Part shown: positions 1 through 46,456 of the stretch, piece after piece | How the letters are laid out: each line of letters begins with the position of its first letter | Position numbering within the stretch: position 1 is the first letter of the stretch | Assembly: GCA_964495505.1 (NCBI GenBank) | Contig: CAZBVM010000002.1 | Coordinates: 1-46,456, forward strand | From: an uncultured Candidatus Saccharibacteria bacterium | GTDB taxonomy: Bacteria > Patescibacteriota > Minisyncoccia > UBA10092 | DNA: 46,456 bases | Reading direction: 5' to 3' | Notes under the pieces: generated by a model | Told to the model about the DNA's origin: nothing | Database searches by the model: none | The model's input: only the letters and a program-made list of their open reading frames with translations | Program-made: the position numbers and the translations under genes

Positions 1-8
1 TATTTCAT

Positions 9-32
9 ACACTTCTATTTTACTAGAAGTGT
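9..32. repeat. Perfect 9-bp inverted repeat hairpin (ACACTTCTA-TTTTAC-TAGAAGTGT) at the window edge. It may be a terminator of an off-window gene or an operator.
   Basis: Read directly: 9-17 is the reverse complement of 24-32, with a 6-nt loop. No flanking T-run, so the function is open. Confidence 0.4.
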
Positions 33-120
33 TGCACTTACTTGTTGAACTTAGTCAAATGATTTGGCAAGTGGCCCTTATTAATATTGAAACTAAATTT
101 AGCCCGTAAGAGTTTTATTA

Positions 121-148
121 TTGGACAATTTACGAGAAATATTATAAA
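121..148 (+). promoter_or_regulatory. Candidate sigma70-type promoter for the 160..870 gene
   Basis: TTGGAC (121-126), 16-nt spacer, TATAAA (143-148). It ends 11 nt before the ATG, implying a very short leader with no SD. Confidence 0.3.
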
Positions 149-159
149 GTTTTCAAATT

Positions 160-870
160 ATGAAAATCGTCGCGGTAATAGGCGCGCGGGGCGGCTCAAA
201 AAGCATACCGGACAAAAATATCAAACTTTTCAACGGCAAGCCTCTTATCGCCTGGGCTATTTTGAATGCCAAAAAAAGCCAATTATTAGACAGGGTGATA
301 GTTTCTACCGACAGCCCCAAGATTGCCAAAATTGCCAAAAAATACGGCGCCGAAGTTCCTTTTTTAAGACCGAAAGAGTTGGCCACGCCGACTATCGGAC
401 TGGAACCTGTTTTGAAGCACGCCTACAGCTGGCTTTTAGAAAATGAAGAATATAAAGCGGATGCCCTGCTTCTTTTACCCGTTACTAACCCTCTCCGCCA
501 ACCCTTCCACATTGATGAAGCAATAAAAATTTTTAAAAATAAAAAGGCCGATTCCGTCGTGTCGGTAAATGAAACGCCCGCAAATCATACGCCGTATTGG
601 ACTCTCGTTCAAACAGATGCCGGCGTATCGCTCTTTGGCGGCATAGACCTTAAAAATATCCTTACCCGCCGGCAGGATTTTCCTCAAAAATGCTATACCC
701 GAAATGATTTGGTATACGTTCTAAAACCAGAAAATCTTTACGAAGAAAAACCGAATCTTTACGGCAAAAAAGTTGAACTTTACCAAACGAGCACAATTTA
801 CGAGGCGGACATTAATACCCCCGAAGAATGGGCTTTAACGGAAAATAGATTCAGACAACTCAAGAAATAA
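160..870 (+). CDS. CMP-sugar (acylneuraminate/nonulosonate-type) cytidylyltransferase family protein
   Basis: ATG start, 236 aa. The N-terminus MKIVAVIGARGGSKSIPDKNI...GKPLIAW...VSTDS matches my recollection of the NeuA/CTP_transf_3 family. No HMM was run. Confidence 0.75.
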   Translation: MKIVAVIGARGGSKSIPDKNIKLFNGKPLIAWAILNAKKSQLLDRVIVSTDSPKIAKIAKKYGAEVPFLRPKELATPTIGLEPVLKHAYSWLLENEEYKADALLLLPVTNPLRQPFHIDEAIKIFKNKKADSVVSVNETPANHTPYWTLVQTDAGVSLFGGIDLKNILTRRQDFPQKCYTRNDLVYVLKPENLYEEKPNLYGKKVELYQTSTIYEADINTPEEWALTENRFRQLKK

Positions 871-904
871 ACATTGTTTGACTTTGCGTAAAAATTTAAG
901 TAAA

Positions 905-934
905 TTGACTATTAAACGTCAGTTTTTTTAAAAT
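905..934 (+). promoter_or_regulatory. Candidate promoter for the radical SAM gene
   Basis: TTGACT (905-910), 18-nt spacer, TAAAAT (929-934). A strong SD AGGAGG lies at 953-958. Confidence 0.35.
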
Positions 935-964
935 TTGAGCTGATACTGGCACAGGAGGATGAAA

Positions 965-2524
965 ATGGGAACTTTGAAGAAAGCAAAAGTCGCATTGCTG
1001 ACTCCGAATCTTAAGGGCATTAAAGGAGGAGTTAATCGTATCCAGCCAAGCCTTGGAGTCGGTTATCTCGCGGCAGTGCTTCAAAGAGAAGGACATGAAG
1101 TTCATGTAAGGGACACCGCCCTTGAAAAATACGATAATCAGATTCTTATGGGTGATGGAAGGACAATTCTTATTGGTGAAACCGATACTGAAATCGCGAA
1201 CTATATAGAAAATATTAATCCCGATATTGTCGGAATTTCTGTGCTTTTTTCTAATCTTGCGGAACATGCGCACAGCATTGCCAGAATCGTGAAAGAAGTT
1301 AAACCAGACGCTTATGTAGTGGTGGGAGGAAATCATATTTCTAATGCCGCTAAAGATTATTGGTATGCGAGAGGTGCAGGAAGTAATGACTCTATTTTGG
1401 GGCAGACACTGCTTCGGGAGATGCAAGACCCAAACATTGATTTTGCGATGATCGGAGAGTGCGATTTCGAGTTTAATGATTTAGTTAACGCTTTGACAAA
1501 TCAACAAGACCTAGGGTCTGTTAAAAACTTAGTCTATAGAAGAAATGGGGATATAGGTTTTAATAATAAGCCCCTAAAACGAGACGACAAGAGATTTGAC
1601 ATTAGGGGCCTGCCGCATCCTGCGAGAGACCTTATGAAGATGGAAGCGTATTTTAAGATAGGCTCGTTTCACTCGACAAGATCCACTTCCGATAGAGTTT
1701 TAAACGTAATGGCGTCAAGAGGGTGCCCCGAGGTATGCACATTTTGCACCACTCCCGATATGTGGGGGATGGGCGTGCGCTGGAGAGATCCAAAAGACGT
1801 ATTCGATGAGATAAGAGATGGCATCAAAGCTTATAAAATAGAAGAACTGCAATTCGAGGACGACACTATAACCGCAAACAAAAACCATTTATATGAACTG
1901 TGTGATTTAATCGGCGCGCTCGGAATAAATTGGTGTACGCCCAATGGAACAAAAGTTAATTATCATATGAAAGAACAACCCGAAATGTACAGGCGCATGC
2001 GCGATGCGGGCTGCTACCAACTTACTCTTGCGTGTGAAACGGGAGTTCAGCGCGTTATGGACGAAATAATCCGAAAAAAACTCAATGTTGAACAGATTGG
2101 GCCGGCAATTGAAAATGCAAAGAATGCCGGGATGTTTGTTCATACGTTTTGGATTGCGGGTTACCCGGGAGAAACAAGAGAAGAAATGGAAAAAACTATA
2201 AGATTTGCCGCTAATACGGGAGCGGATAGTTTTTCTATTGCGATACTCTCTCCACTACCCGGAACGCCAATTTATAGGCATGTTGTTGAGGAAAATCTTT
2301 GGTGGCCTAACGTTAAAGGAATACAAGATATGACTTACAGAACTTCTTTAGTTAAAGTTGATGGTTTTAGAGGCCCGGAAGAATTTGAAGGATGGGTCGA
2401 AGACCACAATAGATATCTAAACCTTTTGCTTGAGCAAAAAAACCCCGCGCGCGCGCGAGCTTACAATAGCTTAAGCAGCGCGAGGAAATTGGATCCCGAA
2501 CAGAGATTCATGAAGCAAACATAA
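965..2524 (+). CDS. Cobalamin-binding (class B) radical SAM enzyme, a candidate C-methyltransferase
   Basis: The CxxxCxxC cluster motif CPEVCTFC is encoded at 1724-1747. The N-terminal ~150 aa is a Rossmann-like B12-binding-type domain (DIVGISVLF...VVVGGNHIS). AGGAGG lies 6 nt upstream of the ATG at 965, so 965 is preferred over the track start 959. Confidence 0.85.
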   Translation: MGTLKKAKVALLTPNLKGIKGGVNRIQPSLGVGYLAAVLQREGHEVHVRDTALEKYDNQILMGDGRTILIGETDTEIANYIENINPDIVGISVLFSNLAEHAHSIARIVKEVKPDAYVVVGGNHISNAAKDYWYARGAGSNDSILGQTLLREMQDPNIDFAMIGECDFEFNDLVNALTNQQDLGSVKNLVYRRNGDIGFNNKPLKRDDKRFDIRGLPHPARDLMKMEAYFKIGSFHSTRSTSDRVLNVMASRGCPEVCTFCTTPDMWGMGVRWRDPKDVFDEIRDGIKAYKIEELQFEDDTITANKNHLYELCDLIGALGINWCTPNGTKVNYHMKEQPEMYRRMRDAGCYQLTLACETGVQRVMDEIIRKKLNVEQIGPAIENAKNAGMFVHTFWIAGYPGETREEMEKTIRFAANTGADSFSIAILSPLPGTPIYRHVVEENLWWPNVKGIQDMTYRTSLVKVDGFRGPEEFEGWVEDHNRYLNLLLEQKNPARARAYNSLSSARKLDPEQRFMKQT

Positions 2525-3887
2525 AAGACAGGATAAAATTAACAATCCTTTCGCTTGATTTTCCGTCTGCTTTCCAAAGCTGTTGCAAAACAGCTTTTTT
2601 TCTTCCCTCGCGATCAATAGAGGGGTTATTAAGATATTCCTTAACGTAATCAATCAGCTGCTTCAAACTGACAGCTGATTTTACGGCTCCTGTTTTAAAA
2701 AATGCCCTCATATGATCTTCATCGTGAAATCGCCTGATACTTGACCAGTAGGACTTGGATTTAGGACAGTCAAAATTAATGACGATTTGCGGCTTATCAA
2801 ACATCAATGAATCCAAACATATCGAGGTCGCGATCCAAACAACAACGTCGGAATAATACAAGGTGTCTATAAGATGGCGATTATCCCGCATCGAAAATTC
2901 AAGAAATTTCCCGCTGTCTTTTATTACGCCGGGCATCTCAACAATAAAATCCTGATTGCTTTTAAACTTCTCTTTTAGCGTTATATCGGGATGAGTAGGA
3001 TGGTTTCTGATGAAAAACTGGATGTCTTTCGGTAAAATGCCGTTTTTTTTCGCAACTTTAAGGGTTCGGCAAATAGCAGTGTTGGTTTCGGACAGTTCCC
3101 GCCGTCCGGGTGAAAAGAAAATCGTCTTTTTCTCGGGATCTCCGCCTACTAATTTGAAAAATTCTTCCCGACTCTTAAAAGGCGCTTTCAAATAATCGTC
3201 AAATTGCGATAAGCCGCCGATAAAAATATCTTTTTCGGGATAATTATGCAACTCAACCGCTTCTTTTTTTATCACTTCGTTATTGACAATTAATTTGTCC
3301 GGAAAATGCCTCATGAGTCCCTTGCTGAAATTATTATCCCAAGACCGAACCATCCCGACGACAAAAACTTTTCTTATTTTTGCTTCTTTAATTAACGTTT
3401 GATCAAAATCGTCATAAACATCGGTTGAAAAAATAATATCGGGGTTATATTTTTCAAAATAATCTTTATAAAAATCGCGGGGCGAGAAATGCCAATCAAA
3501 AAACCTGAAAATCCTGTTTAAAACTTTGTGGCCGGATAAAAGCCACTCAACAGCCGTAAATACATGAAATTTCAAAAAATTGTAAAAACTCGGATGCTGG
3601 CTTAGATAATCGCGCCTTTTGCGGCGAATCCAATAGGTATAAATAAACAAAAAAGCAGCTTTTGAAAAAAAATTATTTGATCGGGAATTTGAAAATGGCG
3701 CCGGATCAATGCCCTCAATCGCCACATTGCCAGAACGGTAATTATTTTCAAAAAAATCTTTGATGGCAGCCGGCACTAAAAGGATAATTTTCAAATCTTC
3801 TCTTTTTTTCAAAATACCAAAAACATCCGTATTCAGGATATTTTTAGAAATGAAAGGATGGAAAGCTGTTATAAAAATTGTTTTCAT
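2508..3887 (-). CDS. GT-B-like transferase of the TagB/TagF (CDP-glycerol glycerophosphotransferase) / HP-motif type. It probably uses a cytidine-nucleotide-linked donor.
   Basis: 459 aa with an ATG start. KKTIFFSPGRRE resembles the TagF 'LYAPTxR' segment. IRNHPTHPD supplies an HP motif. YYSDVVVWIATSICLDSLMFDKPQIVINFD resembles the 'SDxlITDySS...KPii' C-terminal block. The ORF is solid but the function is tentative. Confidence 0.45.
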   Translation of the reverse strand: MKTIFITAFHPFISKNILNTDVFGILKKREDLKIILLVPAAIKDFFENNYRSGNVAIEGIDPAPFSNSRSNNFFSKAAFLFIYTYWIRRKRRDYLSQHPSFYNFLKFHVFTAVEWLLSGHKVLNRIFRFFDWHFSPRDFYKDYFEKYNPDIIFSTDVYDDFDQTLIKEAKIRKVFVVGMVRSWDNNFSKGLMRHFPDKLIVNNEVIKKEAVELHNYPEKDIFIGGLSQFDDYLKAPFKSREEFFKLVGGDPEKKTIFFSPGRRELSETNTAICRTLKVAKKNGILPKDIQFFIRNHPTHPDITLKEKFKSNQDFIVEMPGVIKDSGKFLEFSMRDNRHLIDTLYYSDVVVWIATSICLDSLMFDKPQIVINFDCPKSKSYWSSIRRFHDEDHMRAFFKTGAVKSAVSLKQLIDYVKEYLNNPSIDREGRKKAVLQQLWKADGKSSERIVNFILSFMFAS

Positions 3888-3908
3888 AAATTTTATTCTT
3901 TTTGAGCT

Positions 3909-5801
3909 TTATTTTTGTTTAAATTTGTAAATCGAAAATTCCCCGGTATTTTTCAGAAAAATGAAATCGCGCGCGACTAGCGGCGGAACGCCACTTTTGC
4001 CTTTTTCAAAAACGGCGTAATCAATTCTGTAAGCCGGCTGCCACGAGAAATTAAGCGGCATATTTTTTAACTCTTGCTTTAAGGCAGCGCAGGCCGCGTC
4101 AAATTTAGCTTCCGGGATAACATATAGCCGGTTGTACCACAACGGGAAAAACGCCCGGACAATGGCTTTTTCAAAACCGGAAAAAAGAGCGCTTCTAAAT
4201 CCCCCGTTTCCCGCGGCGCCGGCGCAGTCAGACGCGGTCAAATCGGCGGATTCCGGATAAAACCGCGCGATATCCAGCCATCTTTTTTTAAATTCTACTT
4301 CGTCGCCGCCGCTAAATTTATACGCTCCGCCATCCCCCCAATATACCTTATGATTAGTATAAACAGTTATCACGTTGGCAAAACCCGGCGGCGCCAGCAC
4401 GACCCCCGGTTCCAAAGTCCTCAACGCCGTAATAAGCGGGCGATCGCGCTCGTCGGTCTTTGGAAAAGAAAAATCATGGCCGTGCAGGCGCCAGCTAAAC
4501 AGCGCCCCGAAAATCGCCGCAATTGCAATAAAAAAGATGGCAAATTTTTTAAGATATAAAGCCGGAACAGATGCGCCCCATAATCTCCATACCAAAAGCG
4601 CGTATCCGGTAACAAGCGGAACACTAATGCCAACGACAAGCCAACTCCGCCACGGTCTTCCATAAAACAAAGCAACAATATGCAGACCCAGAATAACAGA
4701 AAATATAACGGCAAGCGAGCGGAATTTAGATCGGTTCATCTCCGGCAACAGTTCAAAAAACGCGAATCCTAAAAGGATAATAGTGAAAAAATCTTCTAGA
4801 ATAAGATAATGGTCGGAAACAACGGCAAAACCCGTCACGATATTGCTGTTGATGGCTAAAAAGAGAGAGAAAAAAGAAATACCTAAAAAAAGCAATGTTT
4901 GGAACAAATGGGATTCGCCGGAGAATTTTTTAAATAAAACACGCGCCAAAGCGGCAAGCGCTAAAGCCGCGCCTAAAAGACGCAGTCCGGCTAACGGCAA
5001 AATCGGCAAACGGCCAAAACGGACGCCCATGCGTTCCAGCGACTCATGAACCGAATTAACCTGGCCGAGACCCGAAATATAGGCGTTATAAAAAACCACT
5101 ACATTGAGTATGGAAAACGCAACCCATAGTCCCAAGAGCGCCCAATAACGCCAATTTCGGTTAAAAACCGAAAACCATAGAAACCATAAGCCGCCAATCA
5201 GGACTCCTAAAGAAAAAGACACGGGATGGACGATAAAAAGAGTATTGGCAACGCCAATAATTATAACCTGATGCCAGAACTTTGAAAATTGCGGGGTTTT
5301 AAATAAAAGAATTATACCGACAATAAAAAATATCAAAAACCAGGAGGAAAGGCCGGGCTCAAGAAGCTGAAGCGGTCCGTAAAAGAAAACAAAAAACGCG
5401 GTAAGTCCAAGCGATTCCCATTGCTTCCGGCCGAAATTTTTAAATAAAAAGTATATTCCGATAAAAAGCGCGAACGCGCTTGCTCCTTTCAAAATAACAT
5501 GCCACCAGCCCATAGGAATCCGGCTTGCCTGCGGAATCAGGCGCATTATTGACTGAAAGAGAAGAAAACGCTCTTTTCCGCCCGAATGCTCCCAAAAATA
5601 CGGATTGTCGCTGAAGCGCTTTTGAAAAATATCGTTAAGCCAAACCAAATAAGGAGTATAAGCGCCTATATCGGTCCGCAGAGGTTCCTGAAAATTGCTT
5701 AAAAATGCCCAATAAAAAATATCCGGCAAAATAATGAGTAAAACAAAAAAAACTATAGCTATAATAAACCATATGCGGAAATTATTTGATGATTTTGACA
5801 T
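3909..5801 (-). CDS. Large polytopic membrane protein with a ~200-aa C-terminal extracytoplasmic domain (GT-C-like / unknown)
   Basis: 630 aa with more than 10 hydrophobic segments. The C-terminal domain is paralogous to that of 22292..24514: ITVYTNHKVYWG vs IPVYTANNVFYH, GGDEVEFKKRW vs SDDEVLDRF, YRIDYAVFEK vs YRVDYLVWDK. Confidence 0.6.
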   Translation of the reverse strand: MSKSSNNFRIWFIIAIVFFVLLIILPDIFYWAFLSNFQEPLRTDIGAYTPYLVWLNDIFQKRFSDNPYFWEHSGGKERFLLFQSIMRLIPQASRIPMGWWHVILKGASAFALFIGIYFLFKNFGRKQWESLGLTAFFVFFYGPLQLLEPGLSSWFLIFFIVGIILLFKTPQFSKFWHQVIIIGVANTLFIVHPVSFSLGVLIGGLWFLWFSVFNRNWRYWALLGLWVAFSILNVVVFYNAYISGLGQVNSVHESLERMGVRFGRLPILPLAGLRLLGAALALAALARVLFKKFSGESHLFQTLLFLGISFFSLFLAINSNIVTGFAVVSDHYLILEDFFTIILLGFAFFELLPEMNRSKFRSLAVIFSVILGLHIVALFYGRPWRSWLVVGISVPLVTGYALLVWRLWGASVPALYLKKFAIFFIAIAAIFGALFSWRLHGHDFSFPKTDERDRPLITALRTLEPGVVLAPPGFANVITVYTNHKVYWGDGGAYKFSGGDEVEFKKRWLDIARFYPESADLTASDCAGAAGNGGFRSALFSGFEKAIVRAFFPLWYNRLYVIPEAKFDAACAALKQELKNMPLNFSWQPAYRIDYAVFEKGKSGVPPLVARDFIFLKNTGEFSIYKFKQK

Positions 5802-6453
5802 ATACGAAATTGATTGATAGTACGCCCCATTCTTTTTTAAATCGGTCGCGAATGGGCAAAATTTTCACATCAAATTTGCTTCTGTCTATTTTTTCAATTA
5901 CCGATTTGGCGCCGACATCGTCTTTATTGAAATAATAATCGTCAAAAATGACAACGGAATTTTTGCGCATAAGCTCTTGAGCATAACGCCAATCATTGGT
6001 TATTGTCTCAATGCTGTGGCCGCCGTCTATAAATATAAAATCCATTTTTGGCAAAAAATAAACCACTTTGGGTAAAACTTTAAGCGTGTTGCCCTTAAAA
6101 AGGTTAACCTTAACACCTGTTTTTTCCAATTTTTTTCTAATTTCTTCCACGGACGGCGGCAGCTTTGAAACTTCCCTTTCAAGCATTTCATTTGTCATTT
6201 CTTCAAAAAGATCGAAACCGTAATAAGTTATTTCACTGGCCGGATAAAAATTTTTTGCCTCATTTATCATTTCTTCCGCCCGCCTTCCATTCCATGTCCC
6301 TATTTCCATAATATTTTTCGGTCGTATCTTTCTTATCGTTTCAAAAAGATAATAGTATCTTTTTGTTTCTTTGAAAAAATACTGATACCTTTTGGGAATA
6401 AAAACCGACGCAATCTTTTTAATTTTCTTATATAGATTCTTAGGATGTTCCAT
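5782..6453 (-). CDS. Class I SAM-dependent methyltransferase (Methyltransf_24 / O-methyltransferase-like)
   Basis: 223 aa. Motif I is IMEIGTWNGRRAEEM. IFIDGGHSIETITNDW is typical of this subfamily. Confidence 0.7.
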   Translation of the reverse strand: MEHPKNLYKKIKKIASVFIPKRYQYFFKETKRYYYLFETIRKIRPKNIMEIGTWNGRRAEEMINEAKNFYPASEITYYGFDLFEEMTNEMLEREVSKLPPSVEEIRKKLEKTGVKVNLFKGNTLKVLPKVVYFLPKMDFIFIDGGHSIETITNDWRYAQELMRKNSVVIFDDYYFNKDDVGAKSVIEKIDRSKFDVKILPIRDRFKKEWGVLSINFVYVKIIK

Positions 6454-6469
6454 TGAGTATCTTTGTAGA

Positions 6470-7786
6470 TTAATTTTTAGTTGCTATTTTAATGGCGCGC
6501 CAAAATTTACGCTTTAACCAAAAAGATAAAAATTTCCTTGTCAATTTTTCGTGTTCAAAAGAATATTTAAAAACATTATTTCCGAAAAGAAACCCTTTTC
6601 CGTTAGCGCCCGCGACTTGTTTCTTATTATAAATTTCCGTAATTTCATTTATCATTTTTATTTTTTCCTGAAAAACTCTCGGTCTAAAAACCGGCACTTC
6701 ATCCAAATTGCTAAAAGTGTCTTTTTTTAAATTATCGCTTAAGAGGCCTTTTACAGAAACAAAACCCATGAACATAGCGGCTGCTTCATACGGCATAAAA
6801 AAGACAAAAGAATCAACCGTTTTAGAACGCTGACCCAATTTTATTTCAAATTTTTGATAAGAATTAATTGACAATTCCAAGGCCTGAAGCGGAGTGTTTA
6901 CAAAATCGGTAAAAATTTGCCCGTCCCCGAAAGTATTAAGATAAATATTTTTCGCTTTTTTATCTAAAGAAGAGTGATTTAAAAAATTTGTTTTTCTTAT
7001 TCCCAACTCCTCAATGCGTTCTAACTGAGAATACTGACGGGCCCAGTCGCCTAAAGAAAAGGCAATCTCAAAAACCATAAGCAGGCCTTCATAAAACAAT
7101 TTTATTAACTTTCGGACAGCTTGCTCTCGGTCAATCTTAAACCAATTTGACATCAAATCTTTAATATTTTCGGAAAAAGCGGGGCTAATTTTTCTGTTCG
7201 TGATATTATTAATTTCCCGAGTGATATAGATGATAGTTTTAAGCTCCTCTAAAACATGCCTTACGGGCAATTCTTTATTAATATAAAAGGGGAGAGTTGA
7301 AATCATTAACGCTAAAAATCTCTCGGCGTTGGTTAAACTCAAAATATCTTGTTCGTTTTTATCAAATTTTATATTTTCAAAATTTACGTCTTTTTCAATA
7401 TCCGAATTTTTATACAACAATCTGTGGCCATTGGGCCATACATTCATTGTCCAGGGATCAAAATAAAGCATTTTGCGGTAATGTTTTTCCGTAATAAGCG
7501 TGATGTGATGGCTCATTAGGTATTTGGTCTTCTCGGAAAGTTCTGGTTTTAGGGGAAGGTACATTTTTTCCGCGTCATCGCAAAATACCGCCCAAATATC
7601 CATATCCGATATGCCCGGGTACGGAATATACCCGTATTCGAGCAGGGCAACAAGCCCCGGAGTATTGCGAGCCTGATTAATTATCTCGACTCGCGCCTCG
7701 TCGTAATCGGCTTCGCCGCATTCAATAGGCAGATCATAAACGCGCCAGCCGTCTATTTCCATTACCTCTTGATTTTTAAAATTCAT
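6470..7786 (-). CDS. Uncharacterised 438-aa protein, with a possible N-terminal nucleotidyltransferase-fold segment
   Basis: Its ATG overlaps the upstream stop as ATGA (7783-7786). LLEYGYIPYPGISDMDIWAVF weakly resembles the pol-beta NTase G[SG]...D.D motif. The rest is unrecognised. Confidence 0.3.
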   Translation of the reverse strand: MNFKNQEVMEIDGWRVYDLPIECGEADYDEARVEIINQARNTPGLVALLEYGYIPYPGISDMDIWAVFCDDAEKMYLPLKPELSEKTKYLMSHHITLITEKHYRKMLYFDPWTMNVWPNGHRLLYKNSDIEKDVNFENIKFDKNEQDILSLTNAERFLALMISTLPFYINKELPVRHVLEELKTIIYITREINNITNRKISPAFSENIKDLMSNWFKIDREQAVRKLIKLFYEGLLMVFEIAFSLGDWARQYSQLERIEELGIRKTNFLNHSSLDKKAKNIYLNTFGDGQIFTDFVNTPLQALELSINSYQKFEIKLGQRSKTVDSFVFFMPYEAAAMFMGFVSVKGLLSDNLKKDTFSNLDEVPVFRPRVFQEKIKMINEITEIYNKKQVAGANGKGFLFGNNVFKYSFEHEKLTRKFLSFWLKRKFWRAIKIATKN

Positions 7787-9993
7787 AATATTGACATTAA
7801 TATTTTCCGAAGATCTTTCATGGCTATTTTTTTTGGATTATTTTGCATACGCTCAACGTTGACGCTTTTTACCGCTAAATCAATATCGCTTTGACGAACC
7901 CCAAATTTACGAAGCCTGGTTTCAAGGCCGATTTGTTCCATAAGGCCGGTAATTTTCCGTGATGCCGCTACCGCATTTGTGACTCCTAAAAGATGCGCCA
8001 ATTCAGTCATTGCCCGCTTATTGACATTGCTATTATAAACAAAAAACTTTCCTAAAGTTAGAGCAACGGCATGGCCGTGCGGGATGTTGAAATTGGAAGT
8101 AAAAAAATAAGATATCGCGTGAGGCGCGGTGGTTTTGGTGATATTAATGGCCTTGCCGGCCAAATGCGAGGCCAAAGCCATTGCCGAACGCGACTTTAAT
8201 GTCGGTTTTTTGACTGAATGAACTAAATTGCCCGATATCAACCGGATGGCTCTTTTGGCAAAGCGCTTGGAAACATCGGTGGCGTTAACGCACCAATACG
8301 ATTCTATCGCCTGCGACAGGGCGTCCATTCCAGACGACGCCGCAAGACGGGTCGGCATATTCATAGTTAATGCCGGTTCGATTATCGCGGCGGCCGGCAG
8401 TATAGATTTGTGGGCCACGGAATATTTTTTTTCTCCGGCATAAACAACGGCAAAATGAGTCGCTTCGCTTCCCGAGCCGGCCGTGGTGGGCACGGCAATA
8501 AGCGGTTTGCCGGAATTTTTTATAATTCTTTTAGAAGTAATATATTCAATCGGCCGACCGCTTTGAACCGAAAAAATATTAATAAGCTTCGCCATATCAA
8601 TAACACTGCCGCCGCCAATTGCCGCGACGACATCGTATTTTTTCTTTTTAAAAATACTTATTCCCCACTCCACGTCTTCCAATTTTGGATTGGAACTGAA
8701 GTCGCTGAATTTTGTAACTTCATAAAATGATAAAATTTTACGAAACAGCCGTTCCGCGCCCGACGCAATGTACGACTTTCCTCCGGTAACCAGAAATATT
8801 CTTCTAACTTTATTCTTTTCAAAAAAAATTTTTAATTTTTTCGCCGCCAAAAAAGTCCGTGAGCCCCTATTTATAAAATCCATAAACAAATTTTTATTTT
8901 CTTTGGGACTTAAAGTCGGGCGGCTAAGATTATCCCGCGAACCTTTCTTTACCGCCACTTCAAGCAGCGCCGGGCCCGGCATTTTTTTAAAATCGGCAAG
9001 AATATCTCTTAATTTTCCGGCTTTTGAAACTCTAAATACATTTTTATAACCGCAATCGCGCGCTACTTTTGGAATATCCATTGAGAAAGCGGCTGTCGGC
9101 TGGCCGCCTACCGACTCGTACGCGTAATTATTTAAAACTATATGCTTGAAATTTTTAGGCGCCATGTTGCCGATGATTGCAAGCGCGCCCATATGCATAA
9201 TCAAAGCGCCATCGCCGTCAAGGCAGTACACCTGGCTTTCCGGCTTGGCCAACGCCACGCCCAAAGCAATTTGAGAGGAATGCCCCATCGAGCCAACAGT
9301 CAAAAAGTCCTTTTCATGACCGAGGCCGGAATTTTCCCGTACTTCGAAAAGCTCGCGCGAGGTTTTGCCGGTCGTTGACACAAAAATTTCATCGTCCCGC
9401 AATTCGTCTGTGATAATTTCTATGGCCTCTTCCCGCGAAAGCGGCAAATTCAACGGTTGAACCGGATTCTTAAACACATACGGCGCGAAGGTGTTGCTTC
9501 TCACAACAAGCGCGTACGGAGCGCTGGACGTATTCAGATAATCAATAGCTCTACTTATGGCCTTTTTCACGCCGCCCAGAGACCTCGGCAATATTTCAAA
9601 GGAAATACCCAGTGCCGTCAAAATCCCGAGCGTTATTTTTCCTTGCTTAACATGTTGGGGTTCGTCATCAACACCGGGTTCGCCTCTCCAACCTATCAGT
9701 AAAATCATTGGAATGCCGTAAACTTCCGGATCGGCCAGTGAAACCAAAGGATTAATAGCGTTGCCCTCCCCGGAATTTTGCATATAAACCAGGCCGATTT
9801 TTCCGGTAGCCAGATGGTAGCCAGCCGCTAAAGCGACGGCGCCGCCTTCATTGGCGGCAATAATGTGAGAACTCGGTTTCGCGTTGTTGATTATATAATC
9901 GGAAAAGTCTTTTAACAGCGAATCGGGAACGCCAGAAAAAAAGCCAATCCCATTTTTAACCAGCAGGTCATAAAATGTTTTTGGCGAAATCAT
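7783..9993 (-). CDS. Fusion protein: phosphonopyruvate decarboxylase (N-terminal, ThDP-dependent) plus iron-containing alcohol dehydrogenase (C-terminal, phosphonoacetaldehyde reductase-like)
   Basis: The start is set at the ATG 9993, which forms an ATGA overlap with the pepM stop. The protein then begins [30 protein letters not shown], the canonical Ppd N-terminus. [10 protein letters not shown] is a ThDP motif. The C-terminal half (about 7783-8850) has FLVTGGKSY...[13 protein letters not shown]...HGHAVA, typical of Fe-ADH. Confidence 0.85.
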
Positions 9994-11321
9994 AAATTCA
10001 AATCTAGCAGTTCCTTTACCGGCATGCAAAATTTCTCCGATTCCAGACATCTTTGATTTTCCAAGATAGATTTTGCCGTTTTTTCCATGGCTGGATAGGA
10101 GCTTCTCAAAAGATGATTGGCGTAAATTACCATCCGCACTCCGCTTTTAACCAGCTCTTCTTCGGTGATAGAGTTGTAGGTTGTCGGCACGGCTACTAGA
10201 GGGGCCTTGCTCACAAATTTTTGATAATTTTTGCAAAAATCTAAAATTTCCGACGGGTCTTTTTCTTTACTGTGAATCATGATGCCGTCGGCTCCGGCGC
10301 TTATATAGGCCTTGGCTCTCGCCAAAGCGTCTTTGAGTCCCTTTTGGAGTATCAAACTTTCAATCCTCGCAACAATCATAAAGTCATCCGTCACTTGCGC
10401 TCTCTTTCCCGCCGATATTTTCGCGCAAAAATTTAGAGTACTATCCTGGTCTTGGGCGACATCGGTTCCATATAATGAATTGCGTTTTAATCCGGTCTTG
10501 TCCTCAATAATAATGCCGGAAACGCCGAGACGCTCTAGGGTTTTCACTGTGGATTCAAAATGTTCTATCGGACCGCCGTTGTCGCCATCCATTATGAGCG
10601 GCTTAGTGGTGACATCAAAGACCTCATTTATGGTATTAAGGCGGGAAGTAAAATCAACAATCCCGGTGTCGGGCTTGCCCTTCGCTACGGAATCGGTCAA
10701 GCTGCTAAGCCACATTCCGTCGAATTCTTGAATTTTGCCATCCTTGGCAATTTTTGTTTTCTCTACAATTTTACCGGTAAGTCCGTTATGGACTTCTAAA
10801 ATCCTGACCAGTGGTTTGGTATTAAGCGCTCGTCTAATCATTCGCATTCGTTTTTCCGGAGTAGTCCCAACGCGGGTTATCGCCTCTATGAGTTTGGTAG
10901 AAGACACGCCGGGGGTATATTTTGGTTCAACAAGTTTGCCCCCCCATTCTTTAAGGGTTTGAATTACCCGTTCTCTAACTTCCTTCTGGACTCCGGTTTT
11001 CCAATCATCGCCATGCACTACATAGTCGGGTTTAAGCCGGCGCAAATTCGGCACATAATCAAGGGTTGTCTGCGGTATAATAGCGCTGACACCTTTAATA
11101 TTTTCAATGACGATTTTGCGTTGTTCATAAGTCAAAAATGGAACCCGTTTGTAGCTTGCTATTGCTTCATCCGTAACAAGACCAATCACAACTTGTCCCA
11201 GTTTTTGGGCTTTACTTATAATATTAAGATGGCCCGGATGCAATAAATCAGCAGCCATTGCCACGTAAACAATTCTTTTTTTATTTAATTTCTTCTCCAT
11301 CTTGCTTATGCTACTTTCCAT
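9990..11321 (-). CDS. pepM: Bifunctional cytidylyltransferase / phosphoenolpyruvate mutase (Fom1-like architecture)
   Basis: The PepM signature [10 protein letters not shown] (EDKx5NS) is encoded at 10476-10505. The N-terminal ~130 aa has the HxGH cytidylyltransferase motif ([10 protein letters not shown], about 11229-11240) and DYVVHGDDW. The track start 11339 is TTG. The ATGs at 11321 and 11300 are the alternatives, so the start is uncertain. Confidence 0.9.
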
Positions 11322-11359
11322 ATTATACAACTTATACAACGCTAAAAAATAGACAGGGG

Positions 11360-12391
11360 TTACCGCTCATAAACTTTTAGGTATTTTAAGACGACCTTGC
11401 TCCAATCATGGTCTTTTGCCCATTTTAAAGAATTAGAAGAAAACTCGTTTCTTATTTCTTTATCCCTGATAATTCTAACAATCGCCGACGCGGTTGCCTC
11501 GACATCATTTTGCGAAACAAGAAGCCCATTATAACCGTTTTTTACCGCATCTTCAATGCCATTGCCAAAAGTTCCTATAACCGGCAAGCCCGCGGCCGCC
11601 GCCTCAAGAAATACAAGACCAAAACCCTCAAAATGGTGATTTTCATTGACCGAGGTTAAAATAAATAATTTAGCGCGCCGGTAAAAATCAGAAAGTTCCC
11701 CGTCGCTTAATTCGCTCAAAAATTCAATGTCTTTTAGAACTCCGTATCGCGCGGCCAAATTTTTTAATTCGTTAAAATAAGCTGTATCTTTCTGATTGCC
11801 GATTATCTTATATTTCAAATTCAGAATTTCTTTTTTCGTCTGCGCAAAAGCCGGAATGGAAATATGATAACCTTTGCGATATTTCAGAGCGCCGACGCTT
11901 AAAATGAAATCCTCCTGCGAATCAAGGCGCGTTCTATAAAATTTTTCAAAATTGATGCCGTGATTGATAACTTCAATATCTTTTCTACTGGATTTTTTTA
12001 AAAATTCTTCTTTAGTATAACGGCTTATAGAAATAATCTTATCGGCTTTTTTATAAGCCCATTTGACGAGCGTCCCTATAGCAAAATTATAAAGAGGCGC
12101 AATCGCGTAAGTGCCCTGAACCGTTACCACCAATTTTTTATTTATCCCAAAGTTGGCAAGCGCGGCAACGACAGCATAAGGATAACCATCGATGGCGTGA
12201 ATAATATCGCAATTTTTTAAATGCTTTCTGATTTTTACGGCATCTAAAATCAAACCGCCGAACCATTTGTTTTTTTGTTCAAAAACAACAACTTCATAGC
12301 CGGCATTTTTAACCGCCGCGATTAAATCTTCGGCATACCTTCCTCCGCCATGCCGCGGATTTATATTATCGACTATGTAGTATACCCTCAT
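11360..12391 (-). CDS. GT4-family (GT-B) glycosyltransferase
   Basis: 343 aa. The E-x7-E region is [20 protein letters not shown]. Confidence 0.85.
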
Positions 12392-13739
12392 TTAATTTAA
12401 ATATTGCCGCGAGGCCTACAACTGCCAATAAAATATAAAACGGGTAAATCGGCAGGGCGTAGCGCGGAATAGCGTGAATAGCGCTATAAGCCAAATTAAA
12501 ATATAAAACAATCAAAATAAGCCATCCCGACGCCGCCCAATTTCTCGCGATTTTAACAGCTCCGCATATCGCCAAAAAAAGAAATAGAAACCAGATGCCG
12601 CGGATTCCGATAATAATGCCTGTTTTTTTCCAATCGGGAATTTCCGGATGCCGGCCCTCGGCAAACATCGGATGAATTTCAAGCGTATTCCGCCATTGGT
12701 TATCCCGGGGAAGAATCGGACTATTGAAGCTGATAAAGTCCAAAAGCGATATGGCAATATATTTGTGGGGCTCTTTTAATATGGTTTTAAGCGCTCCGGC
12801 AGTTAACTGTTGGTCAATTTCAATATCATTTTTCCCGGATTTAACGAGTTCATTAACGGTTTTGTCGGTGACGACTACATTTCGGTAATCATCATAACTC
12901 GCTTTAATCCCAAGTTTTTCAGAAAAATAATACCCGAATAGTCGGCCGATAAAATGGCCGGCGTAATCCGAATAGAACCTTTCCATCCGCTCTACGCGCG
13001 AAGCCAGGCCTCCGCCAATCCGAGGGGCAATAGTAATTTCACCGTAACGGTTATATAGATACCAAGGCGATAAGGCGGCAAGAAAAGCGAGCAAAAGAAT
13101 GGCGGCTTTTAAAGTTCCTTTTTTAAATAGAGCCCGCTGATAATAAATAAACAAGACATTAAGAGCGGCCAATACAATGAAAAATTGCACAATGCTTTTT
13201 GTCATAGCCGAGAGCGCCAGAAAAATGCCCGCGGAGAAAAGCCATAAATTACTATTTTTTAAAGATGCCTGATAAAAAGTAAAAACGGAAACGATAAGCA
13301 AAAAAGTGAAAAGAATTTCGGTCGCAGCATTCCCCGCTTCTATGGCCAAACCGGGAAAGAGAGCGACGGCTATGGTCGACCAAAAAGCCAGATTATTTTT
13401 TATTAATCCGCGTTTATCCGCGACTAATCCGCATAAATCAGCGATTAAGTAAATGAAAACAACCAAAAAAGCAAAAAGGAAAATCTGGATTATTCTCACC
13501 GTATCGTAATTATGGCCGAAAACTTTATAAATACCCGCCAAAAATAGCGGGTAGAATGGCTCAACGCCGGCATCGCGTCCATAATAAGTAAATCCACTCC
13601 CGCCTAAAATATTCTGAGCAACTTGGTCATAAAAACTCTGATCTGATGTTGCCGGCTGGCCGAATATTTTTTGATTCCAAAAAAATCCCGACGCCAAGGC
13701 AATCAGAAATATAAAAATAATTATTTTTTTATTACTCAT
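12366..13739 (-). CDS. GT-C fold glycosyltransferase, ArnT/PMT (GT39/GT83)-like
   Basis: 457 aa and polytopic. The first-loop motif is DQSFYDQVAQNILGG (DxxxY...A type). Confidence 0.7.
   Translation of the reverse strand: MSNKKIIIFIFLIALASGFFWNQKIFGQPATSDQSFYDQVAQNILGGSGFTYYGRDAGVEPFYPLFLAGIYKVFGHNYDTVRIIQIFLFAFLVVFIYLIADLCGLVADKRGLIKNNLAFWSTIAVALFPGLAIEAGNAATEILFTFLLIVSVFTFYQASLKNSNLWLFSAGIFLALSAMTKSIVQFFIVLAALNVLFIYYQRALFKKGTLKAAILLLAFLAALSPWYLYNRYGEITIAPRIGGGLASRVERMERFYSDYAGHFIGRLFGYYFSEKLGIKASYDDYRNVVVTDKTVNELVKSGKNDIEIDQQLTAGALKTILKEPHKYIAISLLDFISFNSPILPRDNQWRNTLEIHPMFAEGRHPEIPDWKKTGIIIGIRGIWFLFLFLAICGAVKIARNWAASGWLILIVLYFNLAYSAIHAIPRYALPIYPFYILLAVVGLAAIFKLNEGILHSR
13408..13443. repeat. 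Solo array of ATCCGC-type ~10-11-nt units, the same family as the flanks of the GxxExxY module. It is in frame inside the GT-C gene.
   Basis: CCGCGTTTATCCGCGACTAATCCGCATAAATCAGCG closely matches the reverse complement of 23481-23515. It is translated as ADLCGLVADKRG. Confidence 0.7.
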
Positions 13740-13741
13740 CT

Positions 13742-14755
13742 TTAATATTTTCTAAATAACTTAAGAGTCAGGCCATAAAAAATACCGACCCAAAAACTTA
13801 TCGCGAATAAGGGCAATAAAATCAACGAAATCGCAAAATCCTTAATATTTTCCGCCAGCCATAAAGACGCCGATATCCACATTAAAATTACTATAGCTAA
13901 AAAATAAATGAAATAAATCGGTTTTATTAACATAAAAATTATAATCGGAAAAGCCATGATTGACGGGATAATGAAGAGCCAAAAATATTTTTTCTTAGGA
14001 TTCAAATAATAATCAACGAATCTCGGCCCCCTTTTAAAAATATGCCGGAAAACACTCTTAAAAGAATCCCGCGACTGATAAATCACTTTTATATCTGGGT
14101 GTTTGAGTAGTGGCTTTTTTAGAGCAATATTTCTTAATAATTTTATGTCATCAGAAATCCACTTGCCTTTATTTTCCGGTTGGGATGAAATAAAGAGACG
14201 CTTATCGCAAAAAAGAACCGTTGTGCCTTTGGGGATATCGTCATAATTGTTCGGGGTAATATAAACGGGTTTGAAATCTTCTCTAAAATATTCTCCATAC
14301 AGTTTTTTCCTGAAAAGAAACCCGAAGCGATCAAAAATGCTTTTGTTTTGATTCATAACCGGATTGCCGACGAGCGGTTGATAATTTATTTTTTTTAAAT
14401 TATTTAAAATTTCACTGTCGGCAACGCATCTGGAATCAATAAACAACAGATTTTCGTATCTGGCGTTTTTGGCGCCGGTTTCCCTTGCTATAATCCAACC
14501 CTTATTTTTCTCCAAATTAATCAATCGAATTTCGGGCGTTGAGATTTTAGATTTGAGATTTGCCTGCCCACCATTCGCCTGAGACGAAGCCGATAGCGGG
14601 CGGGAGATTTGAGATTTTGTATTGTCCGTCGAGCCATCGTTAACTATAATTATCTCGTAATCTTCTTTGGGATAATTCTGACTGACTAAAGAATCGAGGC
14701 AATCATTTATTAACTTTTCCTCGTTATAAACCGGAATAATTATTGAGATTTTCAT
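13742..14755 (-). CDS. GT2-family glycosyltransferase with C-terminal transmembrane segments and an internal repeat-derived insertion
   Basis: MKISIIIPVYNEE...IIIVNDGSTDNT is a GT-A N-terminus. The C-terminus is hydrophobic. Confidence 0.8.
   Translation of the reverse strand: MKISIIIPVYNEEKLINDCLDSLVSQNYPKEDYEIIIVNDGSTDNTKSQISRPLSASSQANGGQANLKSKISTPEIRLINLEKNKGWIIARETGAKNARYENLLFIDSRCVADSEILNNLKKINYQPLVGNPVMNQNKSIFDRFGFLFRKKLYGEYFREDFKPVYITPNNYDDIPKGTTVLFCDKRLFISSQPENKGKWISDDIKLLRNIALKKPLLKHPDIKVIYQSRDSFKSVFRHIFKRGPRFVDYYLNPKKKYFWLFIIPSIMAFPIIIFMLIKPIYFIYFLAIVILMWISASLWLAENIKDFAISLILLPLFAISFWVGIFYGLTLKLFRKY
14541..14617. repeat. Heptamer tandem tracts (GAGATTT x3 and x2) flanking a 42-nt GC-rich core, in frame within the GT2 gene
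   Basis: GAGATTT TAGATTT GAGATTT at 14541-14561. The GC-rich core is at 14562-14603. GAGATTT GAGATTT is at 14604-14617. Together they encode KSQISRPLSASSQANGGQANLKSKIS between DGSTDNT and IRLINLEKNKG. Confidence 0.75.
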
Positions 14756-14793
14756 TCAATTGAGCTTACTATAAACACCGCGAAATTTCAATA

Positions 14794-14822
14794 TTGTCAA
14801 GCTAAACTTATTAAGTTATAAT
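14794..14822 (+). promoter_or_regulatory. Near-consensus sigma70-type promoter for the aminotransferase gene
   Basis: TTGTCA (14794-14799), 17-nt spacer, TATAAT (14817-14822). The ATG is at 14840 and no SD is visible, so the leader is very short. Confidence 0.5.
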
Positions 14823-14839
14823 AATATAACTAATTTATT

Positions 14840-15931
14840 ATGATGAAAGTACCGCAATTTTTGCCTTGGATAGACGATGATGAATATCGAGCTATAAAGT
14901 CCTGTTTTGATAGTAATTGGATTACAGAAGGGCCGAAAACCAAAGAATTTGGCGAAAAACTTCTTCAGCTTACCGGAGCTCGATTTGGCGTGTTCGCGCC
15001 AAACGGCACTCTGGCGCTTTATTTGGGGCTGCGCGCCATAGGCGTTGGGTCGGGTAATGAAGTTTTGGTGCCCGATTTCACTTTTATCGCTTCTGCGACG
15101 TCAATAGAAATGACTGGAGCGCGCCCCGTTTTCGTTGACGTGAATCGCGATAACTTCCAGATTGACCTGTCGGGCGCCGATAAATTGGTATCGCCAAAAA
15201 CTAAAGCGATTATGCCGGTCCATATTTACGGGACAGTGGCTGATATGAACGCGGTTATGGCATTCGCGAAAAAACATAACATTTCGGTTATTGAAGATGC
15301 CGCGGAAGCCGTGGGAGTATATCGCGGCGGCAAACACGCCGGCACTTTTGGCGCGGTGGGAATTTTTTCATTTTTCGCGGACAAAACTATTACCACCGGC
15401 GAAGGCGGCTTTGTAGTGACAAACGATGAAAATATTTATGACAGATTGTTGTTTTTGCGCAATCAGGGCCGAAAAGAACGCGGCTCGTTTGTTCATCCGG
15501 AAATCGGCTATAATTTCCGGATAACCGATCTTCAAAACGCCGTCGGACTCGCGCAACTCCAAAAATTGGAAGAAATAAAAAAACGCAAAAGCCGTATTTT
15601 AAATCTTTACCGGAAACTGCTTAAGGACACCCCCGGCATAACCTTTTTTAAGCCCGATGAAGGAGCCGACTGGGTCCCCTTTCGCGTAGGCATCCTGGTA
15701 GATAAGGCGAGCGGTCTAATGGATTATTTAAAAGAAAATGAAATAGAACCCAGAACTTTCTTTTACCCTCTTCACCGCCAGCCGGCGCTAGCCAAATTCG
15801 GTCAAAATAACGACGCTAATTTCCCGAATGCGACTTTTGGTTATGAGCACGGCGTTTGCTTGCCCACTTTTCCGACATTAACAGACGAGCAGATAACTTA
15901 CGTTTGTGAAACTATCAAACGGTTTTTATAA
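14840..15931 (+). CDS. DegT/DnrJ/EryC1-family PLP-dependent sugar aminotransferase (possible GDP-perosamine synthase-type)
   Basis: 363 aa. FSFFADKTITTGEGGFVVTND contains the Schiff-base Lys context. It neighbours gmd. Confidence 0.8.
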   Translation: MMKVPQFLPWIDDDEYRAIKSCFDSNWITEGPKTKEFGEKLLQLTGARFGVFAPNGTLALYLGLRAIGVGSGNEVLVPDFTFIASATSIEMTGARPVFVDVNRDNFQIDLSGADKLVSPKTKAIMPVHIYGTVADMNAVMAFAKKHNISVIEDAAEAVGVYRGGKHAGTFGAVGIFSFFADKTITTGEGGFVVTNDENIYDRLLFLRNQGRKERGSFVHPEIGYNFRITDLQNAVGLAQLQKLEEIKKRKSRILNLYRKLLKDTPGITFFKPDEGADWVPFRVGILVDKASGLMDYLKENEIEPRTFFYPLHRQPALAKFGQNNDANFPNATFGYEHGVCLPTFPTLTDEQITYVCETIKRFL

Positions 15932-16304
15932 AATCCTTGTCATTTTTAAAAGGGCCGTTTTTAAGTTCAATCATCTCCGCGTCTTCCATTATATGGAAGC
16001 CGTGGCCACCGGCTAAAGCGATAAATAGCTCGCCGGCTTTTAGATAAATATATTTGAAAAATTTTTTGTCCGGTCCGTAAAGATCTAGACGAACTCTGCC
16101 TTTGCGCACGATAAAGCATTCCTGCAGATGATTAGTGATTCTTTTTCGAGGAAGATGCCTGTGGGCTTTAAGATACGAGCCGCGAGGATATTTGAGGGTA
16201 AGCAGCTCCAGAGATTGTTTGCCGTCGGTATGGGGAACGCTACCGCTTGGCATCGCGGAAAGCCGCAAACCTATAAGAACGTTTTTATAAAATATTTTTT
16301 CCAT
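15915..16304 (-). CDS. Small cupin-fold protein (WbuC-like)
   Basis: 129 aa. SYLKAHRH...ECFIVRKGRVRLDLY...GGHGFH reads as a single cupin barrel. It starts 1 nt after the gmd stop. Confidence 0.5.
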   Translation of the reverse strand: MEKIFYKNVLIGLRLSAMPSGSVPHTDGKQSLELLTLKYPRGSYLKAHRHLPRKRITNHLQECFIVRKGRVRLDLYGPDKKFFKYIYLKAGELFIALAGGHGFHIMEDAEMIELKNGPFKNDKDFIKTV

Positions 16305-16305
16305 T

Positions 16306-17394
16306 TCAAGCCAAATTATGGACCTCTACTTTTTTTCCTAAAACCATCTCTCGCTTAACAAGCGCCAAATCACTTTCCGCCATAAGTTTTGCCAATGCCT
16401 TAAAAGTAACTCTTGGTTTCCAACCCAAAATTTTCCTGGCCTTTCTAGCGTCACCTTGTAAAAATTCCACTTCAAGCGGCCTAAAATAATTTTTGTTAAT
16501 TTGAACTATAATCTTTCCGGTCTTTTGGTCGATGCCTTTTTCATTGAGCCCCTTGCCTGACCATTTGATGTCCATGCTCAAGTGTTTCGCCACTTCTTCC
16601 ACGAATTCTCTTACCGTATGGGTTTCGCCGGTAGCCAAAACAAAATCATCGGGTTTGTCGTGCTGAAGTATTTTCCACATTCCTTCAACATAATCTTTTG
16701 CGTAGCCCCAATCGCGCTTAGCATCTAAATTGCCTAATGATAAATTTTCCTGAACACCCAATTTCACCCGAGCAAGACCCATGGTTATTTTTCTTGTAAC
16801 AAAATTTACTCCTCTCCTTTGCGATTCGTGGTTGAACCCTATGCCGTTAGAAGCAAAAATTCCGTAGCTGTCGCGATATTTTTTTGTCATATTATAAGCA
16901 AAAACTTTAGAAATAGCGTACGGAGATTGGGGATTGAACGGCGTATTTTCGTTTTGCGGAACGGTTAAAACTTTGCCGAACATTTCCGATGAAGAAGCCT
17001 GATAAAATCTTACCGGCAGTTTAAGATATCTTATTGCTTCAAGCACTCTTAACGCGCCGAGCCCGGTGATATTGGCGGTATATTCCGGCAAATCAAAACT
17101 GACGCCAACATGGCTTTGGGCGCCTAAATTATAAATTTCATCGGGCCGGATTTCGTCTATTATCCTAGTTAAATTGGTGGTATCGGAAAGATCACCATAG
17201 ACGGTAATAAAATTTGGATATTTCGGATTGTCTAAAAGATGATCAATCCGATTAGTATTCGGATAGCTTGATCTTCGCTGAACGCCGTAAACTTTATAAT
17301 CCCTTTCAAGCAAAAACTCGGCTAAATACGAGCCGTCTTGGCCGGTTATTCCCGTTATTAAGGCCTTTTTCATTTTAGAGGTCTTATTTGACAT
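16306..17394 (-). CDS. gmd: GDP-mannose 4,6-dehydratase
   Basis: KKALITGITGQDGSYLAEFLLERDYKVYGVQRRSS...NTNRIDHL and the rest match the canonical Gmd sequence. An alternative start is the ATG at 17373. Confidence 0.9.
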   Translation of the reverse strand: MSNKTSKMKKALITGITGQDGSYLAEFLLERDYKVYGVQRRSSYPNTNRIDHLLDNPKYPNFITVYGDLSDTTNLTRIIDEIRPDEIYNLGAQSHVGVSFDLPEYTANITGLGALRVLEAIRYLKLPVRFYQASSSEMFGKVLTVPQNENTPFNPQSPYAISKVFAYNMTKKYRDSYGIFASNGIGFNHESQRRGVNFVTRKITMGLARVKLGVQENLSLGNLDAKRDWGYAKDYVEGMWKILQHDKPDDFVLATGETHTVREFVEEVAKHLSMDIKWSGKGLNEKGIDQKTGKIIVQINKNYFRPLEVEFLQGDARKARKILGWKPRVTFKALAKLMAESDLALVKREMVLGKKVEVHNLA

Positions 17395-17435
17395 AATTCC
17401 AAAATAGTACTACGAAACTCGCCTGAATGTCTACT

Positions 17436-18557
17436 TTAATGTACAACGTCTAATAACCTGAAAATGTATTCAAATCTTTTTTCCCAAGTATGGTCTCGCA
17501 ATGCTCTTTTCCTGCCCTTTGCGGCGATGGATTCCCGCTCTGCGTCATGGCTAAGATAATATTTGATTTTTTCCAGTAAATCTTCATTATTTTTATAAAG
17601 CACAATTTCTTTGCCATCATCAAAGCATTCTTTTATCCGGTCGTTTTTTGCCGTAATATACATAGAACCACAAAGAGTGGCTTCAAAGTCCCGGCAAGTC
17701 GCGAAAAATCTTCCGCCTCCCCACGAATCGTTGATTCCGAGCACAATTTTACTTCTTGAAAATATCTCAACCATTTTATCAACCGACACCGGGCCGCTGG
17801 GCCAGCCGATGCCGTATACTTCAATATTTATTCCGTTGTCTTTCAAAAACTTTACGACTGACCGTCTTTTCCCGTAATTTCTGCCGACAAAACAAACATT
17901 AATGTCTTTTTTAAGGTTAAGCGGTTTATGAACATTACTATTCCCCGCTTCCGGCAAATAAAGTGGCCTGCCGCCTTCATACAAGTATTTTTCGCAGGAC
18001 GGCTTGTAGCTTACTGCGGTAAGCGTTATATATTTACAAATATCTCTGCTGCCGGACCACCCCGTCGACGTAGGGTAGCCGACAAATTTAATATGGTCGT
18101 CAAATGAAAAATTAACGACGGGTATTTTTAATTTACCCATATCTTTAAACATTTCCGGTAAAAAAATCAAGCCGGAAGCAATGGTAAAAATAAGATTTAT
18201 TTTGCCGCTATCAAAAAGTTTTTTTACATCTTCCGCGAATTGCTTATTAAATTTCCGCTTTTTAAAAATCTGCCACCACAAAGAGTACGGTTTTACATCC
18301 TGCATCGGGTATTCAATAACTTCGCCGAAATGCCTGAGCGCCGGCAGAAGATTATAATCTTCCCAATCGCTGTGTTTATAGACCTTAAGAATTTTTAGCG
18401 GACCGTTCGGCTTTTTGTAATCAAATAGTTTCAGTTTTTCTTTAACCAATTCTTCGGAATATTTTTCTTTGGCCGCGCGCGCATAATAAGCGTCTTCCCT
18501 GTCGGCTTTTTTAATTATGTAAAAATCAAATAATTTTTTAAGAAATCTTTTAAGCAT
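17436..18557 (-). CDS. CgeB-family / DUF3880-like putative glycosyltransferase
   Basis: 373 aa. CFVGRNYGKRRSVVKFL...YGIGW and the C-terminal RALRDHTWEKRFEYIF resemble CgeB-type proteins from memory. Confidence 0.45.
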   Translation of the reverse strand: MLKRFLKKLFDFYIIKKADREDAYYARAAKEKYSEELVKEKLKLFDYKKPNGPLKILKVYKHSDWEDYNLLPALRHFGEVIEYPMQDVKPYSLWWQIFKKRKFNKQFAEDVKKLFDSGKINLIFTIASGLIFLPEMFKDMGKLKIPVVNFSFDDHIKFVGYPTSTGWSGSRDICKYITLTAVSYKPSCEKYLYEGGRPLYLPEAGNSNVHKPLNLKKDINVCFVGRNYGKRRSVVKFLKDNGINIEVYGIGWPSGPVSVDKMVEIFSRSKIVLGINDSWGGGRFFATCRDFEATLCGSMYITAKNDRIKECFDDGKEIVLYKNNEDLLEKIKYYLSHDAERESIAAKGRKRALRDHTWEKRFEYIFRLLDVVH

Positions 18558-19482
18558 TGGTATTTTGGGTAAAGTTTGGTCTTAATTTAAAAAATGAATA
18601 AGACCCCAGAATTAAAAGCCATAACAAATCGAAAAACCGCATAATAACGGACGCGACAACGCCTATATTAGCATCACCCATCATAATGTAGGTAAGTCCA
18701 CCCAAAAACGCTTCCCGCACTATCAAATTTCCCGGAGTTAGAGCGACAATGAAAGAAAATCCGGTTAAAATCGCCAGCATTAAAACAATATAAAAATTGA
18801 TTGAATAATTTAAAACGCTAAAAATCACCGAAAGCCGCAACGCCATAATAAATAAAACAATCGCCGCCACGATAATCAAATAACTTGTATGGCGTCCGGA
18901 ATTTAAAATATCCTTGCGGCTTTGAAACAAATACTCCAGATATTTTAAATATTTATGTTTATCCTTAATTGACTCCGGCAAAAATAAATATAAGGCAATC
19001 AAAACTAAAACCGCCAAAATGAAAAATATAAAATAAACCGGATTTATCGCTTCAAAGACCCGCGAGAAGTCAAAAAAAATAATCAGCCAAGCGCCAACCA
19101 AAAAATAAACAAAAAAATTCGTTAAATAAACCAGAATGGAGCCGGCAATATATTTATTAACCGGAAAATTATGTTTTATTTTCAGGTATGCCCCTTCCGC
19201 GATAATCCCGGCTTTAAGCGGCAAATAATTAAATAAACTGAAATATTGCGAAATGTAAAATGCCTCGCGGAAAGAAATTATTTTCTTGAAAACCGCCAAA
19301 GATAATTTCAAAGCTGCGGCATTTTGCAAAAGAGCGATGATGCTTAAAACCGAGAGCAGAAAAAAATTCCATAAAGAAATTGAGGTCATTTTTTGAATAT
19401 CAAAATCCGCATACTTAAAAATATATAATAATAAAAATACGAACAACGCGTAGCTCAAAATAATTTTAAGATTATTTTTCAT
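18550..19482 (-). CDS. Polytopic membrane protein, UPF0104 / lysyl-PG-synthase-TM (flippase-like) family
   Basis: 310 aa with about 8 TM segments. TPGNLIVREAFLGG resembles the family motif. Confidence 0.5.
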   Translation of the reverse strand: MKNNLKIILSYALFVFLLLYIFKYADFDIQKMTSISLWNFFLLSVLSIIALLQNAAALKLSLAVFKKIISFREAFYISQYFSLFNYLPLKAGIIAEGAYLKIKHNFPVNKYIAGSILVYLTNFFVYFLVGAWLIIFFDFSRVFEAINPVYFIFFILAVLVLIALYLFLPESIKDKHKYLKYLEYLFQSRKDILNSGRHTSYLIIVAAIVLFIMALRLSVIFSVLNYSINFYIVLMLAILTGFSFIVALTPGNLIVREAFLGGLTYIMMGDANIGVVASVIMRFFDLLWLLILGSYSFFKLRPNFTQNTNA

Positions 19483-19490
19483 TTCACTAT

Positions 19491-20210
19491 TTAAATTTTT
19501 TCTGCCATAACTTCTACTATATAATAGCCCGGAATGGGAAGTGTCAGTTTGGAAATTAAATTATAAACTTTGCCGCTTTTATTTGTTTCTTTAAATAATC
19601 CGGATTTTATAAGCAAACGGAGCAAAGCATTGCCAACCGAGGGACGAAAAATTGATAATCTTTGGGAACTGATTTTGAATCCCGAATCTGATACTAAACT
19701 GCAAAATTGACTGGCAGAAGAATATTCCCGTAAATGAGTCGGATCAAGCGCCCATTTCCCATTTGCTCGGTAAAAATACCAGCCATACCATTTTTTAACA
19801 ACGGAAGAAATATATAAAAAGCCGCCGGGTTTCAGGATTCTATAAATTTCGGCAAGTAATTTCTTTTCATCCGGAACGTGTTCTATAACTTGAGTACAAA
19901 TTACCAGATTCACCAATCCATTTTGCATGGCCTTCACCTCTGATGCATCGGAACAAATAGTTTTAACATTATCGCCAAGATTGCTTTTGATTCTCTTAAG
20001 CCTCTCCTCGGACAAATCAATCGCTATTATTTCTTTTATATCTTTTAATAAATTATTCACTATTAAATTATAAAGAATTGCCCCGTCGCCGCAGCCAAAA
20101 TCGGCAACTGAATCAGGATTTATTTTTTTAACCAAATCTGACAGCATTTTTGGGGCCGGTGAATTATAAAAATGGATATTTTCTTTTGAGTATTTTTCAA
20201 AATTTTTCAT
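19491..20210 (-). CDS. Class I SAM-dependent methyltransferase
   Basis: Motif I is VADFGCGDGAILYNL. ICTQVIEHVPD is also present. Confidence 0.8.
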   Translation of the reverse strand: MKNFEKYSKENIHFYNSPAPKMLSDLVKKINPDSVADFGCGDGAILYNLIVNNLLKDIKEIIAIDLSEERLKRIKSNLGDNVKTICSDASEVKAMQNGLVNLVICTQVIEHVPDEKKLLAEIYRILKPGGFLYISSVVKKWYGWYFYRANGKWALDPTHLREYSSASQFCSLVSDSGFKISSQRLSIFRPSVGNALLRLLIKSGLFKETNKSGKVYNLISKLTLPIPGYYIVEVMAEKI

Positions 20211-21310
20211 AAATTGTTTTTGGCCATGAAATTTTTTAATTCTGTTAAGTATTTTCCGGCGATAGTTTTCCAGTTGTAATTATCAACGAAAAATTGTTGC
20301 GCTCGTTTTCCGAATTGTTGGCGAAAATTATCATCGGATAATAATTGGGTTATTTTCCTTGTGTAGCCGTCGGCATCTTGCGATTTTACCAAAAAACCGT
20401 TTTTGCCGTCGGAAATCGCGTCTTGAAGCCCTTCAATATCCGAAGCAACCACAACGCGGCCGCAGGAAGCGGCCTCAATCACCGCAATGCCAAATCCTTC
20501 CAAATCCCCCCCTACGCTAACATTTGGCTGGACAAATATGTCACAGGTATTGAGAAGAACTTCTTTATCTTTTTCCGTAATTTTACCAAGCAATCTGACC
20601 TTATCTTCAAGATTTTCAGCCGTTATTATCTGCCTTATTTGTTTTTCTTCCGGCCCTTCTCCGGCGATTAAATATACCGCTTCTTCGCGGATATTGGGCA
20701 GAACTTTTTCCGCAAACCAGGCCATGCCTTTTCTTTTAACCAAACGGCCGATGGTTAAAAGCGCTTTGTAACCTGACGGCAATTTACCGACTATTTTTTC
20801 CAAATCTCTTCGCGCGTAACCCGGACGGTAATATTTATTCGGGTCAACGCCGACGGGAATAACAGTGAATTTTTCACTAGGGATGCCGCGAGATACGCCG
20901 GCCGCCATGGTCGCGCGGCTTATGGCAATAATTTTATCCAGATTTTTTATGAAAATTTTGACCCACATATTCTGATATAAATTCGAATTATAAGTAAGGT
21001 CTAATCCGACCGCGACGCAAAAAACCGGTTTTTTAGAAAACAATTTCAGAAACCAGCCGGCGATTCCCAACATGCCGTCCCCTAAAATTACGGCATCGTA
21101 CTGCCGGCGCAATAATATTAAACTTTTAAAAAACGCGTAAGGCAGAAAAAAAGGTAAAAAAAATTTCCCGCGCCGATTAGCGATAATTTTAGTCGGCGTT
21201 AGTTTCGCCAGCGATTCCGCCAGTTCATAATTTAAAGTTTCAATGCCGCCTATAGTCGGCGGGTATGAGCGGGAAATAAAAATAATTTTCGGATTTTGGC
21301 GAAATATCAT
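20207..21310 (-). CDS. GT4-family glycosyltransferase
   Basis: EGFGIAVIEAASCGRVVVAS. ATGA overlaps are present on both sides. Confidence 0.85.
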   Translation of the reverse strand: MIFRQNPKIIFISRSYPPTIGGIETLNYELAESLAKLTPTKIIANRRGKFFLPFFLPYAFFKSLILLRRQYDAVILGDGMLGIAGWFLKLFSKKPVFCVAVGLDLTYNSNLYQNMWVKIFIKNLDKIIAISRATMAAGVSRGIPSEKFTVIPVGVDPNKYYRPGYARRDLEKIVGKLPSGYKALLTIGRLVKRKGMAWFAEKVLPNIREEAVYLIAGEGPEEKQIRQIITAENLEDKVRLLGKITEKDKEVLLNTCDIFVQPNVSVGGDLEGFGIAVIEAASCGRVVVASDIEGLQDAISDGKNGFLVKSQDADGYTRKITQLLSDDNFRQQFGKRAQQFFVDNYNWKTIAGKYLTELKNFMAKNNL

Positions 21311-22263
21311 ATCTTTTTTCCATATTCCACCTTTTTAAGTCGATACAAAACTTCCTCCTGATTGCGGCGGATTCTTTTGAGCATGTCGGCCACAAGAGCC
21401 AGGATAATCATCAAAAAACCGAGAATCAAAAGGGTGATCGCGGAAAAAAATAAGGTTTTGACGGGAGTCGTGTAACCGGTAACAAACCAGAATATGAATG
21501 AATATAACGCGCCCATAAATCCCAGGCCGGAAATTAAGAGTCCCGGCAATCCAAAAAATTTGAGAGGATAATAATCGCGGAAAGTCCTTAAAACAATCGT
21601 CAGCGCTTGAATTCCGTAATTTACAAGCGAACCCGATATCCGGGAATTTCTTCCCGAATGATAAATGACCCTAATTGGCACTTCTTTAATCTTCTGGTCT
21701 TTTCCGACTAAATCCAAAAGCGCTTCTTGGGTATAAGTAAATCCGCCAAAAAGATTAAGACGCAGCGCCGCCTCGCGCGAATAGGCCCTGAAGCCGCAAG
21801 CGGTATCGGTAAAATTTCTGCCGGTCAGTTTATTTATCAGCCAAACAAAAAATTTATTGCCAAAGCGCCTTAATCCGGACATGCGCGGTATTTTTTGATT
21901 ATTCAAAAATCTCGTTCCGGTTACCATATCGGCTTCTCCGCTTAATATTGGCCTGACGAGATCAGTAATTTCAGCCGGATTAAATTGATTATCGGCGTCA
22001 ATATTAACAATAATATCGGCGCCCATTTTAAGCGCGTTTTTTATTCCGTCTGAAAAAGTCGCGCCCAGACCCTCGTTTGAAGTGTGAGAAATTACGAAAG
22101 CGCCCGTTTTTTTTGCGACTTCCGCCGTATTATCCGTTGAACCGTCGTTTATAACAAGCGCTCCGATTTCATCTATGCCTTCAATAGTTTTCGAGACGTG
22201 GCTGATTACGTTCTCTATGGTTTCTGCTTCGTTATAGGCGGGAATTATAACAATCAATTTCAT
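21307..22263 (-). CDS. GT2 polyprenyl-phosphate sugar synthase (Dpm1/GtrB/ArnC-like) with two C-terminal TM helices
   Basis: MKLIVIIPAYNEAETI...VINDGSTDNT...NIDADNQ. The C-terminus has hydrophobic helices. Confidence 0.8.
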   Translation of the reverse strand: MKLIVIIPAYNEAETIENVISHVSKTIEGIDEIGALVINDGSTDNTAEVAKKTGAFVISHTSNEGLGATFSDGIKNALKMGADIIVNIDADNQFNPAEITDLVRPILSGEADMVTGTRFLNNQKIPRMSGLRRFGNKFFVWLINKLTGRNFTDTACGFRAYSREAALRLNLFGGFTYTQEALLDLVGKDQKIKEVPIRVIYHSGRNSRISGSLVNYGIQALTIVLRTFRDYYPLKFFGLPGLLISGLGFMGALYSFIFWFVTGYTTPVKTLFFSAITLLILGFLMIILALVADMLKRIRRNQEEVLYRLKKVEYGKKI

Positions 22264-22291
22264 CTATAATAGAATACAATTTTTTTAGTGT

Positions 22292-24514
22292 TTAGTCAAA
22301 ATTTGCCGCGTAAACAACTATATTGTTATTTTCAAAGACCGAATTAAAATATTTTTTGCCAATCCGCCAATTTGGATTTTTATTTTTATCCCATACCAGA
22401 TAGTCAACCCGATACTTTTTTAGTTCTTCCAAAAAATTATTTTTTTGAAGCTCTTGCGCGCGCAGAATAACTCTTTGAATCGCTTCTTTAGGCAAATAAA
22501 TTTCCGGCTCCGTTTTTAATCCCAAAAAGCGCCTTAGTTTATTGCCCTGAACGGCATGGCCGTAGGCATCCACGTATCTGTTGCCATAAACCGAACGGGT
22601 ATTTTCAATGATAAAATCTTTATTAAAGTATTCTCCGCCCCAGAGGGGCGAGATCTCGCCTCCGGCGGAAAAAAAACTATTCAAAATAAATCTGTCTAAA
22701 ACCTCATCGTCGGAAATAAAAAATGAATTAGCATTGCGATGATAAAAAACGTTGTTTGCCGTATAAACCGGTATCAAACCAGATAGCGAATTATTGGCAT
22801 AAACTACGGAATCATTTTTTGTGTTTTTATTGAGCCAATCAAAAATCGGAGCGTAATTTTGGATATAAATTCCTCCTTCGCCGATGGCAAATGATTGGTT
22901 TGAGTAATTGCGCAAACCGCTGAAAATTACCAAAAAAACTATCAAAATAATTGCCGCGGTTATTATTCTTTTTCGGTTGGTAAAACTCAACAGATAAACA
23001 GCTGAAAAAACCAAAAAAAACATCGCGCCCATATCGTAATGGCTTGAAAATTCAAAATTTTTTCCGGTTATCAAATGCTGATTGACGGCAATAATGCTTG
23101 CCAAAATGCCGGAAACAAAGAACATGGTTTTAACATTCCATTTAATAATTTTTCGCCATAAAAACCAGCCGAAAATTGCAAAACCCAATATGCTCCAAAA
23201 TATTATTCGCAGTCCCGACGGAAAACGGGAATAAATCATGCTGATTCGCGTTAACGTTTCAGTATAATAAGGCAACCGCGCCGAAAGATAATTTAGATAA
23301 AAATAAGGAATGGCCAATACCAGTCCGCCGGCGGCAATCGCGGCAATTTTTAGGGCAAATTCTCTATTTTCCCAAAAATAAGCCGCAATTAAAATTCCAA
23401 AAAATATCAGGTAAAACGTCCAATAATAAGGATAGATATAAAAAAGCAACCCAAAATTTAAAATATTCAACAATACAAGCGCAGATTTATGCGGATTTAG
23501 CGCGGATTCACGCAGAATTTTTGAATCAATTCGCGCCGATTTCAACTGATCATTCTCTGTTTCCAAGCGAGCTATATCAAAAATCTTTCTTTCAATCTGT
23601 AATTTATTGCCAAAATTTATCAACAATCCTAATTTATATGGAGATTTTTTTAAATAAGTCCAGAATTGCCTTCTGCTTTCATTCTTTAGGAATGGCAAAC
23701 TTTTTAACTCAATAAGAATGCGATCATCCACGATAATATCAAAAATCTGTGTTCCAACTTTTTGATCATAGTAAAAAATATCTTGCCTTTTTTGATTTTC
23801 AACCTTAAGCCCAATATTGATAAATTCAGCAATGAGCGCCCTTTCAATCAATTTTTCATTAAAGCCGCCTCGAAAATCTTTCCAAACTTTATAGCAAGCA
23901 CCGCGTATCTTATAAGTTATGTCTCCGTAAAGAAGTTCGGTTTTTTCTCCGCGTTGATCCGCTTCTATCCGCGTTGATCCGCGCTTGTCAATTAAAAGCC
24001 AGAGGAAAATAAACTGTGAAAGCCAGAATATGAAATTAAACTGCGGACTTACCGGCCGAATGAAGGTTATTAAGTACAATCCGAAAAACAAAAAGGAAGA
24101 AGAAATGATTGACCAAAATCGAGATTTTGTAATTAAATAAAGTCCGAGATAGGTTAAGAAAAAAGCAACTGCGGGAAGTAAAAAATTATAAATTAGATGG
24201 GCCGTATTTATATTTAAATTTAATAATTTTATCGGCTGTGCTAAAATATATTCCGCTAAAAATAATTGCTGGGGCGAGCCATCCTTATGTTCAAATAAAT
24301 AAGCGTTGCTTAAAAAAATATGGCCGTCTATGACGTCTTTAATCCGGGCATAATAAAACATTTCATCATCCACAAACTGAGGAAAAATACCGCGGAAATC
24401 AGACCCGAGCTTAACCTGAAAATAAAAAAAAGGCAAAACCATTAAAAAGCCCAAAATGACCGCTAAAATTACCGCGCTCCAGTGATATTTTACCGACCTC
24501 AAAATTCTTATCAT
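22292..24514 (-). CDS. GT-C-like polytopic membrane protein carrying an in-frame GxxExxY-domain insertion
   Basis: The track start 24532 is TTG, so the ATG at 24514 (MIRILRS...) is preferred. The first-loop motif is VDDEMFYYARIKDV. The C-terminal domain is paralogous to 3909..5801. The reading frame is uninterrupted through the insertion. Confidence 0.7.
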   Translation of the reverse strand: MIRILRSVKYHWSAVILAVILGFLMVLPFFYFQVKLGSDFRGIFPQFVDDEMFYYARIKDVIDGHIFLSNAYLFEHKDGSPQQLFLAEYILAQPIKLLNLNINTAHLIYNFLLPAVAFFLTYLGLYLITKSRFWSIISSSFLFFGLYLITFIRPVSPQFNFIFWLSQFIFLWLLIDKRGSTRIEADQRGEKTELLYGDITYKIRGACYKVWKDFRGGFNEKLIERALIAEFINIGLKVENQKRQDIFYYDQKVGTQIFDIIVDDRILIELKSLPFLKNESRRQFWTYLKKSPYKLGLLINFGNKLQIERKIFDIARLETENDQLKSARIDSKILRESALNPHKSALVLLNILNFGLLFYIYPYYWTFYLIFFGILIAAYFWENREFALKIAAIAAGGLVLAIPYFYLNYLSARLPYYTETLTRISMIYSRFPSGLRIIFWSILGFAIFGWFLWRKIIKWNVKTMFFVSGILASIIAVNQHLITGKNFEFSSHYDMGAMFFLVFSAVYLLSFTNRKRIITAAIILIVFLVIFSGLRNYSNQSFAIGEGGIYIQNYAPIFDWLNKNTKNDSVVYANNSLSGLIPVYTANNVFYHRNANSFFISDDEVLDRFILNSFFSAGGEISPLWGGEYFNKDFIIENTRSVYGNRYVDAYGHAVQGNKLRRFLGLKTEPEIYLPKEAIQRVILRAQELQKNNFLEELKKYRVDYLVWDKNKNPNWRIGKKYFNSVFENNNIVVYAANFD
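23480..23990 (-). mobile_element. About 510-bp in-frame module encoding a GxxExxY-family PD-(D/E)XK nuclease-fold domain, flanked by inverted arrays of GCGGATNNNN decamers
   Basis: The domain reads LLYGDITYKIRGACYKVWKDFRGGFNEKLIERAL...FDIIVDDRILIELKSL...RRQFWTYLKKSPYKLGLLINFG. The left flank on the + strand is GCAGATTTAT GCGGATTTAGC GCGGATTCAC GCAG (23481-23515). The right flank is CCGCGTTGATCCGC ttctat CCGCGTTGATCCGCGC (23949-23985), which is the inverted orientation. Confidence 0.65.
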
Positions 24515-24515
24515 G

Positions 24516-25373
24516 TTATGATTTTTTGGCAATTATGAAAAAATCATCGCGAAAATCAACCGGCAAGCTTATACTTCCCAAGCGTGTCCCCGCCAATAAA
24601 TCCGCCGCCCATCGCCAAATAAAAATATTCTGCCATCTGGCCAACATATTAAATAAATATTGCAAAGCAAATTTTTTCCTGATTTTGCCCGCATAAACTA
24701 CCTCAAAACCAATTTTGGAAAGCAAAAAGCAAAGATTGTTTTGGTTGAAATAAATGACATGTTCGGGCGGAATAAACTTGTACCAGCGTTTCCCTAAAAT
24801 TTTCGCGGCAAAACTGCCGGTATCTATGGTATTGATAGCAACCACTCCCCCCGGTTTAAGTATTTTATAAATCACTCTAAAATCAAAATCCGGATTTATC
24901 AGATGCTCTAAAACATCCCATAAAGTTACCGCATCAAAAAATTCCGGTTTAAAATCGGATTTTTCAAGCGTGCCGGTGACGACCTTCAACCCTCTTCTCC
25001 TGGCAATTTCCGCGGCATATTCCGAAATTTCAATTCCGCTTCCTTCAAAACCCGCCTTTTCTGCCAATTGCAAAAAATATCCGGTCGCCGCGCCAATATC
25101 CAATAATTTATTGCCACTGGAAAAATCCTTGATTTTTTCCAGATAAGTAACAAGCGTTTTGGACATTGCCAATTTATCATCGTCATAGTTGACATAACCA
25201 AAACCTTTTTTAGCGCCGAAAAAATAATCGGCAGAATATATTTCGGAGAAATTTTCCGGTAATGGAAAAATAAAAACCAAACCGCATTTTTTGCAGCGCC
25301 AAAGATCAAAATTATTTTTTTTCGTAAAAAAATCCGCGGTCTGGCTGTTACAAACAATGCAGAATTGATTCAT
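24516..25373 (-). CDS. Class I SAM-dependent methyltransferase with an N-terminal Cys4 zinc-ribbon
   Basis: CIVCNS...CKKCG, then motif I LLDIGAATGYFL, then LWDVLEHLINP. Confidence 0.8.
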   Translation of the reverse strand: MNQFCIVCNSQTADFFTKKNNFDLWRCKKCGLVFIFPLPENFSEIYSADYFFGAKKGFGYVNYDDDKLAMSKTLVTYLEKIKDFSSGNKLLDIGAATGYFLQLAEKAGFEGSGIEISEYAAEIARRRGLKVVTGTLEKSDFKPEFFDAVTLWDVLEHLINPDFDFRVIYKILKPGGVVAINTIDTGSFAAKILGKRWYKFIPPEHVIYFNQNNLCFLLSKIGFEVVYAGKIRKKFALQYLFNMLARWQNIFIWRWAADLLAGTRLGSISLPVDFRDDFFIIAKKS

Positions 25374-25378
25374 TTAAT

Positions 25379-26650
25379 TTATATGATTTCAAATTTAGGC
25401 AAGGGCACGATAAACTTGCCTCCTAACCTCAAAAATTCTTGTTCGCGCCCCTTAAATTCCTCCATAAAATGCCACGGCAATACTAAAAAATAATCAGGTT
25501 TTTCAGCACGGGCTTGTTCTTCAGAAATAATAGGAATCATTGTGCTAATGGTCTTCTTGCCCCATTTATCGGGATTTCTTTCCGCAGCAGCGGCAATAAT
25601 ATTATGATCAAGTCCGTAGAATTGCAACAAAGTATTCCCTTTCGTCGAAGCGCCGTAAACATAAATTTTTTTTCCTTTTTCATGTTCATTTTTAACAAAA
25701 GCTACCAATTGGTCTCTAAGTTTATGAATATTTTCTACGAAATCTTTATATATTTTTTTATTGTCAAGCCCCAAGTCCTCTTCAAACTTACGCAAATCTT
25801 TTACGCGCTTTTCTGCGCCCGCAGAAATTTTAACGGTTTCGCCCCCATCTTTGTGGCGAATATAGGTTCTAAAACTTCCGCCATTAATATCATTAAGTTC
25901 AACATCGAAAATTTCAAGATTATGTCGTTTTAATAAATTTTCAAGCGAAAGTAAGGAATAATATTCAAGATGTTCATGGCAGATGTTGTCAAAAGCGTTT
26001 TGTGAAAGCATGGAGGGCAGATAGCTCATTTGAATAATGAAGATACCCTCTTTATCCAAACATCTGACCACGTCTGAAACAAACGCATTGGGATCTTCCA
26101 GATCGTAAAACATGGCGATGGCGGTAATAGCCGTGGCTTTGGAATCGCTGAATTCTTTTTGCCACGCTAGGTAGCTGAAAAAATCATTAATAATGCGAGT
26201 CGTGCCTTCGCGCGCCAACTTCATAAGATTAGTTGCAGGCTCAAAACCAATGGTCTTTACGCCATCTGCAAAATAACCGCGCAGCAATGTCCCGTCGTTG
26301 GCACCAATATCAATTAAATAATCACCGGACTTTAAATCAACAAGTTCTTCAACTTTCTTCGCAATCCCGTTAAGCTCACCAGTCATGGTCTTGTTCACGC
26401 CAGAACGGTACCAATAATTTCGGTACATTGCCTCATGCGCAGCGGTGTGCTTCAACTGCAATAAGCCGCAGCCACCATCCTTTTTATTGCAAAGGACTAA
26501 TTCAAGCGGGATTTTGGAATTTTCATCTTGCCCCAACGCGTCATCCACAAAGTCAGACATATACAAGTCGCCCAATGATAAAATAGGCACTAACGGTTTA
26601 AAATCGCAAACTCGGCAAGTGTCTCTTACGGCAATTATTTTTTGTTTCAT
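25379..26650 (-). CDS. NDP-hexose C-methyltransferase (TylCIII/NovU-like: Zn-binding N-domain + MTase + C-methyltransferase C-domain)
   Basis: 423 aa. CRVCDFKPLVPILSLGDLYMSDF, then LIDIGANDGTLL, then a C-terminal Rossmann-like block IYVYGASTKGNTLLQF. Confidence 0.75.
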   Translation of the reverse strand: MKQKIIAVRDTCRVCDFKPLVPILSLGDLYMSDFVDDALGQDENSKIPLELVLCNKKDGGCGLLQLKHTAAHEAMYRNYWYRSGVNKTMTGELNGIAKKVEELVDLKSGDYLIDIGANDGTLLRGYFADGVKTIGFEPATNLMKLAREGTTRIINDFFSYLAWQKEFSDSKATAITAIAMFYDLEDPNAFVSDVVRCLDKEGIFIIQMSYLPSMLSQNAFDNICHEHLEYYSLLSLENLLKRHNLEIFDVELNDINGGSFRTYIRHKDGGETVKISAGAEKRVKDLRKFEEDLGLDNKKIYKDFVENIHKLRDQLVAFVKNEHEKGKKIYVYGASTKGNTLLQFYGLDHNIIAAAAERNPDKWGKKTISTMIPIISEEQARAEKPDYFLVLPWHFMEEFKGREQEFLRLGGKFIVPLPKFEII

Positions 26651-26662
26651 TGGTTTATTACT

Positions 26663-27394
26663 TTACTTTGATTTATCAAAAAAAGTGTAACAAGTCAATT
26701 TAAAGAAATATTTCGGCGCTTGCGTAAGAAAATTCATTTTTGAATCGCCGAATTTCCTATTATAAAATATCACTGGAATTTCTGCAAGTTTTGCTCTTTT
26801 CTTTAGGATGCGAAAAATTGTTTCAAAAAGAAAAAAATGTCCATCTTCAACGGTTTTAATTTCAAGCCATTTTGATCGGCGCAAAATGCGAAAATTGGTA
26901 TTAAAGTTACGGATATTTTTCATACCGCTGAAATTTTTTATTGTCCAATTGCCAACTCGGCTTACCAGATAACTTACCCTTACCCATAACGGTTTGTGTT
27001 CTTGTTTAAGTGGCTTATACTCAACCTTGTAGCCAAGCACGATATCGTAACCCTCTTTAATCGTTTCAAAAAGACGCCCCATATCTTCAACAACAAAAGA
27101 GAGGTCGGCGTCGGAAGACAGAATATATTCTCCTTCAGCGGCGTTGTAGCCGTCGCGCAGGGCAGAACCTATGCCTAAAAGTTTTGGTCGTGATATAAGT
27201 TTAATATTGCCAAATTTCTTATTTAACGAATCCAGAAGTTCCTTTGTGCCATCCCGCGAATTATCGTCAACAACAATAATTTCAAAAGAATGGCCGTTAA
27301 AGGCCTTTTCAATTTCAGGGATAAATATGGCCAGGTTTTTTGCTTCCTTATAAGCCGGCAGGACTATAGAAAGTTTTAACGGATTTTCATCCAT
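26663..27394 (-). CDS. GT2 polyprenyl-phosphate glycosyltransferase (Dpm1-like, soluble)
   Basis: LSIVLPAYKEAKNL...IIVVDDNSRDGT...SSDADLS. Confidence 0.8.
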   Translation of the reverse strand: MDENPLKLSIVLPAYKEAKNLAIFIPEIEKAFNGHSFEIIVVDDNSRDGTKELLDSLNKKFGNIKLISRPKLLGIGSALRDGYNAAEGEYILSSDADLSFVVEDMGRLFETIKEGYDIVLGYKVEYKPLKQEHKPLWVRVSYLVSRVGNWTIKNFSGMKNIRNFNTNFRILRRSKWLEIKTVEDGHFFLFETIFRILKKRAKLAEIPVIFYNRKFGDSKMNFLTQAPKYFFKLTCYTFFDKSK

Positions 27395-27395
27395 T

Positions 27396-28034
27396 TTATT
27401 TTCTCATTTCCAGTAATATAACGCCCAAAAATAACGGCTGAAGAAAAAATACTTTATAATTAGCAGTAATGCTTTTACCGATTTCGCCCAGACTGCGATG
27501 AGTAAAAAACTTCTGTTCTGGCCAGGGCCAAAATTTTCTTAAAACTATCGGCCGAGTAACAACATACCACAAATAGAGATACGAATATAAATACGGAACG
27601 CTTATCAGGGCGATCCCTCCGGTCTTAGTAGCTTTAAAATGTTCTCGCGCCAGCTGCTCCGAATCTTCATAATGTTCTATAAGACCCTGACTCCAAACAA
27701 AATCAAACTCTTCTTTATAGGGCAGATTGCGGCAATCTCCTTTTACAAATTCTACGTTGGTTATTTCTTTCTTTTGAGCATTGGCTTTTGAGATCTCCAG
27801 AGAGTTTTGAGAGATATCTAAACCGACAGCCCGATCAATAGCCGGCGCGATTTCCAGTAATAAAGTTGAAGTGCCGCATCCGATTTCCAGAAAAGACATA
27901 TTTTTAAAAACATATCGAGAAACAAGTCGAAAAAAGAACCGATTGTAAACGCGTCGGCCCAAATGGATGAATTTAGATACCATGTTTCTTCGGGACCAAA
28001 CATGATCCCAGCTTCTTTCGTGATTTGACTCCAT
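27396..28034 (-). CDS. Class I SAM-dependent methyltransferase
   Basis: Motif I is FLEIGCGTSTLLLEI. WSQGLIEHYED is also present. Confidence 0.8.
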   Translation of the reverse strand: MESNHERSWDHVWSRRNMVSKFIHLGRRVYNRFFFRLVSRYVFKNMSFLEIGCGTSTLLLEIAPAIDRAVGLDISQNSLEISKANAQKKEITNVEFVKGDCRNLPYKEEFDFVWSQGLIEHYEDSEQLAREHFKATKTGGIALISVPYLYSYLYLWYVVTRPIVLRKFWPWPEQKFFTHRSLGEIGKSITANYKVFFLQPLFLGVILLEMRK

Positions 28035-28068
28035 GATATTTATTATTAATTATACTAACTTTAACATT

Positions 28069-29211
28069 TTACTGAATAAAGTCCAGTATCTTTTTTGCGC
28101 GGCTATTCCATGTGTATTTTTTGACGTCGGCTGCCGCCTGCTGGCTCAAATGAAGCCCTAGTGTCTTGCTGGATTTGAGCATTTTGACGGCGCGTGCCAA
28201 GTCGCTAGCATCATCCGGTTGAAAAAATAGCGCGTTTTTATCGTTTAAAATTTCGCGAAGCGCCGGCAAATCCGAAGCAATAATCGGTCGGCTGCTTGCC
28301 ATATATTCAAACAGTTTGAGCGGCGAAGCGTAAAAAGCGTAATGCGGCTTATTTGGAAAAGGAATAACTAGAACATCCATGGCTTTTGTATATTTTATTG
28401 CCCTAAGCCGCAGTTGATAATCAAAAAAAAGGCACTGTGAGGCAACATTAAGGCGATTTGAAAATGTTTTATAATCTTTGATTTCTAATTTTTCTCCGCC
28501 GACAAAAACTATTTTCACGTTCTTGTCCAAAAGCGGCAAGACCTCAATCATAGTTTTAATCCCCTTTTCCATCCCCAGTGTTTTAAATCTTCCCACATAA
28601 CCCACTAGAAATTCATCCAAAGGAAGGCCCAATTCCATTCTCAATTCATCCTTGGTTTGAGAAACGGATTCAAAAATCTCCAAATCTACGGCATCGGAAG
28701 CCACCGTGATTTTTTCCGGCGCTATCTCCTGTTTAATCAACAAATTCTTAAGGCCATTCGTTATGGCAACAATTTTGTGCGCTTTATTCCAAATTTTTTT
28801 GTGAAGCCACGCGTTTTTAGGAAAACTATGGATTTCATAAACAAATTTTTTTCCCAAAAATGACAAAAACTGTCCGACAAACTGGTCTCGGGAATAAAAA
28901 ATATCCGTTTGAATTCTGGATAAAACGGGCCAAAGAAAAAAAATGAAACTGATTGATTCAATAAAGTTCGCCAGTCGGCCCAAATACTTTGAAAATGGAA
29001 TGAAATCCAAAACGGATATCTTTCTAATAATAAACAATCTGCGAATATTATAGTAGGAAAAAGGATCTTCTTTTATTGCATTGAGGCGCCGCGGCATCCA
29101 AAGTTCAACTTCAGTACCGGCATTGGAAAACGCTTCACACATTTTCATAATTTGAAAGCCGTGGGCTTTTTCTGTCGGGATTCTTGAATTTGTTATATAT
29201 ATTATTTTCAT
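28069..29211 (-). CDS. GT4-family glycosyltransferase
   Basis: 380 aa. VGYVGRF...KG and SPLKLFEYMASSRPIIAS. Confidence 0.8.
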   Translation of the reverse strand: MKIIYITNSRIPTEKAHGFQIMKMCEAFSNAGTEVELWMPRRLNAIKEDPFSYYNIRRLFIIRKISVLDFIPFSKYLGRLANFIESISFIFFLWPVLSRIQTDIFYSRDQFVGQFLSFLGKKFVYEIHSFPKNAWLHKKIWNKAHKIVAITNGLKNLLIKQEIAPEKITVASDAVDLEIFESVSQTKDELRMELGLPLDEFLVGYVGRFKTLGMEKGIKTMIEVLPLLDKNVKIVFVGGEKLEIKDYKTFSNRLNVASQCLFFDYQLRLRAIKYTKAMDVLVIPFPNKPHYAFYASPLKLFEYMASSRPIIASDLPALREILNDKNALFFQPDDASDLARAVKMLKSSKTLGLHLSQQAAADVKKYTWNSRAKKILDFIQ

Positions 29212-29804
29212 TTTTTAAGCACAAAAAAATGATGGAGCGGATTTTCAAAAACGAGATAATCTTTCTCAATAATGAATCCTGCGTTTTTCATATCAGATTT
29301 AATTTTTTTGACAGAATAATTTCTTTTGCCTATTTCCCAATAATGTTCCCCTTTAAATTGATGCTTTATTGGATAAGGTAATTTAAAAATAAGTTTCAAT
29401 TTGGGCAACAACGGAATTTTAAGAAGAAATCTTATTGCCGGCCCGAAGTGCGGCAATGATATAACAGCATGGTTTTTAGCGATTCTTTTTATTTCGGAAA
29501 GCGCTTTATTAAAGTCGCCGTAAGGAAGATGTTCAAGCACTTCGGCGCAAAGTACTGCATCAAATTCATTATCTTTAAAAGGCATATTTAAAACTGAAGC
29601 AACAACATCTGGATTTAACAATTTATCAACATCCAAAGTAACGGTTTTTAGTCCTTGCAACTTAAAATATTCTGAAATTAAACCATTGCCCTCTCCGACA
29701 ACTAAAACGCCGGACGGATTAAACTGTAAAATCTCCCGCGCCTGATGCCAGTAACTCGCCCATCTTTTTTTGTCATTATAATTTGGGGAAAGATAATCAT
29801 TCAT
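29208..29804 (-). CDS. Class I SAM-dependent methyltransferase
   Basis: VLVVGEGNGLISEYF and LCAEVLEHLP. ATGA overlap with the downstream GT4. Confidence 0.7.
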   Translation of the reverse strand: MNDYLSPNYNDKKRWASYWHQAREILQFNPSGVLVVGEGNGLISEYFKLQGLKTVTLDVDKLLNPDVVASVLNMPFKDNEFDAVLCAEVLEHLPYGDFNKALSEIKRIAKNHAVISLPHFGPAIRFLLKIPLLPKLKLIFKLPYPIKHQFKGEHYWEIGKRNYSVKKIKSDMKNAGFIIEKDYLVFENPLHHFFVLKK

Positions 29805-29852
29805 TACTTTAATTGAAAAATGGCTATAATCTTGTTATTATAAACCAATCTT

Positions 29853-31718
29853 ATGTGCGCAATCAATGGGTTTAATTTTAAAAACCAGGACTTAATCCTG
29901 CGAATGAATCAGGCCAATGCCCATCGGGGCCCGGATGGCACCGGTATTTTCACTGACGATTCCGTTTCCTTGGGTCATAATCGCTTGAGCATCATCGATT
30001 TATCGGATCGCGCATCACAGCCAATGAAAAGCGCAGACGAAACGCTGGTTATTATATTTAACGGAGAAATTTATAATTTTGAACGGCTTAAGAAAGAACT
30101 GGTAAACGAATATCCTTTTAAAACAAATAGTGATACCGAGGTCATATTGGCGGCATATCAAAAATGGGGACATAATGCGGTAAAAAAATTGAACGGTATT
30201 TTTGCTTTTGCGATTTGGGATTGTAAAAAGAAAGAGCTTTTTATTGCCCGGGACCATCTTGGTATCAAACCTTTCTACTATTGCATCAATGGCAAACAAT
30301 TTATTTTTTCTTCCGAAATAAAAGCGATATTGGAACATCCCATTCCTCGAAAATTTAATACCGAGGCGTTTAATCATTACTTGCGAATTCTTTACGTGCC
30401 GGAACCGCTTACCATGTTCGATGGCATCTATAAATTGCCTCCCGCGAGTTTCGGCGTTGTAAAAGACGGCATTTTGACAATACAAAAATTCTGGCAGGTG
30501 GAGCCGGGAAATTATTTGACAGAACCCCAGGCATACATAGAAAGAGAGGTTTTTAATAAAATATCGGCGTCCGTCGAACAGCAGTTGATTTCTGACAGAC
30601 CACTCGGAATATATTTATCGGGAGGCATCGATTCAAGCACCATCCTTCACTGCGTAGCCCAAAAGTATCGGAAAATTAACACATTTTCCGTGGGATTTAA
30701 TCTCCGAAACGAAAAAGTGGAAGAGAAATTCAATACAGATCTTTATCTGGCAAGAAAAACCGCAATGCATTACGGCGCCAGCCATCACGAAGTGATGTTA
30801 TCAACTGAAGACGTGCCCGAACTATTCACAAAAGCGATACGGCATATGGACGAACCGATTTCAAATCCAACGGCTCTCGCAATGATAAAACTGGCGGCTT
30901 TCGCAAAAGACAGGGTTACGGTGGCGTTGGGGGGCGATGGCGGAGATGAACTTTTCGGAGGTTATGAAAGGTATCGTCTCAGTTTAATTGCAAGCTATTA
31001 TCAAAAGCTCCCCCGCGCGCTTCGAATTCTGTTTTCGTGGAATGATAAATTAAGAAAATTGAACACCGCCACCGGCATAGATAGATTTACACTTTTTATG
31101 TTTCAAAAGAACGGCATTTTAGAAAGAACAATACATCCTGAATGGCTGAATAAGACAATCTCTGAGGAATTTTTCAATAAGAAATATTTTATTCCCGGGC
31201 GCAATCGGCGTTTTGAGGAAATATTTATGAATACCGACAGGCAAAGCTGGCTTGTCGATCAGTCGCTGATGTTAACAGATAAAATGTCTATGGCATCCGG
31301 ACTTGAGGTGCGGGTGCCATTATTAGATAAAGATCTGGTTGAACTAGCCGCGCGAATTCCTCTTAAATACAAAGTAAGCCCTTTCAACACAAAAATTATC
31401 TTAAAATCAGCGGTAAAGGGGCGAATACCATCGTTTCTTTTGGACCAGCCCAAAAGAGGCTGGTTTGCGCCCGGCGCCAAATGGCTGCGATATCCGTCTG
31501 TTTATACATTCGCCCAGAACGTTCTTTCGCCCGAATATTATTCAGAAACATCGCCGATTTTTTCATGGAAGGAAATTAAGAAAATCTTAGATGACCATTG
31601 CGCCGGACGCCAATATAATTTAGTAATATTATGGGCGCTAATGACATTCCAACTATGGGCGCGCGAATTTAATATAAGCGGCAGCGCAAAACATTTCCCC
31701 GATGATGCGAGGAATTAA
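29853..31718 (+). CDS. Asparagine synthase (glutamine-hydrolysing)-family amidotransferase
   Basis: The MCAINGF N-terminus gives a Cys2 nucleophile. The PP-loop is YLSGGIDSSTIL. 621 aa. Confidence 0.85.
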   Translation: MCAINGFNFKNQDLILRMNQANAHRGPDGTGIFTDDSVSLGHNRLSIIDLSDRASQPMKSADETLVIIFNGEIYNFERLKKELVNEYPFKTNSDTEVILAAYQKWGHNAVKKLNGIFAFAIWDCKKKELFIARDHLGIKPFYYCINGKQFIFSSEIKAILEHPIPRKFNTEAFNHYLRILYVPEPLTMFDGIYKLPPASFGVVKDGILTIQKFWQVEPGNYLTEPQAYIEREVFNKISASVEQQLISDRPLGIYLSGGIDSSTILHCVAQKYRKINTFSVGFNLRNEKVEEKFNTDLYLARKTAMHYGASHHEVMLSTEDVPELFTKAIRHMDEPISNPTALAMIKLAAFAKDRVTVALGGDGGDELFGGYERYRLSLIASYYQKLPRALRILFSWNDKLRKLNTATGIDRFTLFMFQKNGILERTIHPEWLNKTISEEFFNKKYFIPGRNRRFEEIFMNTDRQSWLVDQSLMLTDKMSMASGLEVRVPLLDKDLVELAARIPLKYKVSPFNTKIILKSAVKGRIPSFLLDQPKRGWFAPGAKWLRYPSVYTFAQNVLSPEYYSETSPIFSWKEIKKILDDHCAGRQYNLVILWALMTFQLWAREFNISGSAKHFPDDARN

Positions 31719-32741
31719 GTTGTCCAGATTGTGACTATAAACTGCAATTTCCCGCAATTGATTTTGCAGATTTTCGTTTTGATATAATTTTTTGTAAAAA
31801 ATATTATTTAATTTCTCCGTTAAATCGGTCTCATTCTCCGCTTTAAAAATCAAATTCGACGCGATTTCTCTCGGGAAAACCGTCAAAAAAGCGGTATTTG
31901 AGGTCAAAGGAATCATACCCGAAGCCATTGCTTCTAAAACAACTTTGTCCAAGCCGCCGGAGGGAACAGTGTTAACGAGAATTTCAGCATCGGCGAAATA
32001 TCCCGGCATTTTATTGTAAGAAACAGCGCCGGAAAATTCTACGTTATCCTCGATTCCGAGTTCAATAACCATTTTTTTTAGAAAATCTGAATATTTAAGG
32101 TGATGCTCTTGAATCACGCCCCCGATGATTTTTAATTTCAAGTTGTAACCTGATTTTATTAAATCCGCCACAGCTCGGATAATCAAATGGTGCCCTTTAG
32201 ATGGTGTAATCCTTCCTACCGACAAAATCGTAATTTTGTCTTGTATTTGGTATTTAGTATTTGGTATTTGGAATTTATTGATATCAATACCGTGGCCAGT
32301 AACGATCCGTTTTGGTGTATTAATTCTCATTGCCGCTTCGTGCGCAGTAAAAACTTTCTTGCAAAATAAAACCGCCAAGCGGAGCTTCCAATGAACTGAA
32401 ACGCCCGTGTACCACATAAAAATTGGTTTTCTGTAAAAAAACGCGACTGGCGCCGCTAAAATTACATATTTCGGAACCATGTGAACCAAAATAGCATCGG
32501 ATTTGCCGATAATTTTAAATAATCCAGCGTAAAAACCAAAAAGTTTTCCGAAAAAACCCACTCCTTTTTCCTTACCCATGCTCACAACCTTCATGTTCGG
32601 CTCTGTCGGTTCGGAACGCTTTTCAAGCGCTAAAATATAAACGTTTTCAAGTCGTTCCGCCAATTTGTTCCACCAATCAATAAAAACGCCGAGATTGGAG
32701 TCATTAATGTCATATTTTTGGGTTATAACCAAAAGTTTCAT
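31653..32741 (-). CDS. GT4-family glycosyltransferase
   Basis: ILSVGRITPSKG and GGLDKVVLEAMASGMIPLTS. Its 3' end overlaps the convergent asnB-like gene by 66 nt. Confidence 0.8.
   Translation of the reverse strand: MKLLVITQKYDINDSNLGVFIDWWNKLAERLENVYILALEKRSEPTEPNMKVVSMGKEKGVGFFGKLFGFYAGLFKIIGKSDAILVHMVPKYVILAAPVAFFYRKPIFMWYTGVSVHWKLRLAVLFCKKVFTAHEAAMRINTPKRIVTGHGIDINKFQIPNTKYQIQDKITILSVGRITPSKGHHLIIRAVADLIKSGYNLKLKIIGGVIQEHHLKYSDFLKKMVIELGIEDNVEFSGAVSYNKMPGYFADAEILVNTVPSGGLDKVVLEAMASGMIPLTSNTAFLTVFPREIASNLIFKAENETDLTEKLNNIFYKKLYQNENLQNQLREIAVYSHNLDNLIPRIIGEMFCAAAYIKFARP
32243..32277. repeat. Imperfect heptanucleotide tandem repeat (GTATTTG-type, 5 units) inside the GT4 interdomain linker
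   Basis: GTATTTG GTATTTA GTATTTG GTATTTG GAATTTA, translated as IPNTKYQIQ. It is immediately preceded by an 8-bp-stem palindrome GACAAAAT-CGTA-ATTTTGTC (32221-32240). Confidence 0.75.
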
Positions 32742-33881
32742 TTATTTTTTTAAATATTTTGATATCTGTAAAATGGTCGCGATGACAAAGTAAATAAATA
32801 CGGGTACTATTGGCAAAAGATAGCGCAATAAACTGGGAGGATTATTGAAAATTCCATAAAATATAAGATAAGACCAAAACCAGCCTTCCAAAACTAAAAC
32901 TTGCCCAACCTTATTACCCTTTGCTAAATATCTAAAACTAAGAATGGATATAATCAAGAAAAATGTTGTTACGATTATAAACCATAAAAAATAATGGGTA
33001 GGCGAAAAATTACTGAAATTAAGCCAAAAATTAGCCAAGTTAAAGGATTTTGAGGTAATACCGTGGACCGTGAAACCAATTCGCCACGGCGATCCGAATG
33101 CCTTCCAATTATAAAATAACTGCGGCAAATAAAATAAAAATGAAAAAAATCCGTACCAAATTGCATTTTTAAATTTCTTAAAGTATAGAAATGACGCTAA
33201 AATAATTAAAAACGTCCAGATATTTGTGGCTCTTGTTAAAATCGCCATTCCGCTAATCAGAGATAAAACGACCACGTACTTCAACTTGGTGTCGCCATCT
33301 CCATGGAGAGCGGAAAATTTATTAAAAAATATAAAAAATGTAAGATAAACAAAAAGAGCCGAGATATAATCAGAGGCTATCACAATCCATAATTGGTAAT
33401 GAAAAGCCGGGATAACGCTGCGGTATTGAATAATCTTGCCGAATGCTAAGAGCAGCCACGGATAAACGACAAATGTAAATGCGGCTATCGCCGCTATTTT
33501 TTTCGAATTGAATAGCCGCTTCGCAATCAGAGCAACGAGAATCAGCGCTATCAGAAAAAGAATAAATGTTTGAAAAATGAAAACCGGTTTGGCAATATCA
33601 ACGGGAAACTTAGCCTGAGTTAAATAGACAATGGGAGCGAAAAAAATCGGCGCTCCAAGGCTTTCCGCGGCATTTCTCGCTTGTCCTGCAATTAATCCTT
33701 CGGCTATGTTAAAATAGTCCACCTCATCCGATTGATAAGATTCATTAAAATGCGGCCGGAAACCCCCAAGTTGCATATCAGTGAAAGGAATATTATTCAT
33801 AACTAAAATTATCAGAAAAAAACGCAATAAAACTAATCCCACCACAATCCAAATAAAAGTTTTTTTGCTTATATCAAACAT
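32742..33881 (-). CDS. GT-C-like polytopic membrane protein (PMT_2/ArnT-like)
   Basis: 379 aa with multiple TM segments. The first-loop motif is QSDEVDYFNIAEGL. Confidence 0.6.
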   Translation of the reverse strand: MFDISKKTFIWIVVGLVLLRFFLIILVMNNIPFTDMQLGGFRPHFNESYQSDEVDYFNIAEGLIAGQARNAAESLGAPIFFAPIVYLTQAKFPVDIAKPVFIFQTFILFLIALILVALIAKRLFNSKKIAAIAAFTFVVYPWLLLAFGKIIQYRSVIPAFHYQLWIVIASDYISALFVYLTFFIFFNKFSALHGDGDTKLKYVVVLSLISGMAILTRATNIWTFLIILASFLYFKKFKNAIWYGFFSFLFYLPQLFYNWKAFGSPWRIGFTVHGITSKSFNLANFWLNFSNFSPTHYFLWFIIVTTFFLIISILSFRYLAKGNKVGQVLVLEGWFWSYLIFYGIFNNPPSLLRYLLPIVPVFIYFVIATILQISKYLKK

Positions 33882-35259
33882 TGTTTAGCGCTTTATTAAT
33901 ACGGATAATGCCCGCTATGGCAAAAATAAAAATGAACGGATTAACGGGAAGCCGGTAGCGCGCCGTAATTAAAGGCGAAGTAATAGCAGAAAAATATATC
34001 AATAAAACAGCAATAAAAACCAGAGTTAATTTTGCGATATTGTATCCGCCGCGCCAACAGAATATAAAACCAACAAACGCTAATACCGCAATTACGAACC
34101 AAACCAATCCCCCAATCAGAAAGACATAAATATCTCCGGGCGCATCAGCAAGAATTTTTAGGCCTCTTAAAACTTTACCATCAGAAAAATTCAATATCAA
34201 ATCATTTCTGAAAGTTCCGCCCAATAATATCGGCTTTCCCAAAAGACGGCCGACTAATCCATCATAACCGCTGCTAAAGAAAAACAAGGGCATATAGCCA
34301 AGATGAATTTTTAGATAGTCCCATTTATAACTCCAAAGCATCTTAGCCGCTTCTTTGCCCATGAGAGCGTCATATTCCCGATTGCCGTAAGGAGGCAAGC
34401 CATAAGTATTAAGCTCGCCCGGATCAAAACCGCGGTTCTTAACAAGATAATTCCTTAAAACATCGTAATGATAGCCAAGAGTGTGCCCTTGATTGCTTGA
34501 AATTTGCCAAGTATTTAAAATGATTTTATTTCGAACAAGCCAAATGCCGACAAGCGAATAAACGGCTAAAATCGCAGCCAAACCAAGAATCAGCAGGCCA
34601 TTTTTCGGCACTCTTCTTTTTTCCTTAAAAAGGATAAATAAAATTAAAAGCGGTAAAAAATAGAAAATCATTGGCTTAATTAAAGCGGCGACTGAAAATA
34701 AAAATAGGGAAATAAAAAGTAATTTTTTATTTCCGGATCTAAGGTATTTTAAAAATCCCCAACAAGCTATAAGAAAAATTGGCACAAAAAATTGTTCGGA
34801 AAATAAAAGACCGGCGTAATATAAAGAAAGCGGTTCCACCATAAAAATTGCCGCTGCCCAGAAAGCTATTTTTTTATTGGCGATAATTTCCATGGAAATA
34901 AGATGAGTTAAAGGAACGGATAGGGCGAATAATAATGCGCCCAAAAAAATCGCCGGGGCAAAAGATTTAAAAATGACGTATATCAAAGCAAGCCAAAAAA
35001 CATATCCCGGAGTTATGAAATTCGTGGGGTGTAATGGTAATGGTGGTTCTCCGGTCTGGCCGGCGCCATCAATAGAAAAAGCATTATATTTCAAAAAATT
35101 TTTTGCCGCCTGCATGAAAGACATCGAATCGTCGTTTATTGGCATAAAAAAAGAAAAACCATAATACCAGCCAATTAATAAAATAACGGTTAAGTAAACC
35201 GCGGATGCCGCGAGCCACCAGCGAAAAAAAATTTTTGAATTTTGATTAAAATTAAACAT
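33874..35259 (-). CDS. GT-C-like polytopic membrane protein (PMT_2/ArnT-like)
   Basis: The track start 35268 is TTG, so the ATG at 35259 (MFNFNQ...) is preferred. The loop motif is INDDSMSFMQAAKNF. More than 10 TM segments. Confidence 0.6.
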   Translation of the reverse strand: MFNFNQNSKIFFRWWLAASAVYLTVILLIGWYYGFSFFMPINDDSMSFMQAAKNFLKYNAFSIDGAGQTGEPPLPLHPTNFITPGYVFWLALIYVIFKSFAPAIFLGALLFALSVPLTHLISMEIIANKKIAFWAAAIFMVEPLSLYYAGLLFSEQFFVPIFLIACWGFLKYLRSGNKKLLFISLFLFSVAALIKPMIFYFLPLLILFILFKEKRRVPKNGLLILGLAAILAVYSLVGIWLVRNKIILNTWQISSNQGHTLGYHYDVLRNYLVKNRGFDPGELNTYGLPPYGNREYDALMGKEAAKMLWSYKWDYLKIHLGYMPLFFFSSGYDGLVGRLLGKPILLGGTFRNDLILNFSDGKVLRGLKILADAPGDIYVFLIGGLVWFVIAVLAFVGFIFCWRGGYNIAKLTLVFIAVLLIYFSAITSPLITARYRLPVNPFIFIFAIAGIIRINKALNNV

Positions 35260-35260
35260 A

Positions 35261-35932
35261 TCAATCAAAAAATCTATATTTTAACAAAGTCCAAATACTT
35301 ATAATACCATCCCTGAACCCCAATTTTTTGCCCTGGAGTTTTGTTCTCGGGAAATATTGCGTTTGGATCTGAATAATTTTTTCTTTCCGCTTCAGAAGCT
35401 TGGCGGTAATTTCTTCGCATATTTGGAAACGATTGCTTTTTAAATTAAGATTTTGCCAAAGTTCCCGAACCATCACTTTGTAGCCGTTATTAACATCTTT
35501 AATATTCCCGCCATATAGCAGATTTGTTATTAAACTGACGGTTTTACCACCCCACCAGTAAATACTGCGTAAATTATTGGAATCCCTAAAGCCAAACACG
35601 GCGCGAGTTTTATTCTCTTCAATGGGCTCTATCAACCGTAAAATATTTTGGGGATCGGTTTCTAAATCGGCATCCTGAATAACAATGATATCGCCCTTTG
35701 CTCTTGTTAATCCAAGTTTTATTGCCGCGCCTTTTCCTAAATTATTTTGATGAGTAATTAATTTTATCTTGCCTTCGTCGTGCAACTTAATTAAAATATT
35801 TTTCGAACCGTCGGTAGAACCATCATCGACGGCAATAATTTCTTTATCAATATCAAGATCTTCAACCTTTTTTATAATTTCTTCAACGGTTTTTACTTCG
35901 TTAAAAACCGGAATTATAATTGATATTTTCAT
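35261..35932 (-). CDS. GT2 glycosyltransferase (Dpm1-like, soluble)
   Basis: MKISIIIPVFNEVKTV...AVDDGSTDGS...IQDADLE. Confidence 0.8.
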   Translation of the reverse strand: MKISIIIPVFNEVKTVEEIIKKVEDLDIDKEIIAVDDGSTDGSKNILIKLHDEGKIKLITHQNNLGKGAAIKLGLTRAKGDIIVIQDADLETDPQNILRLIEPIEENKTRAVFGFRDSNNLRSIYWWGGKTVSLITNLLYGGNIKDVNNGYKVMVRELWQNLNLKSNRFQICEEITAKLLKRKEKIIQIQTQYFPRTKLQGKKLGFRDGIISIWTLLKYRFFD

Positions 35933-37058
35933 AAATTTCCATTATCTTTTGAGTGATTATCGGCCAATCCTTTTGTTTAATATCTTCAAAATTTTTATCG
36001 TGCATTTTCTGCTTTAGATTTTCATCGCCAATTGATTTTATCACCGCCTTAGCCAGCGCCTCGCTATTTTTTTCTTCAACCAACAATCCGTTTTCTCCTT
36101 CTCTTACCAAATAAGAATTACCTCCAACTTTGGTGGCAATAATCGGCAGGCCGGCAGCCATTGCTTCCATTATTGAAGTGGGATTGCCTTCGCGATCGCC
36201 TCCGGTGCTAACAGACGCTAAAACAAAAATATCCGCCACTTTTAGATACTCTACAACTTTATCATGATTTTGACGGCCTAAAAAGTAAACCCCATCAACA
36301 CTTTTAGCCTGTTTTTCTAATTCAATTCTATCGGGCCCATCGCCTATTATAATCAGAGTAGCTCCGCTAAACTTTTCTTTAACCGTTTTAAAGGCATCAA
36401 TCAAATATTTAAATCCTTTCGCCGATCTTAAAACCCCGATGGAAATGATAATCGGCTTAGAATATTGATTACTCAGAGCTATAATTTTATTGCTGTCAGT
36501 CTTTTTAAATTCGGACAAATAAATTCCGCTCGAAATTATAGCCAGTTTATTTTCCGGAACACCGATGCCTTTTAAATCATTAGCGATTTCTTCGCTAACA
36601 CAAATTATTTTGTTGATATTTTTAAAATATCTTGCATTCTCGTGTTTTAATAGTCGTTTGTTCAAGCCGGCGTGAATGGTGAGTACCGCTGGAATTTTTA
36701 ATTTTTTGGAAAGTTTTCCGCCAAAATACGCTTCAACAAAATCACCGTGTAGATGAATGATGTCATATGGATTTTTCGCGTGATATTTTTTAACTTGCCG
36801 CGCAGCCCAAAAATTAAACCAAAAACGCCGCGCCTTGCTGTAAAGCGGCAAAAACTGCAGCGGCATTTTATAAACGCTGAACTCTTTGAAGTCCGATTTC
36901 AAAAATTCCCCGAAGTCGGACTTCATAGTTCCGCCGTAACCAATAAAAATTTCTACTTGATGGCCAAGTTTAATTTGCTCCTGCGAAAGAATTAACCCAT
37001 GCCTTTCCATACCTCCTACATGTGGTGGGAAGTACTCTATAATCCTTGCGATTTTCAT
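35901..37058 (-). CDS. GT4-family glycosyltransferase carrying an in-frame palindromic repeat element
   Basis: EGNPTSIMEAMAAGLPIIAT. The N-domain contains MKSDFGEFLKSDFKE, which derives from the repeat. Confidence 0.85.
   Translation of the reverse strand: MKIARIIEYFPPHVGGMERHGLILSQEQIKLGHQVEIFIGYGGTMKSDFGEFLKSDFKEFSVYKMPLQFLPLYSKARRFWFNFWAARQVKKYHAKNPYDIIHLHGDFVEAYFGGKLSKKLKIPAVLTIHAGLNKRLLKHENARYFKNINKIICVSEEIANDLKGIGVPENKLAIISSGIYLSEFKKTDSNKIIALSNQYSKPIIISIGVLRSAKGFKYLIDAFKTVKEKFSGATLIIIGDGPDRIELEKQAKSVDGVYFLGRQNHDKVVEYLKVADIFVLASVSTGGDREGNPTSIMEAMAAGLPIIATKVGGNSYLVREGENGLLVEEKNSEALAKAVIKSIGDENLKQKMHDKNFEDIKQKDWPIITQKIMEIYENINYNSGF
36888..36924. repeat. Hairpin element: GAAGTCCGATTTC - AAAAATTCCCC - GAAGTCGGACTTC (13-bp stem including one G:U pair)
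   Basis: Read directly. Same family as 42604-42639 and 43372-43444. Confidence 0.85.
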
Positions 37059-38182
37059 TTTAGTTCTAAAAATAAATTAGCGAATTTTTTAATGCCATCA
37101 TTCCACTCATAATTTTTATTGACGTGTTCACGGCCGGCTTTGCCAAATTTTTCTCTTAATTCTTTATTTTCCATTAATTCTTTAATTTTTTCTGCCAGTA
37201 CTTCCGGATTATGTGGTTCAACTAAAAATCCGTTCTCGCCGTTTTTGACTAAATCCGGAATACCGCCGACACGCGTTGCTACCACCGGCTTTTCCATAGC
37301 CATCGCCTCCATAATAGAACGACCGAATCCCTCATGCCAACTCGGATAAACAAAAATATCAATTTCTGACAGCGCTTCCGGCACTTTGCCATACGGCACA
37401 AACCCCCGCCATTCTATTCTATCGCCAATATTCAATTCTTCAGCTAATTTTTTCAATTTCATTTCCAGTGGCCCAGTTCCAAAAATTAAACAATTAAACT
37501 TTAAACTCCGTGATTTTAAAATCGCAATTGCCTTAAACAAATCTTCCAATCCTTTTCCATCTACCAATCTTCCAATATAACCCAAACTTATCCCCACCTT
37601 ATCCCCAAAACTATTGATGTCGGACATCAATAATGGGTTAAAGAGAGAAAGATCGACGCGAAGAGAGACAAGGCGGATTTTTGATTCGGAGACATCCTGC
37701 TCCCGAACTTGATTGAATATTGTATGGCTTATAACGCGGATTTTTGCCGCGCGCTTCATTGCGAAGCGGCCGATCCATTTAAGCGGCCGGCTTTTCAGAT
37801 TTTTCTTATTTCCGGGTTTTCTGAAAATCTCTCCCTGGACTTCAATGACTGTCGGTTTTCCGGTAAGAAATTTCAATAAAGTAACGGCAATGCCACCGCC
37901 GGCGACTTCAGAAGCATCAAAAACATCAATGCCGTATTTTAATTTCAAATAAAATCCAAGCTTTACTGCGCCGGCAATAAATCCGAGATAACCCAAAAAA
38001 TTAGGAATAAGATAAACGCGAATATTATTTTCTTTGACACGATGGAAAAATAAATCCGGCGACTGCGCGATTACGAAAAGATTATAAAAATAAGCGGCCA
38101 TTGAGCGCCAAGTTTTCATATCCTGCTCATTTGAAAAAACATCTTTCGGATATTTATGTTTTCCTATAAAACAAACGTTCAT
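37055..38182 (-). CDS. GT4-family glycosyltransferase
   Basis: EGFGRSIMEAMAMEKPVVAT and LGYIGRLVDGKG. Confidence 0.85.
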   Translation of the reverse strand: MNVCFIGKHKYPKDVFSNEQDMKTWRSMAAYFYNLFVIAQSPDLFFHRVKENNIRVYLIPNFLGYLGFIAGAVKLGFYLKLKYGIDVFDASEVAGGGIAVTLLKFLTGKPTVIEVQGEIFRKPGNKKNLKSRPLKWIGRFAMKRAAKIRVISHTIFNQVREQDVSESKIRLVSLRVDLSLFNPLLMSDINSFGDKVGISLGYIGRLVDGKGLEDLFKAIAILKSRSLKFNCLIFGTGPLEMKLKKLAEELNIGDRIEWRGFVPYGKVPEALSEIDIFVYPSWHEGFGRSIMEAMAMEKPVVATRVGGIPDLVKNGENGFLVEPHNPEVLAEKIKELMENKELREKFGKAGREHVNKNYEWNDGIKKFANLFLELK

Positions 38183-38871
38183 TTGCGTTCAAATAAATAG
38201 TAAACGTTAATACCAAGCGGTAAAAATTTTTGGAAAGGCCGCCAGATAAAATCGCAGAATTTCCACATCGGAAGAGACAAAATTTGTATTTTTTTTGGAA
38301 CCCATGAAACCATTCCAAAACTTGCCGACTCCAAAAGCTTAAAATCCGCCTTGAAAAGCTTTTTAATGACACCTGGTCTTAAAGCAACGCGCTTCATTTT
38401 AAAAATACTGCGAACCAAATTAAGGTCATTATAAATATTGGGGAAAACCACCATTACTTTACTGCCTTTTCGGGTAATTTCTTTAATTTTTTTGAATAAT
38501 TTTTCAGGATTTATATATTCCCAGACGCCGATGGTTATAACTAAATCGATCGCCGGAAAATTGAAATCGAATCCGGTGGAATTAATAATTTCCGCTTGCG
38601 AAAAATTTTTAAGTTTTTCGCGACAAACTTTAAGCATTGGTTTAGAAACGTCAATGGCATAAATTTTTTCAGCATTCTTTGCCGCTAAAGCGTATTCTCC
38701 GGTGCCGCAGCCCCAATCAATAACAATTCTGCCGCTACTTAATTTTCTTATTTTATTTTTTAAAAATGGCTGCCAAAGTCCCAAAACATATTTTTCCAAA
38801 ACAGATGATTCGGCGCGCCGGTCGTAAGCTTTAGCGTCGGTATAGCTTGAATTTTTATCTTGATAAGCCAT
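38179..38871 (-). CDS. Class I SAM-dependent methyltransferase
   Basis: Motif I is VIDWGCGTGEYALAA. Confidence 0.8.
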   Translation of the reverse strand: MAYQDKNSSYTDAKAYDRRAESSVLEKYVLGLWQPFLKNKIRKLSSGRIVIDWGCGTGEYALAAKNAEKIYAIDVSKPMLKVCREKLKNFSQAEIINSTGFDFNFPAIDLVITIGVWEYINPEKLFKKIKEITRKGSKVMVVFPNIYNDLNLVRSIFKMKRVALRPGVIKKLFKADFKLLESASFGMVSWVPKKIQILSLPMWKFCDFIWRPFQKFLPLGINVYYLFERK

Positions 38872-39613
38872 GTTTTAATTTAAAAGTAATCCGCCAAAAA
38901 AATTTAAACACTTGATTAGGAAAAAGGGTTAGGAATTTTATGATAATATTTTGCCGACCGTACCATGTTATAAGTTCTGAAAAATCTCCGATTATTTTCC
39001 GATTTTTATTGATGAATTCTTCCAGTTCGTTAAGGTCCGACTGTTCCTCGGTGTTGATGTGAATCAGGATGGTTATTTGACCAATCCAAATTTTCTTTGG
39101 CCACCACAAAACCTGGGGTAGCCAAACTAGGCCCCATTTTTTGAACGGATATAGCGCAATACCGTCGCTTAGACACAAAAAATCGTTCTCTTTAAGCGCC
39201 CTAATCGTGTTTTTATCAAAAGAATGGCCAGGCGCTACAAAAATTTTTGGTGCCAACGATAAACGATCTTTTATTATGCCTGCTCCATTAGCAATCATGG
39301 CTTTTTGAGTTTTTAAATCTAATCCTGCAAATTCACCTTTTTTATTGATTTTTAAAACGCCGCCGCTTCCGGTTTTATAAAGATGCTCAAAACCATGCTG
39401 GGCGATTACCCATCCATTTTGGTTTAATTCTTTAATAATCCGCCAAAAATCGGAATTAGCGGGATATTTTAAAAGTTCCGGATCTTTATTGTCGGGAATA
39501 ACGGCTAAAAGAGGTTTTATATCATACCTCCTTAAAATCGAGGTGATAAAATTGAATTTATCCCAATCCATATTGGGCGCGATATCGTCTAATCTAAAAA
39601 AAATTCTTGCCAT
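38855..39613 (-). CDS. DUF2334 / polysaccharide-deacetylase-like protein
   Basis: MARIFFRLDDIAPNMDW...LLAVIP...HGFEH resembles DUF2334-type predicted deacetylases, from memory only. Confidence 0.45.
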   Translation of the reverse strand: MARIFFRLDDIAPNMDWDKFNFITSILRRYDIKPLLAVIPDNKDPELLKYPANSDFWRIIKELNQNGWVIAQHGFEHLYKTGSGGVLKINKKGEFAGLDLKTQKAMIANGAGIIKDRLSLAPKIFVAPGHSFDKNTIRALKENDFLCLSDGIALYPFKKWGLVWLPQVLWWPKKIWIGQITILIHINTEEQSDLNELEEFINKNRKIIGDFSELITWYGRQNIIIKFLTLFPNQVFKFFWRITFKLKHGLSR

Positions 39614-40576
39614 TTATTTAATTAATTTATTATACAAATCAATCCACTTCGGCAAAATTACCTCCCGGCTGAATTTATCTTTTATTTTATCTCGCGCGGC
39701 TCGGCCAATTTCTTTTCTTAAATTAAAATCACCCATTAGCTTTAACAAAATATTTTGGTAATTCTGATGGTTCTCGGCTATAAATCCATCTTTATTATTA
39801 TCTATTAATTCTCTAACTGCCCCAACCTGATTGGTCACAACCGGAAGTCCCGAAGTCATAGCTTCCATAACCGCAATTGGCATATTATCTTCGTAAGAAA
39901 AATAAGCAAAAATGTCCGAGTCAGAAAAATATTTTTTCGGAATGTCATAACCAAACCATTGGACAGTAAGATTTTCGGGACGTTCTAAATTAGAAACAGA
40001 TTTTTTAATGTCTTCCAAAAGCGGCCCGTAACCGACAATCCGCCAGTTAATACGCTTGTTAAAGTCCTTGGCCAGATTGAAAATCATCTGCGCCAGCTCA
40101 AACAAGCCGCGGGCTTTGCCCAGATACCAAAATTTGGTGACGGTAAGAATATTAAAAAAATCTCTATCGGCCAAATCCGACTCGAAAAATTTTGAAAAAT
40201 CAACCGAATTGGGAATAACAACGGCTCTCTTGAAACCGAGTGATTTCTTTAAAAACTCCGAAGGCGTAGTCACGGCCGAAGCGCGATAATAGCCGAGCCA
40301 ATAAAAAAACTTCCAGAGCCGATTTTTCGGCCGACCGTGAATGGTTAAAATAAGCGGCCGCAGAAAAACCGACCAGGCCAACGGATTCGTTGTATGAGTA
40401 AGTTTCACGCCGAATCTAAAAGAATTTAAAAATTTGTCTTTGACGCTGAAAATATGTTCTGCCCGGAATTTTCCGCTCGCGTTAATCCCGTCGGCCAAAT
40501 CCCGCCCCCATTGCCATGGCCCACCCATTACCCGAGGCGTCATTACCGAAATTAATTTTTTTCCGAATTCTTCCAT
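39614..40576 (-). CDS. GT4-like glycosyltransferase (short N-domain)
   Basis: DNMPIAVMEAMTSGLPVVTN. Confidence 0.7.
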   Translation of the reverse strand: MEEFGKKLISVMTPRVMGGPWQWGRDLADGINASGKFRAEHIFSVKDKFLNSFRFGVKLTHTTNPLAWSVFLRPLILTIHGRPKNRLWKFFYWLGYYRASAVTTPSEFLKKSLGFKRAVVIPNSVDFSKFFESDLADRDFFNILTVTKFWYLGKARGLFELAQMIFNLAKDFNKRINWRIVGYGPLLEDIKKSVSNLERPENLTVQWFGYDIPKKYFSDSDIFAYFSYEDNMPIAVMEAMTSGLPVVTNQVGAVRELIDNNKDGFIAENHQNYQNILLKLMGDFNLRKEIGRAARDKIKDKFSREVILPKWIDLYNKLIK

Positions 40577-40592
40577 TTAGAATATATTATAT

Positions 40593-40600
40593 TGTATAAT
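40593..40600 (+). promoter_or_regulatory. Extended -10 element (TGTATAAT) in the divergent intergenic region
   Basis: TGnTATAAT match about 60 nt upstream of the ATG at 40660. No good -35. Confidence 0.3.
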
Positions 40601-40659
40601 AAAATTGCTGTTGCGTCAATTTGATATTTTGGCCTTATTGAGCCAAATATTTCATAAAA

Positions 40660-41826
40660 ATGGCTAAAAAAATATTATTTTTAATAACCAAATCCGAAAT
40701 GGGCGGCGCTCAGCGCTTTCTATTTGAACTTGTAACGCATTTAGACGCTAAAAAGTACGATATTATAGTTGCTGCCGGTGGTCCGCCGGCTGGCGGAGAA
40801 CTATTTGAAAAACTGGCCCAAAAGAGCGTAAAAACGGTTAAAATTAGGAACTTTTCAAATAGTTTCGGTATAAAAAATATTTTCGCTTTCGCGGAAATCT
40901 TTGGGTTGATAAGAAAATTCAAACCCGACGTTCTTTATCTTTTAAGCTCGGAAGCCGGCTTTTCTGGTTCTATTGCCGGAAATATTTACCGTTTCCTTTT
41001 TTGGCGTACCAATCCAAAAATAATCTATCGAATAGGCGGTTGGGCCTTTAAAGAGCCAAGAAATATTTTCATAAAAAAAATATATTTGTGGGCCGAAAAA
41101 ATATCGGCGCGATTTAAAGATACAATCGTTACTAATTCTGAATTTGACAGGCATTTAGGAATAAAAAATAACATCGTCAAATCGGAAAAAATAATGACTA
41201 TTTATAACGGCATGAATTTAAATGAAATAAAGTTTCTTCCCAAAGAAGAGGCTAAAAAATTCATCATATCAAAACTACTAAATACTAACTATCAGCTACC
41301 AACTACTATTCTGATTGGCACCATTGCCAATCTTTACAAAAACTAAGGGTTGGATTTTTTAATTCTTGCGGCCGCAAGAAATAAGGTAATAGAAAAAAAT
41401 TGTAATTTTATAATTATCGGAGAGGGTCCCGAGAGAAAAAAACTGGAAAATCTTATAAAAAAACATGAGCTCGAAAATAATGTTATTTTAATCGGCGCCA
41501 TTCCCGACGTGCGCCGATACTTAAAGGCCTTTGACTTATTCGTTTTGCCGTCGGTAAAAGAAGGCCAACCCTGGGCAATTTTAGAAGCTATGGCCGCTGA
41601 GGTGCCGATTGTTGCAACAAATATCGCCGGCATTCCGGAAACGGTAGAAAATGAAAAATCCGGCCTTTTGGTTGAACCAGCGGATTTTGACGCGCTATCC
41701 AAAGCAATAGAAAAAATGTTAATTCATCCCTCTCTTGCCAAAAAATGCTCTGAAAAAGCGCTAATCGCAGTTAAAGAAAAATTCAATATCGCCGAAATGA
41801 TTAAAAAAAATGAAGAGTTATTTTAA
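40660..41826 (+). pseudogene. GT4 glycosyltransferase interrupted by a single in-frame TAA (41344-41346)
   Basis: ORFs 40660-41346 and 41350-41826 are in the same frame. The junction reads IGTIANLYKN*GLDFLILAAAR, where GT4 enzymes normally have ...K-G-hD-hLI. The C-terminal half carries EGQPWAILEAMAAEVPIVAT. Confidence 0.7.
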
Positions 41827-41862
41827 TTTATACTATCCAAACGATCGTTTTTATAGTATAAA
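41827..41862. terminator. Candidate bidirectional terminator hairpin between convergent genes
   Basis: TTTATACTAT (41827-41836) pairs with ATAGTATAAA (41853-41862). There is an inner palindrome AAACGATCGTTT. The stem is AT-rich. Confidence 0.4.
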
Positions 41863-41877
41863 TTTAAACTTTTTAAA

Positions 41878-44073
41878 TCATAGACCTAGATTTTTTATAA
41901 AATTTTCTTCGGCTTTGCTTTGCGGGTTATAATCCAGCTCTAAGGCCTTTTTGATTTCACTGGCCCCCTTATTTTTCTGATTATCAGCGATATACGCCAA
42001 TCCTAAATACCAATGGCTTAAACCGATAGACGGCTCGGCATTAACCGCTTGAGTCATATAAGATACGGCTGATTTGGTGTCGCTTAAAAGCAAAGAATTT
42101 TTAGTTAAATAGAATAACGTCTCTTGCCGATTTGGACTTAATTCCAGAGATTTTTTGCCATAGGCCTCGGCTTGGGCCAATATTGCCTGGTCTCTCCCCC
42201 TTTCGCCTAGAATCATATATATCCGCGCCATGTCCGTGTAGGAGGCGGCGTTTTTTGGATGGGCAGTAAGAGCTTTATCGGCCGCTTCAAGCGCAAAATT
42301 AATTATCTCTTCTGGATTCGGCAATTGAACATTTTTCTGTAAAGCGCCGGCAACGGAAGCGATTAAATCAAATTGGTATTCCGCTTTATACGGCGTAAAA
42401 TGATTTAATGATTTTTTAAACAGAGTAACTCCCTGCACCGTATCTTTTGGAAAAGTCCGCAAAGCGTCGGCGTCGGCTAAATTAGCGCGCCAGATTGAGT
42501 AATTTACATATAATAATACGAATGTGATTAAAACTATTGCTAATGATGCCAATTGCGAATAAACAGTATTAGCAATTCGCGGTATTCGCATGTTTCCAAT
42601 ATTGAAATCCGACTTCAAAAATCCCCGAAGTCGGACTTCAATATTGTGCGAAGCGATAAACGCTAAAAACAAAAACAACCCAAACAAGGAACCGAAACTA
42701 TCAAAAGAGAAAAAAACCGCTCCAAAATAAGCAACGAAAGCGCCTGTTAATACAAGCGATAAAACTTTTGCTTCCATAATTGGAATTATGGAAGTGTTTG
42801 TTTTGATATTTTTAAAAAGTTTAAATAAATAAAACGCAACGGAAAGCCAAATTAAAATATAAGCCAAGCTGCCGACAATGCCCGTTTCGGTCAAAATTTC
42901 TAAGAAGGCATTATGCGGCTTGTCAAACCAGGTCTCGCCAAATCCTCCGCCGCCGAATTTTAAAAATCTTGGGTCGTAATATTTGTTGAAAATATAATTA
43001 AAGTTTTCCGGACCAACGCCTAAAACCGTCCACCAACCGGCGGATTGAAAACCCTTAAGCGATATCTGCCATGCCAAAAGACGCGTTTTGACAGTGTAAT
43101 TGGAAAAAGAAATTTCAGTAAACTTTCTTAATACGCCGTTCCTTAAAAAATCGGCGCTGCGAAACTGCCAGAAACCGGCTGCGGCAATTAAGATTGCCAG
43201 AAAACATGCGGATAATATAATTCTTGTCCGTTTAGTAAATATGTTGGTTAAAATTAAAACCAGTAACAAAAATAAAATGCCTATAAAAAAACCTAAAATC
43301 GCGCCTCGAACCTGCCCTAAAAGAATAACAAAAAGGATAAAAATAGAGCTTGCGCCAAAAAACCAACGCCTGAAGTCCGAATTTGGCATTTGAAGTCCGA
43401 CTTCTGGGGATCTCGAAGTCGGACTTCGGGAAAAGTCGGACTTCGGAAGTATAAATTGATAAAGTCCCCAGAAAAAATGAAAAATTAAGTACGGTGCGAC
43501 AAATGTCGGATTATTAAAAATAGTGGAGCCAAACGATAACCCCCACGCGGAATTTTGATAAAAAGCAGTCGCGGCAACAACAAGAGCGACAAAAAAAGAA
43601 AAATTTAGATAATTATGCCAGTTTAATAATTTATTGCCAATGTCGCTCATCGCTAATCCCTTTGATTTATTGGTAATTTGCATCATTCGCAACTGTTTAT
43701 CTCTATTCGCATAATTAAGTGAGCTGGCAAGCACTAAAAACCAAGCGAAAAAATGGAGCTCGGCGAATAATCCTGTCATTCTCGGTCCGATTCCCCAGAA
43801 ACTTCTTGAAAAATCAATTCCTAAAAGCGCGGAAATAAAAGAAATAGCGGTAAATAACACCAACGCCACTACAAGCCAATTTCTAAAATTAGGTTTTAGA
43901 AATTTCAATATCAACCAGGCGGCGAAAACAATCTCAACCAACACCTGAAATAAAATAAATTTCGGCGTTGAAAACGGAAAAAGCGCCTTTGGCCAGAAAG
44001 CCAACGGTGTCAGCAAAACAGCGTAAAGCCCATATTTTACAATTTTAGATAAATATAATTCGGTTTTAGACAT
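41878..44073 (-). CDS. O-antigen ligase/polymerase-like (Wzy_C) membrane protein with C-terminal TPR repeats
   Basis: KPHNAFLEILTETGIVGSLAYILIW is a Wzy_C motif. The C-terminal ~200 aa is TPR-like (AASYTDMARIYMILGE..., LGLAYIADNQKNKGASEIKKALELD). Confidence 0.85.
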   Translation of the reverse strand: MSKTELYLSKIVKYGLYAVLLTPLAFWPKALFPFSTPKFILFQVLVEIVFAAWLILKFLKPNFRNWLVVALVLFTAISFISALLGIDFSRSFWGIGPRMTGLFAELHFFAWFLVLASSLNYANRDKQLRMMQITNKSKGLAMSDIGNKLLNWHNYLNFSFFVALVVAATAFYQNSAWGLSFGSTIFNNPTFVAPYLIFHFFWGLYQFILPKSDFSRSPTSRSPEVGLQMPNSDFRRWFFGASSIFILFVILLGQVRGAILGFFIGILFLLLVLILTNIFTKRTRIILSACFLAILIAAAGFWQFRSADFLRNGVLRKFTEISFSNYTVKTRLLAWQISLKGFQSAGWWTVLGVGPENFNYIFNKYYDPRFLKFGGGGFGETWFDKPHNAFLEILTETGIVGSLAYILIWLSVAFYLFKLFKNIKTNTSIIPIMEAKVLSLVLTGAFVAYFGAVFFSFDSFGSLFGLFLFLAFIASHNIEVRLRGFLKSDFNIGNMRIPRIANTVYSQLASLAIVLITFVLLYVNYSIWRANLADADALRTFPKDTVQGVTLFKKSLNHFTPYKAEYQFDLIASVAGALQKNVQLPNPEEIINFALEAADKALTAHPKNAASYTDMARIYMILGERGRDQAILAQAEAYGKKSLELSPNRQETLFYLTKNSLLLSDTKSAVSYMTQAVNAEPSIGLSHWYLGLAYIADNQKNKGASEIKKALELDYNPQSKAEENFIKNLGL
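42604..42639. repeat. Hairpin element: GAAATCCGACTTC - AAAAATCCCC - GAAGTCGGACTTC
   Basis: Read directly, with 12/13 stem pairs. Translated as IEVRLRGFLKSDFNI. Confidence 0.85.
43372..43444. repeat. Cluster of four copies or part-copies of the 13-nt palindrome GAAGTCSGACTTC
   Basis: A part-copy GAAGTCCGAATTT lies at 43372-43384. GAAGTCCGACTTC (43392-43404), TGGGGATCTC, GAAGTCGGACTTC (43415-43427) form a perfect 13-bp stem. AAGTCGGACTTC follows at 43433-43444. Together they encode KSDFSRSPTSRSPEVGLQMPNSDF. Confidence 0.85.
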
Positions 44074-44192
44074 GGGTTAATGGATTGAATAATAGCATAT
44101 GAGCATCGGAATTCCTATAAATTATGAAAATGTATGTTTCCAAGCGATCGCTGGTAAACTGACATTTTAAAATTTAAAATAAATTTCAGGCA

Positions 44193-44225
44193 AACCAAAA
44201 ACCCCGCAAAGCGGGGTTTTTGGTT
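44193..44225 (-). terminator. Rho-independent-type terminator hairpin downstream of the surface-protein gene
   Basis: AACCAAAAACCCCGC-AAA-GCGGGGTTTTTGGTT is a perfect 15-bp stem, about 40 nt after the stop at 44265. The U/A runs lie within the stem. Confidence 0.6.
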
Positions 44226-44264
44226 ATCCGAATCTCCTATCACAAGTAGGAAATCCGAGAAATA

Positions 44265-46456
44265 TTAGTATCTGATTGACGGGCCGTAGATCGGCAAGAC
44301 CTTGGCCTCAAGGTTGAGACCGCCGGCGGCATCGGAACAAGCGGTTGTGCCATCACCCCAACACATTGCATTCGTTGCCGCTCCCGCAAAGTTGGTGCTG
44401 CCAGTGTCAGTGTCAATGCTCCATTGGGCTAAGGTGCCGTTGGTGCTGCCGGTTGTGGCGGTAAATGCCCCATCCTGAACGTCTACACCGCCTGTCGTGT
44501 TGGCTACGACCTTAACTCTCTTGGTCGCGCCAGCGGTTAGAGTGTAGGCCGGATAGAACGACATTGAAGTTGAAGCAGTGCCGGCGCCGCCGTCCTTGGC
44601 AAACAATTCACCACTGCCCCCTCCAGTATAACGATCGCTAGTTGAACCCCAAGCCGTACCGGTATCAGCGTCAATTAACTTAACATAAACAGAAGCCAAG
44701 GTTGAACCAGCCAGTTTTAGAGTAACGGTGTTAATGGTTACATTGTTAGCCGGATCAGCCGTAAAGACGAAGACCGCCATCACGTCAGCAGATTGTGCCG
44801 GATGACCAGTTGTCAAAATACCGGTTGGGTCTGACGTAACAGTCAGTTTTGTTCTTACCACGGTAACGGCGTTAACGGCCGTACCAGTGCTGCCATCAGG
44901 ACCGGAAATAGTAGATGTCAGCGAACCGCTGGTAGACAAAGCCGTCACATCGGCTGGCCGCTCAATTCTCGCAGTATGAGTTGAACCGGATTGAGCGCCG
45001 CCGGAAGCGAAGGTTGAAACATCGCCCCTTAACTCAAGCGAATAGCCGCTGTTTTGAGGAATAATAACCGGGCTCGTAAAGTGGAAGACATACTTCCAGG
45101 CCTGGGTAACATTAGAGTTCACGGTGGTGCTTGACGCCGTACCGGAAACCACTATCGGATTAAGAGCAACGCCGCTCTTGTACCATTGCAGATTCCCCAA
45201 AGACGCTTTGGCGTTGTTCGGGTCACCAGTGCTGGTGGCGACATCAATTACCGTTATATCGGTAATGCTGATGTCGGAAACACCATCGGCGGTAAATCTC
45301 CAGATACCTACCGTCTTACCAGTTGAGCCCATAACCGCTTGATAAGCGGCCGGAGTTGAAGAATCTTTGGCAATCGTTAACTGGCCGCCTGTGGTGTTAA
45401 CCGTAAACGATTGGCCGTTGATGGCCGTGGTGGAAACCGCGGTGCCGCCAGTGCTTTTCAAGGTCTGGGTGGTTGTAGTAAGCAAGCCGACTGCCGAAGC
45501 TCCGCTCAACTTTACATAGAAAGATGAACCGAGACCGGTGGCTGATGTAAGAACATCGACGTAAACATCAACCGTGATGCTGCCACCGGCGGGAATCGCT
45601 TTCGGGGCAGAGCCCGAAAAAGTATAGGCAGTGCTTGCCGCGAGCGAACCGGTCATTGTGCCAAACTGAACGCCGTCAACCTTTAGCAAAAGATTAGCAA
45701 ACGGGAAAGTGGTTGACGAAGTTACAGAAATAGTTGAAACGTTAATCCCTTCAGCCGAAGAAGCCGACAAGACAAACGAACCAATTTTCGCGGCTGACTG
45801 GCCCTTAATCAAGTTCCCGGTGCCAAGGGCGGTGTTTTGCTTTGCCTGAAACGGATTGGAAGTGATGGTAAGAGTATTGCCGCTAACTGCAGTAGTATCG
45901 CCGGTTGAAACGTTGGAAATCTGACCCTGATAGTTATCAGTGCCGGCAACCAAGCTGCCCTTCATGTCAGTGGCAACGCCGCCCGATACCAAATCAAGCT
46001 TCAAGCTCCAAATTCTGGTCGTGTTGGCCGGAATAAGGTAGTTGATGTTTGAAGACGAGGTACCAAAAGTCGCGGCCGTTGTGCCGGTGTTGGACCAGGT
46101 ATCTGCCGCTGAACCGCTATCGCAAACCGCGTTTGCGTCAGTACCGCAAGGAGTGGTAATAGTGGTGCCGATCTGATTGCCGGCGTCATCCACCATATAG
46201 ACGTTATCTACCTCGCTAGTCCAGGTTACCGCGCCCGTGGCTTCAAGTTTGAATGGAATAAACAAAACTTTGATCTGTTCGCCGTAAGCGACAACTTTGA
46301 ATTTGGCAACGGTAATATTGGTCTGCGCGGGAGCAAGATTGCCAGTCGGGCTTGAAGGTTCAAGAGTAATGGTCAAAGTGCCAGCTCCAACATTTGTTGT
46401 AGTCAAAGCAAGGGTGGCTGATGGGCTGACGCCTACATTATAGGTCTTGTCGCGCG
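44265..46456 (-). CDS. Partial (5' end outside the window) Thr/Ser/Gly/Ala-rich secreted or surface protein built from four tandem ~165-aa beta-rich domains
   Basis: The frame stays open upstream of the track TTG to the window end (...RDKTYNVGVSPSATLALTTTNV). Recurrent domain starts are GAGTLTITLEPSS, GNTLTITSNPF, GGQLTIAKDSS and RTKLTVTSDPT. GC and GC3 are visibly higher than in all other genes. Confidence 0.75.
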   Translation of the reverse strand, partial: RDKTYNVGVSPSATLALTTTNVGAGTLTITLEPSSPTGNLAPAQTNITVAKFKVVAYGEQIKVLFIPFKLEATGAVTWTSEVDNVYMVDDAGNQIGTTITTPCGTDANAVCDSGSAADTWSNTGTTAATFGTSSSNINYLIPANTTRIWSLKLDLVSGGVATDMKGSLVAGTDNYQGQISNVSTGDTTAVSGNTLTITSNPFQAKQNTALGTGNLIKGQSAAKIGSFVLSASSAEGINVSTISVTSSTTFPFANLLLKVDGVQFGTMTGSLAASTAYTFSGSAPKAIPAGGSITVDVYVDVLTSATGLGSSFYVKLSGASAVGLLTTTTQTLKSTGGTAVSTTAINGQSFTVNTTGGQLTIAKDSSTPAAYQAVMGSTGKTVGIWRFTADGVSDISITDITVIDVATSTGDPNNAKASLGNLQWYKSGVALNPIVVSGTASSTTVNSNVTQAWKYVFHFTSPVIIPQNSGYSLELRGDVSTFASGGAQSGSTHTARIERPADVTALSTSGSLTSTISGPDGSTGTAVNAVTVVRTKLTVTSDPTGILTTGHPAQSADVMAVFVFTADPANNVTINTVTLKLAGSTLASVYVKLIDADTGTAWGSTSDRYTGGGSGELFAKDGGAGTASTSMSFYPAYTLTAGATKRVKVVANTTGGVDVQDGAFTATTGSTNGTLAQWSIDTDTGSTNFAGAATNAMCWGDGTTACSDAAGGLNLEAKVLPIYGPSIRY

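Follow-up and report, generated by a model that had tools for sequence, protein, structure and literature searches.

The 3.7 kb region at positions 160-3887 is best explained as holding parts of two abutting surface-glycan modules, one for a phosphonate and one for an ulosonic acid, with transfer of the phosphonate more likely to fall to a separate protein, orf438, than to the TagF-like transferase encoded within the region. We give this reading a probability of about 0.55. The window analysed here is an entire contig of 46,456 nucleotides from a CPR bacterium whose genome is around 0.64 Mb. The features that bear on the argument are listed below.

160-870, plus strand: CTP_transf_3 cytidylyltransferase (CTase) of the PseF/NeuA/KdsB type, 236 aa (PF02348, TIGR03584)
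905-934, plus strand: promoter-like site TTGACT-18-TAAAAT ahead of the radical SAM gene (consensus match only)
954-958, plus strand: GGAGG ahead of the radical SAM gene (sequence motif)
965-2524 (alternative start 959), plus strand: class B (cobalamin-type) radical SAM enzyme (rSAM), 521 aa (PF02310 and PF04055)
1724-1747, plus strand: CPEVCTFC, the CxxxCxxC radical SAM 4Fe-4S cluster motif, residues 256-263 of the rSAM
2508-3887, minus strand: GT-B transferase of the TagF/TagB superfamily (TagF-like protein), 459 aa (PF04464, NF046086, AF2 model)
2985-3005, minus strand: NHPTHPD with the HP motif H296-P297, residues 295-301 of the TagF-like protein
3333-3356, minus strand: GMVRSWDN, N-domain motif of the TagF-like protein (R181, S182, W183, D184 and N185 invariant in the family)
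3909-5801, minus strand: polytopic membrane protein, 630 aa, without a match in a Pfam search
5782-6453, minus strand: Methyltransf_24 methyltransferase (Pfam profile search)
6470-7786, minus strand: orphan protein orf438 with an NTase-type fold, 438 aa (AF2 model, family of 42 proteins)
7783-10050, minus strand: phosphonopyruvate decarboxylase-Fe-alcohol dehydrogenase fusion (Ppd-FeADH), which makes 2-HEP (TIGR03297 478 bits, plus Fe-ADH)
9990-11339, minus strand: cytidylyltransferase-PEP mutase fusion (CyTase-PepM), Fom1-like (TIGR02320 393 bits, PF01467 55 bits)

ORF calling and translation showed that the three ORFs of the original prediction, and the motifs quoted from them, are real and correctly placed, and Pfam profile searches agreed with all three of its domain assignments (CTase, B12 radical SAM and TagF-like). 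It had also placed the 459-aa gene at the end of a minus-strand train that starts with pepM. This too is the case: the train is tightly packed, begins with the CyTase-PepM and Ppd-FeADH fusions and has the 459-aa gene last.

The CTase matches CTP_transf_3 (PF02348) with 79 bits (E 5e-22). Against the PseF model TIGR03584 it scores 149.9 bits, under the equivalog cut-off of 205.7, in an alignment that is full length (residues 4-232 against positions 1-221 of 222). A NeuB is encoded in the same genome, on contig C9. The CTase is probably a CMP-ulosonic-acid synthetase, and in the ulosonic-acid module it would convert a sialic-acid-like (ulosonic) sugar made by NeuB to its CMP ester.

The rSAM has both marks of a class B enzyme, in that the B12-binding domain (PF02310, 52.8 bits, cut-off 32.1) and the Radical_SAM domain (PF04055, 66.9 bits, cut-off 29.5) are both above threshold and are accompanied by the CxxxCxxC motif, whose cysteines C256, C260 and C263 are invariant in an alignment of 15 homologues. 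A start at 965 is preferred to one at 959 because the GGAGG sequence lies 6 nt before the former ATG and 0 nt before the latter; the consensus match at 905-934 suggests that the gene may have a promoter of its own. Of 28 NCBIfam matches the highest was NF038361 (Sden_1168) at 222 bits, in an alignment spanning almost the full length (residues 8-445 against model positions 62-476 of 560), with HpnJ next. The same model ranked top for 15 of the 15 family members. Since the cut-off is 575 bits, the window rSAM is not a member of the Sden_1168 family, a methyltransferase family that has been investigated as one related to the phosphinothricin P-methylase. The Sden_1168 enzyme and Fom3 share one main sequence-network cluster, within which Fom3 co-localises with HpnJ (PMC9204698).

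The neighbourhoods of the rSAM family were sampled in 83 loci, 80 from metagenomes and 3 from genomes. The family is strongly conserved, with a mean column identity of 63%, and has members in bacteria of many phyla as well as in DPANN-type archaea. PepM or Ppd was found beside it in 41 of the 83 loci, and in 22 of 27 where the total flank was at least 12 kb; PepM was present in 37, mostly fused to a cytidylyltransferase. Across many phyla the family lies within operons of CyTase-PepM, Ppd and either Fe-ADH or an aminotransferase, often in an order like Fom1-Fom2-FomC-Fom3. One recurrent order is CyT-PepM, Ppd, ADH, rSAM (loci L093, L129 and L098), and a second is CyT-PepM, Ppd, aminotransferase, small CyT, APS-kinase-like, rSAM, PhyH. 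In a homologue of 73% identity the rSAM is translationally coupled to an NTP_transferase gene, followed by Ppd and Fe-ADH.

The proposal that the rSAM is Fom3-like is therefore backed at the level of the family only, by the PepM/Ppd neighbourhoods, the Fom-like gene order and the rank of the Sden_1168 model. Its link to the phosphonate genes had been rated as weaker than that of the core module; the opposite strand and the distance are real (the gene lies around 7.5 kb from pepM, beside the CTase), but the family context gives the link stronger support than that rating implied. In the window, CyTase-PepM, Ppd and the alcohol dehydrogenase are all within about 9 kb of the rSAM. The enzyme is probably a methylase of nucleotide-activated 2-hydroxyethylphosphonate. 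In the proposed phosphonate module the CyTase-PepM and Ppd-FeADH fusions would give CMP-activated 2-hydroxyethylphosphonate, a product that is expected because Fom1/Fom2/FomC chemistry is an established route to it. The rSAM, functionally part of this module, would then methylate the nucleotide-bound phosphonate as Fom3 does, to leave a head group of the hydroxypropylphosphonate type.

It is possible instead, although unlikely, that the rSAM acts on a sugar, working with the adjacent CTase to C-methylate, or modify in some other way, the ulosonic acid or a precursor of it. The rSAM gene follows the CTase gene on the plus strand, 88 nt downstream. In 21 related loci CTP_transf_3 is accompanied by an rSAM of 553-574 aa that is missing from this genome, and the window rSAM could take its place; it shares only 21-23% identity with those CTase-linked rSAMs, however. 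In locus L004 an unrelated B12-rSAM (21% identity) lies between the CTase and TagF-like genes, where the window has its rSAM, and therefore position alone could suggest a sugar substrate. NeuB and CTP_transf_3 do occur in rSAM-family loci (10 and 9 of 83, respectively), but PepM/Ppd is about four times as frequent as NeuB beside the family, and the rSAM often lies between ppd, adh and pepM in a single operon. Further, no sugar genes accompany the Ppd/ADH/NTP-transferase operon of the 73% homologue on its short 6.8 kb contig.

The TagF-like protein matches Glyphos_transf (PF04464) with 39.9 bits (cut-off 22.1), but the match is confined to residues 196-453 (profile 135-366) and leaves the N-terminal domain unmatched. 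It carries the motifs FFSPGRRE (residues 257-264), NHPTHPD (295-301) and YYSDVVVW...DKPQIV (344-369); 13 of 15 family members retain the HP motif, which aligns by eye with KMHP of TarL, and the RSWDN motif of the N-domain may have a functional role. The AF2 model (pLDDT 91) can be superimposed on TarL (Z 21.2, rmsd 3.5, 316 aligned) and TagF (Z 19.9, rmsd 3.8, 332 aligned). Since UDP-GlcNAc 2-epimerases score higher (Z 22-25), this fold is a generic GT-B. The profile of the family finds TarL with an E-value of only 0.71, and the NCBIfam TarF and TarL models were each matched by 1 of 15 members, at around 1e-4. The model NF046086 (BFO_1060 nonulosonic-acid transferases) was matched by all 15 members scanned, with a best E of 1.8e-19; the window protein scores 47.4 bits against it, under the cut-off of 200 and in the C-terminal domain only.

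The genes that travel with the TagF-like family point to the ulosonic acid. The family is carried by 14 genomes in a sample of 401 from the phylum; CTP_transf_3 is present in all 14, mostly within a few kb, compared with 61 of the 401 overall, and PepM is present in only 2 of them. Among 82 loci of the family a PseF-like CTP_transf_3 orthologue was found in 46, often adjacent, NeuB in 34, and PepM within 10 kb in only 3. For the five closest orthologues (74, 71, 62, 59 and 45% identity), no PepM was found in the respective genomes; two of their loci, L011 and L012 (62% and 59%), keep CTP_transf_3 and NeuB and have neither CyTase nor orf438. Thus the suggestion that the TagF-like protein transfers a phosphonyl group failed the pepM co-occurrence test proposed along with it, and the genes that had been grouped into a single CMP toolkit for the phosphonate are more readily assigned to two abutting modules, the partners of the TagF-like gene being CTP_transf_3 and NeuB. 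The TagF-like protein is most likely, judging from its family, motifs and conserved neighbours, a CMP-ulosonic-acid:glycan transferase working with the PseF-like CTase. It would take the sugar from its CMP ester and add it to the glycan as this grows, in the manner of the Tannerella Pse/Leg transferases.

The phosphonate could be placed on the glycan by orf438, for which the gene neighbourhood makes a more likely case than for the TagF-like protein. Its family of 42 proteins is confined to CPR bacteria and has no Pfam match; the AF2 model (pLDDT 88) gives weak matches to nucleotidyltransferase folds. In 7 of 7 contexts orf438 adjoins a nucleotidyltransferase. This pair also occurs in three loci (L167-L169) where no TagF-like gene was called, PepM being present in L169 only. 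The Methyltransf_24 gene was found immediately upstream of the TagF-like gene in three loci (L015, L020 and L027) without a PepM match, and so accompanies it even where pepM is missing.

Alternatively, the TagF-like protein may take CMP-HEP or CMP-hydroxypropylphosphonate and transfer or polymerise the phosphonyl unit on a glycan hydroxyl, as an analogue of teichoic-acid synthesis. In the window, and likewise in L004 and L005, the TagF-like gene comes last in the tightly packed operon that includes pepM, and it is therefore indeed co-transcribed with the phosphonate genes. CMP-HEP is a close, isosteric analogue of the CDP-alcohol donors of TagF and TarL, which are the nearest transferase folds to a protein that also matches PF04464, and in locus L009 a stand-alone CTP_transf_like gene, an MFS transporter and orf438 are retained upstream of the 74% orthologue. 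We nevertheless regard this reading as doubtful: besides the scarcity of PepM described above, the two loci that keep CTP_transf_3 and NeuB without CyTase or orf438, and the loci that have orf438 and its nucleotidyltransferase but no called TagF-like gene, a TagD-type cytidylyltransferase (CTP_transf_like) was found in only 1 of 78 TagF-like loci (five queries), and no TagF-like gene was detected in the 83 rSAM-family loci with the 459-aa protein as query. The specific version in which it attaches or polymerises CMP-activated (methylated) hydroxyethylphosphonate through the free hydroxyl, to build a "phosphono-teichoic" polymer, seems rather improbable; if true, this would make the TagF-like protein the first TagF-type enzyme to be identified as a glycan phosphonyl transferase. 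That it is an ordinary CDP-glycerol or CDP-ribitol phosphotransferase making a teichoic-acid-like polymer is very improbable. The Glyphos_transf match above threshold and the closeness of the fold to TarL and TagF are as would be expected of such an enzyme, and the loci of many distant relatives hold 2-4 paralogues each, like polymerase sets, but the rarity of the TagD-type gene and of matches to the TarF and TarL models argues against it, and no recurrent TarI- or TarJ-like neighbour was found around the family. In loci without a CTase, the recurrent neighbours resemble methyltransferases.

Fom3, of Streptomyces fosfomycin biosynthesis, is a methylcobalamin radical SAM C-methylase of cytidylyl-2-HEP (PMC8158854, PMC9204698). 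The window rSAM is also class B, and the partners of its family, the CyTase-PepM fusion, Ppd and Fe-ADH, correspond to the Fom1/Fom2/FomC set, often in the same order. Unlike the fosfomycin system, the locus is one for a cell-surface glycan and lacks genes for an epoxidase or a CMP-hydrolase; many relatives of the rSAM have an aminotransferase in place of ADH, and the window gene is on the strand opposite to pepM at a distance of about 7.5 kb. Among curated models, the B12 radical SAM methyltransferase Sden_1168 (SD1168) of Shewanella denitrificans provides the top model for the whole family, although the window protein falls below its cut-off; the physiological substrate of SD1168 is itself not known (PMC9204698).

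In the other module, the CTase resembles the PseF/NeuA/KdsB CMP-ulosonic-acid synthetases in its PF02348 match and full-length PseF alignment, and its relatives pair with NeuB, but it differs from PseF in scoring below the equivalog cut-off. With the TagF and TarL polymerases (PDB 3l7i, 8va1) the TagF-like protein shares the GT-B fold, a PF04464 C-terminal half and KK..(F/Y)(A/S)P and HP motifs that align; it differs in its N-terminal domain, which is outside the Pfam match, and no CDP-glycerol or CDP-ribitol synthesis genes are nearby. The founders of the BFO_1060 model, Tanf_01245 and BFO_1060 of Tannerella forsythia, are transferases of nonulosonic acids (Pse/Leg derivatives) that were verified by knock-out and have a TagB-like domain with an HP motif (PMC5420450). 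The window protein differs in its sub-threshold match and in its CPR host, yet it shares with them the TagB-superfamily GT-B fold, a similar size (about 445 aa in theirs), the HP motif and a location next to genes for CMP-nonulosonic-acid biosynthesis.

The 46.5 kb window is an entire contig (G000:C2) of a 642 kb parent genome in 49 contigs, and its proteins find their nearest homologues in Candidatus Azambacteria and other Parcubacteria/Patescibacteria. A surface-glycan locus fills almost all of the contig (GT4, GT2, PMT_2, many methyltransferases, Wzy_C, Gmd, DegT). At 0.64 Mb, this symbiont-type genome retains over 46 kb of glycan genes as well as an enzyme that depends on B12. The original prediction, that three adjacent genes act on CMP-linked substrates, described the genes themselves correctly. 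All three open reading frames are present, as are the motifs quoted from the TagF-like protein and the CPEVCTFC motif of the radical SAM enzyme (nt 1724-1747). The start proposed for the latter, ATG 965, is favoured, with GGAGG at 954-958 lying 6 nt ahead of it; this spacing does not fit the first in-frame ATG, at 959. The genes discussed here are as follows.

160-870, plus strand: CTP_transf_3 cytidylyltransferase (CTase); best NCBIfam model PseF, scoring 150 bits (cut-off 205.7)
959/965-2524, plus strand: class B radical SAM enzyme (rSAM), with a B12-binding and a radical SAM domain
2508-3887, minus strand: TagF-like protein, 459 aa; Glyphos_transf match confined to the C-terminal half
5782-6453, minus strand: Methyltransf_24 protein
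6470-7786, minus strand: orf438, an orphan 438-aa protein
7783-10050, minus strand: Ppd-FeADH, second gene of the operon
9990-11339, minus strand: CyTase-PepM, first gene of the operon

As had been predicted, the TagF-like gene ends a tightly spaced minus-strand operon containing pepM, in the order CyTase-PepM, Ppd-FeADH, orf438, Methyltransf_24, a 630-aa membrane protein and TagF-like. The rSAM gene lies on the opposite strand, beside the CTase and with its own promoter-like site. The CTase is an ordinary enzyme.

The AlphaFold model of the TagF-like protein (pLDDT 91) has a GT-B fold. A fold search placed UDP-GlcNAc 2-epimerases on top (Z 22-25) among many GT-B enzymes, the best transferases being TarL (Z 21.2), TagF and WaaA (both 19.9) and a polysialyltransferase (15.7). 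The predicted fold confirms the superfamily and does not tell a CMP-sugar from a CDP-alcohol-type donor. In sequence searches, the 459-aa protein matched nothing in the PDB at E ≤ 1, a profile of its family retrieved only TarL (E 0.71) and a glucosyltransferase (E 0.23), and tblastn against plasmids gave a single weak Rhizobium match, with no canonical TagF sequence to align. The BFO_1060 model was matched by 15/15 family members, and the TarF and TarL models by one member each. BFO_1060/Tanf_01245, verified by knock-out as pseudaminic/legionaminic-acid transferases, carry an HP motif in addition to a TagB-like domain (PMC5420450). The TagF-like protein is uncharacterised and only distantly related to this known type of nonulosonic-acid transferase.

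The original prediction had this enzyme transferring a phosphonyl group onto a glycan hydroxyl, and two observations speak for a phosphonyl transferase or polymerase of this TagF type: in the window the gene is transcribed together with pepM, and CMP-HEP resembles CDP-alcohol donors. Its relatives keep other company. Of 401 genomes sampled evenly across the phylum, 14 have the family and 11 have PepM, and only two have both, namely the window's own genome and one with a weak match and PepM on a separate contig. All 14 positive genomes carry CTP_transf_3, usually no more than a few kb away, against 61/401 overall, although these 14 belong to 11 genera and the counts are therefore not independent. 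At the level of loci (78 from species genomes, the window and three others), PepM lies within 10 kb of the TagF-like gene in 3/82, whereas a CTP_transf_3 orthologue does so in 46/82; NeuB is found in 34/82. Among loci in which identity of the TagF-like gene reaches about 37% or more, the CTase is present in 27 of 31, as the immediate neighbour in about half of those. Furthermore, PepM was not found in five genomes, of unknown completeness, with orthologues of 74, 71, 62, 59 and 45% identity. No paper joining pepM, phosphonate and glycerophosphotransferase was met in the literature searched. Given these neighbourhoods and the uniform match to BFO_1060, a phosphonyl transfer role is unlikely, and the protein is removed as an attractive candidate for a glycan phosphonate transferase. 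CDP-glycerol or CDP-ribitol was also set aside as donor, a TagD-type cytidylyltransferase being detected in only 1/78 loci. The CTase most likely activates a sialic-acid-like sugar that the TagF-like enzyme then transfers, the two working as a pair.

In three other loci (L015, L020, L027), none of which had a detected PepM, the gene immediately upstream of the TagF-like one encodes a homologue (45-65%) of the Methyltransf_24 protein; the Methyltransf_24 gene probably belongs to the sugar module and not to the phosphonate module. The NeuB of the window's genome is on a second glycan contig, C9 (L008, G000:C9, 1-20000). Beside it are a flippase, TylF-type and other methyltransferases, a transketolase/E1-like pair, DegT, NUDIX, an HldE-like CTP_transf_like-PfkB fusion (kinase/nucleotidyltransferase), SIS, SDR and a HAD phosphatase, a gene set that is an unusual ulosonic-acid pathway. 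Synteny with locus L005 suggests that the right end of C9 adjoins the left end of the window's contig.

The work points instead to the small NTase-fold family of orf438 as a different phosphonate-transferase candidate; we found no paper, in the literature searched, naming an enzyme that attaches phosphonates to bacterial glycans. The orf438 gene overlaps the ppd-adh stop. Its family has 42 members and no Pfam match, and all members carrying a name are from CPR bacteria. The protein shows a conserved G-I-S-D-M-D motif, and its model (pLDDT 88) has weak matches to Pol-beta-type nucleotidyltransferase folds. In all seven contexts examined the gene adjoins a nucleotidyltransferase: the CyTase-PepM fusion in four, a stand-alone CTP_transf_like gene with an MFS transporter in two, and a LicC-like NTP_transferase with an MFS transporter in one. 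The TagF-like gene is absent from three of the seven. A LicD-like role fits, as a lead from neighbourhood only; orf438 is a candidate for the transfer of phospho-alcohols or CMP-activated phosphonates. Some modules look like salvage variants in that PepM, Ppd and ADH are all missing and an orf438 homologue is accompanied by an MFS transporter and a stand-alone cytidylyl/nucleotidyltransferase (L009:4240-7353, L168:6193-9305, L167:8001-11334), which suggests that an external phospho(no)-compound is imported and activated. A further class B rSAM family directly adjoins orf438 in loci without PepM (L167:5250-6770, L168:9302-10816); these two share 67% identity, and each has 28-30% identity with the window's rSAM.

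The window's rSAM is a new member, and a CPR example, of an uncharacterised but widespread and very conserved cross-phylum family. Homologues on two short contigs are 90% and 73% identical; the remainder hold steady at 52-63% (Nitrospinota-type, Omnitrophota, Magnetococcales, DPANN-type and many ocean metagenome sequences), and mean column identity is 63% in an alignment of 15 homologues. Neighbours were called in 83 loci (80 metagenomic, three genomic), many of them under 5 kb, by clustering ORFs and by tblastn searches that took the window's own proteins as queries. The link to phosphonate genes gained support: PepM, mostly as a CyTase fusion, is present in 37/83 loci and PepM or Ppd in 41/83, rising to 22/27 among loci whose flanks total at least 12 kb. 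The gene of the 73% homologue and the stop of an NTP_transferase gene overlap, and Ppd and Fe-ADH come next. The rSAM gene is often within the phosphonate operon, in orders such as these.

L093, L129, L098: CyT-PepM, Ppd, ADH, rSAM
L152: Ppd, rSAM, CyT-PepM, ADH
L106, L111, L160: CyT-PepM, Ppd, aminotransferase, small CyT, APS-kinase-like, rSAM, PhyH

Two other partners recur: a PhyH-type dioxygenase, in 25 loci, and an APS-kinase-like protein, in 19. A TonB-dependent receptor and a DUF6580 protein, which may be a cobalamin uptake pair, adjoin the rSAM in 14-16 marine loci (e.g. L003, L122, L125, L140, L150).

A conserved trio of CTase, B12-rSAM and TagF-like genes, shared by the window and L004, was considered and rejected; the B12-rSAM in the matching slot of L004 is unrelated, being 21% identical and of a different family. 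In 21 loci, CTP_transf_3 is joined by a member of a separate radical SAM family, 553-574 aa long, whose B12-binding domain is weak (e.g. L004:15553-17277, L009:12144-13805, L005:13243-14922), and tblastn of the assembly found no orthologue of it in the window's genome.

The best curated model for 15/15 members of the window's rSAM family is that of the Sden_1168 B12-rSAM methyltransferases, with HpnJ next. A review puts SD1168, whose physiological substrate it gives as unknown, into the main similarity cluster that also holds Fom3; within this cluster Fom3 co-localises with HpnJ and MoeK5 (PMC9204698). The marine phosphonate papers examined do not discuss this rSAM, and the literature searched held no description of the product of the widespread Fom3-like rSAMs in surface-phosphonate operons. 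From this family one would predict that cell surfaces, those of marine microbes among them, bear a methylated phosphonate head group. Local caveats for such a role in the window are the rSAM gene's place on the opposite strand beside the CTase, its promoter-like site, and the unrelated B12-rSAM that fills the matching slot of L004. Methylation of cytidylyl-HEP by Fom3 is established (PMC8158854); from context and the curated models we infer, as the best-supported function of the window's rSAM, a similar methylation of a nucleotide-bound phosphonate, so that by its context this uncharacterised, widespread family would work like Fom3.

Follow-up and report, generated by a model that had tools for sequence, protein, structure and literature searches.

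Two fused genes of an uncultured ultra-small (CPR/Parcubacteria-type) bacterium appear to encode four known enzyme steps leading from phosphoenolpyruvate (PEP) to CMP-activated 2-hydroxyethylphosphonate (CMP-HEP), and this compact CMP-HEP-making cassette most likely supplies the donor for a surface glycan or teichoic-acid-like polymer, a reading drawn from sequence comparison to which we give a probability of about 0.78. The whole stretch of DNA analysed, hereafter the window, is 46,456 nt long, and its relevant features are listed in Table 1. The observations that carry this reading are domain identities, relationships to Fom1, Fom2 and FomC, synteny, and the absence of enzymes of competing branches. 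The pathway is not new in kind, Fom1-type PEP mutase (PepM) fusions, the HEP branch and HEP-glycans all having been published; with the chemistry already known from other bacteria, the unstudied part is confined to some accessory genes beside the cassette.

Table 1. Features of the phosphonate cassette and its neighbours in the window.
Feature	Position	Strand	Basis
CTP_transf_3 cytidylyltransferase, PseF/KdsB-like, 236 aa	160-870	+	Pfam PF02348, E 4.8e-22
B12-binding radical-SAM enzyme, Fom3/Sden_1168 clade, 521 aa	959-2524	+	Pfam B12-binding + Radical_SAM
TagF-like CDP-alcohol-type phosphotransferase, 459 aa	2508-3887	-	Pfam Glyphos_transf PF04464
Polytopic membrane protein, 630 aa, C-terminal soluble domain	3909-5801	-	sequence inspection
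Class I SAM methyltransferase, Methyltransf_24, 223 aa	5782-6453	-	Pfam PF13578, E 4.7e-12
NTase-fold protein, 438 aa	6470-7786	-	AF2 model + Foldseek
Phosphonopyruvate decarboxylase (Ppd) fused to FomC/PhpC-type metal-dependent phosphonoacetaldehyde reductase (ADH), 736 aa	7783-9993	-	TIGR03297, Pfam
ADH part, aa 384-736	7783-8844	-	Fe-ADH, ADH_Fe_C
Ppd part, aa 1-374	8872-9993	-	TIGR03297, TPP_enzyme_N/C
Fom1-type bifunctional protein, 443 aa	9990-11321	-	Pfam PF01467 + PF13714, TIGR02320, Fom1 identity
PEP mutase domain, C-terminal, ~aa 154-441	9999-10862	-	PF13714
HEP cytidylyltransferase (CyTase) domain, N-terminal, ~aa 15-149	10875-11279	-	PF01467
GT4 glycosyltransferase	11360-12391	-	Pfam
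PMT_2-type GT-C membrane glycosyltransferase	12366-13739	-	Pfam

The 443-aa CyTase-PepM protein carries the ten-letter PEP-mutase signature at aa 273-282 (10476-10505) and, ahead of it, the HxGH-type motif LLHPGH (11229-11246), both where the original prediction had placed them. Its mutase domain matches PEP_mutase (Pfam, E 1.7e-54) and the PEP mutase equivalog TIGR02320 (NCBIfam, 393 bits, cut-off 319.6); NCBIfam scores for methylisocitrate lyase (94 bits), phosphonopyruvate hydrolase (137 bits) and carboxy-PEP mutase (45 bits) lie far under their cut-offs, so that its predicted identity as a PepM rather than a lyase or carboxy-PEP mutase stands. In alignment to Mytilus PepM (1M1B, E 1e-44), D58, D85, D87, E114, K120, N122, S123, R159 and H190, which we take to be the PepM catalytic residues, are all kept. 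The N-terminal domain matches CTP_transf_like (Pfam, E 1.1e-14) and the solved Fom1 CyTase 5X3D (E 1e-59), and belongs to the TagD family (1COZ, E 7e-10; TIGR01518). Over 430 aa the whole protein is 60% identical to Streptomyces wedmorensis Fom1. A TTG at 11339 is an alternative upstream start for this reading frame, the ATG at 11321 fitting equally well.

The gene ends in the anticipated ATGA stop/start overlap with the Ppd-ADH gene (9990-9993), and a second such overlap (7783-7786), which the original prediction had passed over, couples the latter to the gene for the NTase-fold protein. The two-domain nature of the 736-aa product, also foreseen, is borne out by a canonical Ppd N-terminus (30 protein letters checked), by a ten-letter motif at 9187-9216 that opens a GDG-x25-NN ThDP motif spanning 9127-9216, by a ten-letter Fe-ADH motif at 8587-8616, and by profile matches that, like those of the CyTase-PepM protein, are far above chance (Pfam TPP_enzyme_N, E 8e-15; TPP_enzyme_C, E 2e-19; Fe-ADH, E 8e-36; ADH_Fe_C, E 2e-37). 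The Ppd equivalog TIGR03297 is matched at 478 bits (cut-off 312.5), while both sulfopyruvate decarboxylase models fail (alpha, 74 bits, cut-off 148; beta, 134 bits, cut-off 221.5), which identifies this half as Ppd. Identity is 49% to S. wedmorensis Fom2 and 37% to FomC, with a metal-ligand set (D557/Q561/H625/H-H639-641) common to FomC and other ADHs of phosphonate clusters; sulfoacetaldehyde reductase 6JKP, the top PDB match, binds its Zn by the equivalent Asp/Gln/His/His. Against TIGR03405/PsrA, the only phosphonate-ADH equivalog available, the domain scores 199.6 bits, under the cut-off of 423.7. The fusion is common in sequence databases, occurring in at least 120 clusters (CPR bacteria, DPANN archaea and others), and is not an assembly artefact, since the best 120 clusters all share the same four-Pfam architecture (42-81% identity, ~100% coverage); we found no paper describing it. 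PhpC-type enzymes are able to act in HEP degradation (PMC13576164), and the ADH domain might by that token be a catabolic HEP dehydrogenase in genes that are not biosynthetic; its fusion to Ppd, the overlap with the PepM gene and the lack of PhnX, PhnY/PhnA or transporter genes near the cassette make this exceedingly improbable.

In the biosynthetic direction, the PepM domain would isomerise PEP to phosphonopyruvate, and the Ppd domain would carry out its ThDP-dependent decarboxylation to phosphonoacetaldehyde, dragging the unfavourable PepM equilibrium forward; the fused dehydrogenase domain would then reduce the aldehyde with NAD(P)H to 2-HEP, from which the CyTase domain would, with CTP, form CMP-HEP and PPi. 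CMP-HEP would then most likely act as a donor, its hydroxyethylphosphonyl group passing, with release of CMP, to a surface glycan or a teichoic-acid-like polymer and forming an ester with one of the hydroxyls there; the transfer would fall to the TagF-like enzyme, by analogy with CDP-glycerol, and/or to the coupled NTase-fold protein; CMP-HEP would be a near structural analogue of a CDP-alcohol. Among Fom1-type loci that span 15 kb or more and come from many phyla, Ppd is present in 45/45, full-length Fe-ADH in 38/45 and AEP transaminase in 0/45. The window likewise has no AEP-transaminase-like ORF and, by profile-based assignment of the scanned ORFs, no unassigned soluble ORF of HEPD or MpnS size. 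Its fom homologues are those of Fom1, Fom2, FomC and Fom3, the four enzymes with which fosfomycin biosynthesis begins in Streptomyces, and the cassette could on this account feed a diffusible phosphonate (fosfomycin-like, phosphinothricin-like, methylphosphonate or an AEP derivative); however, the window holds no homologue of Fom4 (HppE), FomD, FomA or FomB, NRPS, ATP-grasp and resistance genes are likewise missing, and the neighbours all belong to glycan machinery, so that we consider such a product highly improbable. The original prediction, which had reported AEP transaminase and HppE missing and proposed a route from PEP through 2-HEP to CMP-HEP for surface decoration rather than an antibiotic, is thus supported.

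The cassette belongs to a string of genes running in one direction from 13739 to 2508 with gaps or overlaps of at most 38 nt, in the order GT-C and GT4 at its head, CyTase-PepM, Ppd-ADH, NTase-fold protein, methyltransferase, membrane protein and TagF-like transferase. The string lies inside a ~45-kb glycan island, the rest of the window encoding GT2, GT4 and GT-C glycosyltransferases, sugar-nucleotide enzymes, methyltransferases and a Wzy_C ligase, as well as an LPG_synthase_TM-type membrane protein at 18550-19482. The island is thus as real as had been claimed, but the description of the neighbours as all glycosyltransferases and GT-C proteins missed the TagF-like, NTase-fold, methyltransferase and Fom3-related radical-SAM genes. 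Of these products the TagF-like enzyme is the best candidate for a CMP-HEP user that would transfer the phosphonyl group to a hydroxyl of the glycan or polymer. Its match to PF04464 is modest (39.9 bits, cut-off 22.1) and a sequence search of the PDB gave no solved-structure relative, yet the synteny sought in related loci was found: in the two closest relatives the same cluster keeps a TagF-like gene (72% identity in L001, 60% in L090) and, directly after the ADH, a gene of the 438-aa family. In 16 further loci, Glycomyces and Stackebrandtia included, Glyphos_transf genes are found no more than 8 kb away from a Fom1-type PepM, and LicD-like genes recur in 12 other Fom1-type loci.

The 438-aa protein, translationally coupled to Ppd-ADH, has no Pfam or NCBIfam match. 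In its AF2 model (pLDDT 90.8, pTM 0.89) a nucleotidyltransferase (Pol-beta-like) fold is joined to a helical domain and, at the C-terminus, to a domain rich in beta structure; the best Foldseek matches are ANT(9), ANT(4'), HalB and Tam41 (E ~1e-2, probability 0.9) together with Pol-beta NTases of giant viruses (E 2e-3, probability 1.0). The family is an orphan of only 42 database clusters, every named one from CPR, with G52, D61 and D63 among its invariant residues; in one locus (L089) a member adjoins a 254-aa NTP_transferase, and the neighbourhood lacks PepM. The 438-aa protein could act as a head-group (phosphonyl) transferase or as a second nucleotidyltransferase. The methyltransferase, which also follows the family member in L090 (71% identity), is possibly an O-methylase of the phosphonate or glycan. 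Its gene is overlapped by 20 nt by that of the 630-aa membrane protein, for which there was neither a Pfam/NCBIfam match nor a homologue in the fetched loci. CDP-alcohol phosphatidyltransferase genes follow related cassettes (L002, L098, L006), in the first two as the neighbour instead, and so some relatives may make lipids; here, too, the phosphonate might become a membrane phosphonolipid head group rather than a glycan substituent, and the LPG_synthase_TM-type protein would fit. Among the ORFs scanned in the window, all 120 aa or longer, there is no CDP-OH_P_transf gene, however, and the flanks are GT4, GT-C and TagF-like, an arrangement kept by the closest relatives, which renders a lipid destination unlikely.

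Whether the group delivered to the glycan is plain HEP may depend on the radical-SAM enzyme, encoded convergently with the TagF-like gene. Its best NCBIfam match, the Sden_1168 P-methyltransferase family (222 bits), is also the top match of Fom3 itself (300 bits), and Fom3 is the closest characterised relative found (32% identity over 508 aa, essentially full length, E 2e-73), Fom3 proteins being the next-best matches after its own family among all B12 radical-SAM proteins fetched. This makes the CMP-phosphonate a candidate substrate for C-methylation by the enzyme, and CMP-HEP may be methylated as by Fom3, so that 2-hydroxypropylphosphonate would be delivered instead of HEP. The family (55-61% identity) occurs in the PepM/Ppd clusters of four of five other contexts (L006, L007, L008 and L098, in the last between PepM and Ppd/Fe-ADH; not L097), and the window pairs the four Fom homologues with the absence of FomD and Fom4. 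Yet the gene is oriented against the cassette and 5.3 kb away from it, downstream of the PseF-like cytidylyltransferase gene; the closest relatives have at its position an unrelated B12 radical-SAM gene (L001) or none (L090); outside Streptomyces, 0/80 Fom1-type genome loci have a family member within 10 kb; several members sit in AEP-type clusters, which makes the family substrate uncertain; and 32% identity to Fom3 is insufficient to fix regiochemistry. We regard methylation as a tentative, minority reading, although with Fom3-related, TagF-like and coupled NTase-fold genes at hand the group that is transferred may differ from plain HEP. The accompanying cytidylyltransferase scores 150 bits against the PseF model, under the cut-off of 205.7, and its place in L001 is taken by a 53%-identical gene; a connection with the phosphonate module is uncertain.

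PF01467-PepM fusions make up 23.6% of all PepMs, and Fom1 makes CMP-HEP (PMC6697681; Rice et al., 2019). With the fosfomycin cluster of S. wedmorensis the cassette shares the Fom1 architecture, the Fom2 and FomC homologues, the latter with the same Asp/Gln/His/His metal site, and a nearby Fom3-related enzyme, but Ppd and ADH form one polypeptide here, and Fom4 (epoxidase), FomD (CMP-HPP hydrolase) and FomA/B (resistance kinases) are missing; the glycan-assembly context in a CPR bacterium suggests that the CMP-phosphonate probably serves as a donor rather than being hydrolysed. The Pnt pathway follows the same logic, a PepM-fused nucleotidyltransferase making a CMP-phosphonate for cell-surface tailoring (PMC6697681; Rice et al., 2019), but PntC is a PF12804 protein acting on AEP, whereas the cassette has a PF01467 (Fom1/TagD-like) domain and, in place of the AEP transaminase, a reductase. 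The CDP-glycerol system of wall teichoic acid shares a TagD-family CyTase and the Glyphos_transf (TagF-family) gene that ends the string, although the TagF-like protein is very divergent and the group transferred here would carry a C-P bond. A further parallel is found in the HEP-phosphonoglycan clusters of Glycomyces and Stackebrandtia (Yu et al., 2014, as cited in PMC8942020 and PMC13576164). There Ppd and ADH are encoded separately and accompanied by LicD-like genes, whereas the window has the fusion and, instead of LicD, the CPR-specific NTase-fold protein, which has no profile similarity to the actinomycete LicD-like proteins; CyTase-PepM, Ppd and Fe-ADH likewise occur together in those clusters, TagF-like genes lie within 8 kb (L015, L021), and the product class, according to the same two citing papers, which mention HEP-exopolysaccharides isolated from actinomycetes, is a HEP ester on a polysaccharide.

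The original prediction described two overlapping genes leading from PEP through 2-hydroxyethylphosphonate (2-HEP) to its cytidylylated form, CMP-HEP, and the gene coordinates and all the motifs that it quoted were found where it had put them, with all four domains recovered by Pfam (CTP_transf_like, PEP_mutase, TPP_enzyme_N/C and Fe-ADH/ADH_Fe_C; see the table). In the upstream gene product, the PEP mutase (PepM) domain scored 393 bits on the NCBIfam equivalog model TIGR02320 (cut-off 319.55) and fell below the cut-offs of its sister families, phosphonopyruvate hydrolase (137.5 bits; 374), methylisocitrate lyase (94; 354) and CPEP mutase (44.7; 420), so that its assignment as a mutase rather than a lyase-like relative stands. 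Alignment of this part with Mytilus PepM (1M1B; E 1e-44) shows that D58, D85, D87, E114, K120, N122, S123, R159 and H190, which we take to be the catalytic and Mg-binding residues, are all kept. The N-terminal PF01467 cytidylyltransferase (CyTase) domain, at aa 25-146, matches the solved CyTase of Streptomyces wedmorensis Fom1 (5X3D) with an E of 1.2e-59 over aa 15-149, and the protein shares 60% identity with full-length Fom1 over 430 aa (BLASTP). From these likenesses the gene is predicted to encode a Fom1-type bifunctional CTP:2-HEP cytidylyltransferase and PEP mutase.

The downstream gene joins a phosphonopyruvate decarboxylase (Ppd) to an Fe-type alcohol dehydrogenase (ADH). Its Ppd half scored 478.4 bits on the equivalog model TIGR03297 (cut-off 312.5) and is 49% identical to S. 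wedmorensis Fom2 (BLASTP), whereas both ComE/ComD-type sulfopyruvate decarboxylase models, at 134.5 and 74 bits, remained under cut-off, which upholds the decarboxylase originally proposed. Its ADH half matches PF00465 and PF25137 and is 37% identical to FomC (BLASTP); with 199.6 bits it lies under the equivalog cut-off (423.7) of TIGR03405 (Phn_Fe-ADH/PsrA), a model that stands for another subgroup. Great divergence is reported among PhpC-type enzymes, whose mean identity is 39% (PMC13576164). The metal ligands D557-x3-Q561, H625 and H639/H641 are common, in an alignment, to FomC and 13 other ADHs of Fom1-type loci, a set whose clade signature is a Gln where group III ADHs have their first metal-binding His. 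The best solved relative of the domain is a Zn-dependent sulfoacetaldehyde reductase (6JKO/6JKP), and the Zn ligands of 6JKP are exactly Asp/Gln/His/His (PMC13576164); ligand set and relative together fit a reductase acting on a small, anionic C2 aldehyde.

Features of the window and contexts of the radical-SAM (rSAM) family in other loci; motifs and overlap quoted in the original prediction are marked (o)
Feature	Position	Strand	Description
CTP_transf_3 gene	160-870		PseF-like
rSAM gene	959-2524	plus	B12-binding (PF02310) and radical-SAM (PF04055); CxxxCxxC as CPEVCTFC
Hairpin	2444-2459	minus	terminator-like, past convergent 3' end
TagF-like gene	2508-3887		Glyphos_transf (PF04464), aa 196-453
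Hairpin	2576-2597	plus	terminator-like, past convergent 3' end
438-aa protein gene	6470-7786		NTase fold
ATGA overlap	7783-7786		Ppd-ADH and 438-aa protein genes
Ppd-ADH	7783-9993	minus	736 aa; TPP_enzyme_N + C, then Fe-ADH + ADH_Fe_C (Pfam)
ADH motif (o)	8587-8616		ten residues, in Ppd-ADH
ThDP motif	9127-9216		GDG-x25-NN, in Ppd half; ten-residue motif (o) at 9187-9216
ATGA overlap (o)	9990-9993		stop/start, CyTase-PepM and Ppd-ADH
CyTase-PepM	9990-11321	minus	443 aa; CTP_transf_like aa 25-146, E 1e-14; PEP_mutase aa 165-420, E 2e-54 (Pfam)
PEP mutase motif (o)	10476-10505		EDKxxxxxNS, in CyTase-PepM
HxGH motif (o)	11229-11246		LLHPGH, in CyTase-PepM
Membrane ORF	22292-24532	minus	746 aa, polytopic
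Split GT4	40660-41826	plus	halves 40660-41346 (N-terminal) and 41350-41826 (C-terminal); in-frame TAA 41344-41346
L006			rSAM family adjoins Ppd, AEP transaminase, CDP-OH_P_transf
L007			CyTase-PepM, Ppd, aminotransferase, CyTase, APS kinase, rSAM, PhyH
L008			PepM 9 kb from rSAM
L098			PepM, rSAM, Ppd, Fe-ADH in a row
L097			rSAM without phosphonate link

The cassette lies within a co-directional string running from 13739 to 2508 with gaps of at most 38 nt, in the order PMT_2-type GT-C, GT4, CyTase-PepM, Ppd-ADH, 438-aa protein, Methyltransf_24, 630-aa membrane protein and Glyphos_transf (TagF-like), a second ATGA overlap coupling Ppd-ADH to the ORF that follows it. The CTP_transf_3 and rSAM genes converge on the 3' end of this string. 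A promoter/terminator scan gave counts near shuffle expectation, the two hairpins past the convergent ends being its only suggestive sites. The neighbours had been described as all glycosyltransferases and GT-C proteins, which is right for the GT-C and GT4 genes but passes over the 438-aa protein, the methyltransferase, the 630-aa membrane protein, the TagF-like and convergent rSAM genes and the CTP_transf_3 gene. The core arrangement is kept in both closest relatives, a Parcubacteria MAG (L001; Ppd-ADH 81% identical) with the cassette, a 441-aa protein (66%), a TagF-like protein (72%) and CTP_transf_3, and an Azambacteria MAG (L090) with the cassette, a 440-aa protein (70%), the methyltransferase (71%), a TagF-like protein (60%) and CTP_transf_3; the B12 rSAM is kept as an orthologue in neither. 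Elsewhere in the window, the 746-aa membrane ORF holds a complete PD-(D/E)XK_3 nuclease-like domain (aa 204-315) in frame between TM segments, which may be a mobile insertion, and the single in-frame stop codon that splits a GT4 gene may reflect pseudogenization, read-through or an error in sequencing.

When the ORFs of the S. wedmorensis fosfomycin cluster, obtained by a genome scan with the Fom1 CyTase fragment, were compared with those of the window (BLASTP), only Fom1, Fom2, FomC and Fom3 had homologues; the Fom4 (HppE) epoxidase, whose absence had been noted originally, and the FomD hydrolase had none among the window ORFs. A cassette making a diffusible antibiotic, methylphosphonate or the amino analogue AEP, or one serving catabolism, is contradicted in each case by the gene content of the window. 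The original observation is confirmed and its interpretation, a route from PEP through 2-HEP to CMP-HEP serving surface decoration and not antibiotic synthesis, is supported, at a probability of roughly 0.8. It is possible that the product is a phosphonolipid instead of a glycan, as CDP-alcohol phosphatidyltransferases follow related cassettes in a Falkowbacteria locus (L002) and in L098, although the window contains no such gene and its neighbours are those of glycan synthesis.

BLASTP aligns the rSAM protein with Fom3 over 508 aa at 32% identity (E 2e-73), and the Sden_1168 P-methyltransferase model is the best match of both (300 bits for Fom3, 222 for the window protein, each under the cut-off of 575). 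Of the B12 rSAMs fetched, those closest to the window protein outside its own family are Fom3 proteins, and this family is in turn the nearest to Fom3. The family is separate and large: hundreds of clusters at 52-65% identity come from metagenomes, marine ones among them. Sources of this family include marine TARA samples, Nitrospinota, Omnitrophota and Nanoarchaeota, and its neighbours are often PhyH, APS-kinase or Methyltransf_24/TylF genes. It is phosphonate-linked in four of the five other contexts examined, spanning both HEP-type and AEP-type clusters. An uncharacterised rSAM and an adenylylsulfate kinase have been described beside ppm-ppd in Campylobacter (Li and Horsman, 2022; PMC8942020). 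A metagenome scan with the rSAM protein for co-occurrence statistics returned six loci, most of them short, and gave no usable figures, and a PDB sequence search found no Fom3 structure. The presence of Fom1, Fom2, FomC and Fom3 homologues with neither FomD nor Fom4 would fit a donor in which the rSAM has C-methylated CMP-HEP to CMP-2-hydroxypropylphosphonate, making 2-hydroxypropylphosphonate (2-HPP) the group transferred; we hold this variant to be doubtful, its chances being a little under one in three, as the rSAM gene lies on the other strand, its syntenic counterpart is of a different family in L001 and absent in L090, and members of its family also occur in AEP-type clusters. The L001 gene in question (16880-18403) was rejected as an orthologue, its identity being only 21-23% and its Sden_1168 score 46 bits. 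It fills the same slot, downstream of CTP_transf_3 and convergent with the TagF-like gene, a non-orthologous replacement in which position is kept and family is not.

For the transfer of CMP-HEP to a surface acceptor, the window offers two candidates. The TagF-like protein matches PF04464 with 39.9 bits (cut-off 22.1), and a PDB sequence search found no relative of it. In reactions of the TagF family, a CDP-alcohol gives up its phospho-alcohol to a hydroxyl and CMP is set free, and CMP-HEP would be a close analogue of such donors, so that a similar transfer might be catalysed here. When the neighbours of all Fom1-type loci were clustered, Glyphos_transf genes appeared within 8 kb in 16 further loci, LicD-like genes in 12 and ABC-transporter ATPases in 15; the largest "unknown" clusters of stop-to-stop ORFs, including a 22-locus "454-aa" family, proved to be shadow ORFs, in another frame or antisense, from genomes of high GC content and were discarded. 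The loci of Glycomyces and Stackebrandtia, genera from which HEP-glycans have been isolated, contain both Glyphos_transf and LicD-like genes. This recurrence supports a general logic of CMP-HEP with a TagF- or LicD-type transferase, and makes the TagF-like protein the prime transferase candidate in the window.

The second candidate, the 438-aa protein, belongs to a family of 42 database clusters, every named one from CPR bacteria and none with a Pfam domain. Its confident AF2 model (pLDDT 90.8) best matches Pol-beta-fold NTases (ANT(9), ANT(4'), HalB, Tam41 and giant-virus NTases), weakly (E 1e-2 to 2e-3), and a profile search places it as the CPR branch of an unannotated NTase-fold superfamily that numbers at least 845 clusters (50% identity) and includes one remote member with a weak Polbeta match. 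Members of this superfamily are mostly 350-430 aa long, some being fused to methyltransferase or radical-SAM/SPASM domains. An invariant GxSDxD-like stretch prompted comparison with LicD/fukutin, which was rejected: there was no Pfam match even at E <=5, and hhalign against the LicD-like proteins of actinobacterial HEP clusters gave a probability of 0.3%. The model thus supports only a generic Pol-beta NTase fold. In another CPR glycan locus (L089, JGI 3300077522), where no PepM is near, a 435-aa member has an MFS transporter and a small NTP_transferase as neighbours, from which the family would seem to deal generally with nucleotide-activated head groups; four different B12 radical-SAM genes surround these three within 20 kb. 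The 438-aa protein is hence a candidate head-group transferase, or maker of another nucleotide conjugate. A more far-reaching proposal, which we consider improbable, is that the cassette supplies a new C-P-containing wall polymer of CPR bacteria, a poly(hydroxyalkylphosphonate) resembling teichoic acid or, short of that, a glycan decorated with 2-HPP. CMP-HEP, or CMP-2-hydroxypropylphosphonate after rSAM methylation, would then be used by the divergent TagF-like enzyme and/or the orphan NTase-fold protein, the free phosphonate hydroxyl would become the next acceptor, and the 438-aa protein would stand as the first of a new phosphonyl transferase family.

The Ppd-ADH fusion is genuine, and sequence databases show it to be no rarity. 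The best 120 clusters (90% identity) for this protein all share its four Pfam domains, cover about 100% of it and are 42-81% identical to it. Their sources are Parcubacteria, Falkowbacteria, Gastranaerophilales, Woesearchaeota and unclassified bacteria, and they bear the plain database name "phosphonopyruvate decarboxylase". Within a set of 80 genome loci carrying a Fom1-type CyTase, a Falkowbacteria genome and a single gammaproteobacterial one alone have the fusion, Ppd and ADH being separate in the rest. In the Falkowbacteria locus (L002, positions 8630-12259; contig JAZDOE010000018.1), CyTase, PepM, Ppd and Fe-ADH form one uninterrupted ORF of about 1,200 aa, with neither a stop nor a Met at the PepM/Ppd junction, and the four activities would share one polypeptide; the stored gene call covers only its 752-aa C-terminal part. 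Fusion is accordingly a trend in these small-genome lineages. Three loci of Woesearchaeota (DPANN archaea; L003-L005) hold CyTase-PepM and a fused Ppd-ADH, 44% identical to that of the window, with an equal overlapping junction; behind the pair come a flippase gene and one for a 551-aa NTP_transferase protein. This likeness suggests that ultra-small bacteria and archaea have exchanged the cassette. Literature searches found no paper on the Ppd-ADH fusion and nothing relevant on PepM in CPR/Patescibacteria, nor did they find one on phosphonates in CPR bacteria; the architecture is common in databases and, as far as we found, unreported in papers.

The scan with the Fom1 CyTase fragment found this CyTase type in at least 396 species-level genomes. 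In the 45 loci of at least 15 kb that were kept, Ppd is always present (45/45), a full-length Fe-ADH nearly so (38/45) and an AEP transaminase never (0/45), which marks CyTase-PepM, Ppd and Fe-ADH as a widespread conserved triad for making HEP and CMP-HEP. Fusion to another domain is found in 59.5% of PepMs, and to PF01467 in 23.6% of all PepMs, with Fom1, which makes CMP-HEP, as the exemplar of the latter (Rice et al., 2019; PMC6697681), and HEP-type clusters account for 8.5% of PepM neighbourhoods (Li and Horsman, 2022; PMC8942020). The latter authors also note the purification of a HEP conjugate from the exopolysaccharide of Stackebrandtia. About half of microbial phosphonate pathways are thought to serve the cell surface, HEP esters on polysaccharides form a notable part of marine dissolved organic phosphorus, and the steps beyond nucleotide activation are still uncharacterised (PMC6697681; PMC8942020; PMC9381506). 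To the chemistry of HEP and CMP-HEP formation the locus adds nothing. It places the HEP pathway in ultra-small CPR bacteria, for whose attachment to hosts surface chemistry is probably of importance, in an unusually compact, translationally coupled string that names two concrete candidates for the missing step, the TagF-like and the orphan NTase-fold proteins, and highlights a large, uncharacterised Fom3-related radical-SAM family found in phosphonate clusters of many phyla; the residual interest therefore lies outside the two genes originally described, in these candidate transferases and this rSAM family. Judged by its sequence, the window holds one further copy of the known Fom1-type HEP/CMP-HEP surface-tailoring cassette.

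Follow-up and report, generated by a model that had tools for sequence, protein, structure and literature searches.

At least 12 sites in seven genes of the window, meaning the whole 46,456-nt stretch of Candidatus Saccharibacteria DNA analysed here, contain in-frame repeat DNA, and an open reading frame (ORF) check of the window placed every one of them inside an uninterrupted ORF. These repeats reflect at least three unrelated mechanisms rather than the single phenomenon of single origin that a preliminary description had made of them, and in-frame repeats also occur genome-wide in related genomes, essential genes included. We consider it likely that they are selfish, intrinsically stop-free elements that selection has filtered to in-frame positions in tolerant loops, and that they are not specific to glycan genes. 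Selfish DNA under frame-preserving selection, which the earlier description had already suggested, remained the best reading.

Repeat sites in the window

All the repeats in the preliminary description were found where it had placed them, in open ORFs. Its count of at least seven sites in six genes was real but too low, the additional sites being 37587-37632, 42771-42794, 22634-22669 and 42568-42591. Its placement of the repeats in loops and linkers was borne out after DGSTDNT in the GT2 protein, in the GT4 interdomain linker and between transmembrane segments. The sites are as follows.

13402..13446, minus strand: solo family-B arm with four GCNGAT units spaced 10-11 nt apart, in the PMT_2 gene 12366-13739; peptide LIADLCGLVADKRGLI
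14539..14617, minus strand: heptamer AAATCTC in two blocks (14539-14561 and 14604-14617) around a 42-nt core, in the GT2 gene 13742-14755; peptide TKSQISRPLSASSQANGGQANLKSKISTPE
22634..22669, minus strand: palindromic insert with core GGCGAGATCTCGCC, in gene 22292-24532; peptide SAGGEISPLWGGE
23475..23988, minus strand: complete family-B cassette of 514 nt, in frame in the multi-pass membrane protein gene 22292-24532; GxxExxY nuclease domain 23588-23923 between the left arm 23947-23988 and the right arm 23475-23516
32240..32276, minus strand: CAAATAC-like heptamer array of 4.9 copies, in the interdomain linker of the GT4 gene 31653-32741; peptide KFQIPNTKYQIQDK
36888..36924, unstranded: family-A pair (13-mer, 11-nt spacer, 13-mer), in the GT4 gene 35901-37058; peptide MKSDFGEFLKSDFKEF
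37587..37632, minus strand: variant REP, palindrome TATTGATGTCSGACATCAATA with a GGGGATAAGGTGGGGATAAG tail, in the interdomain linker of the GT4 gene 37055-38182; peptide LLMSDINSFGDKVGIS
42568..42591, minus strand: GCGAAT-type periodic array (family C), old; peptide MRIPRIAN
42604..42639, unstranded: family-A pair, in the Wzy_C/TPR gene 41878-44073; peptide EVRLRGFLKSDF
42771..42794, unstranded: palindrome CTTCCATAATTCCAATTATGGAAG, an 11-aa insert (NTSIIPIMEAK) in the Wzy_C gene
43372..43444, unstranded: nested family-A element, inner pair 43392/43415 within a degenerate outer pair 43372/43432; peptide KSDFSRSPTSRSPEVGLQMPNSDF
43600..43734, minus strand: Wzy_C loop 2 with two decayed TGCGAAT motifs, a low-confidence insert; peptide YANRDKQLRMMQITNK

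The repeats are not an assembly artefact. Logan contigs of four separate groundwater runs spanned the cassette junctions, the heptamers, the 36888 pair and the solo arm (the last, 13402..13446, in contigs from three runs) with 0 differences, and more than 119 loci, contributed by many projects and including one closed chromosome, contain the elements. Unitigs break at 13-mer clusters. The insertion or length polymorphism that the preliminary description had proposed to look for was absent from the contigs of the four runs, which conceal rare variants.

The heptamer blocks of the GT2 gene lie directly after DGSTDNT. The 14539-14562 tract (3.4 copies, TRF score 41) is weak taken alone because shuffles also give rows at a score of at least 41 (2.3, against 12 in the window); a further block at 14604-14617 supports it, as does the occurrence of its peptide in loops of orthologues. 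Residues 4-115 of the protein align to positions 1-94 of the Pfam GT2 profile, which implies an insert. The 32243-32276 tract scored 54, and its array is shared with a 69%-identical orthologue (L126), shorter in P0241 and related to an (AAATTCC)x4 array in L129. Heptamer units are imperfect (88% matches, 3.4-4.9 copies), and orthologues have these heptamers in the loops of non-GT genes too. Peptides akin to MRIPRIAN, namely (I/L)RMPRIAN and TNTRIHTNDTN, were found in many orthologues. Being shared with orthologues, MRIPRIAN and the heptamer array of GT4 gene 31653 are old, and the present-day mobility of both is unproven. The 43600..43734 peptide resembles one in P0125 (NANNMNQYANDANREYK).

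Family-A palindromes and a candidate transposase

The core of family A is a 13-nt palindrome, GAAGTCSGACTTC, usually present twice, with 8-12 nt between the copies, to make a 36-37-nt hairpin. Allowing up to two mismatches, it has nine matches in the window against 0.61 expected, and none of 100 shuffles reached nine; the positions are 36888/36912, 42604/42627 and 43372/43392/43415/43432, with a variant at 37616. The hairpins at 36888..36924 and 42604..42639 gave z-scores of -4.7 and -7.1, the nested double hairpin fold at 43372..43444 gave -6.5, and the palindrome at 42771..42794 gave -7.6; no Rfam family matched. Both family-A inserts of the Wzy_C gene are shared with orthologue P0122 only, the 42604..42639 pair being missing from 14 others, and the 42771..42794 palindrome is shared with P0127 only. 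The 22634..22669 insert is missing in 9 of 11 aligned orthologues and has a longer relative in P0003 and P0005 (SAKGGSQPKADQPLAGAKSSGG). Depth rose to about 10x that of the flanks over 37587..37632, where the four runs show many alternative flanks, and 3-5x over 43372..43444.

When intragenic and intergenic positions were compared in related genomes, a check the preliminary description had called for, 92 of 128 13-mer pairs (72%) lay in ORFs. This share equals that of random positions (70.5%), so coding DNA is not avoided by family A, and intergenic copies were also found. Among 91 intragenic pairs, the reading frame gave xKSDF in 48, EV(G/R)L in 25 and S(P/R)TS in 18. Since a single 13-mer is translated in three frames (KSDF, EVGL/EVRL, SPTS/SRTS), these are DNA-level elements and not ancestral peptides. 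A pair leaves 4.9 frames open, compared with 3.6 for random 36-mers. The host ORFs in other genomes (91) are mainly Mur ligases (9), MiaA (4), UvrA/B/C/D (UvrB 4), TopA (3) and aaRS (3), with only 2 GT4 genes.

The exact 13-mer occurs in Saccharibacteria, many Parcubacteria lineages, Ignavibacterium/Ignavibacteria and Parabacteroides MAGs; such exactness across phyla is unusual for REPs and could signal a host function. It is often the centre of a longer palindrome (mean extension 1.75 nt vs 0.33 by chance), spacers and flanks vary freely, and copies form clusters and nest within one another instead of being evenly spaced. Pairs measure 34-38 nt, mostly not a multiple of 3, and the inserted unit is therefore not defined; neither family A nor family B showed a definable target-site duplication.

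Family A is associated with a transposase. An ORF between identical A pairs in locus L105 matched Y1_Tnp (E = 2e-10) and NF047646 (E = 5.5e-11), and its homologues were found in 10 of 119 loci (each at most 8 kb), often adjoining the pair. These RAYT-like proteins show no variation in the HUH histidines or the catalytic Tyr, and they score 25-51 bits against the NCBI RAYT model, below its cut-off of 80. A syntenic Azambacteria locus contains two Y1_Tnp genes that have hairpins of their own, the GGGGATAAGGTGGGGATAAG tail of 37587..37632 also adjoins a Y1_Tnp gene in L125, and A inserts are present even inside RAYT-like genes. The window itself holds no transposase or RAYT-like gene. Given this tight association, exact conservation of the 13-mer can be explained by its being the enzyme's recognition site. 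Family A behaves as a REP/REPIN element.

The GxxExxY cassette of family B

The preliminary description had listed the arrays at 23481/23949 and the GxxExxY module separately; all are present, but the arrays are the inverted ends of the module. The outer ends of the resulting cassette read ACAAGCGC...GCGCTTGT. At up to two mismatches GCGGATNNNNGCGGAT has 11 matches in the window against 4.35 expected, a count found in none of 100 shuffles, and the genuine GCGGAT array copies are 13402-13446, 23475-23516 and 23947-23988. The arrays at 13407 and 23477 are 80% complementary over 40 nt (an inverted match), and ATCCGCG, the heptamer by itself, shows no enrichment in the window (12 vs 9.4). The solo arm corresponds to a 9-aa surplus over 41%-identical homologues.

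The module matched PF13366 (E = 2e-25) and TIGR04256 (97 bits, cut-off 35). GxxExxY, listed as of unknown function (PMC3424549), is a 120-aa PD-(D/E)XK protein; E47, D86, E96 and K98 are conserved, and the nuclease is apparently intact. In the AF2 model the core reached pLDDT 86-97, with the arm-encoded ends predicted as flexible linkers around this well-folded core. In the RNA fold predicted for the cassette, its two arms are paired with each other so that all of it is enclosed (z-score -2.66). PF13366 is missing from about 119 orthologues of gene 22292-24532, and the alignment revealed a clean insert of about 170 aa.

In-frame cassettes were also found in LepA, RecG, GatB, LeuRS, RtcB, GT2, GT4, Wzy and prepilin leaders, flanked on both sides by arm-encoded peptides across host genes. 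They recur at the same position within LepA's G domain (8 cases) and between motifs II and III of RecG (8 clusters). All intragenic cassettes observed are in frame with open arms, the nuclease frame running through both. Cargo-less MITE-like copies carry the cassette termini, and two of them in one gene differ by 3 nt. The nearest-related cassettes occupy different host genes, and which cassettes are close relatives does not depend on where they sit; family B has moved between host genes. We know of no demonstrated transposase or homing activity of GxxExxY, and the cassette that encodes it may represent a mobile element of a new type.

Origin of the inserts and closest known systems

Different families occupy the same loops. 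In Wzy_C, A, B, C or heptamer peptides fill the same loops of different orthologues, and loop 2 of other orthologues has an A, B or C insert or nothing. The loop of GT4 gene 35901 holds family A in the window and in L124, a decayed A in L125 and a whole B cassette in L120, and the GT2 loop of the 14539 tract holds a family-B cassette instead in P0260 and P0262. Insert positions are not conserved between orthologues, and the search for empty sites that the preliminary description had advised found most orthologues without inserts.

The window comes from a groundwater Patescibacteria genome that is Parcubacteria/Azambacteria-like. Several unrelated selfish or slippage-prone repeat families would have invaded its ORFs, with heptamer arrays and older GCGAAT and GC-rich palindromes accounting for what families A and B do not. 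The RAYT-like Y1 HUH transposase, which is encoded between two A pairs in related genomes and not in the window, would act in trans to mobilise family A in the form of single-stranded hairpin DNA, and the family-B nuclease would bind the arms (3-4 GCNGAT units, one helical turn apart) and drive movement. With repeat sequences almost stop-free in any frame, a copy that enters a tolerant surface loop or linker in frame, and in the case of B also in the orientation of the gene, would add a flexible peptide or domain and persist, and selection would purge the remaining insertions. Glycosylation genes would be loop-rich and no special target. We infer both the enzymology of the two families and the translation of the inserted peptides.

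The preliminary description had framed the repeats as a matter of surface-glycan genes, with co-option as loop diversifiers that vary glycosyltransferase or polymerase specificity as an alternative. All window sites do fall in GT2, GT4, PMT_2, Wzy_C and membrane protein genes of one locus, orthologues differ chiefly in those loops, and the KSDF frame is over-used (48/91). The host censuses of 13-mer pairs and nuclease cassettes nevertheless speak against both ideas: family-A hosts elsewhere are mainly housekeeping genes (GT4 2/91), B cassettes sit in LepA, RecG, GatB, LeuRS and RtcB, RAYT-like genes themselves hold inserts, and all three frames are used. The local glycan bias is a sampling effect, because the window is nearly all glycosylation locus, and we regard co-option as very unlikely. 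Phase variation by the heptamer tracts seems equally improbable. Short repeats switch glycosyltransferase genes in some host-associated bacteria, as in phase-variable LOS and capsule genes, and slippage by one 7-nt unit, which is not a multiple of 3, could shift the GT2 and GT4 frames off and on. However, the units are imperfect and few, an identical peptide is retained in the 69%-identical orthologue, the contigs of the four runs hold no length variant, and non-GT gene loops of orthologues contain the same heptamers.

The palindromes might instead be nucleic-acid signals kept by the host, such as mRNA hairpins that modulate decay or translation, sites for RNase III, or sequences of the DNA-uptake type. 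This would account for the identity of the 13-mer across phyla and fits the very stable hairpins (z-scores -4.7 to -7.6) and the extended palindromes, but it is unlikely given the clustered, nested copies, their unconserved positions, the free flanks and spacers, the lack of an Rfam match and a Y1 transposase association that explains conservation as a recognition site. Quite unlikely, too, is removal of the GxxExxY cassette from the mRNA, via the arm stem, or from the protein, with its frame serving nuclease expression only. The predicted arm pairing, the intein-like niche and the highly conserved hosts (LepA G domain, RecG motifs II/III, LeuRS), which a 150-170-aa insert might harm, would suit such removal. 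Yet PF13366 is the sole match, with no Hint or intein domain, and Rfam finds no intron family; RNA removal needs no in-frame co-orientation, whereas all intragenic copies are in frame with open arms, as are MITE copies without cargo and solo arms, and the predicted linkers and folded core fit a tolerated domain insertion. Assembly chimeras, or ancestral peptides merely resembling repeats, were the refutations envisaged in the preliminary description; the unitig breaks and the inserts shared by some orthologues would agree with them, but junction-spanning contigs from four independent assemblies, the many loci, the empty sites and the three-frame translation leave them scarcely credible.

Relative to known systems, family A most resembles REP/REPIN elements with RAYTs (REPtrons), reportedly the subject of work by Nunvar in 2010, Bertels and Rainey in 2011 and Ton-Hoang in 2012. 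Family A shares with them many-copy short palindromes, typically in inverted hairpin pairs, a Y1 HUH gene flanked on both sides by repeats, and scattered non-autonomous copies. It differs in lacking a GTAG or CGTC tag, in arms that are each a perfect 13-nt palindrome, in having the same 13-mer across phyla, in being about 72% intragenic and in frame rather than extragenic, and in transposases below NCBI's RAYT cut-off. REPs inside genes, many of them repair genes, have already been noted (Di Nocera 2013, PMC3733652).

The Rickettsia RPEs invoked in the preliminary description are, as summarised in PMC3733652 (Ogata et al. 2000), palindromic repeats in frame in probably functional genes. The parallel holds as an analogy (in-frame palindromes, a host-dependent bacterium with a reduced genome, added surface-exposed peptide segments), but the nearest tested kin of the 13-mers are REP/RAYT elements. 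RPEs are 100-150 bp long, unrelated in sequence, restricted to Rickettsia and without a known transposase, whereas the window elements span 36-90 nt and several families, with a candidate transposase for family A. Family A is REP/RPE biology in a form new to it.

Family B resembles bacterial MITEs in its terminal inverted repeats, its autonomous ORF form and its short cargo-less derivatives with the same termini. Its ORF, however, is a 120-aa PD-(D/E)XK GxxExxY protein and no known transposase, its arms are periodic 10-nt arrays through which the ORF runs, and no target-site duplication was found. Like inteins and free-standing homing-endonuclease genes, it places a nuclease in frame in housekeeping proteins, repeatedly at the same site; unlike inteins it has no Hint domain or splicing residues and the insert is presumably retained, and unlike both it also enters variable loops of non-conserved proteins, with cassette relatedness independent of the host gene. 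The window heptamers recall the cyanobacterial STRR repeats, reportedly described by Mazel in 1990 as tandem 7-nt units dispersed through the genome, ORFs included; both are tandem 7-nt units partly in ORFs, in different sequences and phyla.

Repeats in the glycan-assembly locus

According to Pfam matches, the window, which has a GC content of about 40% and carries nearly all genes on its minus strand, contains a glycan-assembly locus with several GT2 and GT4 glycosyltransferases, PMT_2 proteins, a Wzy_C/TPR protein, AsnB, sugar dehydratases and methyltransferases. Its proteins had their closest orthologues (59-76% identity) among hypothetical proteins from MAGs of Candidatus Azambacteria, Parcubacteria and other Patescibacteria. 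We distinguished a 13-mer palindrome usually paired into 36-37-nt hairpins (family A), a 514-nt GxxExxY nuclease cassette (23475-23988, in gene 22292-24532) with inverted GCNGAT arms together with its short cargo-less, MITE-like copies and solo arms (family B), and older GCGAAT-type periodic arrays (family C), besides heptamer arrays in a GT2 and a GT4 gene.

Additional sites and variant elements (forward-strand coordinates)
22634-22669: insert centred on GGCGAGATCTCGCC, additional site
37587-37632: variant palindrome TATTGATGTCGGACATCAATA with tail GGGGATAAGGTGGGGATAAG (GGGGATAAG; GGGGATAAGNTGGGGATAAG), in the interdomain linker of GT4 gene 37055-38182
42568-42591: GCGAAT array, additional site
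42771-42794: palindrome CTTCCATAATTCCAATTATGGAAG, additional site
GATGTCSGACATC: variant of the GAAGTCSGACTTC hairpin
LLIDKRGSTRIEADQRGEK: example peptide at a host/arm junction of the cassette

The preliminary description had placed short repeats in frame at a minimum of seven sites in six of these genes. The positions were confirmed at every coordinate, and every site lay within an uninterrupted ORF. Assembly chimeras, which it had named as an outcome that would refute it, were not seen: the window sequence was present in four groundwater metagenome runs and in no RNA-seq run, and contigs from the four runs crossed both junctions of the cassette, the heptamers, the solo arm and the pair at 36888 with zero differences. 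At the 13-mer clusters, unitigs of these community assemblies broke and depth rose 3-10-fold, as expected of multi-copy DNA. Raised depth at 23040-23086 was also considered as a repeat and rejected, being a conserved protein motif. Tandem repeats were in excess across the window (12 TRF rows scoring at least 41 versus 2.3 in shuffles), but the heptamer tract at 14539, which has a second block at 14604-14617, was weak alone. The GCGGAT repeats were upheld as phased arrays (11 matches versus 4.35 expected, reached in 0 of 100 shuffles), whereas the bare heptamer ATCCGCG was not enriched. Rfam at gathering thresholds and tRNA scans across the window gave no matches.

The heptamer peptide of the GT4 gene at 31653 was common to a 69%-identical orthologue and shorter in another. 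In loops of orthologues, related heptamer arrays encoded peptides of the KFQIPNSK-, LKSQISNLK- and YKLQITNYK- types, and these loops also repeatedly carried GCGAAT-type peptides (TNTRIHTNDTN, IRMPRIAN) as well as GC-rich palindromes (GGSQPKADQPLAG). No orthologue of GT2 gene 13742-14755 was found in syntenic loci, and the N-terminal loop of the GT4 protein lay outside the region aligned with the PDB.

Several other features of the locus were recorded. The window's highest TRF score (67) belonged to a 26-nt unit repeated 1.9 times at 28082-28132, at the 3' end of GT4 gene 28069-29211, and a perfect 18-nt palindrome (TTCTTGCGGCCGCAAGAA, 41363-41380) lay immediately downstream of gene 40660-41346. 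The sole sizeable intergenic gap (44074-44264) held an imperfect 76-nt palindrome (44110-44185, centre AGCGATCGCT); the next gene (44265-46406) encodes 713 aa, had no Pfam match and has 50% GC versus about 39% elsewhere. Between glycosyltransferase genes of a syntenic Parcubacteria locus (L124, 13846-14109), a free-standing 87-aa GIY-YIG ORF adds a further selfish gene of the nuclease type to loci of this kind.

The GxxExxY cassette and its relatives

Within the window, the arrays at 23947-23988 and 23475-23516 were mutually inverted and enclosed the GxxExxY domain. The arms, whose outer ends are ACAAGCGC and GCGCTTGT, paired with each other in the predicted single-strand fold. ATTG stood at both cassette ends, and no consistent target-site duplication was seen in three loci with related elements (L120, L128 and L129). 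The solo arm at 13402-13446 adds 9 residues. The nuclease matched TIGR04256 (97 bits versus a cut-off of 35) and PF13366 (89.7 bits versus 22), and the residues E47, D86, E96 and K98, the catalytic E...D...ExK of GxxExxY proteins, were invariant. The AF2 model was confident in its core (pLDDT 86-97) and of low confidence at the ends encoded by the arms. Foldseek against the PDB returned weakly matching, generic PD-(D/E)XK nucleases, while a PDB sequence search with the cassette gave spurious protein-A matches alone. The host membrane protein was also compared with its orthologues, as suggested earlier in a search for empty sites: all of about 119 were 540-627 aa long and devoid of PF13366, and the alignment showed about 170 aa cleanly inserted in a single loop.

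A metagenome scan identified four cassette relatives. One, 76% identical, lay in frame in an orthologue of GT4 gene 35901-37058, in the exact loop that holds a family-A pair in the window; two near-identical copies lay in frame in LepA, and one was free-standing. The terminal inverted arms of L120-L123 were laid out as in the window. An exhaustive profile-free search then yielded 4091 relatives, and the flanks of the best 50 of these were examined. Among these 50, most cassettes were internal to proteins of 250-907 aa, and arm-encoded peptides flanked all of them (TQxDAD or RINADK on the N-side, xxRxSA repeats on the C-side). LepA cassettes (L122/L123 2350-3020; P0257, P0261, P0266, P0269, P0273, P0278, P0288) were always found between PVRMxY and Y(I/V)LNLIDTPGH, within the G domain, and RecG cassettes (P0268-P0301) always between DEQHRFGV and PHLLSMTATPIPRT, that is, between helicase motifs II and III. 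The same set included cassettes in GatB, LeuRS, RtcB, AsnB and Wzy_C, in GT2 proteins after DDGSTDGT (the loop of the window's heptamer insert) and in a GT4 orthologue of window gene 31653-32741. In type IV prepilin leaders (P0249, P0251, P0253, P0254, P0258, P0270, P0271, P0276), cassettes of this set lay in frame and ended right before the GFTLVELL / GFTL(V/L)ELL cleavage motif, so that the insert would be cut off by prepilin peptidase.

The nearest cassette relatives often resided in different host genes (LepA-GatB 0.77, LeuRS-LepA 0.70, window-GT4 0.76-0.82), indicating that the cassette moves between genes. Cargo-less copies were also detected: an 86-nt copy in L129 had the termini TAGAAGC...GCTTCTA of the L120 cassette, and one gene in L128 had two copies of about 90 nt, in separate loops, that differed at 3 nt. 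When family B was tested for a TIR layout and MITE derivatives, both were recognised in its sequences.

We tentatively propose from these sequences that the GxxExxY PD-(D/E)XK family, which is widespread but so far annotated without a function, may supply the nuclease that moves a hitherto unrecognised class of element, although we consider this somewhat less probable than its contrary. Such an element would be a cassette bounded by inverted GCNGAT arrays one helical turn apart, on whose phased arms the nuclease would act; its ORF would stay open through both ends, and it would spawn in-frame MITEs. It would live as an in-frame domain insertion in conserved Patescibacteria proteins (LepA, RecG, GatB, LeuRS, glycosyltransferases and prepilin leaders), holding an intein-like niche without protein splicing. 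That the cassette is instead removed at the RNA or protein level appears very improbable, because neither an intein domain nor an Rfam intron was detected, nothing was found in favour of removal, and MITE copies and solo arms are likewise in frame. The LepA site and the RecG site were each occupied across many 50%-identity clusters, and recurrence at these exact positions could reflect either homing or old inheritance of the proposed mobile cassette.

The 13-mer palindrome and its associated transposases

The 13-mer GAAGTCSGACTTC had 9 matches in the window at up to 2 mismatches, compared with 0.61 expected, and 0 of 100 shuffles reached 9. These copies were paired with about 10 nt between them (AAAAATCCCC type), and the pairs folded as hairpins (z-scores -4.7 to -7.1). 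The 13-mer was frequently the centre of a longer palindrome; spacers and flanks were variable, with the C-type then G-type order predominating and a GGGGAT motif recurring in spacers and tails. A constant GTAG or CGTC was not found in the 13-mer or its flanks. The 13-mer is free of stop codons in all six frames, and family-A pairs left 4.9 of 6 frames open versus 3.6 for random 36-mers. The cluster at 43372-43444 consisted of one pair nested within another; in one metagenome run (X2), a contig joint of depth 2 led back from 43434 to 43389 (43389-43434), which may represent copy-number variation of 13-mer units in this nested element. The element at 37587-37632 is the window's most abundant in the community, since its depth was about 10-fold that of its flanks, with many alternative flanks, in all four runs. 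The 13-mer has what we take to be an 8-nt resemblance to MGI adapters. An adapter origin was rejected, as the 13-mer occurs in Illumina and nanopore assemblies of many projects, lies in frame in conserved ORFs (by predicted translation) and flanks transposase genes.

We scanned one genome per species for family-A pairs and obtained at least 119 loci. Among the matches listed, nearly all belonged to Patescibacteria of many classes, one closed chromosome included, and a few to Ignavibacterium, Parabacteroides, Omnitrophota and Chloroflexota MAGs. The syntenic locus L124 had 16 family-A matches. In a Parabacteroides (Bacteroidota) MAG (L042 2300-2400, L017, L057), the pairs were intergenic and set between copies of the motif GACGACCGTCTTC. 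A pair was counted as intragenic when it lay in a frame that ran without a stop for 40 codons or more to either side. On this basis, 92 of the 128 pairs among the matches listed lay in ORFs, compared with 70.5% of random positions, and the host frame read xKSDF in 48, EV(G/R)L in 25 and S(P/R)TS in 18. Host ORFs among these matches were mainly housekeeping genes (Mur ligases, 9; MiaA, 4; UvrB, 4; TopA, 3; class I aaRS, 3), with UvrA/C/D, TsaD and DinB as further hosts. The earlier framing of the repeats as a feature of surface-glycan genes was therefore abandoned as a sampling effect of the window, only two hosts among the matches listed being GT4.

At one of these loci (L105), a 228-aa ORF (832-1515) lay between identical 13-mer pairs at 768 and 1536 and matched Y1_Tnp (E 2e-10) and, below its cut-off, NF047646, the REP-associated tyrosine transposase (E 5.5e-11). 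Homologues of this ORF occurred in 10 of the 119 short loci listed (of at least 119), the Ignavibacterium locus included, often right beside the pair; they adjoined pairs in L100, L061, L119 and L008. NF047646 was the best and sole NCBIfam match of these RAYT-like proteins, and their HUH histidines and catalytic YIHxNP tyrosine were invariant. Three of the transposase genes (L096 428-1111, L100 4792-5493, L071 3110-3667) themselves carried in-frame KSDF inserts in one loop (SPEVGLRKFPKSDF, LAKSDFAKL and QKSDFRYLKSDF), and the L105 copy had no insert. The window contained no Y1 transposase gene. A syntenic Azambacteria locus held two Y1_Tnp genes, each with hairpin repeats of its own, and the tail GGGGATAAGNTGGGGATAAG of one such repeat is shared with the window element at 37587-37632. 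A Y1_Tnp gene in the syntenic Azambacteria glycosylation locus L127 (8480-9420) had a different hairpin on both sides, ATGTTGGAA-accgagc-TTCCAACAT, and looks like a second REPtron type, that is, a transposase gene flanked by its repeats. The Y1 transposase would act on family-A hairpins.

Protein loops as sinks and comparison with known systems

In these proteins the hypervariable loops serve as sinks: one and the same loop position held a family A, B or C element, a heptamer array or no insert in different orthologues. This pattern and the stop-free sequences fit a simple selection filter: elements would insert widely, and only in-frame insertions in tolerant loops would survive, with co-orientation also needed for family B. 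If so, the ultra-small, streamlined genomes of Patescibacteria tolerate mobile repeats as densely within essential genes as elsewhere, and both the "lineage-specific protein insertions" and the hypothetical low-complexity peptides of this group need rereading, with a bearing on gene calling, orthology and structure prediction. REP/RAYT biology would take in a large radiation of uncultured bacteria, where the recognition palindrome is unusual and common to several phyla; the GxxExxY nuclease family would gain a concrete, testable role and a defined substrate, the GCNGAT arrays. The inserts also offer natural examples of LepA, RecG, Mur ligase and glycosyltransferase sites that accept peptide or domain insertions.

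The GxxExxY family is listed as of unknown function (PMC3424549), and the literature searched held nothing on GxxExxY or PF13366 beyond such listings. RAYT or REPIN appeared in none of the papers listed in one of the searches, and no description of such elements in Patescibacteria turned up; a search for the 13-mer returned unrelated shRNA papers alone, and nothing was found that described a GxxExxY cassette bounded by periodic inverted arms, inserted in frame into conserved proteins and accompanied by MITE derivatives. Among these repeats, the cassette is a plausible new element class. It differs from inteins in having neither a Hint domain nor splice-junction residues: Pfam and NCBIfam gave the nuclease domain alone, and arm-encoded peptides form the junctions. 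The RPEs of Rickettsia are a known case of in-frame palindromes, and intragenic REPs have been noted in PMC3733652. RPEs are 100-150 bp long versus 36-90 nt here and belong to another taxon; the likeness would be one of analogy only. With REP/REPIN-RAYT systems, family A shares the many-copy palindrome, the inverted hairpin doublets and the repeat-flanked Y1 HUH transposase gene. In contrast, it lacks the GTAG (or CGTC) tetranucleotide tag at the palindrome end, and its pairs fall in ORFs at random expectation among the matches listed, whereas known repeats are predominantly extragenic. Its transposases, with NF047646 as their best match, score below the curated cut-off of that model (25-51 versus 80 bits) and may belong to the RAYT clade. 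In its architecture, family A works like REP/REPIN-RAYT systems.
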